From: an uncultured bacterium
GTDB lineage: Bacteria > Babelota > Babeliae > Babelales > Babelaceae
Assembly: GCA_963848965.1 (NCBI GenBank)
Contig: CAWKFG010000004.1
Location: 288,001 to 352,000 of the forward strand
Direction of reading: 5' to 3'
DNA: 64,000 nt
In this document: positions 1 through 64,000 of the stretch, piece by piece
Layout: each line of letters opens with the position of its first letter
Position numbering within the stretch: the first letter of the stretch is position 1
The notes under the pieces: model-generated
What the model was told of the DNA's origin: nothing
The model's input: the letters and a program-made list of their open reading frames with translations, nothing else
Databases searched by the model: none
Made by a program: the position numbers and the translations under genes

Positions 1-870
1 GTAGGTATTAATTTTGAAACTCCTGCACGTATACATGCAAAGCTTGAGTATTTAAATCCTGGTGGCAGCGTTAAAGACCGGTCTGCTCTTTATATGATTG
101 AAGAAGCAGAACAGCTTGGCATCTTAAAGCCTGGTGGAACACTCATTGAAGCATCTTCTGGAAATCAGGGAATAGCTACTGCTATGATCGGTGCAGTAAA
201 GGGATATAAAGTTATTATCACCGTCTTTGAAAAGATAAGTTTAGAAAAATACCAAACAATTAAAGCGTATGGCGCTGAAGTTATTAAGTGTCCTGCAACT
301 CAGTTTGTTGACGATCCACTCAGTTATCATAGCCAAGCAGTACAGATACATAAAAATACCCCAAATTCCTTTATGTTAAATCAGTATATGAATGTTTCTA
401 ATGCCTATGCTCACTATCATATGCTAGGGCCTGAAATTTGGAAACAAACTGAAGGAAAAATTACTCACTTTTTTGCTGCTGCCGGTACAGGTGGCACTAT
501 CAGTGGCGTTGGACGCTATCTTAAAGAACAAAACCCTTCAGTTAAAATAATAGCAGTAGATTCAGCTCACTCTTTTAGAGCAACTAAGGGAAATCCAAAA
601 CCTTACAAACTTGAAGGTATTGGTGTAGACTTCAGTTCACCGGTTCTTAACCAATCAGTTATCGACGAGTATCTGTGCGTTACTGATGAAGAAGCTCTCA
701 GTGCTTTAAAGCCTATGGCATCTAAGCATGGTCTTTTAATTGGACTTAGCAGCGGCGCAGTTGCTTATGCAGCTGAACAGTATGCAAAAACAATGGGACC
801 TCAAGACTTTGGCATTATGGTTTTTGGAGATTCAGGCAGAGCATACCTTACTAAAGGATTTTACGATTAA
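1..870 (+). CDS. PLP-dependent cysteine synthase / cystathionine beta-synthase family protein (5'-truncated by window edge)
   Basis: Frame 1 is open from base 1 (VGINFETPARIHAKLEYLNPGGSVKDR, containing the PLP lysine motif), with SSGNQG, GTGGT and EGIG motifs. Confidence 0.9.
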   Translation, partial: VGINFETPARIHAKLEYLNPGGSVKDRSALYMIEEAEQLGILKPGGTLIEASSGNQGIATAMIGAVKGYKVIITVFEKISLEKYQTIKAYGAEVIKCPATQFVDDPLSYHSQAVQIHKNTPNSFMLNQYMNVSNAYAHYHMLGPEIWKQTEGKITHFFAAAGTGGTISGVGRYLKEQNPSVKIIAVDSAHSFRATKGNPKPYKLEGIGVDFSSPVLNQSVIDEYLCVTDEEALSALKPMASKHGLLIGLSSGAVAYAAEQYAKTMGPQDFGIMVFGDSGRAYLTKGFYD

Positions 871-911
871 CAAGAAATAAAGCACTCCAGTACAACGATA
901 AACATACTTTA

Positions 912-1007
912 CTGAATAACGCCGGGCTAAAGGGGGTTCGGGAGTTACTGGCATTATCAGCAGAGCTCCGTAAGACTTTCAGTGAGCACGCACGTATAAC
1001 TCTGTCT
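912..1007 (-). mobile_element. Orphan IS200/IS605 right end / TnpB omegaRNA scaffold copy with no tnpB ORF
   Basis: Matches 44227-44328 in three identical blocks of 22, 48 (940-987 = 44260-44307) and 14 nt; 4-nt deletion in the subterminal hairpin. Confidence 0.85.
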
Positions 1008-1287
1008 CTAGTAAAAATCACCGTAAATCCTCTTATTTATAGGAGAGAACATGAGTGTTGTCACCTGTGACTTGATAGTCTTGCTCTTCTCATCCTTTTA
1101 GTCTTGGTATATATAAGAGCTACGAAGCTATTCTATGAGCTGTTAACAACATTAAAATGTGTACTGAGTGCATTTAAAGTAGTACTTTAGCTTCACAACC
1201 TGTGCTTGCATTAATTGACAATAAAAATATATGCATTACTATTATAAAAGTTTATAAAAATTAAAAAGTTCTTTATTTGGGGAATAC

Positions 1288-2940
1288 ATGAAAATTCTTT
1301 TTTCTTTTTGTTCTTTATTATTCTTTAGCTTTCTGTGCATTACTACCAACTTCATGCTTGGTATGGAGAAAGAAAAAGTAAAACCAAAAACTGCTCCTCC
1401 ATTACGAGCACAGTGTATCAATTATTGTACCAAGAACATCGCTCATTATCTACCACAACTCTTAAGCACACAAATACCAAGTGATATCTCATGTGAAGTA
1501 CTTAACTCACTTACAAAAGAAGAGCTTGAAAAGCATAAAAATACTGTATGGCAGATTATTAATAGCCCGGATGCATCATTAGAAGTTGCATGCTATCTAG
1601 TGCTTACAAAATACCCGCACTTTAATGTTCCAACTTTAAAGCTTTATGAGCGCATTAATACTCTTATACAGAATAAAGATCATATACCTCATTCTGCCTT
1701 AGAGCTTTTAGCTCATGCTTTTAAGCCTCAAGATATTTGTGATAGGTCATTTTTTGAGCTTATTCCTCAAGCACTAGCTAACCACCCACAAGCACAACTT
1801 TTTATTCAAAAGCTGTTTCAAGTACATCACGAAAATAGCGCATTTTCGTTTTCACTCAAACCTTCTTCAATGAGTCCTTGTCAGTCTATAGTTGGAAAAT
1901 CTGAAAAAAAAGAAGTCTATAAAGCGGTGGTAAAAAATAGAATGACAACAGGCAGAGTACTTTTACCAACAAGACACAAAATATATAATACTGCAGGAGT
2001 ATGTGTAGCAATGCTTGAAGATGACTCAATAGCAACTAATGGTGAAACCCAGTTTTTGGCTACGGTAAGCCCAGATGGGAAGTTTGCAGCACTTGTAACA
2101 CCTCTTAAGGGAATTCGCATCTATAGAGTACATGACTCTCAACATATTCTTACCCTTCATTTTGAAGAATTACATCGCTATATACCACTGATTACTCATA
2201 TAGCATTTGATAAAGACCTCACACACTTTCATTTTACCATCTCAAATAGTAAACAAGCTAAATATATAGAATATCTTCTTCCTCAAGCCTACTTTAAGCA
2301 AGAGCTTACGCTCGAGCAGCTTATCTATCTTATGATTCTTCACTATTATCTTCATGGTAACAAAAGCCATAGTATTCCATTTTTTGAAAAAATTAAACGA
2401 GTAGCCGCTGGCAGAGCTCTTATTGCTGCTCATAAATTAAAGAAGACAGAAATTCTTGAAAGCTTTAAAGATGGTGACTATTCACTCGCTTCAGATGAAT
2501 TAGCAAGACTTACCCAAGCAGGTAAAGCATCTCAAAAATCAATGCTCAACCATTCTTTTATAAGCCAAATTTCTGAGCAGCAGCTTGAGACTGCTTATAA
2601 AAATAGCAATGAGTTTATTTTTGCATTAAAGTCTTACTTTATGACAGATAATCTTGAAAGTTTACCAGCAGACTTAGCTGCAATACCTTCCCTACGACTA
2701 CAAAAGAAGATTTCTAAAGCGCTCCTAAAGACAATAAAGGAAATAGACTCAGAAAAAGATCTATCTACCTATAAATTGGTCTACAGTCAGAAAGATCACA
2801 AGGATAAAATAACAGAATACACGCGTGAGATTGTAACAGCATTTCTTTCTTTACGCAGTAAGATCTCTCAAGCACAGCTACAAGAAACACTCTGTTCTCT
2901 TGCTCGAACCTGCCTTGATCAGTATCTTATGTATCAATAA
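1288..2940 (+). CDS. Secreted hypothetical protein (signal peptide then ME; BC-box-like motif, partial beta-propeller-like segment)
   Basis: 550 aa ORF with hydrophobic N-terminus ending MLG|MEKE; motifs PPLRAQCINYC and VSPDGKFAALVT; RBS-like GGGGA upstream. Confidence 0.7.
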   Translation: MKILFSFCSLLFFSFLCITTNFMLGMEKEKVKPKTAPPLRAQCINYCTKNIAHYLPQLLSTQIPSDISCEVLNSLTKEELEKHKNTVWQIINSPDASLEVACYLVLTKYPHFNVPTLKLYERINTLIQNKDHIPHSALELLAHAFKPQDICDRSFFELIPQALANHPQAQLFIQKLFQVHHENSAFSFSLKPSSMSPCQSIVGKSEKKEVYKAVVKNRMTTGRVLLPTRHKIYNTAGVCVAMLEDDSIATNGETQFLATVSPDGKFAALVTPLKGIRIYRVHDSQHILTLHFEELHRYIPLITHIAFDKDLTHFHFTISNSKQAKYIEYLLPQAYFKQELTLEQLIYLMILHYYLHGNKSHSIPFFEKIKRVAAGRALIAAHKLKKTEILESFKDGDYSLASDELARLTQAGKASQKSMLNHSFISQISEQQLETAYKNSNEFIFALKSYFMTDNLESLPADLAAIPSLRLQKKISKALLKTIKEIDSEKDLSTYKLVYSQKDHKDKITEYTREIVTAFLSLRSKISQAQLQETLCSLARTCLDQYLMYQ

Positions 2941-2948
2941 CTACTACA

Positions 2949-2975
2949 AAGAGGCTTGTATATAACAAGCCTCTT
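2949..2975. terminator. Probable bidirectional intrinsic terminator
   Basis: Perfect 11-bp stem AAGAGGCTTGT-atata-ACAAGCCTCTT between convergent genes. Confidence 0.7.
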
Positions 2976-3004
2976 CATTTCTTGAAAACTTTTATACAAG
3001 AGCA

Positions 3005-4033
3005 TTATAGTTCTGATTCTGCAAGCACTTCTTCTATAAGAAGCTTAATTTCTTGATTTTGGTCAGGCACAATACGCTCACCAACCTTAAGCACAGAAAG
3101 CTTTTTATCGTATAATCTTTGGTTTGTCCACCAAGAGATAAGTCGCTTATACGGAAGATCAAATGCATCAACACCAAAGTAATAGGTTCCCCAATGCATA
3201 GGAATAAAGTGATAAGCACCTAAATCTAAGAAAGCTTGTCCTGCTTCTTCTGCACTAACATGCACATAGCTCATAGCAGCACGTGGCTCACAAGGTCCTA
3301 TAGGCATTAAGGCAATATCAATAGAAGAAAATTCTTCACCTATTGCCTTAAAATGCGGAGCATAAGCAGTGTCTCCTGCAAAATAAACACGCTTATCATA
3401 GCATTCAATCATCCAGCTACCCCAAAGCGATGTATTAAAGTCAAGGATACTGCGCTGCGACCAATGAAAAGCAGGAAGAAATGTTAATTTCAATGGTATT
3501 CCTGTAGTACACAGATACGCATCCCACCACATATGCTCTTTTACGTTTTTTATACCTCTTTGTATAAACCATTCTGCATCACCTTGCGGGACTAAGAATG
3601 TGATATCTGGATTGTACTTAAAAAGCGCTTTTAATGTAGCACTATCCATATGATCACGATGATTATGAGAAATAAGAACAAAATCAATAGGAGGAAGGTT
3701 CTGGAATGCAATACCAGGAGGAGCAATACGCTTAAATAATGGCAGATTGCCAAAAATAGGATCAGTTAAAATATTATAGCCCCCTATCTGAATAAGAAAT
3801 GTTGAATGTCCTATCCAGGTAAGAGCAAGCTCCTGACTTCTCTCTAAAGGTTCACAAGAGCTACACCACACTTCTATTTCTTCTTTACGAGCTCTTACAC
3901 CTTTTATATAACATGTAAGCATCATACGTAAAGATGAAAAAAGAAAGTGATGCTTCTTTTCACCAGCATAATTATAGAAGCGCCCTTTAGAAAAAGCAGG
4001 AAACATTCTTTGTTTTTTATCAAATTGTGTCAT
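3005..4033 (-). CDS. Metallo-beta-lactamase-fold hydrolase (NAPE-PLD/RomA-like)
   Basis: Motifs TWIGHSTFL, LTDPIF, SHNHRDH (HxHxDH), FAGDT, IPMHWGT. Confidence 0.9.
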   Translation of the reverse strand: MTQFDKKQRMFPAFSKGRFYNYAGEKKHHFLFSSLRMMLTCYIKGVRARKEEIEVWCSSCEPLERSQELALTWIGHSTFLIQIGGYNILTDPIFGNLPLFKRIAPPGIAFQNLPPIDFVLISHNHRDHMDSATLKALFKYNPDITFLVPQGDAEWFIQRGIKNVKEHMWWDAYLCTTGIPLKLTFLPAFHWSQRSILDFNTSLWGSWMIECYDKRVYFAGDTAYAPHFKAIGEEFSSIDIALMPIGPCEPRAAMSYVHVSAEEAGQAFLDLGAYHFIPMHWGTYYFGVDAFDLPYKRLISWWTNQRLYDKKLSVLKVGERIVPDQNQEIKLLIEEVLAESEL

Positions 4034-4311
4034 AGGTCAAGCAAATGACCCCCGTCCAGACTTTAGGTCACGGACAGGGGAAATGGAGGTTATCTATACT
4101 GATTATACACTTATAGTGTACAACAAATTTTAGAAAAATCAAAAAGTTTTTTAAACATTTTATTTTTTAATTACATATTTTATACCATTATTATATACTA
4201 TAATTTCAAATATAGCAAATTATTTCTTGCGACGCCTAAGAACCAAACCTTTTCAAAAAGCATCTCAAAACATTTAATAAATAAAGCTACATACTATAAT
4301 GCTCTATCTAG

Positions 4312-4974
4312 TCAACGAACAAGCTTTAAAAGGTCTATATCTGCATATCCTTCCACGACATGATCTGAATGCTTGACCTGTTCATAGCTTTTTGAAGTAT
4401 TTATACCAATGCAATACATACCTGCGTTTTTAGCAGCTTGAATACCATGGGCAGAATCCTCTATTACTATACACTCAGATGGCTTAAGTTCTAACTTTTC
4501 TGCAGTATATAAATAAATAGCAGGATCTGGCTTTGGTACATAGCCAACATGAGCAATATTGTAGATATGCTCACCAAAAAAATGTTGAAGAGGAAGAGCT
4601 TCTTTTGCTATAGCAAATGTATAATCATCTGCATTAGTTGCAACACCCATTTTAAGATTATGGTGCTTTACCTGAGTATGAAAGGCTTCAAATCCTTCAA
4701 TAAACTCGATACCCTCTTTATAAAGCAGTGATGCCATAGCAGCTTTCTCTTTTATAAGATCTTCAACAGTATCCGGTAAATTGAGAAGCTCTTTAATAAC
4801 ATGACATGCACGATCAAGAGCTAATCCATGAACACGTTTTTTAAGCTCTTGCTCTAGCTCTTGAGAGAAGACAATACCCTTGCTTTCAATAAGATCCTTA
4901 TTGACCTGCGACCAGATAGGAGAGGTGTTAATGATTGTACCATCCATATCAAAAATAATAGCTTTGTATTTCAT
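4312..4974 (-). CDS. HAD-family phosphatase (beta-phosphoglucomutase-like)
   Basis: Motifs FDMDGT, KPDPAIY, IEDSAHG. Confidence 0.9.
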   Translation of the reverse strand: MKYKAIIFDMDGTIINTSPIWSQVNKDLIESKGIVFSQELEQELKKRVHGLALDRACHVIKELLNLPDTVEDLIKEKAAMASLLYKEGIEFIEGFEAFHTQVKHHNLKMGVATNADDYTFAIAKEALPLQHFFGEHIYNIAHVGYVPKPDPAIYLYTAEKLELKPSECIVIEDSAHGIQAAKNAGMYCIGINTSKSYEQVKHSDHVVEGYADIDLLKLVR

Positions 4975-5090
4975 GAAGACCATCGAAAAAAAATATGTTA
5001 TACTACTTATAATAGGCTCTTAGACAGTATATACTTTTTTTGCTCTAAGGTAAAACTTTCATTGTCGCTATAGATCTAGAGGAGTTATTT

Positions 5091-5735
5091 ATGAAGCATT
5101 CTTTTATGCGCCGTATTGCCGAAATAGGGGCTACTTTTAGCTGTGAGGTATTAAAATTTATTAAAATCAGCTTTGTTGTAGGATCTACAAAAGGAATGTT
5201 TTTTTCACTTTCTCAATGCTTATCACCTTTATTAGGATGGTATGGAGGTTCACACTCTGCCATAGCTGCCTTTGGTCTTCGTACCTTTTATGCATTCTGT
5301 ACAGGCTTTGGTTTTTATGCTGGTGCACTCTATCATATTCCTAGTTTTTGTGGCGCACTCTACCTGTCATCACGCTCAAAAGGTATGCGCATAGTACTGC
5401 CTCTTACCTGTATAGCATTGTTTCTTGCGCATCCTCTAGGCAGAGCTGCTTTGCCTTATGCTCTTTATTGGCTTATTCCTGCAGCAGTACCATTTTTGCC
5501 GCAATCCTTCTTTATGCAAGCACTTGGTACAACGTTTGTTATGCATGGAGTAGGCTCCGTTATATGGCTCTATACTCGTAACCTTGATGCATCTATTTGG
5601 AATGCGCTCACAAGCATTGTATGGGCAGAAAGAATCGTCTATGCCGCATGTATGACAGGAGCATACTACGCTATAAACACTCTATGTACATATGCTCCTG
5701 TACTTAAAAAGCGCTATCAAGCACTTTATTCTTAA
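5091..5735 (+). CDS. Multi-pass membrane protein, possibly an ECF transporter S component
   Basis: About 6 hydrophobic helices in 214 aa; AGGAG RBS upstream; family assignment is by resemblance only. Confidence 0.5.
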   Translation: MKHSFMRRIAEIGATFSCEVLKFIKISFVVGSTKGMFFSLSQCLSPLLGWYGGSHSAIAAFGLRTFYAFCTGFGFYAGALYHIPSFCGALYLSSRSKGMRIVLPLTCIALFLAHPLGRAALPYALYWLIPAAVPFLPQSFFMQALGTTFVMHGVGSVIWLYTRNLDASIWNALTSIVWAERIVYAACMTGAYYAINTLCTYAPVLKKRYQALYS

Positions 5736-5756
5736 CCATACATAAGGGGCATAGGC

Positions 5757-6506
5757 ATGATACATCGATTAAGTAGTTTCTTTTCTTCTTTTCGCTCAAA
5801 AAATCAGATAGAGCCGGTTTCTGTTAATCATCTTGCACTTATTATGGACGGGAATCGGCGATGGGCACAAAAAAGAAATCTTGTAGGAGCACTCGGACAT
5901 AAAAGAGGTACTGACACCGTAAGGCAGCTTATTGAGTTCTGCATCGAGCGCAAAATAGGTATTGTTTCAGTATATACCTTTTCTCTTGAGAATTTTAATA
6001 GACCGCAAGAAGAAATTGAAGCTCTTTTTGAGCTTATGATCCAAGAATCTCAAGAGACCTTACCCGACCTTATTAAAAACGGTGTTAAAGTCTCTTTCAT
6101 CGGTGATAAAGACTATTTTCCTTCTCATGTAATTTCGACTATTGAGCACATTGAGCAGAGTACAAAAGAGCTTAATAAGCTTCAATTCAATATACTCTTC
6201 TGCTATGGAGGACGCCAAGAGATAGTTGCTGCTATTAAAAATATTATTCAAGATGTAAAATCTGGTGTTCTTCAAGATCCATTAACAAATGAAATTTTTG
6301 AAACCTACTTGTGGAGCAGCAAATTACCAGATCCAGATTTAATTATTCGTACAGGCGGCGCAAAAAGACTGAGCAACTTTCTTTTATATAAAGCAGCATA
6401 CAGCGAACTTTATTTTACAGATCAATTATGGCCCGATTTAACTAAAAAAGATCTTGAAGAAGCCTTACAAGATTTTTCTATGCGCAAGAGAAACTATGGG
6501 ATCTAA
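5757..6506 (+). CDS. uppS: Undecaprenyl diphosphate synthase
   Basis: Motifs HLALIMDGNRRWA, FSLENFNRP, PDLIIRTGG..RLSNFL. Confidence 0.95.
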   Translation: MIHRLSSFFSSFRSKNQIEPVSVNHLALIMDGNRRWAQKRNLVGALGHKRGTDTVRQLIEFCIERKIGIVSVYTFSLENFNRPQEEIEALFELMIQESQETLPDLIKNGVKVSFIGDKDYFPSHVISTIEHIEQSTKELNKLQFNILFCYGGRQEIVAAIKNIIQDVKSGVLQDPLTNEIFETYLWSSKLPDPDLIIRTGGAKRLSNFLLYKAAYSELYFTDQLWPDLTKKDLEEALQDFSMRKRNYGI

Positions 6507-7488
6507 CATCACCATTCTTGGCGATGGCGCATGGGGCACTGCTTGTGCACATCTTCTTGCACACAATGGTTACACCGTTACCCTCTGGTGTTACAATGAA
6601 GAAGTAGCAGATTCCATTAAGCGTACAGGATATAATACACAGTACCTTCCTGGTATTGCATTACCCTCTTCTATTATACCAGTAACACATCTTGAAGAAG
6701 CGTTAACTAATGCTACATGGATATTTGAAGCTATCCCCGTAAAGTTTTTACGCACTATTGTATCTCACTGCACACCATATGTTTCTCAAGAGCAGATCTG
6801 GGTTATTTTAAGCAAAGGGATAGAAAATAACACACTTCTTTTGCCTTCACAGATTGTTACCGACACATTAGGTGTTACAGTACCTTTTGTTGTTCTGTCT
6901 GGTCCCAGTTTTGCTCGTGATCTTGTGCAACAACAGCCGACTGGTGTTGTGCTTGCTTCAACTAACACTATGCTCGCACAGCAGCTTGCACTGCTGCTTA
7001 ATAACCACTATTTTACCAGCACCGTAGCTCATGATATCTATGGTGTACAAGTATGTGGTGCTTTAAAAAATTGTATAGCACTAGCGCTTGGTATCCTTGA
7101 TGGAGCAGGATACTCAGATAACACTAAAGCACTTGCAGCTACTCAAGGACTGCAAGAAATAGCACTTATAGGAGAGCAGTATACAGGAACTCGCGATACC
7201 ACCTATGGATTAGCAGGTATAGGAGACCTTATTCTTACTGCATTTGGATCTCGTAGCCGTAACCGTATGATTGGAAGAGAAATTGGGCAAGGCAAAAAAG
7301 TTGAAGATATACTAGCCGTTATGCATCAAATTCCAGAAAGTATAAACACCGTACAATCAGCGTATCAACTTACCCAGAAATTCTCATTATCACTACCACT
7401 TTTTACTACTTTATACAAAATACTCTTTCAAAATATGCCAATAGAAGCGCTTATACAGGTACTTATACAAAAAAAAGCTCCCCAGTAA
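6496..7488 (+). CDS. gpsA: NAD(P)H-dependent glycerol-3-phosphate dehydrogenase
   Basis: Motifs GDGAWGTA, SKGIE, LSGPSFA, GALKN, GDLILT..SRN; ATG at 6496 overlaps the uppS end. Confidence 0.95.
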   Translation: MGSNITILGDGAWGTACAHLLAHNGYTVTLWCYNEEVADSIKRTGYNTQYLPGIALPSSIIPVTHLEEALTNATWIFEAIPVKFLRTIVSHCTPYVSQEQIWVILSKGIENNTLLLPSQIVTDTLGVTVPFVVLSGPSFARDLVQQQPTGVVLASTNTMLAQQLALLLNNHYFTSTVAHDIYGVQVCGALKNCIALALGILDGAGYSDNTKALAATQGLQEIALIGEQYTGTRDTTYGLAGIGDLILTAFGSRSRNRMIGREIGQGKKVEDILAVMHQIPESINTVQSAYQLTQKFSLSLPLFTTLYKILFQNMPIEALIQVLIQKKAPQ

Positions 7489-7501
7489 AGAGGAGCTTTT
7501 A
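7473..7501. terminator. Probable bidirectional terminator
   Basis: AAAAGCTCC...GGAGCTTTT hairpin between convergent genes. Confidence 0.55.
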
Positions 7502-7507
7502 GAGCTT

Positions 7508-7858
7508 TTACTTACCGCCAAGTGCATGCTGGCCATACACAACAGCTTTTTGAAGTAACTTCCAAGCAACATAAGTCATACCACCAGTAATAACACCATG
7601 ACGTAATGTTGATTTAACGTTATCCCAGCCGCCATCACTGAACGTACTTGCAAAAGAGTGGCAGAAGTTATCTTCTCCTTTTGCAAAATGGCGAAGAGCA
7701 TGCTCTCCTGCAAAGTAAGCACATCCTACGCAGCCTGCTGCTTTAATAAGAGATGCTAAGCGATTATTACTCAGTTGTCTCCACGTTTGCTCAAAACTTT
7801 CAGCGCGTACTACTGAAAATGAAACTATTACAGCAAGCGATAAGGCTATCTTTTTCAT
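7508..7858 (-). CDS. Small exported/membrane hypothetical protein
   Basis: Classic signal peptide MKKIALSLAVIVSFSVVRA and two hydrophobic segments. Confidence 0.7.
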   Translation of the reverse strand: MKKIALSLAVIVSFSVVRAESFEQTWRQLSNNRLASLIKAAGCVGCAYFAGEHALRHFAKGEDNFCHSFASTFSDGGWDNVKSTLRHGVITGGMTYVAWKLLQKAVVYGQHALGGK

Positions 7859-7988
7859 AAAAATTCCCTTCTAGAAAAATAGTTAAAAAACCTTTTTTAT
7901 ATTACTATGATATACATACAAAAACAACCGTTTACCTATCCATCATGTTTAAAGTATTTCACACAATGCAAACGAGTGTTTTCTCCGA

Positions 7989-8687
7989 TTAAGCAACGGT
8001 AAGAGAGACAACAAAACTCTTCTTAAGATTAACTAACGTGCCTGGCAATGGTCTCTGCTCTTGTACTACACAAAAAGAGCACGTATGAGACTCATCAATA
8101 AGTCGTTGATGAACAACTTTTGATTGAATACCATAGCCTTTTAGAAATTTTTGTACTTCAGAGAGTTTTTTTCCCTTAAGATTGGGAAAAATTCGAATAG
8201 GTGTTATTCCTTCTGAAAAATACGCCGTAAGAGCACTATCTGCAAGCTCTTCCTGCGGCTGTGTATCTTGAGCAATACAAGTACCTTGAGGATTGATACT
8301 TTCTATAGTATACGCTTTTAACTTAGCATTGCTATCTTGCGTTATAGATAGAGCATCTTTATACGCAAGACCGTACAAGCGCGGAGCTTGTGGCTTTGGT
8401 GGCTTACGAGTAACAACAAGAAAAAGCGATTGATGCGATTTAATTTTCTGCCCTTGAGGAGGAGATTGGCTAATAACAATGCCTTCAGGAAAGTCTGGCT
8501 CTTCTTTTTCAGTTAAAATACGAGCATTAAGATGGTAGGTAGAAAGAAGCTTAATAGCATCATGAATATGCTGCCCTACTACAGAAGGAGCTTCTATACT
8601 GCTATGATCAGCAAAAAGCCTAATAAGCTGATAGCCTCCTAAAAAGCATATAAAGGGTATCATCCATAAAAAAGAGAGAACACGCAC
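7989..8687 (-). CDS. PASTA-domain membrane protein
   Basis: N-terminal TM anchor, then APSVVG...GIVISQSP repeated as three PASTA-like units; GTG start. Confidence 0.8.
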   Translation of the reverse strand: MRVLSFLWMIPFICFLGGYQLIRLFADHSSIEAPSVVGQHIHDAIKLLSTYHLNARILTEKEEPDFPEGIVISQSPPQGQKIKSHQSLFLVVTRKPPKPQAPRLYGLAYKDALSITQDSNAKLKAYTIESINPQGTCIAQDTQPQEELADSALTAYFSEGITPIRIFPNLKGKKLSEVQKFLKGYGIQSKVVHQRLIDESHTCSFCVVQEQRPLPGTLVNLKKSFVVSLTVA

Positions 8688-8707
8688 GTTTTGACCTAAG
8701 GTAATAA

Positions 8708-9046
8708 AAGGTAGCTTATAAGCCAGATTCTGTGCTGCATAAAATTCTTATGCAGTGGCAACCATCTATCTTTGCGACATACCCGCATGTTTAAACCGGA
8801 ACGGAAAACCGAACATGCCTATTTTGTCTTGCTCCAGGTAGGGTTTACCCCCCTATAACATTGCTGCTATAGATCGTACGCTCTTACCGCACGTTTTCAC
8901 CCTTACCACATAATGTGGCGGTTATTTTCTGTGGCACTGTTCCAGAGACTTACGCCTTCCTTAGTTGCCTAAGGTACCTTTTCCGCTTGGAGTCTGGACT
9001 TTCCTCTCATTACCTCACGGTTTTGAGCGATTGCCTAAGCTACCCT
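8708..9046 (-). ncRNA. rnpB: RNase P RNA (bacterial type A)
   Basis: Minus strand has GAGGAAAGTCC, AGTGCCACAGAAA, GGGTGAAAAC..CGGTAAGAGC, GGTAAACC, GGAGCAAG and ACAGAATCTGGCTTAT; terminal P1 pairing GGTAGCTT/AAGCTACC. Confidence 0.95.
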
Positions 9047-9512
9047 TAAATAATGTATACACTAGTATTAATACTATTATAAAATGGATTACAATACTTT
9101 GCAAGCTAAACATGCAAAATAAAGGCCTATTAATAAGCCCATAATCAATAACTGCATAATGGATTAGAATCCCACATAAAGCAAGAAGAGCATGCACTAG
9201 TGGATTAAGATCTATTGTAGAACGAAGGTAAAAAGCTGCCATGGTTAAAGGAACCATAACAATAAGGTCTACTCCACAACAACCATTATAGAGAAATGAT
9301 TGAATAACAACTAAACTACCAAGAAAAAAATACTCAAAGACAGGAAGTTTTTTAAAAAGAGCCGTGTAGTACATTGAACGCGTAAAATAATAGGTAGGGC
9401 AGGCAAAAAAGCCCTGAAATACAAGGTCAAGAAAGAAAAGAAAGAGTATTTTCGCGTAATGAAGAACGAGCACCGTATACATAGCAATCCTATTTGCACA
9501 TATTATTAACAA
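9015..9512 (-). CDS. Hydrophobic membrane protein (MreD-like size and topology) whose 3' end overlaps rnpB
   Basis: About 5 TM segments; stop at 9015 lies inside the 5' part of rnpB; start uncertain (ATG at about 9482). Confidence 0.55.
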   Translation of the reverse strand: MLIICANRIAMYTVLVLHYAKILFLFFLDLVFQGFFACPTYYFTRSMYYTALFKKLPVFEYFFLGSLVVIQSFLYNGCCGVDLIVMVPLTMAAFYLRSTIDLNPLVHALLALCGILIHYAVIDYGLINRPLFCMFSLQSIVIHFIIVLILVYTLFKGSLGNRSKP

Positions 9513-9558
9513 ATGGTATCTTTATACTATAAAGACAGAATAATAAAATCAACTCTTT

Positions 9559-11472
9559 ATGCTTCAAGCTAGAGTTCTTATGCTCAATTATATAGTACAG
9601 TTTACTTTTATCAGTCTTGCTATTACGCTCTCTACTACTTTAGGGGTACTCTTTTATATAACACAGAGCCCATGGGTAGACTTTTCTGTGCTTGAACATT
9701 ATAATCCAGGAAAACCTTCTATTGTACTTGATGATGAAGGAAAAGAGTGGACTCGCTTCCAGCTTGACAGACGCGAGCCTGTTCACATAAAAGATATACC
9801 TGATCACGTTATAAAAGCCTTTTTAGCTGCTGAAGATTGGAACTTTTTCAAGCATTCAGGTCTCTCTTTTAAAGGAATTATCCGCTCCCTCTTGGTAAAC
9901 ATTTACAATGGGCGTAAAGTACAAGGGGCAAGTACTATTACGCAACAACTCGTACGACTTCTCTATTTTGATGCTGAAAAAAGCTTTAAACGTAAAATTA
10001 AAGAGCAATTGCTTGCTATTATTGTTGAACGGCAATTTACAAAAGAGCAAATTCTTGAAACATATCTTAATCATGTCTACTTTGGCTGTGGAATTTATGG
10101 CATTGAAGCAGCAAGTCAACGTTTTTGGAACAAGCATGTTAAAGATATTTCACTTGATGAAGCGGCTGTACTTGCTTCTATTGTACAATTACCTCAGCGC
10201 TACTGCCCTTTATACCACCCCGATGCAACACTTAAGCGCCGTAATACTGTATTATTTAAAATGCGTAAACTAGAGTTTATAACACAAGCAGAGTATGATA
10301 CTGCCTACCAAAAACCTGTAAGCGTTATTAAGAATGACACTGCTACACGAGCTCCTCACCTGAAAGAAACAATTCGTCTCTTTTTAGAAGAGCTTGTTGG
10401 CAAGCATAAACTCTATTCAGGGGGCCTTAAAATACAGACTACTTTAAATCTTAAAATGCAAGAAGAAGCTGAAAGAATCTTTGCCGACTATTTTAAAAAA
10501 TTTCATGAAACAATCTCACCCCAGCTTGAAGGAGCACTACTCTCTATTGATGGATTTACTGGTGGTATTAAAGCGCTTATTGGAGGATGTAACTTTCAAC
10601 AGTCTCAATTTAACAGAGCATTAAAAGCACGACGCCAAATGGGCTCTACCTTTAAGCCCCTTGTCTATGCCACTGCGCTTGTCTGTGGCAAAAACTTTGC
10701 AGATGTTGCAATTGATGAACCAATTACGCTTATTGATAATGGACATGAATGGAGTCCTAATAATGCTAATCATAGATTTGAAGGACCGATGACGCTCGCT
10801 CGCGCCCTTATATTATCAAATAACAGTATTTCTATAAAAACATACTTAGAGGTTGGACCTGAGCGCGTTGTACACTTAGCACAACGATGTGGGATAAAAG
10901 GAGCTACTCATCCCTATCCTTCACTTGCCTTAGGATGTGTTGATGGCACACTTTCTGAAGCAGTAGTGCTCATTAATATGTTTGCTCATCAAGGAATTTT
11001 GGTAGAACCACATTGCGTAGTATGGGTCAAAGATGAATGGGGTAAGAAAATGTGGCGCTATGAAGGAACAAAAAGGCGAGTTTTAAATCCGCGCGTAAGC
11101 GGCCAAGTTGCTAAAGTACTTTCACTCTCTTTAGAAAAAGCACGCAAAAGGGCTCCTCATCAATGGCTTTCATGTGACGCTTTAGGAAAGACCGGAACAA
11201 CAAACGATGCTCGTACATGCTGGTTTACCGGCTCTACACCAGAGGTCACTACCTCTGTTTATATAGGTTGCGATGACAATAGACCTCTTGGTAAAAATGT
11301 ATTTGCTTCTAAAACATCATTTTTTATATGGCGAGATTTTACCAAAACAATTAAAAATACTATAAAAAACTTTTCTTATGATCCTGCATTACATGAGGAA
11401 ACTATACATGCTATTACTGGTCAACTTTGCTTAGCTGATGATCCGCATGCACTTACTATTTTAAAGAATTAA
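9559..11472 (+). CDS. Class A penicillin-binding protein (PBP1A family)
   Basis: Transglycosylase motifs AEDWNFFKH, GASTITQQL, RKIKE; transpeptidase motifs GSTFK, SNN, GKTGT. Confidence 0.95.
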   Translation: MLQARVLMLNYIVQFTFISLAITLSTTLGVLFYITQSPWVDFSVLEHYNPGKPSIVLDDEGKEWTRFQLDRREPVHIKDIPDHVIKAFLAAEDWNFFKHSGLSFKGIIRSLLVNIYNGRKVQGASTITQQLVRLLYFDAEKSFKRKIKEQLLAIIVERQFTKEQILETYLNHVYFGCGIYGIEAASQRFWNKHVKDISLDEAAVLASIVQLPQRYCPLYHPDATLKRRNTVLFKMRKLEFITQAEYDTAYQKPVSVIKNDTATRAPHLKETIRLFLEELVGKHKLYSGGLKIQTTLNLKMQEEAERIFADYFKKFHETISPQLEGALLSIDGFTGGIKALIGGCNFQQSQFNRALKARRQMGSTFKPLVYATALVCGKNFADVAIDEPITLIDNGHEWSPNNANHRFEGPMTLARALILSNNSISIKTYLEVGPERVVHLAQRCGIKGATHPYPSLALGCVDGTLSEAVVLINMFAHQGILVEPHCVVWVKDEWGKKMWRYEGTKRRVLNPRVSGQVAKVLSLSLEKARKRAPHQWLSCDALGKTGTTNDARTCWFTGSTPEVTTSVYIGCDDNRPLGKNVFASKTSFFIWRDFTKTIKNTIKNFSYDPALHEETIHAITGQLCLADDPHALTILKN

Positions 11473-11545
11473 AAAAATATTGCTCTTCTGACTATTGTTT
11501 TCTTATTCTTAAATAACCACACATTTAAGAGAGCAAAGGAGCATT

Positions 11546-12340
11546 ATGATACACAAAAAAAATATTTTTTTTCTTGTACTAAGTTTAGCAAACTGTATAA
11601 CTATGAGCGCACGACAAGAAGTTAAGAAAGCTTTTATTGTCTCAGGTCCTAAAAGCGGTACTCATCTTGCAGCAAAACTAGCAAAAAAACTTATGAAAGG
11701 CCGCTATAAAAATGCTACTAAATTTCATGATTTTAATATGAAAGAGATACAAAATTTATCTTCAAATACTATCTATCTAAGTCATGCTCCCTGCATTGCT
11801 AACTATACGGAATTTTTTGAAAGAGAACACATACGAGGCATTTTTATCTACAGAGATCCGCGAGATCAACTCATATCAAGTCGTCAATGGATCTACCAAC
11901 ATCCTGCTGTATGGCCAGAATTACAACATCTGCACCCTGATGACCTTCTTCTTACGCTCATCAATAACTATCCATGGGCTTACCCCTTTGGCACGAAAAG
12001 CATAAATAATACGTATCAATACTACTTATCTTGGCAAAAACATCCTTATGTGTATACAACAACGTTTGAACGGCTTGTAGGTCCTCAAGGAGGTGGTACA
12101 AGAGAAGAGCAACTTACAGAAATTTATAATATAGCAAAACATCTTAATAAAGATCTTTCGCAAGAGCAAGCAGAACAGTTAGCAAATCAGCTTTTTGGTG
12201 GGACTAATACTTTTAGAAATGGAAAAATAGGAGCATGGAAAAAAAAGAGCGGTTTTAAAGCAGTTCACAAAAGAGCCTTTAAAAAAGTAGCAGGAAAGCT
12301 TCTTATCAAACTAGGTTATGAAAAGGATCTTAATTGGTAA
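11546..12340 (+). CDS. PAPS-dependent sulfotransferase with signal peptide
   Basis: PKSGTHL (5'-PSB), YRDPRDQLIS (3'-PB), FRNGKIGAW; hydrophobic N-terminus. Confidence 0.85.
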   Translation: MIHKKNIFFLVLSLANCITMSARQEVKKAFIVSGPKSGTHLAAKLAKKLMKGRYKNATKFHDFNMKEIQNLSSNTIYLSHAPCIANYTEFFEREHIRGIFIYRDPRDQLISSRQWIYQHPAVWPELQHLHPDDLLLTLINNYPWAYPFGTKSINNTYQYYLSWQKHPYVYTTTFERLVGPQGGGTREEQLTEIYNIAKHLNKDLSQEQAEQLANQLFGGTNTFRNGKIGAWKKKSGFKAVHKRAFKKVAGKLLIKLGYEKDLNW

Positions 12341-12345
12341 AATTA

Positions 12346-13374
12346 CTACAATGAAAGATGTGAGCGCAAAATAGCATAGAATTCTTGAGTATTATGCTCA
12401 AGAGCTCGCTGAGAAAATACATAAAAAAGATCTGGCCTCTGTTTTTGTAGAGCATGAGCATTATCAACTTGATGAGAAGTAGTAGCAGACTCTAATGGTA
12501 TTATAACGGAAGGCTTGCTAAAAAAGTTTAATTCAAATAAGGTACCTGCCCCTGCTCGCGCTATAACGATATCTGCAGCTTGGTAACACACATGAATATC
12601 ATGCCGATAATCAAATACAAGAGTCGGAAAAGAGGAATCTTCATAAGCTTTTTGCACATTCTTACTATCAGCACTTCCTGTTTGATGAATAACCTGTATT
12701 GAAGAATGAAGAAAGCTCGACTCTGTAAGAAATTTTAAACATGCCCTGTTTAAAAACTGTGAGCCTTGTGATCCTCCTAAAAGTAATAACGTCTTACGTT
12801 GAGGATCAAGACCTAAAGTTATGCATGCTTGAGCTTTACTCACTAGATTCTCTTTTTTAAAACGGAGAGGGTATGGCGCAACCTGAACTTTCTTAGAAGC
12901 AAAGAATGTGCATGTTTGATTAAAACATACAAGCACTTGTTGAGAAAGAGGAGCAAGCCATTGTACTGCTCTACCAGGAACAGCATTCAACTCATACGTA
13001 GTAATAGGAATGCGCAAAAGCCATCCGGCTATACATACAGGCAATGAAACATAACCTCCCATGCTTATTATCTTTTCTGGTTTTAAGCGCCACAATGTTT
13101 TTAAGCTCATAAAAAAAGCTTTTACAAATTGCCCGATAAAAAGAGGATATCTAAGAAAGCGAGAGCGCGGAAAGTTAGTAAGCGTAAGTGGTACATAAAA
13201 AGAGATATTCGTATAAAAACTGGTAATAGCTTTATCGAGGTTACTGTCTGTTGAAAAAAGAAGCACTTTATAATCAGGATTATGCTCAATAAAAGTTTGG
13301 CCATACGTTATACCTGGCACTATATGGCCACCCGATTTTCCTGCAACAATACAAAGTACTTTTTGCTTACTCAT
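12346..13374 (-). CDS. murG: Lipid II GlcNAc transferase MurG
   Basis: Motifs AGKSGGHIVP, GGYVSLP, GGSQGS, HQTG, ARAGAGT, HQVDNA. Confidence 0.9.
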   Translation of the reverse strand: MSKQKVLCIVAGKSGGHIVPGITYGQTFIEHNPDYKVLLFSTDSNLDKAITSFYTNISFYVPLTLTNFPRSRFLRYPLFIGQFVKAFFMSLKTLWRLKPEKIISMGGYVSLPVCIAGWLLRIPITTYELNAVPGRAVQWLAPLSQQVLVCFNQTCTFFASKKVQVAPYPLRFKKENLVSKAQACITLGLDPQRKTLLLLGGSQGSQFLNRACLKFLTESSFLHSSIQVIHQTGSADSKNVQKAYEDSSFPTLVFDYRHDIHVCYQAADIVIARAGAGTLFELNFFSKPSVIIPLESATTSHQVDNAHALQKQRPDLFYVFSQRALEHNTQEFYAILRSHLSL

Positions 13375-13381
13375 AGTTAAT

Positions 13382-13425
13382 ATCCCTTATAGTAGTAGCT
13401 ACTCTCTTATACTACCATAAGGGAT
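13382..13425. terminator. Hairpin between GT32-like gene and murG (possible terminator)
   Basis: ATCCCTTAT-AGTAGTA...TACTACC-ATAAGGGAT inverted repeat. Confidence 0.4.
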
Positions 13426-13446
13426 AAAGTTTACAAACTGTAGTAC

Positions 13447-14370
13447 CTATTTCTTAACAGGCTTTTTCCAACCAGTTTCCCACCAGTGAATAGCTGCAGA
13501 CTCTTGTCTACACACTTTCTGCTTAATTTCATCTTCAGTAAGCTTTCTGAATGCTCTGCTTTGTTGATAGCATCCAAGAGGATAAAAGAACGTTGCAGGA
13601 AACGCTATGTCTTTATACCCTTCTTTATTAGCATGTTTTAAAAAGAGGCTGCCAAGAAAGCCTGGTCCTGTTTTGAGCACTACTTCTTGATGTAAGAGAG
13701 TTGTAGGAGTTTTCCATCTGCTCCTTAAACCTTTTATATATGCTTTTAGTATTGGATGTCCTGGAACAGCTCCTATTATCGCATTATTTGGACCAACTAA
13801 TGTACTGTCCATAGGATGAAGACCAACATAAAAATCATAATGCTTATTAAGGACAGCAAATACTTCCGGTTTTATACATTCAAAATCCATATCAACATAG
13901 AGACCACCAAATTGGTTAAGAATCTCCATACGTAAAATATCTGCTCTTTGCCCATAGGTTTTTGCATCATCATAGAGATCACGATTAGCAAAATTAAATT
14001 TTTCTACGTCTTTATCTGTCCACAGTTTATATTCCCATCCAGGCCACTGTTTCCATGTTTTTTGCCATGCTTTATACTCTTGTGGCAGAGGGCTACCAAT
14101 CCATATTTGGTGAATAATACGAGGTATGCGATACTTAGCTTCAGTATACTCAGTAACTTTATTTCTTTCATAGAGTGAACGATAAAATGTAAGTAACTGA
14201 CCACGTAGTCCCATACGCATTTTATAATACTTGCTAAAATAGGTGTCATCCTTTCCAAGTGCATTATCAAAATCTGGTAAGTATGCCTTTTTAGGCGAAA
14301 TACTTCGTGCTTCTTGACTAGAGAGAATGCTCATAATCATAAGAAAAGTAACTTTTAAAAAGTGCTTCAT
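13447..14370 (-). CDS. DxD glycosyltransferase (GT32/OCH1-like) with signal peptide
   Basis: Motifs IPRIIHQIW, RADILR, GGLYVDMDFEC, TGP, AIHWW; signal peptide ending ...SQEA. Confidence 0.85.
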   Translation of the reverse strand: MKHFLKVTFLMIMSILSSQEARSISPKKAYLPDFDNALGKDDTYFSKYYKMRMGLRGQLLTFYRSLYERNKVTEYTEAKYRIPRIIHQIWIGSPLPQEYKAWQKTWKQWPGWEYKLWTDKDVEKFNFANRDLYDDAKTYGQRADILRMEILNQFGGLYVDMDFECIKPEVFAVLNKHYDFYVGLHPMDSTLVGPNNAIIGAVPGHPILKAYIKGLRSRWKTPTTLLHQEVVLKTGPGFLGSLFLKHANKEGYKDIAFPATFFYPLGCYQQSRAFRKLTEDEIKQKVCRQESAAIHWWETGWKKPVKK

Positions 14371-14382
14371 AGTCTCCTTATC

Positions 14383-15312
14383 CTAATTAAATGCTTTCTT
14401 CTTTTTTGCTTTCTTTTTCCAACTTTGAGTCCACCAATGAATAGCTGCAGACTCAGGTTTTATTGCAGCTCGCTTAACGTTTTCAAAGTATTTTTGAAGA
14501 TATTCTCCTTGACGAAGTCCTAAAGGATAAAAAAGAGAAGGCGGTAATGCAATATCAATAGTAGTCTTTCCTGCATATTTCATAAATACTGTTGTAAAAA
14601 GGCCAGGGCCTGTTTTTAACACTACCTCACTATACGAACCTGTAGTTGGTTTATACCAATTTTTGCGTATTGCATGTATATACTTTTCAAGAATTGGGTG
14701 ACCTTTAACAGAACCTATAATTGCATTGTTCACGCCAAAGAGACTACAATCGACAGGCGTAATACCTGTATAAAAGTCATAGTAACGATGCAAAAGTGTA
14801 AACAGCTCTGGATTTAAACACTCAAAATCCATATCAACATAGAGCCCACCAAACTGGTTAAGAAGTTCAATACGCAAAAGATCCGCTTTCTGGCCATATG
14901 TTTTAGCTGCTTCAAAGAACTCTCTATTGACAAGCTGAAGCTCTTTTACATCTTTATCTGTCCACAATTTATATTCCCATCCTGGCCAATTTTGCCATGT
15001 TGCTTGCCACTTTTTATATCTATCAGGAAGCGGGCTACCCAACCATATCTGATGAATAATACGCGGAATATTTAATGTAGGAAAGGGTTTTATATTCAGC
15101 AGCTTATTTTTTTCATATAACTCTCTAAAAAGCTCTAAAGTCTTTGAGCGCAAAGAAAGTCGATTTTTATAATATGTATTATAGTATCTATTACCCTTAC
15201 CAAGCGAAAGATCAAAATCGGGAGAATATTTCTGTAAAAGGGATGGTACTCCAAAGGCTAGTGTTCCATAACCTACCATCATTACTAATTTTATGCTTAT
15301 AGTGTAAGCCAT
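14383..15312 (-). CDS. DxD glycosyltransferase (GT32-like), paralog 2
   Basis: Same motifs as 13447..14370; hydrophobic N-terminus ending TLAFG. Confidence 0.85.
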   Translation of the reverse strand: MAYTISIKLVMMVGYGTLAFGVPSLLQKYSPDFDLSLGKGNRYYNTYYKNRLSLRSKTLELFRELYEKNKLLNIKPFPTLNIPRIIHQIWLGSPLPDRYKKWQATWQNWPGWEYKLWTDKDVKELQLVNREFFEAAKTYGQKADLLRIELLNQFGGLYVDMDFECLNPELFTLLHRYYDFYTGITPVDCSLFGVNNAIIGSVKGHPILEKYIHAIRKNWYKPTTGSYSEVVLKTGPGLFTTVFMKYAGKTTIDIALPPSLFYPLGLRQGEYLQKYFENVKRAAIKPESAAIHWWTQSWKKKAKKKKAFN

Positions 15313-15337
15313 ACTACTCCTTTAATGTCTCTGGATA

Positions 15338-15982
15338 TTACTGTAATGAGTAATGTCTTAAACGATCAATTTTGCCTTTTAAGTTTTTCGTTTGAAAAAA
15401 AGCATTACAATAGGTTTTCTCTACCATTCGATTACAGTCATGCACAAATACGTCTACCTGCTTTTCACTTTTCGAAGCAAGCCTTGCTGCTGTATAAATA
15501 CTTTTCATTCGTCCAGGTGCACCAGCCCCTACACCAAGCGGAGCATCAACAAAAATTATATCCCAAGAAACAGCACTTATATGAGGAGGCAATTCGAGTT
15601 TTAAAAGGTTTTTTGATCCCTGTTCAAGTAATACCTTCCATTGATCTACATGAGTTTCATACTTTATTAAGTACGCTTCGAGAGAAGGAATTTGTTCTTT
15701 TATTCGATTAAACCATTGAACATTATTTTCTAAAAATACCGTTTTACCCCCTTTGTTTAACTCTAACCATAAACTACTATCTCTTCCTAAACCAAAAACT
15801 AACACATTACAAGGAGCTTTTTTATATATAGTTTCAGCAATAAGAGAATACTCTTGTACCGAAAGCTGGTTAGGATTATTTTTTACAAGCTCTACAATTT
15901 TCTTGTAATAGACCTGGGACAGTCCTGCAAGAGATAAAGACAAAGTACTCAAAACACCTATCCCATAAATATACTTTTTCAT
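15338..15982 (-). CDS. DUF579-type polysaccharide O-methyltransferase (plant GXM/IRX15-like) with signal peptide
   Basis: Motifs PCNVLVFGLG.DS.LW..LN.GG.TVFLE, WDIIFVDAP.G...APGRM.SIYTA and DVFVHD..R.VE; start taken at MKKYIYG. Confidence 0.8.
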   Translation of the reverse strand: MKKYIYGIGVLSTLSLSLAGLSQVYYKKIVELVKNNPNQLSVQEYSLIAETIYKKAPCNVLVFGLGRDSSLWLELNKGGKTVFLENNVQWFNRIKEQIPSLEAYLIKYETHVDQWKVLLEQGSKNLLKLELPPHISAVSWDIIFVDAPLGVGAGAPGRMKSIYTAARLASKSEKQVDVFVHDCNRMVEKTYCNAFFQTKNLKGKIDRLRHYSLQ

Positions 15983-16016
15983 GTTTACCTTTCTCTTAAC
16001 ATTCTGAAAGTGTACA

Positions 16017-17294
16017 TCATTCTTTACTATCTTCTTCCTTTTGTAAAACATAGGTGTGATATTTATTATACAAAGTAGAAGAAGTTGTTATAATGTCGTT
16101 TCCTTTAATTTTATTACATGTTCCAAGAATAACATTTTTCGGTTTGACCAAGGTAATAAACGTATTCTTGAGATTTCTATAGCAATAGCGCTTAACCCAC
16201 TTTCTTCCTACTACTGCTTTACTTAAATAGTGCTCATAATTAGAATATACATCTCTCATTGCTTCACGTACATCATTGATTTTACAATTAAAGTAGTACC
16301 CTATATGCTTTTTAAATTCACTATAGTAGGCAGGCTCCATAATAAGACTTGGTACAGCTCGTACCAAACCTGTATCACAAATGGTGGTATGCGCAGTATT
16401 TTTACTCAAAATACATGGTATACCTAAAGCGAGTGCTTCACGAGGTGTAATAGAAAAACCTTCTCCTTTTGATATAAAAACATAACAATCAAGTGATGAT
16501 AAGAAAGAGAAATATTCCTTTCTGTTAAATCGCTTTTTTATCAGCTGTATATTAGGACAGCCTGCTACTTTTATCAGATTCTCTAGAGAGCTCTCAATCT
16601 CGCTTTCATCCTTTCTTCTTGCATGTACCCTTAGTTGCACTTGAGCGTTATTACCAAACTCTCTTATAAACGCTCTTACCAATGATTCCAAATTTTTACG
16701 AGGATAAAATGTCCCCGAAACACCAAAAGTAAAGAGTTCATTTTTTTTGTCCTTTAATGGTTGCTCAAGAAATTCATCAAGATACAAACTATAGGGAATA
16801 ACAAAAATAGGGATCTTTACGCCAGACCGCTTATATACAGGTACAAGAAATTTATCTGGAACTACTACCGCATCAAAACTGTGATTAAGAATAGTAACCC
16901 ATTGTTGAGGGATCTCTGTTGATTCAAACATTGAATAAGCAATTTTTATGGGGCTTTCCTGAGGTACCGTATATGCTGGAAATACCCGAGGAATCCATAA
17001 AAGATCACAAAAAAGTGCAACTTTACCTGGAGTCTTATCTGGATTTTGTGCGATTTTTCGCACCCGCAATGGTATATCGTCATAATTAAGCCCATAAGCA
17101 CATCTTGTACGAATAAAGTTTACCTTAAGGTTATCTTTAAATGTATCAATTAATATAATAGGAAATCGGGCTAGACTTTCTGAAAATTGCATTTCACCTA
17201 TGACAGTTACATCATAGTGAGAATTTACAGCATCGAGAGCACTATACGCTGTAAAAAGACAGAAAAAAATACTTATAAAAAAGAGCTTCATCAC
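16017..17294 (-). CDS. GT4-like (GT-B) glycosyltransferase with signal peptide, paralog A
   Basis: EX7E motif SKGEGFSITPREALALGIPCI; YSMFES and RKN motifs; signal peptide ending ...AYSALDA. Confidence 0.85.
   Translation of the reverse strand: MMKLFFISIFFCLFTAYSALDAVNSHYDVTVIGEMQFSESLARFPIILIDTFKDNLKVNFIRTRCAYGLNYDDIPLRVRKIAQNPDKTPGKVALFCDLLWIPRVFPAYTVPQESPIKIAYSMFESTEIPQQWVTILNHSFDAVVVPDKFLVPVYKRSGVKIPIFVIPYSLYLDEFLEQPLKDKKNELFTFGVSGTFYPRKNLESLVRAFIREFGNNAQVQLRVHARRKDESEIESSLENLIKVAGCPNIQLIKKRFNRKEYFSFLSSLDCYVFISKGEGFSITPREALALGIPCILSKNTAHTTICDTGLVRAVPSLIMEPAYYSEFKKHIGYYFNCKINDVREAMRDVYSNYEHYLSKAVVGRKWVKRYCYRNLKNTFITLVKPKNVILGTCNKIKGNDIITTSSTLYNKYHTYVLQKEEDSKE
16208..16469. repeat. 262-bp inverted repeat, copy 1 (partner 20156-20417)
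   Basis: Manual alignment shows 4 mismatches in 262 nt. Confidence 0.9.
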
Positions 17295-17333
17295 AATTTT
17301 TTCTCCCTATCAAGCATCTGTAATTATCATTAC

Positions 17334-17363
17334 ACTATAATTTTGCTGATACTATTGAGTCAA
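17334..17363 (-). promoter_or_regulatory. Sigma70-like promoter of GT4 paralog A
   Basis: TTGACT-N18-TATAGT on the minus strand; near-duplicate at 18672-18701. Confidence 0.5.
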
Positions 17364-17392
17364 GAAAAAGAAATAATAGAGAGGGAAAGTAT

Positions 17393-18631
17393 TCATTTAA
17401 TAACGTATGTATAATATTTCTTATAGAGAGCCAATGAATTTGTTATAAGATAACCATCTTTAATTTCATTAGATTGTCCAAGTATAAGTTTCTTTGGCTT
17501 TACCAGAGTCACATACCTATTTTTGAGCCTCTTATAAGAATAGTACGCGCTCCATAAGCGTCGTTGAATAGCATTACCAAGATAGTGATCATAATTTTTA
17601 TAGACATCTCTCATCGCTTTTCTTACGTCTTCTTCTTTGCAATTAAAATAATAACCTATCTGGCCATTAAATGAAGGGTAAAACGCAGGCTCTGCAATAG
17701 AGCAAGGAACTGGATACACTAAACCTGTATTACAAATGGTGATATGCGCAGTATTTCTACTTAAAATACAGGGTATACCTAAAGCAAGTGCTTCACGAGG
17801 TGTAATAGAAAAACCTTCTCCTTTTGATATAAAAACATAACAATCAAGTGATGATAAGAAAGAGAAATATTCCTTTCTGTTAAATCGCTTTCTTATTAGC
17901 TCTACATTAGAACAATCTGCTGCTTTTATTATATTCTTTATAGAGCGCTCAATTTCGCTTTCATCCTTTCTTCTTGCATGTACCTTTAGTTGCACTCGAG
18001 CGTTAGTACCAAACTCTTTTATAAACGCTCTTACAAGTAATTCCAAATTTTTACGAGGATAAAATGTCCCCGAAACACCAAAGGTAAAGAGTTCATTTTT
18101 CTTGTCTTTTAATGGTTGCTTAAGAAACTCATCAAGATACAAACCATAGGGAATAACAAAAATAGGAATCTTTACCCCAGATCGCTTATATATAGGCACA
18201 AGAAATTTATCTGGAACTACTACTGCATCAAATCTATTATTAAGAACAGTAACCCATTGCGGCGGTATAGCGCTTGACTCTAGCATTGAGTAGGCAATTT
18301 TTATAGGAGAATTCGGTACTAACCGTGCAGGAAATATATGCTTAGTCCAAAGAAGATCACAAAAAAGTGTAACTTTACCTGACGTCTTGTCAGAATTCTT
18401 TGCAATATGCTGCACCTTTAAGGGAACATCCTCAAAAGATGGCTCCATATAAGGCCTGCTAAAAATGAAATTTACTTTTAGATCATCTTTCAGCATGTCT
18501 ATTAATACAATAGGAAATCGTGCTAGACTTTCTGAAAATTTCATCTCACCTACTACTGTTACGTCATAGTTAGGTGCAGTATAAAACGTAAACAAAAAGC
18601 TAAAAACATAACCTGCTATAAGGAATCTCAT
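17393..18631 (-). CDS. GT4-like glycosyltransferase with signal peptide, paralog B
   Basis: EX7E motif; start taken at MRFLIAGYVFSFLFTFYTA. Confidence 0.85.
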   Translation of the reverse strand: MRFLIAGYVFSFLFTFYTAPNYDVTVVGEMKFSESLARFPIVLIDMLKDDLKVNFIFSRPYMEPSFEDVPLKVQHIAKNSDKTSGKVTLFCDLLWTKHIFPARLVPNSPIKIAYSMLESSAIPPQWVTVLNNRFDAVVVPDKFLVPIYKRSGVKIPIFVIPYGLYLDEFLKQPLKDKKNELFTFGVSGTFYPRKNLELLVRAFIKEFGTNARVQLKVHARRKDESEIERSIKNIIKAADCSNVELIRKRFNRKEYFSFLSSLDCYVFISKGEGFSITPREALALGIPCILSRNTAHITICNTGLVYPVPCSIAEPAFYPSFNGQIGYYFNCKEEDVRKAMRDVYKNYDHYLGNAIQRRLWSAYYSYKRLKNRYVTLVKPKKLILGQSNEIKDGYLITNSLALYKKYYTYVIK

Positions 18632-18671
18632 ACAGCCTTCCTGGTACTTATAAGCATCATAGTAAACAGTT

Positions 18672-18701
18672 ACTATAATTTTGCTCATAGTAGTAAGTCA
18701 A
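18672..18701 (-). promoter_or_regulatory. Sigma70-like promoter of GT4 paralog B
   Basis: TTGACT-N18-TATAGT, with spacer ending AGCAAAAT as at 17334-17363. Confidence 0.5.
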
Positions 18702-18758
18702 GAAAAGGTGAAAAATTTTCCTTTTCTATAAGAAGAAAAGAGCCATGACATACATAGC

Positions 18759-19220
18759 TTATTCCTCCATACAGCGCACAAGAAATCCTTCCAGTGCCTT
18801 AGAAAGTTCACTATCATTGAGGGATGCTAATGCACACCTATGCTCTGATGAAAGCTTAAAATTACGAGAATAACTTCTTTGCCTGCTTTCAAACATCTTT
18901 TTTTTCTTAATCTCTTCTACTAATTTAAATTTAAGCTGAGTAATGCGTGGTTTATCTAAGTTTTTATTAATTGAGTCTAACAATACCTTAGAAAGCATAA
19001 ACAATTCTTGCATCCAGTGAGCTTCATATACTCCTATTACAAGAGTAGCATCATAAATTTTTTCCAATCGTATTCGTGTTTCTAATGAACCAACAATAGA
19101 CTGCCAATTTCGCAAAAGCTGAAATCGCCAATCATTATTAGAACCTAGCACATTAGATAAAAGATGATTAAGGTTAAGCATGGTATTCATTTCATTAAGA
19201 CACATACACTTCTTATACAT
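18759..19220 (-). CDS. DUF721 / DciA-like protein
   Basis: Pattern L..W..IVG......R.....D..L.I.V....WMQEL..L...L...IN; start uncertain. Confidence 0.75.
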   Translation of the reverse strand: MYKKCMCLNEMNTMLNLNHLLSNVLGSNNDWRFQLLRNWQSIVGSLETRIRLEKIYDATLVIGVYEAHWMQELFMLSKVLLDSINKNLDKPRITQLKFKLVEEIKKKKMFESRQRSYSRNFKLSSEHRCALASLNDSELSKALEGFLVRCMEE

Positions 19221-19348
19221 TTAATATAAAAATGATAAGAAACTCAAGTCTTGACTTTTGTATAATTAATCTTGCTAACTACTGTAGTAAGCTATTTATA
19301 ATAATGGCCCTCTGCGATCGATACAACCTTACTATACATGGGACATAG

Positions 19349-20590
19349 ATGCAGAAATATATCTTAAAGTTTATCTTTTTTGTCATTTTAAATCTCGTAT
19401 GTCGCACTTCAAAAACCGCATTTGATTTAACTCTTATTGGTCCATTACATTTTGCTGATGGGTTAGGACGCTCAACAATTATACTAATGGATATGTTGAA
19501 GAGAGATTTACGCATAAATTTTATTTGTTCTCGAGAAAAAATTCGGTTAACTGATGTTGTCTCTTCTATTAGACCTATTATAATGAATCCCGACACATCA
19601 CCTGGTAAAGTCTCATTACTTGTTGATGCACTATGGTATACATGGCATCCGGCATATTTATATGTGCCAACTAGTGATATAAAGATTGCCTATTCAATGC
19701 TTGAATCAACAGAGATTCCCCAACAATGGGTTACTATTCTGAATAACCAATTTGATGCAGTAGTAGTACCTGATAAGTTTCTTGTACAAGTATACAAACA
19801 ATCGGACGTAAAGATTCCTATTTTCTTGCTACCATGTGGCTTGTATCTTGAGGAATTTTTAAATCACCCTCAAAAAAAACAAAAAAACACCCCTTTTGTT
19901 TTTGGTATGTCAGCAACACTTACACCACGCAAAAATTATCTGACACTGGTTAAAGCATTTGCTCAAGAATTCGGTAACAATCCTCTTGTACAATTAAAGC
20001 TTCACGCGCGTAGCACTGATAAAAAAAGCCTTGCATCTTTTAAACAAATAATAAAGCATTTACATCTTAATAACGTAGAACTTACTGTTAAATCCTCTAC
20101 TCAACAAGAATATTTAGAATTCATGAAATCTCTTGATTGCTATATTTTACTTTCTAAAGGAGAAGGTTTTTCTATTACACCTCGTGAAGCACTCGCTTTA
20201 GGTATACCATGTATTTTGAGTAAAAATACTGCGCATACCACCATTTGTAACACAGGTTTGGTACGAGCTGTACCAAGTCTTATTATGGAGCCTGCCTACT
20301 ATAGTGAATTTAAAAAGCACATAGGGTACTACTTTAATTGTAAAATCAATGATGTACGTGAAGCAATGAGAGATGTATACTCTAATTATGAGCACTATTT
20401 AAGTAAAGCAGTAGTAGCAAGAGAATGGGTCCAGCAATACACCTTAAAAAACTTAAGACCATTTTACCTAAACTTAATCAAACCGAAAAAAGTCACTCTC
20501 GGTCACTATAACAGTATTAACGAGCATGGTCTTATTACCAACTCAAAAGAACTTTATAGGAAATATATAAACCTCGTTGTCAGATCCTAA
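19349..20590 (+). CDS. GT4-like glycosyltransferase with signal peptide, paralog C
   Basis: EX7E motif; N-terminus MQKYILKFIFFVILNLVCRTSKTA|FDLT. Confidence 0.85.
   Translation: MQKYILKFIFFVILNLVCRTSKTAFDLTLIGPLHFADGLGRSTIILMDMLKRDLRINFICSREKIRLTDVVSSIRPIIMNPDTSPGKVSLLVDALWYTWHPAYLYVPTSDIKIAYSMLESTEIPQQWVTILNNQFDAVVVPDKFLVQVYKQSDVKIPIFLLPCGLYLEEFLNHPQKKQKNTPFVFGMSATLTPRKNYLTLVKAFAQEFGNNPLVQLKLHARSTDKKSLASFKQIIKHLHLNNVELTVKSSTQQEYLEFMKSLDCYILLSKGEGFSITPREALALGIPCILSKNTAHTTICNTGLVRAVPSLIMEPAYYSEFKKHIGYYFNCKINDVREAMRDVYSNYEHYLSKAVVAREWVQQYTLKNLRPFYLNLIKPKKVTLGHYNSINEHGLITNSKELYRKYINLVVRS
20156..20417. repeat. 262-bp inverted repeat, copy 2 (partner 16208-16469)
   Basis: Encodes KGEGF...KAVV, identical in paralogs A and C except for one D/N. 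Confidence 0.9.
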
Positions 20591-20719
20591 GGAATATATT
20601 TCTTCTGGACTGAAACCATTGAGATGGAAGGTTATGTTATCTTCTTTCTTATTCAATCAAATAGTCATAAATTGTTGTTTTACGGTCATTCATTTTAATA
20701 GGATGTAAAAAAACAATAT

Positions 20720-21550
20720 ATGTATAGGTATTCTATGGCAATAAGATTTTTTATAATGAGCATGTTGTGCTTATCCTACAATATTATTGAGTCAAAAATT
20801 GAACAAAGAGAAGAGCTAAAATTAGTTGTCTCATTGCCTAAAAGTGGTACTCATCTTGTATTAAAATTACTTGATCATCTTGGTATAAAAAATCATTTTA
20901 GTTCTTATGAACTACTAAAAATTGACCCAAAAGATATTAATAATTTAAAGGCTGACCAGTTTTATGTAACCCACGCTCCTTGTTTACCAGCTAACCTTAA
21001 AGCTCTAAAAGGACATACTATAAAGGGAATTTTTATCTACAGAGATCCCCGTGATGTACTTATATCCGATTATTATTGGATAAAAAAATATCCTCCCGCA
21101 TGGCCTCACTTAAAAAACTTAAGCTTTAATGATCTTTTATTTAAACTTATTTATGAGTATAACTCTTTCTTATACCAATTATTTTCAGTTTATCCCTATC
21201 TCCCTCTCTATAAAAGCATAGAACAATTCTATAATCTCTACCTTCCGTGGCAAAATATACCAGGTATATATACTACTGCCTTCGAACGATTAATCGGTCC
21301 ACAGGGAGGTGGTAAAAAGTATACTCAAATAAGAGAGATACTCCAGATAGCACATCACTTCAACAAGAGGATAAGCATTCAAGAAGCTGAAAACATCGCC
21401 GATAAGTTATTTGGGGGAACTAATACGTTTAGAAAAGGAGAAATAGGCAGCTGGCAAGACCACTTTACTTATGAGCACAAAATAGCCTTTAAGAAAGTTA
21501 CGAGAACTCTTCTTGTAAAGCTAAAATATGAAAAGAATGATAATTGGTAA
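20720..21550 (+). CDS. Sulfotransferase with signal peptide, paralog 2
   Basis: Motifs PKSGTHL, YRDPRDVLIS, FRKGEIGSW; paralog of 11546..12340. Confidence 0.85.
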   Translation: MYRYSMAIRFFIMSMLCLSYNIIESKIEQREELKLVVSLPKSGTHLVLKLLDHLGIKNHFSSYELLKIDPKDINNLKADQFYVTHAPCLPANLKALKGHTIKGIFIYRDPRDVLISDYYWIKKYPPAWPHLKNLSFNDLLFKLIYEYNSFLYQLFSVYPYLPLYKSIEQFYNLYLPWQNIPGIYTTAFERLIGPQGGGKKYTQIREILQIAHHFNKRISIQEAENIADKLFGGTNTFRKGEIGSWQDHFTYEHKIAFKKVTRTLLVKLKYEKNDNW

Positions 21551-21569
21551 AAGTAAGATAAGCACCTAT

Positions 21570-22835
21570 TTACTCATAAGAGCTCTTGTAGTTAATCCTC
21601 CCTAAACCATTAACAATTTTTTGATATTTTGCATGTAAAACAGGTGAATTAGTGACTAAGTATCCATCACCTATATAATTATGCTCTCCCAAAATGACTG
21701 TTTTAGGTTTAATAAGAGCTAGATAATAAGATTTTAAATTAGAATAATGATAATGAGATGCCCACCTTCTTCGTTCAGCAGCATTTCTTAAGTAAGCAGA
21801 ATAATTATCATAAACTCTTCGTAAGGCTTGTCGAACATCCGAAAGAAGACAATTAAATTTTTCCCCACAATCAAAACCAAATACAGAATAATAAGCTCGC
21901 TCCCTAAGATTACAATTAACTGCTTCTACAAGACCAGTTCTACATATGCTTGCATGAGCAGTATTATTCGAAAGGATACAAGGAAGTCCAAGAGCCATAG
22001 CCTCACGAGGAGTAGTAGAAAACCCTTCTCCCTTAGAAATGATAGCATAGCAGTCAAGGCTACTCATAAATGCTAGGTATTCTCTATTGGAAAAACTTTT
22101 TTGCTTTATTTTAATATTTTTATATTTTGTTGTTAGTTTTTTTACCTCTGGATCTATTTCTCCCCCTCTTCCATGGATTAAGAGTTGGACCCGTTGATTA
22201 TTTTTAAACTCTTTACTAAATGCTTTTGCTAAAAGCGCATAGTTTTTCTCGGGAACAAATCTTCCTGAATAACCAAAGGTAAATATATTATTTGCTTTAC
22301 TTTTTAAAGGTTGAGTCAAAAATTCATTAAGATAAAGAGGAAGACCCATAGTAAAAATTGGAATTTTAACTCCTGATTGTTCATATACTTCAATTAAAAA
22401 TTCATCCGGTACAGCTACTAAATCAAATTTAGAATTTAAAATATTAACCCACTTTTTTGGTATAGCAGTTGATTCTATCATCGAAATAGCTATCTTCAAA
22501 GAGGAATCTGGTAGAGCTTCATAAGGACTTCCATGTCGAACCCATAATTGCTCAAATATGAGCGCAACTTTTCCCGGTATCTTGTTCGGAGTGTTAACAA
22601 TTGTTTTTACTGATTCAGGAACATCTTTAAAATCAATCGGTACTAACTTACTATGAATAAAGTTTATTTTTAAATCCTGCTTTAACATGTCTATTAGAGT
22701 AATAGGCAATCTTGCAAGCCCATCAGCAAATTTAATAGAGCCTACCACTGTTAAATCAGGAGTTAGATCACCAATTAACGAGCTGCAAAAGCACACTGCT
22801 ATAGCTAATAAATACCTATTTTTATCATAGAACAT
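21570..22835 (-). CDS. GT4-like glycosyltransferase with signal peptide, paralog D
   Basis: Motif SKGEGFSTTPREAMALG; start taken at MFYDKNRYLLAIAVCFCSSLIG. Confidence 0.85.
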   Translation of the reverse strand: MFYDKNRYLLAIAVCFCSSLIGDLTPDLTVVGSIKFADGLARLPITLIDMLKQDLKINFIHSKLVPIDFKDVPESVKTIVNTPNKIPGKVALIFEQLWVRHGSPYEALPDSSLKIAISMIESTAIPKKWVNILNSKFDLVAVPDEFLIEVYEQSGVKIPIFTMGLPLYLNEFLTQPLKSKANNIFTFGYSGRFVPEKNYALLAKAFSKEFKNNQRVQLLIHGRGGEIDPEVKKLTTKYKNIKIKQKSFSNREYLAFMSSLDCYAIISKGEGFSTTPREAMALGLPCILSNNTAHASICRTGLVEAVNCNLRERAYYSVFGFDCGEKFNCLLSDVRQALRRVYDNYSAYLRNAAERRRWASHYHYSNLKSYYLALIKPKTVILGEHNYIGDGYLVTNSPVLHAKYQKIVNGLGRINYKSSYE

Positions 22836-22871
22836 GATATCCTTTATGATTAAGCAAAACTGATAGACCAA

Positions 22872-23582
22872 TTAGTCAATTCTACAAAAGAGAACATTTC
22901 CAAATTTTCCTAAAGCCTGCGGTGTTCTATCTTCTTGTACAACTTTAAAGCCTTGTTTTTTAAGCCACGCTTTAAGCTGTGGGTAAAGTATTATACCCTC
23001 ATAAAGTTCAGCAAAGCTTACTTCCGTATAAATAGCCTTAACAGTTTTTAGTATCTTTGTACTTGCTTGAAGTGCAATCGGTTCAGCTCCCTGCATATCC
23101 AGCCACAAAAAGTCTATTCTTTGAAGACCAAGCCTTTGAGCCCACTCATCTAAGGTTATAGTTTCTACAATGGTTTGCTCTGGAAAGGTAATAGTAGGAT
23201 CTACGTTAAGATGCTCCTTAGGCTTAAACAAAGAGCTAGAACCGTTTATATTACCTTGGCTTACAAACATAGTTGCCTTACCATTAGTATTACTTAAAGC
23301 TCTTTGTATACACATAATATTCCTGTGTTTACTTGTTCTTTGTTTCAATTGTTGAAATAAAAGAGGAATTGGTTCAAATGCAAAAATAAAGCCTTTAGGC
23401 CATAGTTTACTCATTTCTATTGTATCTGTTCCGATATGCGCTCCTGCTTCTACAATAATAGGATTTTCTGGAAGATACTTCGCAATAAGGTGCTTAGAGA
23501 TAACCCCTTGTTTAACTTTTGCTTCTAAGGAAATTACAGAACAGGTTAATCCGATCACTATAACACTGAATAAGCTTTTCAT
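22872..23582 (-). CDS. FkbM-family methyltransferase with signal peptide
   Basis: Motifs EAGAHIG, AFEP, IDFLWLDMQGAE, YTEV; signal peptide ending ...SLEA. Confidence 0.9.
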   Translation of the reverse strand: MKSLFSVIVIGLTCSVISLEAKVKQGVISKHLIAKYLPENPIIVEAGAHIGTDTIEMSKLWPKGFIFAFEPIPLLFQQLKQRTSKHRNIMCIQRALSNTNGKATMFVSQGNINGSSSLFKPKEHLNVDPTITFPEQTIVETITLDEWAQRLGLQRIDFLWLDMQGAEPIALQASTKILKTVKAIYTEVSFAELYEGIILYPQLKAWLKKQGFKVVQEDRTPQALGKFGNVLFCRID

Positions 23583-23866
23583 AGCACTTCCTCTTTAAGT
23601 ATCGTATTAGCTTCTAGCCAGTAGAATAGCTAAATCCTTACACAAGGGTCAATAGTATTAAAGACTTTATTTTTCTTTGCAAAAGAAGAAATATACACTG
23701 TTACAAAGCTCATTACCGAACGCTGCACTTAGTAAGCACTCTATGCTACCAAAATATAAATTGCCTTTTTTAAAAACCATAACATGATTCTTGATTTACG
23801 ATAATATTTTTCGCTAACTTATGGAGGAATCAAAACATTCCTAAGATTAAAACATGGAGGAAGATA

Positions 23867-25108
23867 ATGACTTTTATTAATTGTGTTATATGGAGCTTAA
23901 TGATTCTCTCTACAACATTTGTTAGCTGTAAAGTCGACGTTACACTTATAACACCTTATATAAAATTCGGTTGCAGCGTAAGCAGGCTACCAATAGGATT
24001 TATTGATATTTTAGGAGATACATTACGTTTCAACGTTATTACCAGTAGACCAGTTAAGCCCGACTATACAGATATACCATACCATGTTCAAAAAGTTCTT
24101 AAAAGTCCTTATAAAAAGGCTGGTCAAGTTGCCATACTCTATGATGTTCTTTGGGACTTAGTCAACGAACCAACCAAATTTGTACCTGCTGAAAGTAAAA
24201 TTAAGATAGCTTACTCTATGTTTGAAGCAACAGCAATTCCTCGCAAATGGGTTCAAATACTAAACACTCAATTTGACGCTGTAGTCGTACCAGATAAATC
24301 TTTAATAGATATTTATGTAAGAGGTGGCGTAAAAATACCTGTATTTGAACTGCCAGGAGCATTATACCTTGATGGCTTTTTACGTCAACCAGTTAAAACT
24401 AAGCGCAATAAGATATTTACCTTTGGAACATCAGCTGGATACTTCCCTTGGAAAAATACTGAAGTTTTGATAAAAGCATTTCATAAAGAATTTGGAACTA
24501 ATAAAAACGTGAGACTTATTGTACATTCAAGAGGCGGAACAGACTACGTAAGGAACTCTATTAAAAAACTTTTAAAAGAAGCGAAAGCTAACAATATAAT
24601 ACTTATTGAACAGAGACTTGCTCAAAGTGACTTTATAAAACTTTTATCAAGCTTTGATTGCTATGCATTTTTATCAAAGGGGGAAGGATTCTCTAATACT
24701 CCTCGTGAATTACTTGCAATGGGCATTCCTTGCATTTTAAGCAACAATACTGCACACAGAACCATTTGTAATACTGGTTTTGTAAGAGCTGTTGACTCAA
24801 AAATAAAAGAACCGGCTAACTATCCTCATTTTGGAGGTTATTGCTGTGGCTCATTCTTTAACTGTACCGTTAAAGATGTCAGAGAAGCTTTACGAGACGT
24901 ATATAACAATTATCCTACTTATCTTGCTAAAGCTCATAAAGGAAGAGAGTGGGTTAAAAAGTATGACTATCCTAACTTAAAATTTAAACATTTAAACATC
25001 GTTAAACCGGTCAAAGTCATTCTCGGCAATAGAAACGTCATAAAGAATGACTACCTTATGACTACTTCACCAAAGCTCTATAGAAAATATTTAAGCATCA
25101 TATCTTAG
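23867..25108 (+). CDS. GT4-like glycosyltransferase with signal peptide, paralog E
   Basis: Motif SKGEGFSNTPRELLAMG; GGAGG RBS; hydrophobic N-terminus. Confidence 0.85.
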   Translation: MTFINCVIWSLMILSTTFVSCKVDVTLITPYIKFGCSVSRLPIGFIDILGDTLRFNVITSRPVKPDYTDIPYHVQKVLKSPYKKAGQVAILYDVLWDLVNEPTKFVPAESKIKIAYSMFEATAIPRKWVQILNTQFDAVVVPDKSLIDIYVRGGVKIPVFELPGALYLDGFLRQPVKTKRNKIFTFGTSAGYFPWKNTEVLIKAFHKEFGTNKNVRLIVHSRGGTDYVRNSIKKLLKEAKANNIILIEQRLAQSDFIKLLSSFDCYAFLSKGEGFSNTPRELLAMGIPCILSNNTAHRTICNTGFVRAVDSKIKEPANYPHFGGYCCGSFFNCTVKDVREALRDVYNNYPTYLAKAHKGREWVKKYDYPNLKFKHLNIVKPVKVILGNRNVIKNDYLMTTSPKLYRKYLSIIS

Positions 25109-25120
25109 TACTCACTACAA

Positions 25121-25150
25121 TGGCAGAGTAAGAATTATCTTACTCTGCCA
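25121..25150. terminator. Probable bidirectional terminator
   Basis: Perfect 13-bp stem TGGCAGAGTAAGA-atta-TCTTACTCTGCCA between convergent genes. Confidence 0.7.
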
Positions 25151-25162
25151 CTCTGTTTTTGC

Positions 25163-25849
25163 TCAACGTTTTGAGTCATTTTTATCTACTGTAATTGAAT
25201 CCAATAACCAGAGACCTAAATACTTATGAGGTTCATCCTCTTTTATAAGCAAGATCGGTTTTGGTAAACTAAATGGAGGTTTTTCTAAGTCCAAAGGTCT
25301 CCATAAACCCATTGCTATATTAGTATTATGAGGAGTGTTTGGCCATCCTCTCCATGTCGTTGCTAAAAGATATTTAGCTTTACTTTTTTTGAAATTAGCA
25401 AGCGTTGAAAAAACATCCTTATAGGGAAGATGTGCCAGTAAATCGCGGCAAAGAATAAGATCAACTTGAGGAAGATCATCCTTAATAGCATTTAAACGTA
25501 AGAATGTTCTTCCTGGAGAACTATATCGCTTATTATTGTTATTTATAATTTGCTTTACTATATCTACTCCTATATATTTGCATTTTGCTAGCTTAACATT
25601 TTTCATCCAATAAAAGTCGCCACATGGAGCGTCTAACAATGATGTTACTTTCAGCTGTTTTAGCAATTGCGGTAATTTGCGCCTTATGGTTACCGTAAAG
25701 CGCATTGTAGATCCAATACCGGATGCAGTCTCTTTTACACGCCACCCATTTTTATTATATATGTTTGTAAATACAGCTACTGGATCTGAACCTCCCTGAA
25801 CTGCTGCAAAGACAAGAAGTGTTTGCATAAATAAAATCATTTTCTTCAT
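25163..25849 (-). CDS. Class I SAM-dependent methyltransferase with signal peptide
   Basis: Motifs F..IY..N.W....SG.GS, LLDAPCGDF.W, YIGVDIV, DLILCRD.L.HL. Confidence 0.85.
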   Translation of the reverse strand: MKKMILFMQTLLVFAAVQGGSDPVAVFTNIYNKNGWRVKETASGIGSTMRFTVTIRRKLPQLLKQLKVTSLLDAPCGDFYWMKNVKLAKCKYIGVDIVKQIINNNNKRYSSPGRTFLRLNAIKDDLPQVDLILCRDLLAHLPYKDVFSTLANFKKSKAKYLLATTWRGWPNTPHNTNIAMGLWRPLDLEKPPFSLPKPILLIKEDEPHKYLGLWLLDSITVDKNDSKR

Positions 25850-26138
25850 TATCATCTCCTTTATAAGCATATCTCACTATAAACATCTTTTAAATTTTGC
25901 CATATTTCAATTCTCTGATCATTATAATAACCTACTCTACCAATGCTTCTATGTTTAATTATATCATCCTTAACTCCTGTCTTTTACCTATGTGCTTTGT
26001 AACTCTCTAGATAGCATCTGATGTTACCTTATGACAATGCAATCGCTTTAAGGCTATAACAATAAGATTCTTCTCAGTAACAAACCCTTACGGGAAAAAT
26101 GTAGTGGATACTTAACCTGAACTCAATTTAAGCAGCTC

Positions 26139-27359
26139 TTAATAATTAGTTAAATACTTCTTATAAAGCTTTTCTGAGTTAGTTATAAGACAATCTTCCT
26201 CAATACTATTATAGGTATCAAGTACAACTTTCTGTGGCTTTACGAGGTTAAGGTAACGATTTTTTAAATTTCTATATTCATACTGCTTAACCCACTCTCT
26301 TCCTTCTCGGGCTTTTTCAAGCCAATATTCATAGTCCTCAAAAACCTCTTTAATAGCTTTACGAGCTTCTTTGTTTGTGCAACTATAATTGTAACCACAA
26401 AATGTCTTAAAATGAACATAATGAGCTGGAGCTGAAATAGGAGCTTCAACTATCTTGACAAAGCCAGTTTCGCAAATAGTTCTATGTGCAGAGTTATTGG
26501 TAATAATACATGGTACGCCCATTGCTAACGCCTCTCGTGGCGTAATTGAAAACCCTTCACCTTTTGAAAGCAAAACATAACAGTCAACAGAGCCCATAAA
26601 TTCTAAGTACTCAGCTCTTGTGAGATTCTTATTTATAAACTCTATGTTTTTGCATTTAAGATTATCTATTTGGGTACGCACTCTTTTTTGAATTTCCTCA
26701 TTACCACATCTGCCATGTACCTTTAGCTTTACGCCGGGAACATTACCAAATTCCTGTGCAAAAGCATCAATGAGCAGTTCGTGATTTTTATTTTTTGAAT
26801 GAAAACCCGCAGACATACCAAAGGTAAAAATTTCGTTTGCTTTCTCTTTAAGAGGCTTTTCTAAAAACTCATCTAAATAAAGACCACAAGGAAGCACAAA
26901 GATAGGAATTTTTACACCTGATTTGCGATACACTTCGCAGAGAAACTTATCAGGCACTGCCACTGCATCAAACTTTTGATTCAATATTTTTACCCAATGT
27001 ATAGGAATTGCAGTAGACTCTATCATAGAAAACGCTATCTTAATTTCGCTATCAGGAACATAATCAGCAGGTGTATCGGTAACATGCCATAATACATCTA
27101 AGAAGAAGCTCACTTTCCCTGGACTTCTATCAGGATTACGCGCTACTACTTGCACCATCCACGGAACATCCTTAAAGTTAACATTCTTAGAAGTTGGTAC
27201 AAAATTCATTTTTAAATCATCTTTAAAAAGATCTATAAATGCTATAGAGGCCCTTCCTAAACCATCTGCATACAACATAGGACCTACAACTGTCACATCA
27301 TATTTTGCATAGAGCGGTAGTATCAAACTACTTAATAATAACAATTTTATCTGCTTCAT
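26139..27359 (-). CDS. GT4-like glycosyltransferase with signal peptide, paralog F
   Basis: EX7E motif; N-terminus MKQIKLLLLSSLILPLYA|KYDVT. Confidence 0.85.
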   Translation of the reverse strand: MKQIKLLLLSSLILPLYAKYDVTVVGPMLYADGLGRASIAFIDLFKDDLKMNFVPTSKNVNFKDVPWMVQVVARNPDRSPGKVSFFLDVLWHVTDTPADYVPDSEIKIAFSMIESTAIPIHWVKILNQKFDAVAVPDKFLCEVYRKSGVKIPIFVLPCGLYLDEFLEKPLKEKANEIFTFGMSAGFHSKNKNHELLIDAFAQEFGNVPGVKLKVHGRCGNEEIQKRVRTQIDNLKCKNIEFINKNLTRAEYLEFMGSVDCYVLLSKGEGFSITPREALAMGVPCIITNNSAHRTICETGFVKIVEAPISAPAHYVHFKTFCGYNYSCTNKEARKAIKEVFEDYEYWLEKAREGREWVKQYEYRNLKNRYLNLVKPQKVVLDTYNSIEEDCLITNSEKLYKKYLTNY

Positions 27360-28582
27360 CTTCTCCTCTTTTGTAATGTTTTATATTTTGTATAGAGCTT
27401 TAAGCAACTTGTTTTCAAAGTGTTTCCTTCAATAGCATTCACATCAGCTAATACTATTTTTTCTGGTTTTGCTAATGTAAGATACTGAGGTTTCAAATTT
27501 TTATATAAAAATTGCTGTGCCCATTTTCTTGCTGCAGGTGCTTTTTCAAGATATGCATCATAGCTGTTGTATACCTCTCTCATCGCTTTTTGTGCGTCTT
27601 CTACAGTACAATTAAGATAATATCCTACACATTTATTAAAGCAGGTATAATACGTTTGTTCTTGTATAAGAGCAGGCACTGCTCTTACAAGTCCTGTATC
27701 ACAAATAGTTTTTTGCGCACTATTGTTAGTAATAATACATGGAATTCCTAGTGCCATAGCTTCACGCGGTGTAAGTGAAAAACCTTCTCCTTTTGAAAGT
27801 AATACATAGCAATCTAAAGACGCTAAAAAATCTCCATATTCTTTTCTTGTAAGCACTTTGTCTATAATTTCAATATTTGTAAGCTTATGACGAGCAATAA
27901 GCGTTTTTAAAGTCGCTGCATAGCCACCACGTCCTTGTAATTTTAATCTTACTCGCTCATCATTGCCAAATTCACGTGCAAATGACTCAATAAGCAGCAT
28001 ACAATTTTTTCTGTCTACAAATTCAGCAGAAACACCAAAAGTAAAGGGAACATTACGCTTTGCTTTCAAAGGCCTTTGAAAAAGATCTTCTGAGCACATA
28101 CCACAAGGAATAACAAAGATAGGAATAGTAACACCCGAATGTATGTATACTTTTTTACAAAATATATCTGGTACTACAACCGCATCTAACCGCTTATTGA
28201 GTATATCTACCCATTCACGAGGAATAGCACTGCCTTCTATCATGGAATATGCTATCTTAATATGACTATTGGGAACATAATCTGCTGGCGTTTCAAATTT
28301 ATGCCACAAAATATCGGTTAAAAGTGCTACTTTACCTGGCTGATTATCTTTCTTTACAAGAATGGTTTGCACACTCAATGGAATATCGCTCAGATCATAA
28401 TCACCAGGGGTGGGAATAACATTTATAGAAAGATCATCTTTAAGGCATTCAACAATACCAAGAGAAATACGAGAAAGACTTGCAGCAAATTTTACCTGGC
28501 CTATAACAGTAAGATCATATGCTTGAACTCCAATGCACCACTGTACAAGGAACACTACTGTCACTCTTTTACTAACTCTCAT
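27356..28582 (-). CDS. GT4-like glycosyltransferase with signal peptide, paralog G
   Basis: EX7E motif; N-terminus ...WCIGVQA|YDLT; ATGA coupling to paralog F. Confidence 0.85.
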   Translation of the reverse strand: MRVSKRVTVVFLVQWCIGVQAYDLTVIGQVKFAASLSRISLGIVECLKDDLSINVIPTPGDYDLSDIPLSVQTILVKKDNQPGKVALLTDILWHKFETPADYVPNSHIKIAYSMIEGSAIPREWVDILNKRLDAVVVPDIFCKKVYIHSGVTIPIFVIPCGMCSEDLFQRPLKAKRNVPFTFGVSAEFVDRKNCMLLIESFAREFGNDERVRLKLQGRGGYAATLKTLIARHKLTNIEIIDKVLTRKEYGDFLASLDCYVLLSKGEGFSLTPREAMALGIPCIITNNSAQKTICDTGLVRAVPALIQEQTYYTCFNKCVGYYLNCTVEDAQKAMREVYNSYDAYLEKAPAARKWAQQFLYKNLKPQYLTLAKPEKIVLADVNAIEGNTLKTSCLKLYTKYKTLQKRRR

Positions 28583-28707
28583 ACTAGTATTTCTCTCCTT
28601 ACCTACTGAGGCTTCTTCTGCAGTGTAGATGTAAATAATAGGTAGTACATGATACTATACTGAAAGATATTTTTACTGACAAGAGAATAAAACCAAAAAT
28701 ATAAAAA

Positions 28708-28734
28708 AAGAGAGCAGAAAATATCTGCTCTCTT
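28708..28734 (-). terminator. Intrinsic terminator
   Basis: AAGAGAGCAGA-aaata-TCTGCTCTCTT stem with a T-tract on the minus strand, just after 28743. Confidence 0.7.
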
Positions 28735-28742
28735 ACTCTTAT

Positions 28743-29723
28743 CTATAATTCTGGTACATGAGCTTGTGGTTTACGCCAACTACCGGCCCACCAATGTATT
28801 GCAAGAGTTTCAGGTTTAGAAACTTTGCCTTTTAATACCGTTGCTATAGGATAGCCTAAGTGTTTCGCTTGATGAAAACCAAGTGGATAAAAGAATGTTG
28901 GAGGAAAGATAATATTTCTATGTTGACTCTTAACCCCATATTCCCAAACTACACCACTTAAAAATGCAGGCCCAGTTTTAAATATTATCATATTCTGTTC
29001 CTCTTGCGTTACTCCAGAGCGCAATAGAGTCCACCTATTTTTTAATTTCTTTATATAGCCTTTTACAATAGGATGACCAGGAACAGAGGCAATGAGAGCA
29101 TTATTTACAGATACTTTACGCAAATCTAGTGGCTCAAGTCCTGCATAAAAATCATATGCTTTATGTAAGGTAGTAAACATTTCAGGATTAAGGCATTCAA
29201 AGTCTACATCAACATAAAGGCCACCAAATCTTTCAAGGATCTCCATACGTGCAATATCCGAGCGTTGTCCATAGTTTTTAGATGCATCATAAATACTCTT
29301 ATTTACGAGATTGAGCTTTTCTATATCTTTATCGGTCCACAGTTTGTATTCCCATCCTGGAATTGATTGCCACGTTTGCTGCCATTTTCTATATTTCTCT
29401 GGAAAGGGACTACCAAGCCATATTTGATGCACTATAAGAGGAATACACGGTCTACTTTTAATCGTTGTATTTGTTAGCCTATTCTCTTCATAAAGATCTT
29501 TACAAAATTGATAAAATGCAGAAACTGGTTTTGGACATTCCTCTTCTTTATCTCTCCACGGTAACCTACCATATCTTAAAGAGTTTATTAATGGCCAATA
29601 AAACCTTCCAAAATATGAATCTCCTTTTCCTAAAGAGATTTCAAAAGAAGGACTGTGATCTTGCAAGCTTGCGCCTAATTCAAATGAGATACCAGTCAAA
29701 AAGACTAATAAACGTTTCTTCAT
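28743..29723 (-). CDS. DxD glycosyltransferase (GT32-like) with signal peptide, paralog 3
   Basis: Motifs IPLIVHQIWLG, RSDIAR, GGLYVDVDFEC; signal peptide MKKRLLVFLTGISFELGA. Confidence 0.85.
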   Translation of the reverse strand: MKKRLLVFLTGISFELGASLQDHSPSFEISLGKGDSYFGRFYWPLINSLRYGRLPWRDKEEECPKPVSAFYQFCKDLYEENRLTNTTIKSRPCIPLIVHQIWLGSPFPEKYRKWQQTWQSIPGWEYKLWTDKDIEKLNLVNKSIYDASKNYGQRSDIARMEILERFGGLYVDVDFECLNPEMFTTLHKAYDFYAGLEPLDLRKVSVNNALIASVPGHPIVKGYIKKLKNRWTLLRSGVTQEEQNMIIFKTGPAFLSGVVWEYGVKSQHRNIIFPPTFFYPLGFHQAKHLGYPIATVLKGKVSKPETLAIHWWAGSWRKPQAHVPEL

Positions 29724-29994
29724 GTTCTCCTTTTACTCGTTAAACCTTTCTTCGTATAAAAGCTATGTACTCCCGGATTAGTATTTTTGATTTTAACATC
29801 TTGGGCTTACTGTACCTTTAACCTTTTTACAAGGTCAAGAGATTGTTGACTTCATTGATTCTAGCAGTGTCTAAGCAATCAACAAGATACAACAATTTTT
29901 TAGGTAACGATTTACTCTATACTTTTCTTTTTCGTATCATTAGAAATACTGAAAATTCGTTTTATCTATGAAAGAGTTTACTAAGGATATAGCA

Positions 29995-32499
29995 ATGAAC
30001 AGTGTAAATCTCTATAAATACACAACTTTTTCACCACATACGTTAGAAAAAGAGTTCTCTACTTCTTTGCAAGATGGACTTTTTCAAGCAGAAGTACTTA
30101 AACGCCAACGGATTTATGGCCTTAATACTATTGAGCAAAAATCACCTTCTTGGTATAGAGTATTTTTTCGTCAGATAAATACCTCTTTTACCTACTTACT
30201 AGCACTAGCAGGTATTATCTCGTTTGCTGTCCATGATGCTACAAATGGTAGCATTATTCTGCTGACTATTGCTATCAATAGCTTCTTAGGATTTTTTCAA
30301 GAATATAAAGCAGAGCAGTCACTTAGGCTCTTGAGAAGACACCTTATAAGTAAAGTTACCGTTTTACGCAATGGCATTTTTATATCTGTTGAAAGCACTG
30401 AGCTTGTCCCTGGTGATATACTACACCTTGCAGCAGGAGACCGGATACCTGCTGACGTTCGATTCCTTACTGCTACAAGCCTTACTGTTAATGAATCTTC
30501 GCTTACTGGTGAATCTGTACCTGTACAAAAAATAGCTTCACCTCTACCAGCTTCTGCACAAACAGTCTATGAAGGGACTAATATAGGTTTCTTGGGTACT
30601 CTTGTTACTTCTGGATCAAGTACTGCACTAGTTATAACAACAGGTTCTCAAACAGTGTTTGGCTCAATAAGCACGCTTAGCTTAACAGCACAGCATACAA
30701 GTACTTTTCAAACAGATCTTGCCAAACTGAGCACATTCCTCCTTGTTACTGCTCTCATTACTATTATTGCACTTTTTGTATCACATTTTTTGCTTAAAGG
30801 CATGCATACCGATTGGGCCCAACTTCTTTTGTTTGCTCTAGCACTTACAGTAGGCCTTGCTCCTGAAGCTCTCCCTACTGTTACCACATTCGCGCTCTCA
30901 CAAGGAGCATTGCAACTTGCTCATCATAACGTTGTTGTAAGACGTCTTTCTTCTATAGAAGATCTTGGCGCTATCAATCTTTTGTGTACAGATAAAACAG
31001 GAACGCTTACAGAAAATACACTTACGGTAACAGAACTCTACCCCGTTAACAGAGCTCCTCTTCTACTGCATGCTCTTTTAGCCTCTAAAAAAGAGCATGT
31101 AACTGAACCGTTTGATCAAGCATTATGGGCAGCAGCTACAGACTCAGATAAAGAGCAAGAAAATCATTATATACGTATAAAAGAAGTTCCCTTTGATCCA
31201 CATAAACGACGCAATGTCGTTCTTGTTAAAAATGATGATTATCTTCTTATTGTACGAGGCGCCTATGAAGAGCTCATTACACATACACAACCTTTTAAAG
31301 AGCAAGAAGCTTTAGAAAAGTGGATACAATCTCAAGCTCAACAAGGAAATCGCAGTATTGCTCTTGCATATAAGCATCTTTCTACGCTCGCTGAAGATAT
31401 AGAGAAAGAGCTCTGTGACCTAACCTTTGCAGGAGTAATAGCATTTAATGATCCTATTAAATCAAGTGCTATGCATGCAGTAACTCAAGCGCAAAGATTC
31501 GGTATTATTATAAAAATGCTTACAGGAGACAGTAAAGAAGTCGCCTGTGCAGTCGCTCAGCATATTGGCCTTACTACTACGCCTGAATGTGCTCTTACAG
31601 GAGCTACGTTTGAGGGACTTTCTTCTGCTCAACAAGAACAAGCAGTGAAAGACTATACTGTATTTGCTCGTGTTACTCCTGAACAAAAATATCGCATTGT
31701 TTCTCTTTTATGCAGATATAACACAGTTGGATTTCTTGGAGAAGGTATTAATGATGCACCAGCACTTAAAAGCTCTCATGTAGCACTTGTTGTTCAGCAT
31801 GCAAGTGATCTTGCAAAAGAGAATGCAGACATTGTGCTTCTTAAAAAGAGTCTTAATGTTATTATCGAAGGAATCATTTTGGGAAGACAAATATTTTCTA
31901 ACACTACTAAATATCTCCTTGCTACCTTATCCTCTAATTTCGGCAACTCATATTCTATCGCTATTGCTTCACTTTTTGTACCTTTCTTGCCAATGCTTCC
32001 GCTACAAATTTTGCTTGTTAATCTCCTTTCTGATTTCCCTATGATTTCTATAGCAACTGATACAGTAGAGCCCAAAGAAGTAAAAAAGCCTACTGCTTTT
32101 AATCTTAAAACACTTACTTTTATGATGATTGTGTTAGGACTTATAAGCTCTATCTTTGATTTTATTATATTTGGTCTTTTTTACCGACAAGGAGCACTTG
32201 TTTTACAAACGAATTGGTTTATTGCAAGTATCCTCACAGAACTTGTTCTTATTTTTTCTATCCGCACAAAACAACCTTTTTATAAAGCTACGGCACCTTC
32301 ACGCACGCTCATGCTTTCTTCAGTCATAGCTTTTATTCTTACACTTATTATTCCTCTTACAAGCTGGGGGCAACAAGTTTTTCACCTTCATGCTCCAACA
32401 AAAACGGAGTACTTTATTATTATATCTATAGTGTGCTCTTACTTTATAATCACTGAGTTAGCAAAGCTTTTCTATTATCGCTTGAAAAATCATAGTTGA
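29995..32499 (+). CDS. mgtA: P-type cation ATPase, Mg2+-importing MgtA-like
   Basis: Motifs TGES, PEALP, DKTGTLT, TGD, FARVTPEQK, GINDAP, SSNFGN. Confidence 0.8.
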   Translation: MNSVNLYKYTTFSPHTLEKEFSTSLQDGLFQAEVLKRQRIYGLNTIEQKSPSWYRVFFRQINTSFTYLLALAGIISFAVHDATNGSIILLTIAINSFLGFFQEYKAEQSLRLLRRHLISKVTVLRNGIFISVESTELVPGDILHLAAGDRIPADVRFLTATSLTVNESSLTGESVPVQKIASPLPASAQTVYEGTNIGFLGTLVTSGSSTALVITTGSQTVFGSISTLSLTAQHTSTFQTDLAKLSTFLLVTALITIIALFVSHFLLKGMHTDWAQLLLFALALTVGLAPEALPTVTTFALSQGALQLAHHNVVVRRLSSIEDLGAINLLCTDKTGTLTENTLTVTELYPVNRAPLLLHALLASKKEHVTEPFDQALWAAATDSDKEQENHYIRIKEVPFDPHKRRNVVLVKNDDYLLIVRGAYEELITHTQPFKEQEALEKWIQSQAQQGNRSIALAYKHLSTLAEDIEKELCDLTFAGVIAFNDPIKSSAMHAVTQAQRFGIIIKMLTGDSKEVACAVAQHIGLTTTPECALTGATFEGLSSAQQEQAVKDYTVFARVTPEQKYRIVSLLCRYNTVGFLGEGINDAPALKSSHVALVVQHASDLAKENADIVLLKKSLNVIIEGIILGRQIFSNTTKYLLATLSSNFGNSYSIAIASLFVPFLPMLPLQILLVNLLSDFPMISIATDTVEPKEVKKPTAFNLKTLTFMMIVLGLISSIFDFIIFGLFYRQGALVLQTNWFIASILTELVLIFSIRTKQPFYKATAPSRTLMLSSVIAFILTLIIPLTSWGQQVFHLHAPTKTEYFIIISIVCSYFIITELAKLFYYRLKNHS

Positions 32500-32593
32500 G
32501 CACAGCTAGAACGACATAAACGCACTACTTCTGCATAGCACTTGCTATAAGCACAAGGAATATGGTACCATCTGGTACAAAAAGGGAGAAAAT

Positions 32594-33037
32594 ATGGTAC
32601 AAGAATTTGAAATTGTTCCTCATACTGCAGATCTTAAAATACGAGCTTATGGAACTACACTCCAAGAACTTTTTCGTAATGCTCTCAAGGGTATGTTTAG
32701 TAGTATCAAACCACAAGGACCTCGTATTACCTACAAAGGAGAGCTGCCTGAAGTCCGTCACTTTACAGCTGAACATGAAGTTGTTGTACATTCTGCAAAT
32801 AGAGAATTATTGCTTATTGATTTTCTTTCTGAATGCCTTTATCTTTCAGATATACACAATGAAGCGTATTTTGATACACGCTTTAAAACATTTAATGACA
32901 CAGAGCTTGCAAGCACTATTTATGGAGTAGAGATAACAGGCTTTGAAGAAGTAGAAATCAAAGCAGTCACCTATCACGACCTTGAAATGCAAGAGATAGA
33001 GGGTGTCTGGCAAGTAACTATTGTATTTGATATATGA
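32594..33037 (+). CDS. Archease
   Basis: Motifs FE..PHTAD...AYG and EIKAVTYH...VFDI. Confidence 0.95.
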   Translation: MVQEFEIVPHTADLKIRAYGTTLQELFRNALKGMFSSIKPQGPRITYKGELPEVRHFTAEHEVVVHSANRELLLIDFLSECLYLSDIHNEAYFDTRFKTFNDTELASTIYGVEITGFEEVEIKAVTYHDLEMQEIEGVWQVTIVFDI

Positions 33038-33050
33038 AGAAAGATATACT

Positions 33051-34505
33051 ATGTATTCGCTACCAACTATTCATGACTTAATTAAAGTTCACAATGCACT
33101 ATTTGAGATACCGCGTACCTACAGACAAGACATGCGAGTTCCTGCACGCGTTTTTCTGAGCGAAACTATGCTCCAAGATGTTTTAGAAGACTCTTCATTG
33201 CTACAAATTGTTAATGTAGCTACTTTGCCAGGTATTCAAAAATATGCGCTTGCAATGCCCGACATTCACCAAGGGTATGGTTTTCCTATCGGCGGTGTTG
33301 CTGCACTATCTGTAGAAAAGGGAGTTATCTCACCAGGTGGCATTGGTTATGATATTAATTGTGGAGTACGATTACTTGCAGCAAGTATATCAGCACAAGA
33401 GATAAAAAAGTATCTCGATAAGTTAGCAACTGAGCTGTTTTATGCAGTACCTTCTGGAGTCGGTCGTGGTGGCAGACTTAAAATTAAAGGAAATGAGCTT
33501 GATAAAGTGCTCAGAGATGGTGCTTATCATATGCTCGGTGCAGGATATGGATTGCCAGGGGACCTTGAACATTGTGAAGAAAGTGGTCGCATGCGCGAAG
33601 CAGATCCAGCTATGGTAAGCGATAAAGCTAAAAATAGAGGGCACGATCAACTAGGCACTTTAGGATCCGGAAATCACTTTCTTGAAGTACAAGAAGTTAA
33701 AGAGATTTATAATAAAGACGTTGCTCGTGTCTTTGGTCTTGAAGAAGGAATGGTCACTGTCATGATTCACTGCGGCTCTCGAGGGTTAGGGCACCAAACG
33801 TGTACTGATTATGTACGAGAAATGGTTCCTCAGCTTGATAGATGGAATATAGTATTACCAGATAAAGAGCTTGCATGTGCTCCTTTCACTTCAAAAGAAG
33901 GACAAAACTATTATAAAGCAATGTGTGCATCTGCTAACTTTGCTTGGGCAAATAGACATGTTATTGGCCATTGGACCCGTGAGACATTCAAGAAAGTTCT
34001 TGGATCAACTGTTAACCTCAGGACTGTGTATGATGTGTCACACAATATTGGCAAAAAAGAAAAGCATCTCATAGAAGGAAAACTTACTGAAGTTATTGTA
34101 CACAGAAAAGGCGCAACCAGAGCCTTTGGTCCCCATAGACCTGAAGTACCCTCAGAATATCAAGCTACAGGACACCCTGTATTAATCCCTGGCACTATGG
34201 GCACTTCATCATATGTGCTTGTAGGAACAGAAAAGGGTATGGAGCACGCATTCGGATCGTGCTGTCATGGTGCAGGTAGAAAGATGTCACGTATGAAAGC
34301 AAAGAAATCAGTGCGTGGCAGTACTCTACGCCAAGAATTAGAAGCACGAGGTATACTTATCCGTTGCGAATCAGATCCTGGCCTAGCAGAAGAAGCTCCT
34401 CTTGCTTACAAAGATGTTGATGATGTAGTACAAGTAGTGGAGCATGCTCATCTTGCTCAAAGAGTAGCTCGGCTTATTCCTCTTGCTGTTATTAAAGGTG
34501 GATGA
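33051..34505 (+). CDS. rtcB: RtcB RNA ligase (long, archaeal/eukaryotic-like type)
   Basis: Motifs MPDIHQGYGFPIGG, GYDINCG, GTLGSGNHF, HCGSRG, HRKGAT, HGAGR, EEAP.AYK. Confidence 0.95.
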   Translation: MYSLPTIHDLIKVHNALFEIPRTYRQDMRVPARVFLSETMLQDVLEDSSLLQIVNVATLPGIQKYALAMPDIHQGYGFPIGGVAALSVEKGVISPGGIGYDINCGVRLLAASISAQEIKKYLDKLATELFYAVPSGVGRGGRLKIKGNELDKVLRDGAYHMLGAGYGLPGDLEHCEESGRMREADPAMVSDKAKNRGHDQLGTLGSGNHFLEVQEVKEIYNKDVARVFGLEEGMVTVMIHCGSRGLGHQTCTDYVREMVPQLDRWNIVLPDKELACAPFTSKEGQNYYKAMCASANFAWANRHVIGHWTRETFKKVLGSTVNLRTVYDVSHNIGKKEKHLIEGKLTEVIVHRKGATRAFGPHRPEVPSEYQATGHPVLIPGTMGTSSYVLVGTEKGMEHAFGSCCHGAGRKMSRMKAKKSVRGSTLRQELEARGILIRCESDPGLAEEAPLAYKDVDDVVQVVEHAHLAQRVARLIPLAVIKGG

Positions 34506-35071
34506 GCTGCAGGAACTGCTTCTTTTGCATTGTTCATAAGTGCTTTTATTGCAAGAGCATTTATATACCGCTCATTAAGACTACAAAGCTGCTGAATACT
34601 TGATTGTATAAGCATACTACCATAAGCAAAACTTACTCCTGCAAGTGCTATTATAAGTGTATTATACCTATGTGGCTGCGGTACTTCTACGGTACTATCA
34701 CCAGCAAAAAAAGCCCATATATTTGCAGATAAAGGATCATCAAAAAATGAATACTCTGCAAGATTCATCCCCTTATATAACCATTGCATAGAAGAAAATA
34801 CTTGTATACCTAAATAAAGTAGCGTTAGGCCACAGGCCCCTTCTAAGAGCGGTCCTTTTCTTGCATACCACGGTTTATTACGTTCTACTTCAATAATACG
34901 GTCAATAATATTAATAAGTTCTCTTTTTTTATCCCGTTTGAGTGAACACAATATTTTAAATTCACTTTCAACTTGTTCTCTATTAACCTCTTGTATTGCT
35001 CGTGTAAGAGAATCAAAGGCACAAAGAGGCCACGAACTCATATATAAAAAGAGCATTATAAACCATTTCAC
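34457..35071 (-). CDS. Exported membrane hypothetical protein (paralog of 35068..35637)
   Basis: Signal peptide and two TM segments, RYINALAIKALM; 3' end overlaps rtcB antisense by 49 nt. Confidence 0.65.
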   Translation of the reverse strand: MKWFIMLFLYMSSWPLCAFDSLTRAIQEVNREQVESEFKILCSLKRDKKRELINIIDRIIEVERNKPWYARKGPLLEGACGLTLLYLGIQVFSSMQWLYKGMNLAEYSFFDDPLSANIWAFFAGDSTVEVPQPHRYNTLIIALAGVSFAYGSMLIQSSIQQLCSLNERYINALAIKALMNNAKEAVPAAHPPLITARGISRATL

Positions 35072-35637
35072 GATTCATCCTCACTAAGATCTATACATTT
35101 TGCTTCTGGGCATTCTTGGATAAGTGTCTTCATTGCAAGTGCTTTAGTATAGCGAGGGCTATCTTGCCAGAGTTTGAACATGCCTTGTACAAAATGAGCA
35201 AGACCATATCCGGCAAGCATCCCCGAAGCTGCAACAAGCGTAGTATTTACAGATACTTGTGTTTGCGGACTATCTTCTATTACTGCTTGTCCTTCAAAAA
35301 ATGCATCAATATTCTTATACCACGGATGTGCTTTAGTAAAAGGAATAGTTGAAAAATAGTAGCATGAAGCACATAAGAGAGGAATACTTATAACAATACG
35401 AGCAATACCATCATACTTGCGGTGCCATATATTATTTTCTGCTTCCTGCATAATAATATCATCAGCTACTTTTAAAAACTCTTTCTTTATATTCTTCATT
35501 AAAGAACTTTGTTTGATGAGTTCAGCTTCAAGCTTTACAAGATCAAAAGCACCCATAGCTTGTAATATAGCCTTATTATCACTCTTTATAAAAGGCACAT
35601 ACCATACTATAAGGCCCATAAGCACAACTTTATACAT
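35068..35637 (-). CDS. Exported membrane hypothetical protein
   Basis: Signal peptide and two TM segments, RYTKALAMKTLI. Confidence 0.65.
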   Translation of the reverse strand: MYKVVLMGLIVWYVPFIKSDNKAILQAMGAFDLVKLEAELIKQSSLMKNIKKEFLKVADDIIMQEAENNIWHRKYDGIARIVISIPLLCASCYYFSTIPFTKAHPWYKNIDAFFEGQAVIEDSPQTQVSVNTTLVAASGMLAGYGLAHFVQGMFKLWQDSPRYTKALAMKTLIQECPEAKCIDLSEDES

Positions 35638-35800
35638 TACCTTCCTCTGGCTTTTCTAGTTCTGTGCTCTCCAGTGTATTGTGTTTACCCCTCTTTTGTA
35701 AATAAAAATATGATTACCATACTATTTTGTTTCATTGAAGTACTTGCTCATTATGGTATTCTTGAGGAAAATCTTTTTCATTTTGAGCATCATAAAAACC

Positions 35801-36334
35801 ATGAGACTATTTGTTAGCATTCAACTGCCAGAGCCTGTTATAGAACAAATCATTCGTATTGAAAAAGTTCTTCTATCCCAAGATCTTTTTATTGGCACTC
35901 GAGTAAAGCCAGAGCAATTGCATAGTACCTTACTGTTTCTTGGCAATAAAGATGAGCAGGAATTGTCAGAAATCATACAAAAGCTTGCAACTATTAAGTA
36001 TAGTCAATTTATAGCATCTCTTGGTACTTTAGAAGTAAATTCATGGAGACATCCTCATGTTCTGTGGCTTACCCTCTGCTCACCACTCCTACACGAGCTA
36101 ACACACTTGATTCATACCTGCTTGGGTTATCAAGAAGAACGGGCCTTCAAACCGCACATAACACTCTTTCGCCTTAAAAAAATACTTGCTACACAGAAGC
36201 TACAAGAAATAATACACACTATAACTATTGAGCAAAACACGTGGATCGTAACAGAATTTACGCTACAACAATCAGAATTGCATACCAAAGGCACACGCTA
36301 TACAGTCCTTGAATCGTTTAAACTTACCATCTAA
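35801..36334 (+). CDS. thpR: RNA 2',3'-cyclic phosphodiesterase (2H phosphoesterase)
   Basis: MRLFVSI start, two HxT motifs (LHSTLLFLG and FKPHITL), C-terminal S.L...G..Y. Confidence 0.9.
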   Translation: MRLFVSIQLPEPVIEQIIRIEKVLLSQDLFIGTRVKPEQLHSTLLFLGNKDEQELSEIIQKLATIKYSQFIASLGTLEVNSWRHPHVLWLTLCSPLLHELTHLIHTCLGYQEERAFKPHITLFRLKKILATQKLQEIIHTITIEQNTWIVTEFTLQQSELHTKGTRYTVLESFKLTI

Positions 36335-36356
36335 GGTACTATCTAAAGATCTCTTA

Positions 36357-37085
36357 TTATATAAGAAGAGCTGTATAACGTAAGAAAAGGTTTCTTATAA
36401 ATATCTTTGAACTTCCTGGCATAGGAGGATAGGCGCGGGCATTATCTAAAAGTTCTATAACAGAGGAAGCAAAACCAGCTTTATCTTTATCTTGTTTCTT
36501 AATACTTTCTTTTAAAGCAGTTGTCCAATAGTTATAGACTTGATCAAGAAAATCGAGCATGTCCCATTCACCTACTTTTATTCGTTCAAGCTCTTTACTA
36601 AACTCAGCAAGTTGTATCTGCGTACTTGTAAAGAATGGAAGTAATGAGTATGTATCAGTACCCAAAGATGAATCAAAAGCCTTCAAGATACAACGAGAGC
36701 TAATAGTAGGTAAAATGCCTTCTCTACGTTCTGCAAGTAGTATAAAATGGTATCCTCGAGGAGGCTCCTCAAGAGACTTTAGCATGCTATTAGCACATGC
36801 AGGTGTTAACAGCTCTGCCTGATTAAGCACAAAAAAGAGATGTTCATTTTCATTTAAAGCAAAAGCGAGTGTTTTAAAGATCATATCAAGCGTTGCAAGT
36901 GTATAACCAGTCTCTGGAGTTATCCACCGAACTAAATAGTGTTGCTCATCTTCAACTCCTCTACAGGTAAAACAGCTATTACAGGTATTTTGAGAGCATA
37001 AAATACCTTTTATAAATTCTTTACATGCTTTTTTTATCTTGTGTGATGGCCCTACGTATAAATAAGCAGGATGAAGCTGTATCAT
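36357..37085 (-). CDS. holB: DNA polymerase III delta' subunit
   Basis: Zn module C..C..C, ANSMLKSLEEPP, LPTISSRC; adjacent to tmk. Confidence 0.85.
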   Translation of the reverse strand: MIQLHPAYLYVGPSHKIKKACKEFIKGILCSQNTCNSCFTCRGVEDEQHYLVRWITPETGYTLATLDMIFKTLAFALNENEHLFFVLNQAELLTPACANSMLKSLEEPPRGYHFILLAERREGILPTISSRCILKAFDSSLGTDTYSLLPFFTSTQIQLAEFSKELERIKVGEWDMLDFLDQVYNYWTTALKESIKKQDKDKAGFASSVIELLDNARAYPPMPGSSKIFIRNLFLRYTALLI

Positions 37086-37723
37086 AAAGAACCTTTACGA
37101 GCTTTTAAAGCAGAAAGTACATGTGAAATCGCTTCTCGTATTACACTTTCTAAGGGCTGCGTACCATCTATAGTTATAACATTTGTTCTTTCCTTAAAGA
37201 TTGTCTCAAAGCCATGTATAATACGCTCAAAAAAAGTAGCTTTTTCTTTTTCAAAAGAGGTCATCACTTCATTCCGTTTTTGTAACCGTTCTTGAGCAGT
37301 AGGATAATCAACTTTAATGTACAGAGTAAGATCAGGAACTCTACTTTTCATTGTCCATGCATTTACCTGAGCAATAAACTGTTCATCAAGCCCTCTGCCA
37401 AATCCCTGGTACGCACGTGAAGAATCTGCCATGCGATCAGAAATAACAATCATTCCTCGCGATAATGCAGGCTCTACTACCTCACACATATGCTGCGCTC
37501 TGTCTGCAGCGAAAAGCAAAAATTCTGCTTCTGAACAAACTGCAAATGGCCGTTCATGAAGCAACGCTCTCAACTGTTTTCCGAGCGCTGTTGCTCCGGG
37601 CTCTTTAGTAAGCAGCACGGGATACTGACACTTTGAAAGCTCTTCAAAAAGCGCTCGTGCTACTGAACTCTTGCCAGAACCATCGATACCCTCTATGGTA
37701 AGTAAGAAGCCGGTGTTACCCAT
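37082..37723 (-). CDS. tmk: Thymidylate kinase
   Basis: Motifs IEGIDGSGKS, KEPG, LFAADRAQH, SDR..DSS.AYQG. Confidence 0.95.
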   Translation of the reverse strand: MGNTGFLLTIEGIDGSGKSSVARALFEELSKCQYPVLLTKEPGATALGKQLRALLHERPFAVCSEAEFLLFAADRAQHMCEVVEPALSRGMIVISDRMADSSRAYQGFGRGLDEQFIAQVNAWTMKSRVPDLTLYIKVDYPTAQERLQKRNEVMTSFEKEKATFFERIIHGFETIFKERTNVITIDGTQPLESVIREAISHVLSALKARKGSL

Positions 37724-37949
37724 ATATCTCCGTTAGTATGAAAGAAAATTATATAGTATAATTATACTAAGTTTTATAGTATTGAGTAAGCTACAGAGTA
37801 GTAAGATATAAGCCGTAAGTATTGTATGCTTATTCATGTAGGTTACCGTTATAATTGTTTAACAAGCGCTCTCTTTTTGTCGGCTATAGATGTAGACAAA
37901 GACTAATGTGCCTGTAAAGGCATAGTTTTCGCGCTTCTTGGAGTTAAAA

Positions 37950-38135
37950 ATGAAAAAAGTAGTTATCGATCCAGGATGTATCACGTGTGGAGCATGTGAA
38001 TTTATTGCTCCTGAAGTGTTTGAAGTTACTGATCTATCGCATGTAAAAAAAGATGCAGATCTTAAAAAGTACTGCCAAAAAATAAAAGATGCTGCTTGTG
38101 CATGCCCCGTAAATGTTATAAAATACGAAGAATGA
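37950..38135 (+). CDS. Single-cluster ferredoxin
   Basis: CITCGAC...P.VF....A...CP..I. Confidence 0.9.
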   Translation: MKKVVIDPGCITCGACEFIAPEVFEVTDLSHVKKDADLKKYCQKIKDAACACPVNVIKYEE

Positions 38136-38151
38136 TATACAGGAGAGTAGA

Positions 38152-39696
38152 ATGACTGAAAAACAGCGCTTTGATCAGCTCTATCAATCACTTACTATCA
38201 ATGGAGAGCTCATAGATGTTAACGCTCTTTTACAGCATGCTGCTCAAAAATGGCCAACAAATACTATTCTTATCTGCAATGATGAGAGTATAACTTATGG
38301 AGAGCTCTATAAGCGCTCACTAAAGATGGCCAATCAGCTTACTTCTTTAGGAGTGAAACCTGGCGATAGGGTTATTATTTACTATGAAAATTCTATAGAA
38401 TTTTATATAGCCTATTTTGGTGTCTGGCACGCAGGTGCTATTGTTGCTCCACTTAATGTTTTTTTACAAGAGGCAGAACTGTTACACATTATAGATGATG
38501 CACAACCTGCTGTTATCATTATATCTCCCACGTTACTAGAGAAACTTAAGTCCCGTCCTTTAGACACATTTCCTCCTCTTATAAGCGATATTGAAAAAAC
38601 AGGGCCCTTACCTGATGAATTTCCTAAAATTGTATTACCAAAGCGTGATCAAAACGATGTTGCTGCTCTTCTCTATACTTCAGGAACTACCGGCTTTCCC
38701 AAAGGAGTTATGCTCAGCTCACGTAATATTATTATTAATACCATTCAGGGTATTGCTCGGTTTGATGTAGGTCCTCAAGATAAAGTTTTTTGTCCTCTTC
38801 CGCTCTTCCATAGTCTTCCTCAAAATACGTGTGTATGGGCAAACACGGTTGTTGGTTCAACAGCCATTATCATTCCTAAAATAGATAGGACAAATCTTTT
38901 ACGGGGTATTGCACATAAACCTACCATGATTGTAGCAGTTCCCGCTCTTTTTGGTCTTTTTGCTCTTATGAAAACAATAGATTTTGGTCGTGTACGTTAT
39001 TTTATCTCAGGTGGTGATGCACTATCCGATAAAATACGCTCTTTTTTCTCATTGCTCTATCGTAGAAAGCTTGGTAATGGATATGGTCTTACAGAAACAT
39101 CGCCATTTATTTGCGTTGATGTAGATGATTATACACAACCTACCAGTACCGTCGGCAAACCATTTATTGGCATTAGCTGCTCACTACGTGATGAACAAGG
39201 CAATGAGATTCCTTCTGGAGACATAGGTACACTGTGGGTAAAAGGGGACAACATTATGCTTGGCTATTATAATGCACCAGAAGCTACAGCAAAAGTACTC
39301 AAAGATGGATGGCTCAATACGGGCGATCTAGCATACATTGATAAAAACGGCAAAATTGTCCTTGCAGGCCGAGAACGAGATCTCATTAGCAATAAGGGAG
39401 TTAAAATATATCCTCAAGAAATAGAGAATCTTCTTCTGAGCCATTCAAGCGTATTACAAGCAGGCGTAGTAGGCTTTAAAGAGAATGATGAAGAGCTGCC
39501 AATAGCATTTGTAGGAAGTAAAGAAGAGAATCAGGAAGCACTCATTAAAGAACTTGAAGCACTGTGTAAGCGCAATTTAGCATTTTATAAAGTTCCTCGA
39601 AGATTCATTATCAAACGCGAACTACCAGTAACTGCAACAGGCAAAGTAGATAAAAAGGTGCTTAAAAAAGAGCTAGAAGGTAGCTCAGGTTCATAA
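38152..39696 (+). CDS. Long-chain fatty acid--CoA ligase (AMP-binding family)
   Basis: Motifs YTSGTTGFPKG, GYGLTE, TGD, GR..DLI, TGKVDK. Confidence 0.9.
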   Translation: MTEKQRFDQLYQSLTINGELIDVNALLQHAAQKWPTNTILICNDESITYGELYKRSLKMANQLTSLGVKPGDRVIIYYENSIEFYIAYFGVWHAGAIVAPLNVFLQEAELLHIIDDAQPAVIIISPTLLEKLKSRPLDTFPPLISDIEKTGPLPDEFPKIVLPKRDQNDVAALLYTSGTTGFPKGVMLSSRNIIINTIQGIARFDVGPQDKVFCPLPLFHSLPQNTCVWANTVVGSTAIIIPKIDRTNLLRGIAHKPTMIVAVPALFGLFALMKTIDFGRVRYFISGGDALSDKIRSFFSLLYRRKLGNGYGLTETSPFICVDVDDYTQPTSTVGKPFIGISCSLRDEQGNEIPSGDIGTLWVKGDNIMLGYYNAPEATAKVLKDGWLNTGDLAYIDKNGKIVLAGRERDLISNKGVKIYPQEIENLLLSHSSVLQAGVVGFKENDEELPIAFVGSKEENQEALIKELEALCKRNLAFYKVPRRFIIKRELPVTATGKVDKKVLKKELEGSSGS

Positions 39697-39700
39697 TACC

Positions 39701-40441
39701 ATGAAAAAAATGCTTCTTGCTGTTATTCTCTTAGGTTGTACACTATGGTACTTTTATAAAAGCAATAAGTCAGAATTCTCTTTGTCTCAGCAACTGTCTC
39801 CTGATACAACGGTATTTGCTTTTGATCTTCATAATGTAGTACTTATTCCTGATTATCATGCTATTATAAAGCTTTTATGGAATGACTTTTTTAGATGTGC
39901 GCCCTTTTCTCTGCTTATCAAGCCATCGCTTTGGTACGATCTATACAAATTATTAAGAAGTTCAGTATCTACTGAGTATATCTTTGCATACTTGCGTAAC
40001 AATGGATATCCTGAAGTTATTCCTTTTGAGAATCTCATTGCCCATATGATGGAAGCACAGCATCTTAATACAGAGCTTATTCCCATCTTGCAAAAACTTA
40101 AACAAGAAGGATATAAACTCTCTATTCTCTCTAATATCTGGGCTCAATCACTTGAACATCTTTATAAAAAATTTCCTCTACTAAAAGAGCTTTTTGATGG
40201 CGTTTATATTCCTTCAAAAGATAATAATTTTGCAGCCAAGCCCTCATTTTTATTTTATAAGGGCTTTAAAGACTATCTAAACAAACAAGGACAAGCACAT
40301 AAACAAGTTATTTTTATAGATAACGGTGAAGATAACATAGAAGAAGCAAAGAAAGCTCAGATTTATGGCTATGAATTTACGTCTGTTAACAACTTTATAC
40401 AGTTTCTGAATAAGCACCTCTCCTTATCGCCTAAAGCATAA
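39701..40441 (+). CDS. HAD-like hydrolase with N-terminal anchor and degenerate motif I
   Basis: Motifs FAFDLHNVV, ILSN, KP, FIDN. Confidence 0.7.
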   Translation: MKKMLLAVILLGCTLWYFYKSNKSEFSLSQQLSPDTTVFAFDLHNVVLIPDYHAIIKLLWNDFFRCAPFSLLIKPSLWYDLYKLLRSSVSTEYIFAYLRNNGYPEVIPFENLIAHMMEAQHLNTELIPILQKLKQEGYKLSILSNIWAQSLEHLYKKFPLLKELFDGVYIPSKDNNFAAKPSFLFYKGFKDYLNKQGQAHKQVIFIDNGEDNIEEAKKAQIYGYEFTSVNNFIQFLNKHLSLSPKA

Positions 40442-40545
40442 GTATTTTCTGTACCTCTCAGGGGTAACACCTGTTGCTTTACCATAATAATTACTGTACC
40501 ATTACTAGAAATGTAAAAACTATAAGCAATAAAAAGTGTATAATT

Positions 40546-41328
40546 ATGAAACATATAAGAAAATTATTCCAAATAGCACTGTTTACATGTATAGTCTCTT
40601 CGATATCTGCTGCGTCTTTTACTGATCGCTTTATTTCTCTTACAGCAGGAACAGCACTAGCGCTAGTTGCACATAATATTCTTGAATACATAAGCACAGC
40701 AACTCATGAGCTTGGACATTCAGTGACGAATAAGCTTATTACAGGCGATCCTATTCGTTTTACTGTTACACCGCAGTCTGGGCCCGTTAAACTACTACAG
40801 CCCTGGGTAGGAGCATCATACTATAGTCAGCATTCTCGCTCCAGACTTGCAGATATGCTTATAACTGGAGCAGGACCACTTGCTGGCATTGCATCAACAC
40901 AGGTACAGTTATATCTTCTTAGTCTTTTAGAAAAACAGTATATACCCACTACTCAGCCAGCAACAAGCTGGCAACAACCTCTGCCTTTTATGAAAGAGCT
41001 TTATCACTTAGGAGAAAGACAAGCATCCGGTATGTCAGAGCCAATGAGTATTGCGCAAACTACTCTTACTATGCTTAAATTTTTACGCTGTTCTCGTCTT
41101 GTAGGAGAAACACTCTATGGCTTTACTCCCATTACACAGCATAATGTTATCGGTGATGGGCAGGTCTTATGGCATAAACTTCTTAATAGAAAAAGTTCTG
41201 CTTATCCTCTTGTAAGCAATCGACTTCTTTCAATTACTAGTGCTGCAATGATTGCACCTCTTGCAATAGGGATAGGAAAAGCGCTTATCCAAAAACAGAA
41301 AAGTGCTTCCTCTGACAATGTGCATTAA
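40546..41328 (+). CDS. Putative membrane zinc peptidase (M50-like HExxH)
   Basis: Motifs THELGH, AGPLAG, GDG; signal peptide. Confidence 0.6.
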   Translation: MKHIRKLFQIALFTCIVSSISAASFTDRFISLTAGTALALVAHNILEYISTATHELGHSVTNKLITGDPIRFTVTPQSGPVKLLQPWVGASYYSQHSRSRLADMLITGAGPLAGIASTQVQLYLLSLLEKQYIPTTQPATSWQQPLPFMKELYHLGERQASGMSEPMSIAQTTLTMLKFLRCSRLVGETLYGFTPITQHNVIGDGQVLWHKLLNRKSSAYPLVSNRLLSITSAAMIAPLAIGIGKALIQKQKSASSDNVH

Positions 41329-41974
41329 GGTGCTCAAATGCCACCTTTATATCATCGGTAATAGAAAAAAGAGCTGCATCCTCTTTACTAATAAGTTCAT
41401 GTTTTAGTGCAGAATGCTTTATCCAATCCATAAAGGGCCTCCAGTACTCTACTCCAATAAGCACAATGGGCGCTTTTGGCCTCATATTTGTTTGAATAAG
41501 CGTAAGGAGTTCCATCAATTCATCAAGCGTTCCAAAGCCTCCGGGGAATACTGCAAAGCCTATAGAATATTTTACCAAGAGCCACTTACGTGCAAAAAAG
41601 TAGTCCATTTGAATAGTATCTTTTACACATTTATTAAAAGGTAAAGGGTCATTGAGCCCTTTAACTCCTATACCAATAGTCGTCACTATCTGCCCTTTAC
41701 GCATAGCTGCTCCACAACTTGCTGCTTCCATAATCCCCGGTCCGCCACCTGTAAGCACAGGTATATCATATGAAGCAAGCATTCTAGCTAGCTCTTGCGC
41801 TTTTTTCATATAAATGCTATCAGATTGTAGTCGCGTTCCACCAAAGATAGTAACAGGAGCTTTTTTTAATTTTGATAATTTCCAAATTCCATAAAGAAGT
41901 TGGAAAAATACACGCGCTAAGTGCGCAATTAACGTAGCATACGCTTTTATAGTTTGCCACACAGTTGTTGCCAT
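41285..41974 (-). CDS. LOG-family protein (TIGR00730-like)
   Basis: Motifs TGGGPGIMEA, FF.RK, FPGGFGTLDE. Confidence 0.9.
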   Translation of the reverse strand: MATTVWQTIKAYATLIAHLARVFFQLLYGIWKLSKLKKAPVTIFGGTRLQSDSIYMKKAQELARMLASYDIPVLTGGGPGIMEAASCGAAMRKGQIVTTIGIGVKGLNDPLPFNKCVKDTIQMDYFFARKWLLVKYSIGFAVFPGGFGTLDELMELLTLIQTNMRPKAPIVLIGVEYWRPFMDWIKHSALKHELISKEDAALFSITDDIKVAFEHLNAHCQRKHFSVFG

Positions 41975-42138
41975 ACTATATCCTCCTTTGTAGAAAGGAT
42001 AGCGTATATAACTTCTAGATAACAAGAATACTCTTTACAACAAGGCTAAGATTATACAATGGAATTTTTTAAACAGATCTCTTCACAAATTAAAATTTAT
42101 AATTGTATAATAATAAGTAATAAAAGGGGGAGAAAGTC

Positions 42139-43317
42139 ATGAAAAAGTGGCATATACTTATTTTTTCTTTAAGTACAGTAAAACTTTGTGCATATGAGCA
42201 CCGAGAAGAATGGATAAACATTTTTGTACATGGTGCAGTTGGATTACGGTCTCATCTATCGTTAAAACTTTTTGGTCCTTTGTTACACGATAAAATAGAA
42301 GGAACTCGGTATGAAAGAGATATTGTAAAAATAAGAAATGATAAGTACCTTTTTACTATGCAAGCTATTCAAGGTTTAGGATTACAGCGCATTAGTTCTC
42401 GTAGTTCTACACCTCCGGGAGCATATGCATTTGCTACTCTTTTTGATACTACGCTTAAACAATGCCAAGGACCTGGCGTGAAAAACTGGTATTACACTTT
42501 TGGCTGGACAGGACTAGTAAGCTATAAACGAAGATATTTTGAAGCGCGGATTCTCTATAAACAGATCAAAGAAGAGCTTGCTCACTTTCATGCTCAAGGG
42601 CGCACTCCTAAAGTCCGTATTGTAGGATATAGTCATGGTGCTAATGTAGTACTCAACCTAACAGCTATACGGCATAATGACTTTTCTGAAGATTCATTTT
42701 ATATAGATGAAGTTATTCTTTTAGGAGCGCCTGTTTCTGTACGCTCTATGGAGCTCATTGAATATCCATTATTTAAAAATATTTATCATCTTTACTCTAA
42801 ATCGGATCTTGTACAATTGTTGGATATAACTGTGCCTGGCCATCGCCCTGTGCGTACATTCGCTAATATATGCCTGCCAGAATGCCTTACACAGATTGAA
42901 ATTAAGCTTTTTGGACAACCGCTTGAAGATCCTTGTAAGCAATCATTGCGCAGAAAAGTTATTAATCAATCGCCCGGGCACTTTGAATTTTGGTTCTTTG
43001 GATGGTCTCTCCAGAATTATCGAAAGAATTTAAGTATTTATCCGTTACCATTTGGTGTTCTTGCACCACTCTTTATTTGCGCAGCTCGCGCACATCCACA
43101 CTGTTCTCGTCATATGGTTGTGGATGTGCGTCTTGAAAACGGCTATACGTTTGTTACCGATAAATGTTCTGGTATAAAAATAAAACTACCGTTTATGAGT
43201 CGCTGTGAATTTGCAGATCTTCAAAAGAAAGCTCTTTATTTTCATCCATATAATCCTCGTTATCGAGATGAATATATGAAACTTCAAGCGGCAACCGATC
43301 CAAATGCTTATAAATAA
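42139..43317 (+). CDS. Secreted alpha/beta-hydrolase-like protein
   Basis: Signal peptide, IFVHG and GYSHG nucleophile elbow. Confidence 0.65.
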   Translation: MKKWHILIFSLSTVKLCAYEHREEWINIFVHGAVGLRSHLSLKLFGPLLHDKIEGTRYERDIVKIRNDKYLFTMQAIQGLGLQRISSRSSTPPGAYAFATLFDTTLKQCQGPGVKNWYYTFGWTGLVSYKRRYFEARILYKQIKEELAHFHAQGRTPKVRIVGYSHGANVVLNLTAIRHNDFSEDSFYIDEVILLGAPVSVRSMELIEYPLFKNIYHLYSKSDLVQLLDITVPGHRPVRTFANICLPECLTQIEIKLFGQPLEDPCKQSLRRKVINQSPGHFEFWFFGWSLQNYRKNLSIYPLPFGVLAPLFICAARAHPHCSRHMVVDVRLENGYTFVTDKCSGIKIKLPFMSRCEFADLQKKALYFHPYNPRYRDEYMKLQAATDPNAYK

Positions 43318-43318
43318 C

Positions 43319-44116
43319 TTAGACTGTTTGTAAAAGGTTCCAGAGTTCTAAAAGGTCCTTCATAGAAAGCTGCTGAGCTCGTGCAATGAGCAGCACCTCT
43401 GGAACCTTAGTAAGATCGTAGTGATACGTTTGCAGATTATTTCTAAGAGTACGTCGCGGTTGCTGAAAGCAGCGTTTAATAAACTGCCAAAATTCAGCTT
43501 CATTATGAATTGGTTCTACTTCTATTTTTGGTTTAAAATATAAAAGTCGTGAATCAACTTTAGGAGGTGGATAAAAAGCTCCTGGAGGTACTTTTTGAAG
43601 AAGTTTCCACTCAAAATAGCGTTGTAAAAAGAGCGAATGGAACCCATATCCTCTTCCATGCATCTTTACTATCTTCTGAGCAACCTCTTCTTGGACCATA
43701 ATAACACCCTCTTGGAGTAGCTCTCTATGCTGCTGAAGCTTATATAGAATAGGGAACGTTATTTGATAAGGAAGATTAGCAAGCAAGATCCAGGGCTTAA
43801 AAGGTTCAAAACGCTTAAAATCAATTTGTAAAAAGTCTTCTTCAAAAATAGTCATTCGCCCATCAGGATATGTTTTACGCACATACTCTGCCCATTGATG
43901 ATCTATTTCAAAGATCCAAAAACGCTTGAGCGGCTGCTGCACAATTGCACGTGAAAGAAAGCCGTCACCACAGCCAATTTCAAATACCGAGCTTTCAGAA
44001 GTAAAGTGTACCTGAGAAAGCATATGATCTACTACCGATTGTGTTCGCAAAAAATGCTGACCATACTGCTTTTTGAGCGTTATCCCATGCTGGGAACCAT
44101 GAAGTTTTTTAGCCAT
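43319..44116 (-). CDS. rsmA: 16S rRNA adenine dimethyltransferase
   Basis: Motifs GQHFL, EIGCG.G, EID, ANLPYQI, F.PPPKVDS. Confidence 0.95.
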   Translation of the reverse strand: MAKKLHGSQHGITLKKQYGQHFLRTQSVVDHMLSQVHFTSESSVFEIGCGDGFLSRAIVQQPLKRFWIFEIDHQWAEYVRKTYPDGRMTIFEEDFLQIDFKRFEPFKPWILLANLPYQITFPILYKLQQHRELLQEGVIMVQEEVAQKIVKMHGRGYGFHSLFLQRYFEWKLLQKVPPGAFYPPPKVDSRLLYFKPKIEVEPIHNEAEFWQFIKRCFQQPRRTLRNNLQTYHYDLTKVPEVLLIARAQQLSMKDLLELWNLLQTV

Positions 44117-44227
44117 TAACGTATCATATATAAATAATCTTACCTTTTCTTCAGCATACTACTCATAAACTAAAGATACAAACAAAACTTTAGTTTTTCT
44201 TGATATGCCCTTAAAAGCCGGTAAAAA

Positions 44228-44345
44228 CTGAATAACGCCGGGCTAAAGCCCTGCGGTTTGGGAGTTACTGGCATTATCAGCAGAGCTCCGTAAGACTTTC
44301 AGTGAGCCTCTTGAGTATAACTCTGTCTATACTCAAATGAACATG
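44228..44345 (-). ncRNA. Predicted TnpB omegaRNA/reRNA scaffold; guide would continue into about 44208-44227
   Basis: Structured 3' region after tnpB (TTGAGTATA-gacagagt-TATACTCAA stem and RE hairpin), conserved in the copy at 912-1007. Confidence 0.7.
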
Positions 44346-44346
44346 C

Positions 44347-45279
44347 TTAGTGACGCAATGCTATATTGAATGCAGCATTGACATCAGCATGGTCAACGTG
44401 TCCACACTCTCGACACTTAAATACCTTCTTATGCCGGTTACTTCTTTGCTGACATTTACTACAATCCTTGGAGGTATAACGAGGATCTATATACATAACC
44501 GGTACTCCTAGCAGCTTGGACTTATACTCAATATAGCTATCAAGCTTATAGTATGCCCAACTGTTCAAGAAGTGCTTAAATGAGTGTGCTGTCTTTCTTT
44601 TCCTTATTCCTTTCAACTTCTCTAACTTTATGCCTACTTTATGCTCATAGGCGTAATCTACTAATGCTCTGCTTACTTTGTGGAGCATGTCCTTTGTTAT
44701 TCTTCTTTCCTTATCTTTTGTTTTTTTAAGCTTCTTATAGTTTCCTTTCTTTTGCTGATGTCTACGCTGATTGGCATACTTTGCTCTGATATGAGCAGCT
44801 TTTTTGCCAAGTTTGAGTACTTTGCCAGTAAGAGGATCAGCCATAACTGCACAATGACCAAGAGTATTAAGATCTACGCCTACATATGAGCTTGCTTCTA
44901 TTTGAGCTCTTTCTTCTATAAAAACGGTAACATAAGCGTAGGTATGATCAAGCTCAATCTGATTAATTTTAGAGAAAGAATTGGCAAAGAAGTAAGCAAG
45001 CTTAAGTTTAAGACAAGTAATGGTAATGATATGGTTATCTTTATCTGCTTTAATACCTTGACCAGGAACAGTAAGCACAACTTTACGAATACGCTTTATT
45101 GTTTTATTGTTGGAGTATTTTTTAAGAATTTGATTAGAGATAGCAGAAGGAAGGCCAATATCTTTAACATCTTTAGAAGACCTGCTTTTAGTCTCAAGAG
45201 CGAATTGAGCAATAAGCCTTGCTTTTATAAGCTCTTGGTCTAAATCTCTATAATGCTTTATTTTATAGGTCAAAAGCAT
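44347..45279 (-). CDS. tnpB: RNA-guided endonuclease TnpB, very compact (310 aa)
   Basis: RuvC-I VGVDLN, RuvC-II KLEKL, zinc finger CSKC..CREC, RuvC-III HADVNAAFNI; AAGGAG RBS. Confidence 0.95.
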   Translation of the reverse strand: MLLTYKIKHYRDLDQELIKARLIAQFALETKSRSSKDVKDIGLPSAISNQILKKYSNNKTIKRIRKVVLTVPGQGIKADKDNHIITITCLKLKLAYFFANSFSKINQIELDHTYAYVTVFIEERAQIEASSYVGVDLNTLGHCAVMADPLTGKVLKLGKKAAHIRAKYANQRRHQQKKGNYKKLKKTKDKERRITKDMLHKVSRALVDYAYEHKVGIKLEKLKGIRKRKTAHSFKHFLNSWAYYKLDSYIEYKSKLLGVPVMYIDPRYTSKDCSKCQQRSNRHKKVFKCRECGHVDHADVNAAFNIALRH

Positions 45280-45368
45280 ATTTTTCTCCTTAAGCTTCTC
45301 GTATAAAGTATAGCATAAGGAATCAATTCATCCAACTGGCTAAAGCCACTGGCTTTCTTGATCTTTAA

Positions 45369-45523
45369 GTAAATTAGGGTGGTATTTTCTCAGACATGGT
45401 GGTAAACATGATGTTTAGACAAACGGAGATGTAACAGAACAAATACCCCGTCATAATGAAATTGATGAATATCTTGCCAAAAAGATCCTCAATACTGCAA
45501 AGAATAACAAAAGGAGAAAATAA
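45369..45523 (+). pseudogene. hicA: HicA toxin pseudogene (N-terminus lost at the IS end; internal TAG)
   Basis: KLGWYFLRHGGKHDV*TNGDVTEQIPRHNEIDEYLAKKIL; TAG at 45416 in the usual Trp/aromatic position; stop overlaps the hicB ATG (TAATG). Confidence 0.85.
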
Positions 45524-45981
45524 TGAGACTAGAAGGAAGAATCTGGAAAAGCAAAAAAAGCGCATTTTGGTTGGCTGAAGTCCCACTTTTAGACCTTGTG
45601 ACTCAAGCTGAAACTAAAGAAGAACTACCAGAAATGGTTAAAGATGCTCTTGAGTCTTTAGTCAATGATCCAGCATTTTCTGTTACAGTCAGCTTATCTG
45701 ACAATCAGTTATTTATAGATTCAAATTGTCCAAAAATAGTATTATCTTTAATGCTCAAACGACAACGTCATAAAAGAGGTTTAACGCAAGAGGAAGTAGC
45801 TAAAAATTTGAATTCCAAATCTGTTAATGACTATGCTCAATATGAGCAAGCAAAACATATGCCTACAATTGAACGACTTGAAGAATTGCTTCGTGCAATA
45901 GATCCTAAATTGAAGCCTTATCTTTCAGCAGCTGACAATGAACTAGATTACGAAACAGCACTAGTCGACATCTCAAATTAG
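45523..45981 (+). CDS. hicB: HicB-family antitoxin with C-terminal XRE HTH
   Basis: W.AEVP.LD..TQ..T.EE...M..DA domain, then R...GLTQEEVA...YAQYE...P. Confidence 0.85.
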   Translation: MRLEGRIWKSKKSAFWLAEVPLLDLVTQAETKEELPEMVKDALESLVNDPAFSVTVSLSDNQLFIDSNCPKIVLSLMLKRQRHKRGLTQEEVAKNLNSKSVNDYAQYEQAKHMPTIERLEELLRAIDPKLKPYLSAADNELDYETALVDISN

Positions 45982-46000
45982 GAAGCCGTTTTCAATATTT

Positions 46001-46037
46001 TTGGACAAATTCGATATTCAATGTTGAATTTGTCCAA
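46001..46037. terminator. Long hairpin after hicB (terminator or operator)
   Basis: TTGGACAAATTC...GAATTTGTCCAA: 12-bp perfect arms, extendable with G-U pairs. Confidence 0.5.
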
Positions 46038-46241
46038 GATTTTTAGCAAATTGAGCACAACTTTTATGCCTTTAAGCTCTTTAAGAACAGTAAAATCTTT
46101 TAGCGAATAATCACTTTGGCCGTAATAACTACGCTCTTTTTATTACTCTTGACTGGAAAAGACAAGAAATGGTATAAACAAAGTAATAGGGAACAGTAAG
46201 AACAAGCTTCTAGCATTGAGCTTTTTGAGGGGGGAACAGTT

Positions 46242-46634
46242 ATGAAAAGATCTAGTTTTGTGCTTCTAATTTTTTTTGCAGTTATCTCTCTAGCATTACC
46301 TTCTTATGCGAAAAAGCCTGGTAAAGAGCAAAAACCACCTATTATTTCCGTAAACAGAGGTCATGAGTGGCTTAAAGCAATTGGCCATGGTGCTAGCACT
46401 ATTACCTTAATAGTAGCCGCTATACAGATGTTTCTTACTGCTAAACGAGTACAAATAGCAACCCAAACAGTTATGCAAAGGGCTGAATCTGCAGATATAA
46501 AACTATATAGCCCACTAATTTATGCCGCAAGTATGATTGGGTTTGTAACCTTGCTAAAACTAGCCTATAGTGATAGCTGCAAATGCCTAGAGGCCCTAAA
46601 AAAAGCTTCTACTGGTTACGCTAATCTTTCTTAA
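46242..46634 (+). CDS. Small exported membrane hypothetical protein
   Basis: Signal peptide ending ...PSYA and two TM segments; strong RBS. Confidence 0.7.
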   Translation: MKRSSFVLLIFFAVISLALPSYAKKPGKEQKPPIISVNRGHEWLKAIGHGASTITLIVAAIQMFLTAKRVQIATQTVMQRAESADIKLYSPLIYAASMIGFVTLLKLAYSDSCKCLEALKKASTGYANLS

Positions 46635-46655
46635 GTATTCTGTTACTTTAAATAA

Positions 46656-47087
46656 CTAATCTTTTTTAGCTTTCTTATCTTTTTTGTACTCAATTGCAAG
46701 AAGCTTAGTCGCAATAGGAGAGCCACTTGGCGAATCTTCTGAACTTTCTTCTTCATCAGAAAATTCATACCTTACATTCTTTGATTTAGAATCTTTTTCT
46801 TGATCCTTTTTAACTGGCGCTGCCTGTTTCTGAGCAGTTGGTATTGGTTGTGAGGTAGATCCGGGACCCTTATAGGAAGCGGTAGGCATATCAGCTGCTT
46901 CATTTAATTCATTCCAAAACATACTCCATGCTTTGGCCCATGAAAAAGATGGGGCACGATTTTCAGAAGCTCTCATTGTAGCGACTTCACCTTGCACTCT
47001 TTGCATAGCCGCACAATTTTGACTTAATACAATGCTTACAACTAAGCAAATGAGAAAATGTAGAGAATAAGCGTTAATCTTTACCAT
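46656..47087 (-). CDS. Secreted low-complexity hypothetical protein (signal peptide then MQ)
   Basis: ...NCAA|MQR; acidic/Ser-rich patch FSDEEESSEDSP and a basic tail. Confidence 0.7.
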   Translation of the reverse strand: MVKINAYSLHFLICLVVSIVLSQNCAAMQRVQGEVATMRASENRAPSFSWAKAWSMFWNELNEAADMPTASYKGPGSTSQPIPTAQKQAAPVKKDQEKDSKSKNVRYEFSDEEESSEDSPSGSPIATKLLAIEYKKDKKAKKD

Positions 47088-47479
47088 GGCTTTACCTTCC
47101 CTTAATTTGGTAAACTTTGAACCATCCCTTAATTTTAAGGATAATCAAAAAATAATAAATTTACAAGTTTTAGCATAATTATTTTTCAAATATAAATTTA
47201 ATAAGCACATTGCTTACATAAAAAATGCAAAATATGCTCATTTGTGAAACCTGAGCTAGACTTATTTTTCAAGAAAAAGTAAGTATATAAAACCGTTTTT
47301 AAGTCTTTGTTAACATAAGCTTTTATATATCATATCCGCTTACAAATTTTCAACAAGATTTCTTACCTTATACATCCTAAGCATTAAAATTATTTACTTC
47401 AATCTTTTTTAGCTACTAAGAATAATACAATATATTAAAAATTGGAAAAGCAAATTTTTCTTGTTCAGCTTATATTGCC

Positions 47480-47805
47480 TTAATGATGTCGTAATACAAG
47501 ATCTCGAAAACCACATTATGATGAAAACCGTACAAATCATGAATGTGGAGCTAAAAAATATCATCAATACATAGCAAAACATATGCATCAGTTCAATTAT
47601 AAAGATGCAATTGATCAAGATCTCCTGATAGGCTCTGGCGAGGTAAAAAGTTCACATCGGACTATGATATAAAAGCGACTTAAATTACCTGAAGCTTGGT
47701 AGCTTGAAAAAAATACAGAGAATATGTTGGCTATACGCACAGCAAAAGCCAATAATAATGGGGAAAGTTATTGGTTAATTAACCAATACTTTTAATACAC
47801 TCCAC
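47480..47805 (+). pseudogene. Degraded transposase C-terminus, ISKra4-like
   Basis: QFNYKDAIDQDLLIGSGEVKSSHRTMI*KRLKLPEAW*...MLAIR...N..ESYW resembles the PIGSG.IES.HR...KRLK..GAWW motif; two stops and a probable frameshift. Confidence 0.7.
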
Positions 47806-47888
47806 TACAGTCTTTAGCTTGTCTTTTTTTCTTGTTTTGATAGCTTGGGTACAACAATTGTGTATAGTGTGAGCTCATGGGGTTGATG

Positions 47889-49889
47889 ATGGTATCAAAA
47901 AAAGTTTTTTTTATTTATGGCATAGGATTCTTCTTTTTAATGAATGCTATGGAGAAGGAAAAAGAAGATAATTCAAGTGGCAATGTTGGTGCTCCTCTGA
48001 TACAAAGCCTGCATAAAGTGGTTCAAGCTAATAATAATCTTACGGCTTTAATAAACGCAGCTAGGTATGGGCATAAAGAGCTCGTACAAGAGTTGTTAGA
48101 TAAAGGAGCTGTGCTTGATATGCAAGATGATTCCGGTAACACTGCTTTAATGAGTGCTTCATATAATGGTCATAAAGAAGTTGTCATCTTATTGGTAAGT
48201 AAAGGAGCAAATTTTACCATACAAAATAATAATGGCTATACGGCTTTAAGGCTTGCTGCTCAATATGGGCACAAAGAAGTTGCACAAGTGCTTTTAGAAA
48301 AAGGAGCTAGGGATCATGCTGCTTTAGCAGATGCTGAGAAAAATCACCATAAAGATGTGGTATCTCTCTTGTTTAAGTATGCGCAAGACAAAACGAACGA
48401 TAATGCTAAAAATGTTATCTCTTCTACTCAAGAAACAGAACAGGGTAAGCAGGCCTCTCCATCTTCTTTACGAGCTTCTTCTTTACCTATATCTCCTGTC
48501 GTAGAAAGCCCGAGCAATAAAGCGCAAGAAATCAGGATCACTGGCGAACTTCTTAATGTTGATGCTCAAGATAGCGACGGGCAAACGGCTTTGATAAAAG
48601 CTGCCAATCAAGGAGATAAAGAAGGTGTACAAGAACTTTTGAAAAAAAGAGCTAATGTTAGTATTGTAGATAAAAAAGGGGATACTGCGCTTATATGGGC
48701 TGTACGCTCAGGTAATAAGCAAATAGTAGAACTTTTGCTAAAAAATGATGCTGAAGTTAATACTAAAAATGTAAGCGGCTGGACAGCACTACATTATGCT
48801 GCTCAGAGTGGCAATAAAGAGCTGGCAGAGTTATTGATAAGTCACGAGACTGATATTAATGCTCAAGATATAATCCAACAGACAGCCTTGCATGTAGCTG
48901 CACATAACGGGCATAAAAAGCTTGTAGAGTTATTAATAGCTCAAGGAGCAAATCTTTATTGTACTTGTAAATATGTAAAAAATCCTACAAATACTGACAT
49001 TACTGTTTTGATGTGCGCTGCACTTGCAGGCCATAAAAATGTTGTAGAATTTTTATTACATGCAGGAGCTTCAATAAACTCTCAAAGTAGTTTGGGGTGG
49101 ACAGCCTTGACTGGAGCGGCATATTGGGGACATATCGAAGTGGTTGAACTGTTATTAAGTAAAGGTGCGGCTCTTCAATCAAAGATGAGCGTTACTGCTT
49201 TTATGCAAGCAGCGCGTATGGGCTATAAGAAAGTGATAGAACTTTTCTTACAAGCGGGAATTTCGGTAAATGTTCGAGATAATGAGGGGCGGACAGCTTT
49301 AATGAATGCTACTACTGGAGGACATAAGGAAGTAGTAGAAAGTTTACTAAAAGCAGGAGCTCAAATAGATATTCAAGATAATAAAAAATATACAGCTTTA
49401 ATGAGCGCAGTATCTAACGGTCACAAAGAAATAGTAAAAATTTTATTGCAAGCAGGAGCACAAATAAATGCTCGAGAGGAAAATGGGTGGACATCATTAA
49501 TAATGGCAGCTTCACCTGGTAACACTACAGTAAAATATCATAAAGAAATAGTAGAGCTTTTACTAGAGGCTGGAGCAGACATCAATGCTCAAAGTTTATA
49601 TGGTTCTACAGCGTTACTTATTGCTGTAGATAAAAAGAATAAAGACTTAGTAGAACTATTATTAAGGAAGGGAGCAAATCCTAATCTTGTGGAGAAGAAT
49701 TATCTAGAGACTCCTTTAACAAGAGCCGTATATAATAAGCATAAAGAAATAATCGAACTTTTGTTGAAAGCTGGAGCTGATGGTAATGCTCAAAATAAAG
49801 AAGGAAAAACAGCTTTGTCGAAAGCGACACAAGAGGAGCGTAAAGAGATAGTAGAATTGTTATTAAGCAAAGGTGCACAAATGCTATGA
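47889..49889 (+). CDS. Ankyrin-repeat protein with signal peptide then ME
   Basis: More than 15 G.TAL..AA..GH.E.V..LL..GA repeats; ...LMNA|MEKE. Confidence 0.95.
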   Translation: MVSKKVFFIYGIGFFFLMNAMEKEKEDNSSGNVGAPLIQSLHKVVQANNNLTALINAARYGHKELVQELLDKGAVLDMQDDSGNTALMSASYNGHKEVVILLVSKGANFTIQNNNGYTALRLAAQYGHKEVAQVLLEKGARDHAALADAEKNHHKDVVSLLFKYAQDKTNDNAKNVISSTQETEQGKQASPSSLRASSLPISPVVESPSNKAQEIRITGELLNVDAQDSDGQTALIKAANQGDKEGVQELLKKRANVSIVDKKGDTALIWAVRSGNKQIVELLLKNDAEVNTKNVSGWTALHYAAQSGNKELAELLISHETDINAQDIIQQTALHVAAHNGHKKLVELLIAQGANLYCTCKYVKNPTNTDITVLMCAALAGHKNVVEFLLHAGASINSQSSLGWTALTGAAYWGHIEVVELLLSKGAALQSKMSVTAFMQAARMGYKKVIELFLQAGISVNVRDNEGRTALMNATTGGHKEVVESLLKAGAQIDIQDNKKYTALMSAVSNGHKEIVKILLQAGAQINAREENGWTSLIMAASPGNTTVKYHKEIVELLLEAGADINAQSLYGSTALLIAVDKKNKDLVELLLRKGANPNLVEKNYLETPLTRAVYNKHKEIIELLLKAGADGNAQNKEGKTALSKATQEERKEIVELLLSKGAQML

Positions 49890-49939
49890 GCAAGGGATTT
49901 GCGCTATTAGAATCATTTAAGATAGCACTTCAAATATAG

Positions 49940-50716
49940 TTATCGACAAGAACTTTCTAGTGCAAGAACAATATCGTTATCCTTAACACGAATTTTTAAT
50001 GCAACGTCAGGAAAATATTCCAGCACATCTTGTATATGATACCTTCTGCTTTGAAGGACTGCATTTTCATTATCTTCACTAAGAAAGCGCTGATCATGTA
50101 TAACCATAGTATTAGAAGAATCAAAAGTAAGATTTAACTTTTTAAGGAAAGCTTCACGAACACATCGTTGCTTAGAGCTTAAAAGATAATTTTGAGGAGC
50201 TAAAAAATCAGGAATTAACCCGTCTATTTTTTTTAAGACTTCTGGATCACCATGTATATAACTTTCCATCCACTCTAAAGCTCCTGGGGTACCCCAATAA
50301 AAAGCAGCATAAAAGAGAAGTTTAAGCCATTCTGCACTAGAAGAGGAAAATATTTTTGAGTATTTTTTAACAAATTCTTGTAACACTAATCCATTAAATT
50401 GTGCATCCCTTAATAAGGGAGAAAAGGATCTATGCATGCTCATACATGCTTTTATACTATCCCACGCGTTAAAGAAATCTTGAACATTTTCAGTAAGATA
50501 CTGAGTATTCTTTATTACTGAGTAAAGAATACTCTTTTTAATGTCGGCTGGTAACTCGTTCAAAGAACCTGAAGACACTACGGTAGACTTGTAATTATCG
50601 ATAATTACCATGTTACCTAAACTTTTTGGAGACTCCATAGCATTAAGGACAGTACAGAACAAAAAGCTACTTATTTGTATTATTCTTATACTATACATTG
50701 CTTCCTTGTTTTTCAA
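49940..50716 (-). CDS. Secreted protein with F-box-like motif
   Basis: ...VLNA|MES; LNELPADIKKSIL; shares a domain with 50780 and 60888. Confidence 0.7.
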   Translation of the reverse strand: MKNKEAMYSIRIIQISSFLFCTVLNAMESPKSLGNMVIIDNYKSTVVSSGSLNELPADIKKSILYSVIKNTQYLTENVQDFFNAWDSIKACMSMHRSFSPLLRDAQFNGLVLQEFVKKYSKIFSSSSAEWLKLLFYAAFYWGTPGALEWMESYIHGDPEVLKKIDGLIPDFLAPQNYLLSSKQRCVREAFLKKLNLTFDSSNTMVIHDQRFLSEDNENAVLQSRRYHIQDVLEYFPDVALKIRVKDNDIVLALESSCR

Positions 50717-50779
50717 AGAATTTATTTACCCATATTTTAAAGTATACAAGGAAGCCGTATAAGCTGCAAGAACTCTTTA

Positions 50780-51673
50780 TCACATTTGGCCTGAAGGATA
50801 GTCTGTAATAACTTTTGTAACTCCTGGTCTGCCTACTATAGAAGGCTGCGTATAACCGGGACGCAATCTTATCCTTCCGCCACCAGGACCAAAGAAGTCT
50901 ACTTCTCGCCATTTGGTTAATTTGTCGATTTCTTCTTCTGAAAGTGTGTGTCTGCCACGGAACACTTTTATCTTTTCTTCAACAAGACCTTTAACTGTTT
51001 CTCCCTTTTTGTTTGTATATGCACCTACTAATCCAGGTTTATATTTTTCAGCTCCATTATATAATAAATAGAGTGCTAGATCAGGATTATCCTGTTTTAT
51101 AGCTACCATAAGAGGAGTATTACCCTCATCATCCTGAATATTAAGAGGGGCCCCGTTCTTTATTAAAAGAGGTATAAGAGTGCCATACGTATGTGATCCT
51201 GACCATGCAAGAATTGTAAAAAGAACTTCTTTATTCTTTGAAAGCTCTGGGTCAGATTCTAGCATATCTCTTAACCAATCAACCGCTCCCTTGGTGCCTA
51301 AAACAGTTGCCGCCTTAATTAATGACACTCTATCTATTGTAGAGAAAAACCGTCGTGCCAGCTCTTCAATCAAAGCTCTGTTTATAGATTCGTCGTTTAA
51401 GAAAGGTGCAAATACTTTGTTAAGAGACATAAAATTGCGTATATTCTGCGCTGCTTCTTGTATGTCTTTTCCTGATGTTAGAAATAAAAGAACCTCGCCC
51501 TTAAGCTCATCAGGTAAAGCCTCAAGAGGAGCTGGTAATGGCTGTCTATAGTGTTCTATAATTCTAAGCCAGTACGTCGGTGAAACTTTTATTTTTCCCA
51601 CTCCTTCTGGCCCTTCCATAGCACTTACACTACTTACAAGGCAGCATACAATTAGCCATAATTTACTATTCAT
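50780..51673 (-). CDS. Secreted F-box-like plus ankyrin protein
   Basis: ...SVSA|MEG; LEALPDELKGEVL; GNTPLMVAI ankyrin repeat. Confidence 0.8.
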   Translation of the reverse strand: MNSKLWLIVCCLVSSVSAMEGPEGVGKIKVSPTYWLRIIEHYRQPLPAPLEALPDELKGEVLLFLTSGKDIQEAAQNIRNFMSLNKVFAPFLNDESINRALIEELARRFFSTIDRVSLIKAATVLGTKGAVDWLRDMLESDPELSKNKEVLFTILAWSGSHTYGTLIPLLIKNGAPLNIQDDEGNTPLMVAIKQDNPDLALYLLYNGAEKYKPGLVGAYTNKKGETVKGLVEEKIKVFRGRHTLSEEEIDKLTKWREVDFFGPGGGRIRLRPGYTQPSIVGRPGVTKVITDYPSGQM

Positions 51674-51904
51674 AATAACGTCCTTTTTATTTTTATATTC
51701 TTTTGCATTAACTATATAGTATTTTATTCAATTTTGCAATAGAATACATAGCTCTCTGTACCAGCTACTTTTTACTTTTCAACATTTTAGCTTCCTTCTT
51801 TTGATAAAAGAAATGAGTTAAGAGACTTGCCAACAAAGAAACCGTTAGTATATAGTGAAATGAGACTAATACCAGATGGCATAGTTCTTATAAGGGGGAC
51901 AATT

Positions 51905-52264
51905 ATGAAATTGCATATATATATAGGTACTGGAGTTTTACTTTTTATGTATCCACTCTATGGCACATTACCAGAAAAACCAGTAGAAACACAAAAAGAC
52001 AAATCTCATCTTTTGCTTAAAGCGCTCTCAAATTACAAAGGCATTGCTACAGGATTAGTAGCACTTATCTCAGGCGTTTACGGCTTAGTACAGCTTAAAG
52101 ACGCTTATATCTTTTATAAAGATCCGGAATTACTTCCAGAAGAGCGAGGAAGCGTTGTATTTCATGCAGTTGGACCGGGAGTAGGAGCACTCTATATCGC
52201 CTATCATGCTACAAAAACCTTTAGGAAATCCTGGAAAGAATTTTTAGCAAAAAATGCAGCTTAA
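51905..52264 (+). CDS. Small exported membrane hypothetical protein
   Basis: Signal peptide MKLHIYIG...LYG and two TM segments; GGGGG RBS. Confidence 0.65.
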   Translation: MKLHIYIGTGVLLFMYPLYGTLPEKPVETQKDKSHLLLKALSNYKGIATGLVALISGVYGLVQLKDAYIFYKDPELLPEERGSVVFHAVGPGVGALYIAYHATKTFRKSWKEFLAKNAA

Positions 52265-52294
52265 TTTCAGAGTTTATATACACTGCAGACAACG

Positions 52295-53092
52295 CTATTT
52301 TTTTTGGCTTCTAGTGCCATACGTCCAATTAGATGGCTTATTTAATATCCTTCGAGCAAGTACAGGACTTGGTCTATTAAGAGAAAAAATTCCCCATACT
52401 GCCGCCATAAGGCCACCTTGTTGCGGTTGAGGAGGGTTTACTGCTGCTGGACTGGTTGTTTGCTCTTTACTTTGAGGAATAGAATTTGATGCAGGCGCTT
52501 GTTTGATTGGCCCTTGTTCTGCCTCATTATTTTGTTCACCGTTATTTACTCGAGGGGAAGCAACTGGTGATTGAGCCAATTTAATACGCTGCTTACAGAT
52601 AGAGCATGTAGGATGTTGAGGATTTGCAAGAATTTGGCGATTAGCACATATAGCACAGAAAAGATGGCCACAATTAAATTGTGTCATCTGCTCTTCAGAT
52701 CTAAAATCATCTTTACAAAGAGGACATTTTATCACTATCTCACTTCTACAGGTAGGACAGGTGCCTTTCTTTGCCTTCCACTCAAATATACACTTTACAC
52801 AGCAGTTATCATGCTTACATGCTAATTTAACATTACATGACATTTCACTATCACCAACTTTAACAGAATTTTCTTCATGACAAATAAGACAGTCAAAAAC
52901 TCCTAACCTTTTTGCCTCTTTACTATCTGCTTCAGGTCCTTTTAGCTTTTCTTCAAACGGATTCTGCAAAGGTAACTTTATACCTAAACGAACACCCTCT
53001 TTTACAAAATAAGGCTGTTCTTGTTGCATTGCAAAAACAGCCGATTGAATAAGCGAAAATATAAGAACTAAACGCACATAGCATAGGTTCAT
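52295..53092 (-). CDS. Secreted protein with two RING-HC-like zinc fingers
   Basis: CLIC...CKH..C..C...CPTC and CPLC...CGHLFCAIC...CSIC; ...AVFA|MQQ. Confidence 0.85.
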   Translation of the reverse strand: MNLCYVRLVLIFSLIQSAVFAMQQEQPYFVKEGVRLGIKLPLQNPFEEKLKGPEADSKEAKRLGVFDCLICHEENSVKVGDSEMSCNVKLACKHDNCCVKCIFEWKAKKGTCPTCRSEIVIKCPLCKDDFRSEEQMTQFNCGHLFCAICANRQILANPQHPTCSICKQRIKLAQSPVASPRVNNGEQNNEAEQGPIKQAPASNSIPQSKEQTTSPAAVNPPQPQQGGLMAAVWGIFSLNRPSPVLARRILNKPSNWTYGTRSQKK

Positions 53093-53270
53093 AGAAACCC
53101 CCTTAGCTTTGACTAAATATTATAACTCTCTATAATTAACAATACCATATTTTATCCCAATGTAAATCTTTAGCATATTCCACACTGAAATTGCTATCTT
53201 TATGAGAAGAAGATTCATCGTTCTGCTAGAAAGCGGACTATAAATCCTTTTACAAAGCATACGCATACAA

Positions 53271-53298
53271 AAAAGGTGCTGTATAATCAGCACCTTTT
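53271..53298 (-). terminator. Intrinsic terminator after mreB
   Basis: AAAAGGTGCTG-tataat-CAGCACCTTTT. Confidence 0.75.
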
Positions 53299-53299
53299 G

Positions 53300-54352
53300 T
53301 TATCTCATTAGCGTTTCTTTAAAGAAATCAAGCTCTTCAAGTACTTTACCTGCGCCATTTACTACGCAAAATAATGGATTATCTGCTATTCTTACAGGAA
53401 GCCCTGTTTCACGGGCAATTAATTTATCAAGTCCGCGAAGCATAGAGCCTCCACCCGCCATAGTAATACCTTTATCTACTAAATCAGATGAAAGTTCTGG
53501 AGGTGTATTTTCAAGAGCAACATGCACAACGTCAGTAATACTTGCAATAGTTTCTAAAAGAGCTTCATGAACCTCTCTATTGGTAAGCGTAATAGTCTTT
53601 GGTACTCCTGTCATAAGATCACGCCCTTTTACTTCAACAGTTTCAAGCTCGCCATCATCCATAACAGTACCTACTTCGATTTTAATCATCTCTGCAGTAC
53701 GCTCACCTATAAGCAAATTATACTTGCGCTTAACGTACTGTACAACTGCACGGTCCATCTCGTCACCGCCTACACGAACTGATCTACAGAAGACAACGTC
53801 TTTTAAGCTAATAACAGCAACCTCTGTAGTTCCACCACCAATATCGATGATCATACTTCCAGAAGGGTCATGTACTGGTAATCCTGAACCAATTGCTGCT
53901 GCCATAGGCTCCATAATAGTATATACTTCTCGTGCACCTGCTTGCTTTGCAGAATCTTCTACAGCACGTCGTTCTACTTGCGTAATACCAGAAGGAACTC
54001 CAATAATCATACGAGGACGTACGAGCGTTCGCCGATTATCGTGCACTTCACGAATGAAATAGCGTAACATACTTTCAGTAAGCTCAAAATTTGCAATTAC
54101 TCCATCGCGCATAGGTCTACAGGCTACAATGCTCTCTGGTGTTTTACCAAGCATCTCTTTAGCCCTTTTACCCGCTGCAAGCACATGATTAGTATGAGCC
54201 TTTACCGCCACTACCGATGGCTCATTTAATACAATACCCTTATGTGGTACATACACTACCGTATTTGCGGTCCCCAAATCGATAGCAAGATCATTTGAAA
54301 AAAAGCTAAAGAGCCGTTTAGCTGGTAAAAATTTAGAGAATCTACCCTTCAT
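53300..54352 (-). CDS. mreB: Rod shape-determining protein MreB
   Basis: Motifs AIDLGTANT, EPSVVA, DIGGGTTE, TPPEL..D. Confidence 0.97.
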   Translation of the reverse strand: MKGRFSKFLPAKRLFSFFSNDLAIDLGTANTVVYVPHKGIVLNEPSVVAVKAHTNHVLAAGKRAKEMLGKTPESIVACRPMRDGVIANFELTESMLRYFIREVHDNRRTLVRPRMIIGVPSGITQVERRAVEDSAKQAGAREVYTIMEPMAAAIGSGLPVHDPSGSMIIDIGGGTTEVAVISLKDVVFCRSVRVGGDEMDRAVVQYVKRKYNLLIGERTAEMIKIEVGTVMDDGELETVEVKGRDLMTGVPKTITLTNREVHEALLETIASITDVVHVALENTPPELSSDLVDKGITMAGGGSMLRGLDKLIARETGLPVRIADNPLFCVVNGAGKVLEELDFFKETLMR

Positions 54353-54371
54353 AATTTTTTTAAATACCTCC

Positions 54372-55613
54372 CTAGAAATTAAGTTCTACCATTAATGATA
54401 CACTATGCGTTTTCGCCGATCGTTTACTCACTTTCCAATCTACAGGAATATCCCAATAAGCAGAAATAATAGGTCGCCACCATGCCCACTCACAATTTTT
54501 ATTAAAGTCATAAAAAGCACCAACCGTTACATACTCACTACCCCATGAAGAGCGAGCCCGTACTGGTTCTAAGTTTACAGGAACCGCTTTATCACGCCGC
54601 ATATCAGATAAAGTATCTTTTAGGTGAGCAACCATAGTATACTGCACCTTAAGACCAAACCCTTCCCGCAGCCCTTCAAGAGAGATATAAGGATTAAATA
54701 CAAATGTCCAGCCTGGATCAACATGCAGAGGCCCAACCACCGCTCCATAACGCGTTGGTTCGCAATCGACTGGTATCCGTTGCGTTAACGTCTTTGACAA
54801 TCGCTTAATTGCTCGGAACTGAAATCCAACAACCCAATCCTCCTTCAATTCTATCTCATTTTCAAGACCAAGATAAACTCCCCAATGCTTATTACCGCCA
54901 AGAGAAATAGACGCTGGATTATTAATGTTTATATCATCGGCTGTAGGCGCTATAAAGCCAAGCTTTAATCCAGAGTCTATACGCTTTACTTTACAGATAT
55001 ATTCTGCAAAAAAGCCAAGCCTAAAATAAACATCAAGGTCACCAAACATTGTCTTTCTAAAAAGCGGAGGAGTTACTCCAAGCTCACGATCCATTCTTTC
55101 ACGTAATGTAAAGAGAGCCTGCCTGCTACCTGCTGCATTTGTAGCATTTGTTGCATCTAAGCAAAACTCTTGTGCTGAATTAACATGTGCAAAAAGAAAT
55201 GACATTCCTGAAGAAAAATAGAAGCCACTTGGATGGCACCATCCAGGTAACAGCTCTAAGTAAAATGCTATTCCTTCAGCATCAAGATGCCCTTCTCTAC
55301 GCCATGGAATACTTGTTAACGCACGTAATCGTGAAGGAAAAAGATTCGGATGCCCGGTGGCAACAAGCGCTCTGCCAATTTGTACCTGATCATAGGTACC
55401 ATCAATGTTCGGAAGACTTGTTTCATCAAAGTCACCATGTGCTCGCTCTGCACGCATGAAAAAAGGCTGCACCCTAAAATTCAGATACGCCTGCGGCCTA
55501 TGAGTAAATGGCTTAAAATAGAGAGGAAGAAATCCTCTACTAGCGTCAAATGTCATACTATAAAGAGAAGAATTACCTGTGAGTAAAAGTAAAAAATACC
55601 AACGCTTTATCAT
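54372..55613 (-). CDS. Putative outer-membrane beta-barrel protein
   Basis: Signal peptide, amphipathic strands, C-terminal VSLMVELNF ending in Phe. Confidence 0.55.
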   Translation of the reverse strand: MIKRWYFLLLLTGNSSLYSMTFDASRGFLPLYFKPFTHRPQAYLNFRVQPFFMRAERAHGDFDETSLPNIDGTYDQVQIGRALVATGHPNLFPSRLRALTSIPWRREGHLDAEGIAFYLELLPGWCHPSGFYFSSGMSFLFAHVNSAQEFCLDATNATNAAGSRQALFTLRERMDRELGVTPPLFRKTMFGDLDVYFRLGFFAEYICKVKRIDSGLKLGFIAPTADDININNPASISLGGNKHWGVYLGLENEIELKEDWVVGFQFRAIKRLSKTLTQRIPVDCEPTRYGAVVGPLHVDPGWTFVFNPYISLEGLREGFGLKVQYTMVAHLKDTLSDMRRDKAVPVNLEPVRARSSWGSEYVTVGAFYDFNKNCEWAWWRPIISAYWDIPVDWKVSKRSAKTHSVSLMVELNF

Positions 55614-55630
55614 TGTAGTCCCTGGTTATC

Positions 55631-55725
55631 TGGTGGAGAGAGAGGGATTCGAACCCCCGATCCCGGGTTTAAACCGGAATAACCGCTTTCGAGGCGGCCG
55701 CTTTCGTCCACTCAGCCATCTCTCC
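55631..55725 (-). tRNA. tRNA-Ser(CGA)
   Basis: GGAGAGATGGCTGAGTGG...GCCGC-CT-CGA-AA-GCGGT, long variable arm, GGTTCGAATCC, encoded CCA. Confidence 0.95.
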
Positions 55726-55973
55726 TTGCACATTTTATCTGTTTCACGGTTGAGCTTTAAGTAGTTGACGAACCGTCACCCTTACTACAAGGATAAATGA
55801 TCTGGTATTTTTGAAAAGCTTTTTTGATCTTTCTTATAACAGAAATGTCGATATACTCTTATTATGCAACAAAAATTAAAAACAGGTTAATATTATTAAG
55901 AAATAAGCAATAAATTACCTAAAGTAAACATTTGCTTGAAAAAATTATATATGCTCATGCACAAGCTTTTATA

Positions 55974-57296
55974 CTATTTTTGAGCATTATTTGCCTCCTT
56001 TAAACGTTTGCATTTTTCTTTATGCCGAGGCCAATCTTTTACTTGGCATTCTCGAGAACAGTACATCACTGTTCTGCAGTCTCCACACTTTTTATGGTTC
56101 CCTGGTTTATCACATCCACTACATCCAGCAGAAATAAAATGCATATTCATAGCCTGGTTTGTATTAAGATTATTATAAAAAATATCTTTTATAGGCATTA
56201 TGTCTTCATGCTTGCCTTGAGCATGTGCTCGTTCTACTTCTCCGCATGCCTTCATAATCTCCATCGTTTTATCAACACTTGTAAGGTCATATTCTTCATA
56301 AGTTCTATCGGGCAGAATTTGATAACCAACAAGATTTTCTACACAAGCTTCGGTACTTCCTGACACAATAGCCTTACGAGCTAAAGCTGCAATATATGGT
56401 ACAACTGAGTGATCTATATTATATAAATCTTCTGTTCGAACAAATATAAATGGCTTTTGATTAAGAAGAGTACCATCTAAGTACCCAAGTTTAACTAAAT
56501 AGCATGCTGCTATATGAGCTATACCATGATCTTGAGTACCTTCGCAAATAAGACGATGAACTGTCGCTAGTAAATACTTTGAAAAAAGACCTTTAATTTC
56601 TCTGCAGATCTCACTATACTCAAGATGCAATGCCGTCAGCATATGTGCTTTAAGTTCAGGATGCTCTTTACAAGTATTACAATACTCATCCACACTAGAA
56701 TATATACGTACTTCGATAGAAAATCCTACATCTTGTTCAACAAGCTTGATCCATTTCATAAATTGGCAGAATAGCTTATGCAAAAAGTGACTTCCTTGAG
56801 GATTAGTTATGTACTCGTGATACTCTTTATCAATTAAATTTATCTTAAGCGTGAAGTGCTTTTTATATTTTTTGAGCGCGTAAGCAATTCTACTTACCAT
56901 TACTAATTCAGAATAGAGTCTACTGGTATTAAGGCTTGTATAAACAATAGTATCATTACCTTTAAAAAAAGAAGAACCATTGCCAGCAACAAGCTGTTCA
57001 AAAGATGACCTAATCCATGGAAAAAGCTTTCTATTCATAGGGCACTTTTCACTTGCACATTCTCTTATTGAAAAAAGAGGAGAAGAACTACTATGTATAC
57101 TCTCATATGCACGTATAATATCTTGTCTCTCATTAGATCTAATAAGCTTCTTAACAGTTCTATAAAAATCAGAAGTTATTTCTGGTACTTTTGAAAACTG
57201 AATCACTTTCTCTGTTATATACTCTGAAAGAAAGAATCCTCCACAGAGAGAAAATGAAAAGAATGATGAAAGTAAAAAGAGAAAACGAATAAACAT
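55974..57296 (-). CDS. Secreted protein with C-terminal MYND zinc finger
   Basis: CSGC....CGDC..VMYCSRECQVKDWPRHKEKC; signal peptide. Confidence 0.85.
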   Translation of the reverse strand: MFIRFLFLLSSFFSFSLCGGFFLSEYITEKVIQFSKVPEITSDFYRTVKKLIRSNERQDIIRAYESIHSSSSPLFSIRECASEKCPMNRKLFPWIRSSFEQLVAGNGSSFFKGNDTIVYTSLNTSRLYSELVMVSRIAYALKKYKKHFTLKINLIDKEYHEYITNPQGSHFLHKLFCQFMKWIKLVEQDVGFSIEVRIYSSVDEYCNTCKEHPELKAHMLTALHLEYSEICREIKGLFSKYLLATVHRLICEGTQDHGIAHIAACYLVKLGYLDGTLLNQKPFIFVRTEDLYNIDHSVVPYIAALARKAIVSGSTEACVENLVGYQILPDRTYEEYDLTSVDKTMEIMKACGEVERAHAQGKHEDIMPIKDIFYNNLNTNQAMNMHFISAGCSGCDKPGNHKKCGDCRTVMYCSRECQVKDWPRHKEKCKRLKEANNAQK

Positions 57297-57394
57297 AGAA
57301 CTCCTAACACACAAACATAAAATTTATTACTATTATAAAGACCAAGTTAGCACTAATTACCAATTTTTGCAAATATGCGGGCTCATAGAACCAC

Positions 57395-58030
57395 TTATAC
57401 AACCAACTTTGAAAGTAGTATGATCATGCCTTGTACTGCATGAAAGAATGTTCTTTGAACAGCTGGAATACTAAAAATAACAACGACAATAAGAAGAGTA
57501 AATGGTTGGAGTTTATAATATGTTTCCTTCCACTCTTGAGGTAACAGCGCTTGAATAACGTGGCTTCCGTCAAGCGGAGGAATCGGCAAGATATTAAACA
57601 TTCCTAATATAACGTTAATCATCAGAAACTCTCTTAAAAAAAAGAGAATGCCCTCACGCGGATAGTAGAGTGTAAAATATTTAAAAGCATAAAGTGAAAC
57701 TACCGCAAGAAAAAAGTTAGAAAGCGGTCCTGCAAATCCAACGAGTACTGAATAGAAACCAGGATACTTAAAGTTTTTAGGATTTATAGGCACTGGCTTT
57801 GCCCAGCCAACACGAATTAAAAGAATCAGCAAAAATCCTAAAGGATCTATATGCTTAATCGGATTAAGCGTTAAACGTCCGGCACGCTTTGCAGTATCGT
57901 CACCTAACATATAGGCTACTACTGCATGCATACATTCATGAAACGTAACTGCAAGCAAAAATGCTACGATAGTGCTTAGAAATACAAAAACTTGTAGAGC
58001 CATAGCTTTTCTCAAAGTAACAATTCTCAT
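57395..58030 (-). CDS. Site-2 protease family (M50)
   Basis: Motifs FHECMH, GD.TA...GRLTLNP, AGP.SN, FNILPIPPLDG. Confidence 0.92.
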   Translation of the reverse strand: MRIVTLRKAMALQVFVFLSTIVAFLLAVTFHECMHAVVAYMLGDDTAKRAGRLTLNPIKHIDPLGFLLILLIRVGWAKPVPINPKNFKYPGFYSVLVGFAGPLSNFFLAVVSLYAFKYFTLYYPREGILFFLREFLMINVILGMFNILPIPPLDGSHVIQALLPQEWKETYYKLQPFTLLIVVVIFSIPAVQRTFFHAVQGMIILLSKLVV

Positions 58031-58237
58031 TTTTCCTTACATTATTCTACCATGTAAGCATAGAGGTATACAACAAAAGCACTTTTAATTGCACAGTCAT
58101 TACCATGAGTTATTCACACAGAAAGGTAGTGTTTATAAAATAATTTTTTTGTTTATACTTAATGTAAATATCTTCAGTTTTGAAAGTACCTCTTAACGTA
58201 AAAGATCTTTGAGGTACAATGCACCATAAGGAGCCGT

Positions 58238-59656
58238 ATGGCGTCTGTAAATCTTCAAGCCATTGTTTTAGCTGCAGGTAAATCAACACGATTCAATACA
58301 AGTAAGACAAAACTCAGCTTTATGCTCTGCGGACAAGAGATGGTTTTGTATCCGCTTAAACTTCTCCTTCATCTTAATATAAGGCCACATCTTGTCTTGG
58401 GTTATCAAAAAGAGTATCTTTTGTCACTTTTGGACGAACACTCTCTGAATCTCACTTTTACTGAACAGCAAGAACAGAAAGGAACTGGTCATGCATTGTT
58501 ATGTACGCAAGAGCAATGGAGTGCAGATCATATCCTTGTCATGAATGGCGATATGCCGCTCCTTTCAGAGGGAGTTATTCAGTCTCTTATTGATCGTCAT
58601 AGAGAAAAAGATGCTACTATTTCGTTAGTTATAGCACATAATAGTGATCCTTCAGTAACAGGATATGGGCGCATTGTAAAGCAGCATGGACGTATCTCTA
58701 TTGTAGAAGCACGAGATTTTACAGGAGATACTACTGTTGATTGCTGTCTTAATGCAGGAATTTATATATTTAAACGATCATTTCTAGAAAAAACTTTGCC
58801 AAAGCTTCAGCATAACAGCACTAATGGTGAACTTTATATTACTGACCTTATAAAGATGGCAAGTGAAACAGATGAGCCCCTTGAGCTTGTATCAGCTCCT
58901 TTTGATTCTATACGAGGAGTAAACACATTGCAAGATCTTTGGATCGCTGAACAAATTAAGCGTGCTGATATTATTAAATTTTGGATGGCACAAGGAGTTC
59001 GTTTTACTGCACCTCAAACAACACACATTGACTATGGAGTAATTTTAGAGCCTGATACCACCATCAATACTGGTGTTCAATTGCGAGGTACTACCTCTGT
59101 TGGGCGTAACTGCTTTATTGATGCTTTCTCTGTTATTACCAACACACAATTACATGACAACGTTACCGTACACCCCCATTCTGTCATAAGTGATTCAGAG
59201 ATTCACAGAGATACACAAGTAGGACCGTTTGCTCATATTCATCATAAAAGTACTCTACAGGACAAGAGCATTATTGGCAACTTTGTAGAAGTCACCAGAA
59301 GCTCAATAGGCACCCAAAGTAAAGCAAAACATCTTGCTTACATTGGAGACGCTTTTATAGGCTCTCGAGTAAATGTAGGTGCAGGAGCTGTTGTGTGCAA
59401 TTATAATGGAGTAAGCAAACATCCTACCATTATAGAAGATGGTGCTGATATAGGAAGCAATAGCTCTCTTATTGCTCCTCTTACTGTTGGAAAAGAAAGT
59501 TTTATTGGCGCAGGCTCTGTTATTACAAAAAATGTACCTTCTCACGCCCTTACGCTGTCTCGGTCCGAACAGATTATTAAAGAGCAGTATGCACCAAAGC
59601 TTAAGGAAAAGTATAAAAAAGCAACTATTAAGCAGAGTGAGCAAGAAAACGCATGA
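58238..59656 (+). CDS. glmU: Bifunctional UDP-GlcNAc pyrophosphorylase / glucosamine-1-phosphate acetyltransferase
   Basis: Motifs LAAGKSTR, GTGHA, GYGRI, ELYITD, GNFVE, HLAYIGDA, NYNG and hexapeptide repeats. Confidence 0.95.
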   Translation: MASVNLQAIVLAAGKSTRFNTSKTKLSFMLCGQEMVLYPLKLLLHLNIRPHLVLGYQKEYLLSLLDEHSLNLTFTEQQEQKGTGHALLCTQEQWSADHILVMNGDMPLLSEGVIQSLIDRHREKDATISLVIAHNSDPSVTGYGRIVKQHGRISIVEARDFTGDTTVDCCLNAGIYIFKRSFLEKTLPKLQHNSTNGELYITDLIKMASETDEPLELVSAPFDSIRGVNTLQDLWIAEQIKRADIIKFWMAQGVRFTAPQTTHIDYGVILEPDTTINTGVQLRGTTSVGRNCFIDAFSVITNTQLHDNVTVHPHSVISDSEIHRDTQVGPFAHIHHKSTLQDKSIIGNFVEVTRSSIGTQSKAKHLAYIGDAFIGSRVNVGAGAVVCNYNGVSKHPTIIEDGADIGSNSSLIAPLTVGKESFIGAGSVITKNVPSHALTLSRSEQIIKEQYAPKLKEKYKKATIKQSEQENA

Positions 59657-60891
59657 TACGTTTTATTCATACAGCAGATATACACTTTGGTATGGAAAAT
59701 TATGGCAGAATAGACCCAAAATCTGGCATTCATTCGCGCCTTCTTGACTACGAAAAGGTACTTAACTTTTGCATAGATTATGCTATAGACCAGAATGTCG
59801 ATTGCTTTCTCTTTTCAGGAGATGCTTACAAAACGGCACATCCGACACCAACTCATCAGCGCCTCTTTTTACAGTGCCTTTTACGGCTTTATAAAGCAGG
59901 TATTCCTATTGTAATGGTAGTAGGTAACCACGACAATCCATTGAGTTTTGGCAAAGCTCATGCTCTTGAGGTTTTTGGGCAATTACCAGTAGATGGTTTT
60001 CATGTTATTTCTAAACCTTCAATATTACAGCTTAAAACAAAGAGCGGACTTCTACAAATTGTAGGTATTTCATGGCCTACCCGAAATACAGTATCTCTGA
60101 GTAATGCACATCTATCTACCTCTGCAACCGAAATTACGCAGTATATTAGTACAGGGGTAAGCAAAATTATAGAAGAGCTTGCACTGCAACTTGATCCAGA
60201 ATTACCTGCAGTACTTATGGGTCACCTTACTGTAAGTACAGGAATGTTTTCAGGCTCTGAAAAACGTGCTATTTATGGCACTGATCCTATTTTTCTACCT
60301 TCTCAACTTGCAATACCTCCCTTTGATTATGTAGCGTTAGGCCATCTGCATAGATTCCAAGATCTTAACGAGCGTGGTCATCCACCACTTGTCTACTCAG
60401 GCTCTTTAGAGCGTATTGACTTTGGAGAGCGCAAAGAAGAAAAAGGATTCTGTCTAGTAACGCTTGAAAATAAATATGAAACAACCTATGAGTTTATTAA
60501 AACCCCCACAAGACCGTTTATTCAAATAGAAGTGCGGTTATTTGACGACATTCTAAGTCAAACTGATCAGATCATCAATGAGATCACGCGTTATCCTATA
60601 GAAAACGCTGTTGTTAAGATTATCTATCATTTACCGCCAGGCAAAAAAGATCGTGTAGATCTTTCAGCACTACAAAAGGCTTGTGCAAGTGCCTGGTATA
60701 TAGCAGGTATTATACCATTACGTATGCCTGAAGCACGAGAACGCAGAGCTACACTTAAAGTAGACATGGATCTTTCACAGCTGCTTACTACCTACTTTGA
60801 TATGAAGCCTGAGTATAAGCTCATGAAAAAGACCCTCATAGATAAAGCTCTGCTTATTCAAGGAGAGCTTTTTGAAAAAGAGCATAATTAA
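59653..60891 (+). CDS. sbcD: Exonuclease SbcD (Mre11-like)
   Basis: Motifs HTADIHFG, GD, GNHD, YVALGHLH, YSGS. Confidence 0.9.
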   Translation: MIRFIHTADIHFGMENYGRIDPKSGIHSRLLDYEKVLNFCIDYAIDQNVDCFLFSGDAYKTAHPTPTHQRLFLQCLLRLYKAGIPIVMVVGNHDNPLSFGKAHALEVFGQLPVDGFHVISKPSILQLKTKSGLLQIVGISWPTRNTVSLSNAHLSTSATEITQYISTGVSKIIEELALQLDPELPAVLMGHLTVSTGMFSGSEKRAIYGTDPIFLPSQLAIPPFDYVALGHLHRFQDLNERGHPPLVYSGSLERIDFGERKEEKGFCLVTLENKYETTYEFIKTPTRPFIQIEVRLFDDILSQTDQIINEITRYPIENAVVKIIYHLPPGKKDRVDLSALQKACASAWYIAGIIPLRMPEARERRATLKVDMDLSQLLTTYFDMKPEYKLMKKTLIDKALLIQGELFEKEHN

Positions 60892-61862
60892 TGTACTACT
60901 ACACGAAAGAGAGCAATAATTTCAGCAAATATTTGTGCTCTTTTGGTCCATTCCTGAGCATCTGCTAGCTTATTTTCTTGGCAATATTTTTGAGCTTCTC
61001 GAGTAGTATATGCATACGAACGTTGAGCTTGTTGTAGAGCTGAAATTTGTCCTATTTTTACTATTAAAGGGTTTGCTCCAAATGCCAACAGAAGCTTGAT
61101 CGTTTCAAGGTGTTCAGGCCTAATAAACCAATTTTGTGCTATAACATAAAGCGCCGTGTCCCCTGTACCATTTAAAGCGTTAGGATTAGCTCCATGCTCA
61201 AGCAATAATTTAGTCATTTCTACACGTCCATAACTAGCAGCCCACGTTAAAGGTAAATAAGCAAAAGGTTGCTCCTTTGGGTCAGGAAAAACATGCATAT
61301 CTGCTCCATTGGCAAGACAGAGCTTTACCAGATCTATGTTTCCTAAATATGCCGCAATTCCTAAAAGATCATCACCCTTTTTAGTTTTAATACGTACAAG
61401 CTCTCTTATAAGCGCAGGTCTTTGAGCTAAGTCTTGAGCTATTTCATTAATAGCTGGCCATTGTTTAAGATAGTTGATAACATTCAATGCTCCTAAAGTT
61501 CCTATAGTATGTGCCATATCCTCTGTATCACTATCAAAGCGACGGGCCAAAGCATTTATCAAGGATGCATTAAGCACAAGCTTATCAGAAATCAAACCAG
61601 TAGTTATAGTATCATCATGCGCCTGTATATAAGCTTTAATGGTATCTATAACGGAACTTTTTTCATCCTTTGTAAGTCCAGCCCATCGCAATAGCGGTGT
61701 CAAAGAAGAACCTGTATGTTTTTGCTGCGCCAGCAAGAGAGCCACCTCTTGTTTAAGCTCAAAAGGTAAGATATGCAGAAAATTAGCCTCAGACTTTTCG
61801 CTCATAGCTATTACTGATAGAGGTATAAACAAAAGGGTTAGAAGAAGGCACACGAATCTCAT
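60888..61862 (-). CDS. Secreted F-box-like plus ankyrin protein
   Basis: ...SVIA|MSE; LHILPFELKQEV; three ankyrin repeats. Confidence 0.8.
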   Translation of the reverse strand: MRFVCLLLTLLFIPLSVIAMSEKSEANFLHILPFELKQEVALLLAQQKHTGSSLTPLLRWAGLTKDEKSSVIDTIKAYIQAHDDTITTGLISDKLVLNASLINALARRFDSDTEDMAHTIGTLGALNVINYLKQWPAINEIAQDLAQRPALIRELVRIKTKKGDDLLGIAAYLGNIDLVKLCLANGADMHVFPDPKEQPFAYLPLTWAASYGRVEMTKLLLEHGANPNALNGTGDTALYVIAQNWFIRPEHLETIKLLLAFGANPLIVKIGQISALQQAQRSYAYTTREAQKYCQENKLADAQEWTKRAQIFAEIIALFRVVVH

Positions 61863-62030
61863 TGTTATTCACACTTTCTTATAAGATTTGCTAGATTATA
61901 TGGCTACTATTATATCAAATTGAAATTTAAAATCAACTGTGACAATGTATAAAACATTGACTAAATAAGCATAAGCACATAGAATAAGAATAAGTTAACA
62001 ACGAAACAATTCTATTTACTATTTTCAACT

Positions 62031-63416
62031 ATGATGAAAAAATTTATACTCTTTGCTTTTACCCTCTCTTGTTCCTTTCTCTTTGCTATGTCACAAGAAC
62101 TACCAACTGTTCGCTCTATTCCTCGTTTAGACATGCTTGCAGCATATTACTTTGCAGATAAAATTAATGAACAATGTCTTACCTCCAATAAAACTTCATT
62201 AGAAGAAAAGATAAAAGATATCACTAACACCTTTCTAAATTCCCTTATTTTACCTCTTGCATGTATTAATCTTATTAAGCATGCCTTTTGTGCAAAATAT
62301 GGTGGTGGTGAAAAAGTACGCGCTTGCCATCTTGTAAGGGGTCACACAGGAGTCATAACTCATGTAGCAACTTCGCAAGATCTCATTGCTTCAGCAGCAA
62401 AACCACGTCAAAATATACTTTCTTGGAATCTTGATAACTCAATCCGTATATGGAATAGCGCAGGTACCTATTTACGTACTCTACAAGGACCTCAAGGAGG
62501 TACACTATCTCTTGCCTTCCTTGCCAATGGCAATCTTATTGCAGGCGGAATACGCGTTCTCCTGAATCGAGAAGAATTTAATAGATTTACTTCTATGCAA
62601 GAGAACGAACGAGCAAAAAACTATCCTTCTTTACTGCTGTTTGATGGTACTACAGGACAACTTTTAAAATCATGTGCAACTGAAAACCCTATTTACTCTT
62701 TAGCAGTACTTGAAAATGGTATTATTGCTGCTGGAAGTGTAGGAGGGCCACTCTATCTTTTTGATAGTACACTCAAACACATAAAGACTCTTAACGCCCA
62801 TCGAGACACAGTATTCAATCTAGCTACCTTGCCGCATAATCACCTTGCTTCTGCATCAGATGATGCTACAATACGCATTTGGAATATGAATAACGAGAAA
62901 GAATCATTGGTAAAAGAGATCAGAACAGATGGAGTAATCATGGGGCTTGATGCTTTGCCAAATGGGCATCTTGTAATACTATCACAATGGTTATCAGTTG
63001 AAATATGGGACTGGCAAAAGCCTTCAGATCACTGTATAGCAACTTTTGGTGTCACCGATATACCACGTACAACTTATTGGCCATTTGCAAGTAAAGTTTT
63101 CTTTCCAAACTGTGTGCGCGTGCTGCCAAATAGCTCTATAGCTCTTGGGTCAAAAAATACTTCCTTGTGTATACTAAGGTTTGATCAAACTAAAAATAGC
63201 ATCGAGTTTCTTCATAAGTATGAAGGACAAGGAGCACAGACAACAACTATTGCAGGACTTAGCAACGGCTTTATTGTCACCGGTTCTGAAGACAGCATAG
63301 TACGTATCTGGCGTCCAAAAACTTTCGAAGAAGAACTCTATACTTTTCTTATTAAACTGCAAGCACAAAAAGAACCTAGACTTACCAAATGCCTACGCCT
63401 TTTCAAGCTTGTATAA
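62031..63416 (+). CDS. Secreted WD40-repeat protein with BC-box-like N-terminal motif
   Basis: ...FLFA|MSQ; GH...IRIWN, AH...LASASDDATIRIWN, VTGSEDSIVRIW. Confidence 0.88.
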   Translation: MMKKFILFAFTLSCSFLFAMSQELPTVRSIPRLDMLAAYYFADKINEQCLTSNKTSLEEKIKDITNTFLNSLILPLACINLIKHAFCAKYGGGEKVRACHLVRGHTGVITHVATSQDLIASAAKPRQNILSWNLDNSIRIWNSAGTYLRTLQGPQGGTLSLAFLANGNLIAGGIRVLLNREEFNRFTSMQENERAKNYPSLLLFDGTTGQLLKSCATENPIYSLAVLENGIIAAGSVGGPLYLFDSTLKHIKTLNAHRDTVFNLATLPHNHLASASDDATIRIWNMNNEKESLVKEIRTDGVIMGLDALPNGHLVILSQWLSVEIWDWQKPSDHCIATFGVTDIPRTTYWPFASKVFFPNCVRVLPNSSIALGSKNTSLCILRFDQTKNSIEFLHKYEGQGAQTTTIAGLSNGFIVTGSEDSIVRIWRPKTFEEELYTFLIKLQAQKEPRLTKCLRLFKLV

Positions 63417-63444
63417 TCTCTTACTCATTAAAAGGCCATATCAT

Positions 63445-63855
63445 CTATACTCTTACTATACCACAGCAAAAAAGATAGAGCAGCATATTTGCTGCTGTAA
63501 AACCAAGAAAGTGTCCATAACTCTTAATACGGCCATGACAACACATATACAGTAAACAGATAAAGGCACATATCGACGCATGTGGTGCTTGAGATGTTCG
63601 CATAAGGGAGCTTACTGTCAAACTAGAAATTAACGGAATGACTCCTAATTTTATTCCGATCATAAATTTATCAAACTCGTTACCCTCTGCTAAAACACGC
63701 CTTTCTAAGTCGTCAAAGAAGCGCCTTTCCTCTGTATCAACAGAAGCTACAAGAGTAGGAAGCCGGTTGTCAGATTCAAAGTGCCCACCATATGCTTGTA
63801 AACTGTATAGTATAATAGACAAAAACGTAACCCTACTTATTAACGAGAGTACCAT
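63445..63855 (-). CDS. Small exported membrane hypothetical protein
   Basis: Signal peptide and three hydrophobic segments; GGGGGA RBS. Confidence 0.6.
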   Translation of the reverse strand: MVLSLISRVTFLSIILYSLQAYGGHFESDNRLPTLVASVDTEERRFFDDLERRVLAEGNEFDKFMIGIKLGVIPLISSLTVSSLMRTSQAPHASICAFICLLYMCCHGRIKSYGHFLGFTAANMLLYLFCCGIVRV

Positions 63856-63871
63856 AGATCCCCCTTCTGTC

Positions 63872-64000
63872 TTATGCTGCAGGAGCAGATCCCTTAGAAG
63901 TATCTGTATATTTTATACGAGCGGAAGCAAAAAGATTTTTTTTGTAGTCTTCAAAGGCTCCTTCATATTTGCTTTTTCCTAGAATCGCTGAAATTTCCTT
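63872..64000 (-). CDS. C-terminal fragment of a CDS running off the window (SurA/PrsA-like tail possible)
   Basis: Open frame KEISAILGKSKYEGAFEDYKKNLFASARIKYTDTSKGSAPAA*; family guess is weak. Confidence 0.4.
   Translation of the reverse strand, partial: KEISAILGKSKYEGAFEDYKKNLFASARIKYTDTSKGSAPAA

Follow-up and report, generated by a model that had tools for sequence, protein, structure and literature searches.

The window analysed here, a stretch of 64,000 nucleotides from the 1.73 Mb genome of a member of the Dependentiae that parasitises protists, contains ten open reading frames (ORFs) in which a Sec-type signal peptide is directly followed by methionine, the only cut site conforming to the (-3,-1) rule lying immediately before that residue. 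Eight of them had been listed in the initial annotation; all were recovered where it had placed them, with junctions that read as described, and in every case a basic n-region precedes the hydrophobic core and position -1 is occupied by a small residue. The suggestion that most of the eight carry eukaryote-like domains holds for five according to Pfam (three ankyrin proteins, one RING and one WD40), whereas the remaining three have no Pfam hit. The latter are a 550-aa ORF on the plus strand (1288-2940; signal peptide 1288-1362, methionine codon 1363-1365, FMLG↓MEKE, the arrow marking the predicted cut), a 143-aa ORF on the minus strand (46656-47087; signal peptide 47007-47087, methionine codon 47004-47006, NCAA↓MQRV) and a 258-aa ORF, also on the minus strand (49940-50716; signal peptide 50639-50716, methionine codon 50636-50638, VLNA↓MESP).

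The last of these shares its N-terminal domain (BLASTP E = 9e-13) with a neighbouring minus-strand ORF of 297 aa that has ankyrin repeats in its C-terminal part (50780-51673; signal peptide 51620-51673, methionine codon 51617-51619, SVSA↓MEGP), for which a protein search returned only the query and thus no homologue outside its own genome. The other ankyrin-repeat proteins comprise 670 aa (plus strand, 47877-49889; signal peptide 47877-47948, methionine codon 47949-47951, LMNA↓MEKE) and 324 aa (minus strand, 60888-61862; signal peptide 61806-61862, methionine codon 61803-61805, SVIA↓MSEK). A RING-finger protein of 265 aa is encoded on the minus strand (52295-53092; signal peptide 53030-53092, methionine codon 53027-53029, AVFA↓MQQE) and a WD40 protein of 461 aa on the plus strand (62031-63416; signal peptide 62031-62087, methionine codon 62088-62090, FLFA↓MSQE). 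Two further ORFs were picked up by a cut-site finder that is agnostic to the +1 residue: one of 264 aa (plus strand, 11546-12340; signal peptide 11546-11602, methionine codon 11603-11605, NCIT↓MSAR) and one of 413 aa ending in ...VELNF (minus strand, 54372-55613; signal peptide 55557-55613, methionine codon 55554-55556, SLYS↓MTFD), the latter possibly a chance case.

Genome-wide excess of methionine and the junction motif

The pattern is more extensive than was initially thought and involves roughly 240-330 proteins of this genome, as well as some other Dependentiae families. All cut sites are predictions, made with our own scripts from the -3/-1 rule. Both detectors used miss true cases (e.g., signal peptides in which a lysine lies close to the cut) and let through some membrane proteins, and strict and loose counts are therefore both given. 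When no residue was favoured in advance, methionine occupied 240 of 1163 candidate +1 positions, a 12.3-fold excess over its frequency in mature regions, compared with only 2.0-fold for the runner-up residue and 0.7-fold for glutamine. Expressed per protein, 236 of the 601 with a candidate cut site (approx. 39%) have methionine at +1. The looser criterion, a small residue (A, G, S, C or T) followed by methionine within the cleavage zone, was satisfied by 287 of 738 signal peptide-like proteins, against approx. 45 expected from dipeptide frequency. Thus, the methionine does lie right at a rule-conforming cut site, both in the ten window ORFs and across the genome, as had been proposed.

The 287 junctions follow the consensus L-[Y/F]-[A/S/G]↓M-[E/Q/K]-[K/R], with leucine at -3 in 104, tyrosine or phenylalanine at -2 in 116, A, S or G at -1 in 249, and E, Q or K directly after the methionine in 188. 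The small, neutral residues that signal peptidase I requires at -1 and -3 are present, position -3 being L, I, S, T, V or A in 249 of 287. According to the logo and the hydropathy filters, positions -6 to -4 are rich in serine and threonine and are preceded by an uncharged hydrophobic core, and the n-region is basic. The motif is spread over 129 of 436 unrelated families. A single LepB gene (PF10502 match, E = 6.7e-36) is encoded alongside LspA. We regard these as ordinary Sec-type signal peptides, which signal peptidase I (LepB) most likely cuts between the small residue and the methionine; with the cut at this predicted site, the exported protein would begin with Met-Glu, Met-Gln or Met-Lys.

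Two readings in which this methionine initiates translation have to be weighed at this point. It had been suggested that the junction ATG is a second, internal start codon, giving rise to a cytoplasmic isoform that lacks the signal peptide. The codon lies in the reading frame, a protein started there would be identical to the mature form, the gene call of one database homologue (P0124) begins at that methionine, and a recognisable Shine-Dalgarno motif is missing in 37% of ordinary genes of this genome, so that motif-free starts exist. However, a Shine-Dalgarno-like motif of at least 4 nt precedes only 3% of the junction ATGs, compared with 64% of the starts annotated for these genes and 14% of internal ATGs elsewhere, and the local mRNA is not relaxed (mean folding energy of -9.9 kcal/mol around the junction ATG, with averages of -5.4 for annotated starts and -8.8 for internal ATGs elsewhere). 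An internal start would, moreover, have no need to match a -3/-1 cleavage site exactly. The isoform was rejected on these grounds, and we consider it very unlikely. It is still harder to believe, and in our opinion practically negligible as a possibility, that the methionine is the true start and the upstream hydrophobic stretch an untranslated artefact of gene calling. Although taking the longest ORF for each gene can over-extend N-termini, the extensions show basic n-regions and hydrophobic cores, have their own Shine-Dalgarno motifs (64%) and relaxed mRNA at the start, and are included in independent public gene calls (P0001, P0002).

Protein classes that carry the methionine and its conservation

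The junction methionine is confined largely to one class of exported proteins. It is present in 27 of 30 ankyrin, WD40, LRR, MYND and UCH proteins versus only one of 22 envelope housekeeping proteins (Fisher p = 2e-10), which bears out the expectation that it would be commoner behind eukaryote-like domains than in other exported proteins. Genome-wide, 130 of 164 ankyrin proteins possess it, and it is absent from all seven GT1/GT4 proteins, in agreement with the earlier remark that the GT4 paralogs lack the pattern, as well as from hydrolases that are likely extracellular or periplasmic (GH18, esterase, NamZ and M23). The Pfam scan took in 169 of the 363 signal peptide-like proteins of contig C4, all of at least 293 aa; the remainder consisted of 153 non-ankyrin proteins below that length and 41 proteins with a hit to the ankyrin HMM. 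Judging from these sequences, the methionine is a mark of the accessory, fast-evolving and presumably host-directed secretome (ankyrin, WD40, LRR, RING, MYND and many orphans). The three exceptions among the eukaryote-like-domain proteins (one UCH, one MYND and one WD40 protein) count against the interpretation, outlined below, that the methionine is a selected feature of this class.

Among paralog pairs whose N-termini are 30-50% identical (n = 184), the methionine is kept in 74%, compared with 24-46% for the ten positions on either side, which makes it the best-conserved N-terminal position. The signal peptides are not a shared mobile 5' DNA cassette, a possibility that was rejected: only 57 of 41,041 pairs match in blastn, 40 of these within one protein family.

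Within individual families the picture is mixed. In DUF6829, methionine stands at the junction in seven of nine signal peptide-bearing homologues from other genomes (approx. 50% identity, with unrelated signal peptides), which speaks for selection on the residue. The junction methionine of the homologues also abuts the conserved domain and aligns with the first residue of P0124, a homologue without a signal peptide. This alignment is what would be expected if the methionine were a fossil start codon, i.e., if once-cytoplasmic or newborn genes had gained their signal peptides through 5' extension ahead of the original ATG, leaving a residue of little or no function. Such an origin would also suit the apparently young or accessory nature of the class, whose members are involved in just 11 of the 583 conserved pairs formed with sampled relatives (several of the 11 being membrane-protein false positives), the lack of the methionine in ancient envelope proteins, and the cytoplasmic-type domains (AAA, MutS III/V and ankyrin) found behind Met-junction signal peptides. 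A mere leftover, however, should not be the most conserved N-terminal position in paralogs with diverged flanks, and in unrelated pairs the flanks match no better than chance. Nor would it come with a -3/-1 pattern tuned to the exact bond between the small residue and methionine, or with its present neighbour: glutamate follows the methionine in 50 of 128 non-ankyrin families (one member each) but occupies position 2 in no more than 31 of the 478 proteins that are not exported, a six-fold difference. In the ADP-ribosylglycohydrolase family, the methionine of this genome's copy differs by a point change from the isoleucine that a 76%-identical relative has after the same signal peptide ending, and homologues without a signal peptide begin elsewhere. 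Overall, a fossil origin appears rather improbable. The same family also counts against the selected-feature reading, since only this genome's copy has the methionine; conservation at the family level was ruled out here because the residue is not common to the homologues.

Taken together, it is probable that signal peptidase I exposes a methionine that is under selection, whatever its use, as a feature of one protein class that would be absent from resident envelope proteins.

Possible roles of the exposed methionine

We lean slightly towards a broader explanation, in which the most likely role of this class-specific, selected methionine would be that of a tag of protein fate after Sec export. 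The methionine would be read in the periplasm, where cargo due to leave the cell would be told apart from resident proteins. The tag function itself is the weakest step of this explanation and is put forward tentatively. A more specific version, in which Met-Glu, Met-Gln or Met-Lys is a linear N-terminal sorting tag that directs periplasmic proteins to type II secretion or a different route across the outer membrane, by which they would reach the protist host, must be considered speculative and somewhat unlikely. Type II secretion is the sole secretion system reported for Babela, in which most ankyrin proteins are reported to have signal peptides, and no other outer-membrane secretion system has been reported from the phylum. 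If such a tag were real, two-step effector export would have its first simple sequence signal, and sequence alone would suffice to read the effector repertoires of these uncultured parasites. Type II secretion is not known to depend on a linear N-terminal signal, which counts against the tag.

The methionine rule is patchy by Dependentiae family, being strong in the samples of families f1-f3 and absent in f5, f7 and f10, as judged from 38-200 kb per genome. No receptor or enzyme specific to the lineage came to light, and the secretin complement does not track the rule, both of which count against a tag. There are two secretins in the rule-bearing genomes G001 and G005, two in G047, which lacks the rule, and three in G000 and G048; the rule-lacking G041 has two and, in addition, a partial match with a stop in it. 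The secretin complement was therefore rejected as a correlate, there being no correlation among five relatives. In G040 and G041, ankyrin proteins are exported with alanine or glutamine instead of methionine at +1, and thus the residue is dispensable for ankyrin export in general.

Alternatively, bacterial export may not read the methionine at all; followed by a non-hydrophobic residue, it might provide a native-looking N-terminus in the protist cytosol, which avoids recognition by host N-degron pathways or permits host N-terminal modification. It is textbook knowledge that ME and MQ termini are substrates of NatB, and that MS termini become substrates of NatA. This would fit the class specificity for proteins with cytosol-type eukaryotic domains, the lack of the methionine in the likely extracellular or periplasmic hydrolases, and the nature of the following residue, which is mainly E, Q, D or N in several lineages (E/Q in this genome, E/Q/N in G001 and D/Q in G005). 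The half-life of bacterial proteins in the host cytosol depends on the N-terminal residue, according to one study (PMC2518864). However, the arrival of the Met-class proteins in the host cytosol is only presumed, and alanine or glutamine comes first in the ankyrin proteins that G040 and G041 export, even though eukaryotic N-degron rules are broadly conserved. Common +1 residues such as alanine or serine are also stabilising under the classical N-end rule, and methionine is therefore not obviously required. Such a host-side role seems to us unlikely, albeit worth considering.

Whatever its role, a class-specific junction residue provides a concrete, mutable handle on the route that takes the ankyrin and other eukaryote-like proteins of Dependentiae, hundreds of which are exported by Sec, to their hosts, and a +1 methionine is a cheap sequence marker by which to find the host-directed secretome in metagenome bins. 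The rule also calls for caution in annotation, since gene finders may place the start of Met-junction genes at the junction ATG, whereby the signal peptide is lost.

Comparison with known systems

Related published material comes from the same phylum and concerns the same protein classes and Sec-dependent export, namely the signal peptide-bearing ankyrin and eukaryote-like proteins of Babela massiliensis (PMC4378268) and Chromulinavorax destructans (PMC6561590); these papers report signal peptides on 79 of 126 ankyrin proteins and on 44% of coding sequences. They do not mention a junction methionine for either species, and the word 'methionine' occurs zero times in the main texts of both papers and of PMC4776705. 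The Met-first rule is lineage-specific and, as no description was found in the literature searched, apparently unpublished.

The Met-junction signal peptides resemble classical substrates of Sec and signal peptidase I in their n-, h- and c-regions, the small residues at -3 and -1, their length of 18-22 residues and the presence of LepB, but differ in having methionine at +1 in approx. 39% of candidates. Methionine is rare at this position in model bacteria; the genomes scanned here are those of Dependentiae. The lipobox, L-[A/S]-[G/A]↓C, likewise combines leucine at -3 and a small residue at -1 with one invariant +1 residue that decides later fate. In the lipobox, however, the +1 residue is cysteine, whereas in the junctions described here it is methionine, preceded by an aromatic residue at -2. 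Methionine has no thiol for diacylglycerol modification. True lipoboxes (42 candidate proteins, separate from the Met-junction set) and LspA coexist with the Met junctions in the same genome.

The closest known analogue is the Q-rule of Bacteroidetes, in which glutamine directly follows the signal peptidase I cut and is cyclised to pyroglutamate (PMC5837995; PMC10653852). Both are strong, lineage-specific +1 preferences after the signal peptidase I cut that were found by genome-wide statistics. In the Q-rule, the residue is glutamine and is modified by glutaminyl cyclase, whereas in the methionine rule no modifying enzyme is known. Furthermore, PMC5837995 describes the Q-rule as independent of compartment and valid in over 99% of Bacteroidetes species, whereas the methionine rule is bound to a protein class (one of 22 envelope versus 27 of 30 eukaryote-like proteins) and patchy inside the Dependentiae. 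The methionine rule would be a second case, after the Q-rule, in which a lineage has recast the residue following the signal peptidase I cut, confined in this instance to one class of cargo.

Methionine at the signal peptide junction

The genome harbouring the window, which spans positions 288001-352000 of contig C4 (genome 1.73 Mb, 37% GC, five contigs), was represented by 1579 ORF-based genes, obtained by taking the longest ORF and settling overlaps greedily, which cover 88% of it. N-terminal hydrophobic leaders occur in about half of all its ORFs, and an HMM built on the genome's own repeats, applied genome-wide, marks 164 ankyrin-repeat proteins; this content agrees with Dependentiae. All eight ORFs of the window in which the initial annotation placed a methionine directly after a signal peptide were recovered at the given coordinates (window starts 1288, 46656, 47877, 49940, 50780, 52295, 60888, and 62031). 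In each, a short basic n-region precedes a hydrophobic core, and the small residue at -1 is followed immediately by methionine. They belong to at least five unrelated families, and a residue-agnostic site finder adds two more window ORFs with a junction methionine (11546-12340 and 54372-55613). The statement that most of the eight carry eukaryote-like domains stands for five of them by Pfam, i.e., ankyrin repeats in 47877, 50780, and 60888, RING in 52295, and WD40 in 62031; 1288, 46656, and 49940 have no Pfam match. Intercalated among these genes are short ORFs (130-145 aa; 46242-46634 and 51827-52264 on the plus strand, 63445-63855 on the minus strand), all of which have a leader or one to two hydrophobic segments; the two on the plus strand, which were those scanned, have no Pfam match.

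Genome-wide, methionine frequency along residue positions is maximal at indices 18-21 (4.3-5.5%), with a background of 1.7% past residue 80. A small residue followed by methionine ([AGSCT]-Met) lies in the cleavage zone of 287 of the 738 proteins with a signal peptide-like N-terminus, where dipeptide frequency predicts approx. 45, and methionine is the +1 residue at 226 of 1512 sites conforming to the -3/-1 rule, 9.7-fold more than when the same rule is applied to mature regions. A second detector, blind to +1, required a small -1 residue, a preceding stretch of 13 uncharged residues that includes a hydrophobic core, and a polar start thereafter. It found a candidate site in 601 proteins, 236 of which have methionine at one; methionine fills 240 of 1163 candidate +1 positions (12.3-fold enrichment), followed by cysteine (2.0-fold) and tyrosine (1.9-fold). 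The junction consensus is L(-3)-[Y/F](-2)-[A/S/G](-1)↓M-[E/Q/K]-[K/R]-E, where the arrow marks the cut, and signal peptides are mostly 18-22 residues long. Because a cut one or two residues further on would put the forbidden Glu or Lys at -1, the bond before methionine is the sole conforming site. Signal peptidase I would cleave here, and the mature proteins would begin with Met-Glu, Met-Gln, or Met-Lys. The genome (88.7% complete) has a single gene each for signal peptidases I and II, and 42 of its proteins have ordinary Cys lipoboxes; relatives G048, G038, G023, G007, G043, G039, and G041 have a tandem pair of signal peptidase I genes.

The suggestion that the methionine is an internal start giving a cytoplasmic isoform was not supported, as the junction bears no sign of initiation. 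A Shine-Dalgarno-like motif of at least 4 nt precedes 64% of the annotated starts of proteins with a junction methionine, 3% of junction ATGs, and 14% of other internal ATGs, and mean predicted folding energies in 63-nt windows are -5.4, -9.9, and -8.8 kcal/mol, respectively. By the same data the upstream starts look real, and the leaders are also present in public gene calls, which argues against a gene-calling artefact. A mobile signal peptide cassette was likewise rejected, since 5' regions resemble each other at the DNA level in just 57 of 41,041 pairwise comparisons, 40 of them within one protein family.

Proteins that carry the methionine

Pfam was run on 169 of the 363 signal peptide-like proteins of contig C4, all of at least 293 aa. 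Among the 30 with eukaryote-like interaction domains (21 Ank, 5 WD40, 2 MYND, 1 LRR, and 1 UCH), 27 have a junction methionine by either detector and 17 by the strict count, compared with 1 and 0 of 22 envelope housekeeping proteins (three secretins, two Omp85, TamB, three periplasmic binding proteins, two PBPs, TolC-like, M23, NamZ, SBP, MreC, two S49, BamD, PPIase, MlaD, and GspC). Thus, as anticipated, methionine at +1 is commoner in the former class (Fisher p = 2e-10 loose, 9e-6 strict), and the sole housekeeping positive, an Omp85, has hydrophobic residues after its methionine. The reported lack of the pattern in GT4 paralogs was also borne out (0 of 7 GT1/GT4 glycosyltransferases). In the window's glycosyltransferase-rich island, a DXD glycosyltransferase (28743-29723; L019:8067-9044) has a leader without junction methionine and a weak match to the TcdA/TcdB catalytic glycosyltransferase domain (E = 7e-9).

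The junction methionine is found in 130 of the 164 ankyrin proteins, and several more that the filters missed are visible by eye. The motif extends beyond these, being present in 129 of 436 sequence families and in 98 singletons; its carriers include AAA, MutS III/V-like, metallophosphatase, ADP-ribosylglycohydrolase, FGase, and DUF6829 proteins. Proteins of this class are accessory: when this genome is paired with sampled relatives, only 11 of the 583 conserved protein pairs include one. Two proteins of approx. 1,170-1,190 aa on contig C4 (L008:41-3619 and L007:9849-13352) combine MutS domains III and V with a signal peptide ending ...P↓MEK; here a DNA-repair-type ATPase appears to be exported. 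The few eukaryote-like-domain exceptions include a UCH protein (L016:3050-4360) and, at 55974-57314 on the minus strand, a protein of 446 aa that has a MYND zinc finger at its C-terminus and whose hydrophobic leader lacks a junction methionine (...SFSLCGGFFLS-EYITEK).

A periplasmic fate tag, marking cargo for outer-membrane export as opposed to resident proteins, is the most direct account of the split between the two classes. For Babela, published work reports no secretion system other than type II. Against this account, the analysis turned up no reader of the tag, nor do secretin genes follow the rule in number: three genes are present in this genome and in G048, two in G001, G005, and G047, and two plus a partial match with a stop in G041. 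Secretin loci on contig C4 lie at L042:10257-15963 and L043:41-4909, and the largest secretin (1142 aa) adjoins a GspC-like gene, a MoxR-type AAA gene, and an Ank+MYND gene. Weighted slightly below the tag is a host-side role, in which the methionine would provide a native-like N-terminus free of N-degrons. Such a role suits the cytosol-type domains and the preference for E/D/Q/N, but leaves unexplained why Ala would not do and why other lineages lack the methionine.

Origin and retention of the methionine

The methionine might also be a relic of an ancestral start codon, functioning weakly or not at all. Comparison with homologues gives mixed evidence. Of 876 matches in the ADP-ribosylglycohydrolase family, the best 120 were aligned. 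Most of the close homologues carry signal peptides, and the junction methionine occurs only in this genome's copy (...FIQA↓M, vs. ...FIQA↓I in a 76%-identical relative); homologues without signal peptides have a different start point. In DUF6829, seven of nine signal peptide-bearing homologues, approx. 50% identical and with unrelated signal peptide sequences, have a junction methionine; this methionine borders the conserved domain and is aligned to the first residue of P0124, a homologue without a signal peptide. This genome's DUF6829 protein (L025:16195-17613) has its own junction, ↓MEKTADQ, followed by a second, internal segment, ...GLAIS-M, that aligns with the homologues' junctions, which would fit the addition of a fresh leader upstream of an older junction. 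Judged from these alignments, start-codon origin is plausible in some families, and retention appears to be selected.

In unrelated pairs of proteins with the motif, flanking positions are at random identity. Among paralogs, methionine is kept in 74% of pairs with 30-50% identical N-termini (n=184; neighbouring positions 24-46%) and in 85% of those with 50-70% (n=48; 31-73%), figures that are indicative only, because pairs are non-independent and BLAST rewards Met-Met matches. The usual substitute is Ile, one base away. Glu follows the junction methionine in 50 of 128 non-ankyrin families (one member each) and is the second residue in just 31 of 478 non-exported proteins. Random flanks, methionine retention, and Glu at +2 together argue against a neutral fossil. 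It is probable that signal peptidase I exposes a selected methionine.

Distribution and comparison with known systems

Sixteen further genomes of the phylum, all from one order, were put through the same pipeline as samples of 38-200 kb, and the resulting distribution, drawn from small samples of related genomes, is a sketch. Enrichment of +1 methionine is highest in G005 (family f3, 8.7-fold, mostly Met-Asp), G018 (f3, 6.4-fold), G001 (f2, 6.3-fold, mostly Met-Glu), and G048 (f1, 5.1-fold, Met-Val and Met-Gln), followed by G007 (f4, 4.4-fold, from just two proteins) and G003 (f2, 3.6-fold). Lower values were obtained for the small f1 genomes G050 (2.6-fold), G059 (2.4-fold), and G024 (1.6-fold), and for G019 (f8, 2.0-fold), G041 (f10, 1.7-fold), G047 (f5, 1.6-fold), and G043 (f11, 1.4-fold); G010 (f7) and G045 (f12) gave 0. 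The 4.2-fold value of G040 (f6) is spurious, as its ankyrin paralogs (loci L079-L088) end in S-[M/V]-Y-A↓A-Q-E, with Met or Val at -3. Exported ankyrin proteins of G041 have ordinary A↓A junctions. Among the sampled genomes, the rule is strongest in lineages with a large accessory secretome. The methionine rule is a real and statistically overwhelming pattern, specific to one protein class and restricted to some lineages, with a patchy distribution.

The rule appears to be unpublished. The word 'methionine' is absent from the main texts of the Dependentiae genome papers searched, titles and abstract openings of the listed papers containing both 'Dependentiae' and 'signal peptide' hold nothing on it, and a broader literature search by terms gave no relevant result. 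In their anatomy, the leaders are classical Sec/signal peptidase I signal peptides. Leu at -3, a small -1 residue, and an invariant +1 also recall the lipobox, a likeness that is formal only. The nearest known case of a +1 residue peculiar to one lineage, the Q-rule of Bacteroidetes, involves another residue and a known partner enzyme; it also holds irrespective of compartment and almost throughout its phylum (PMC5837995). Sec signal peptides are the known element, and what appears to be new is a methionine-first variant whose function is directly testable.
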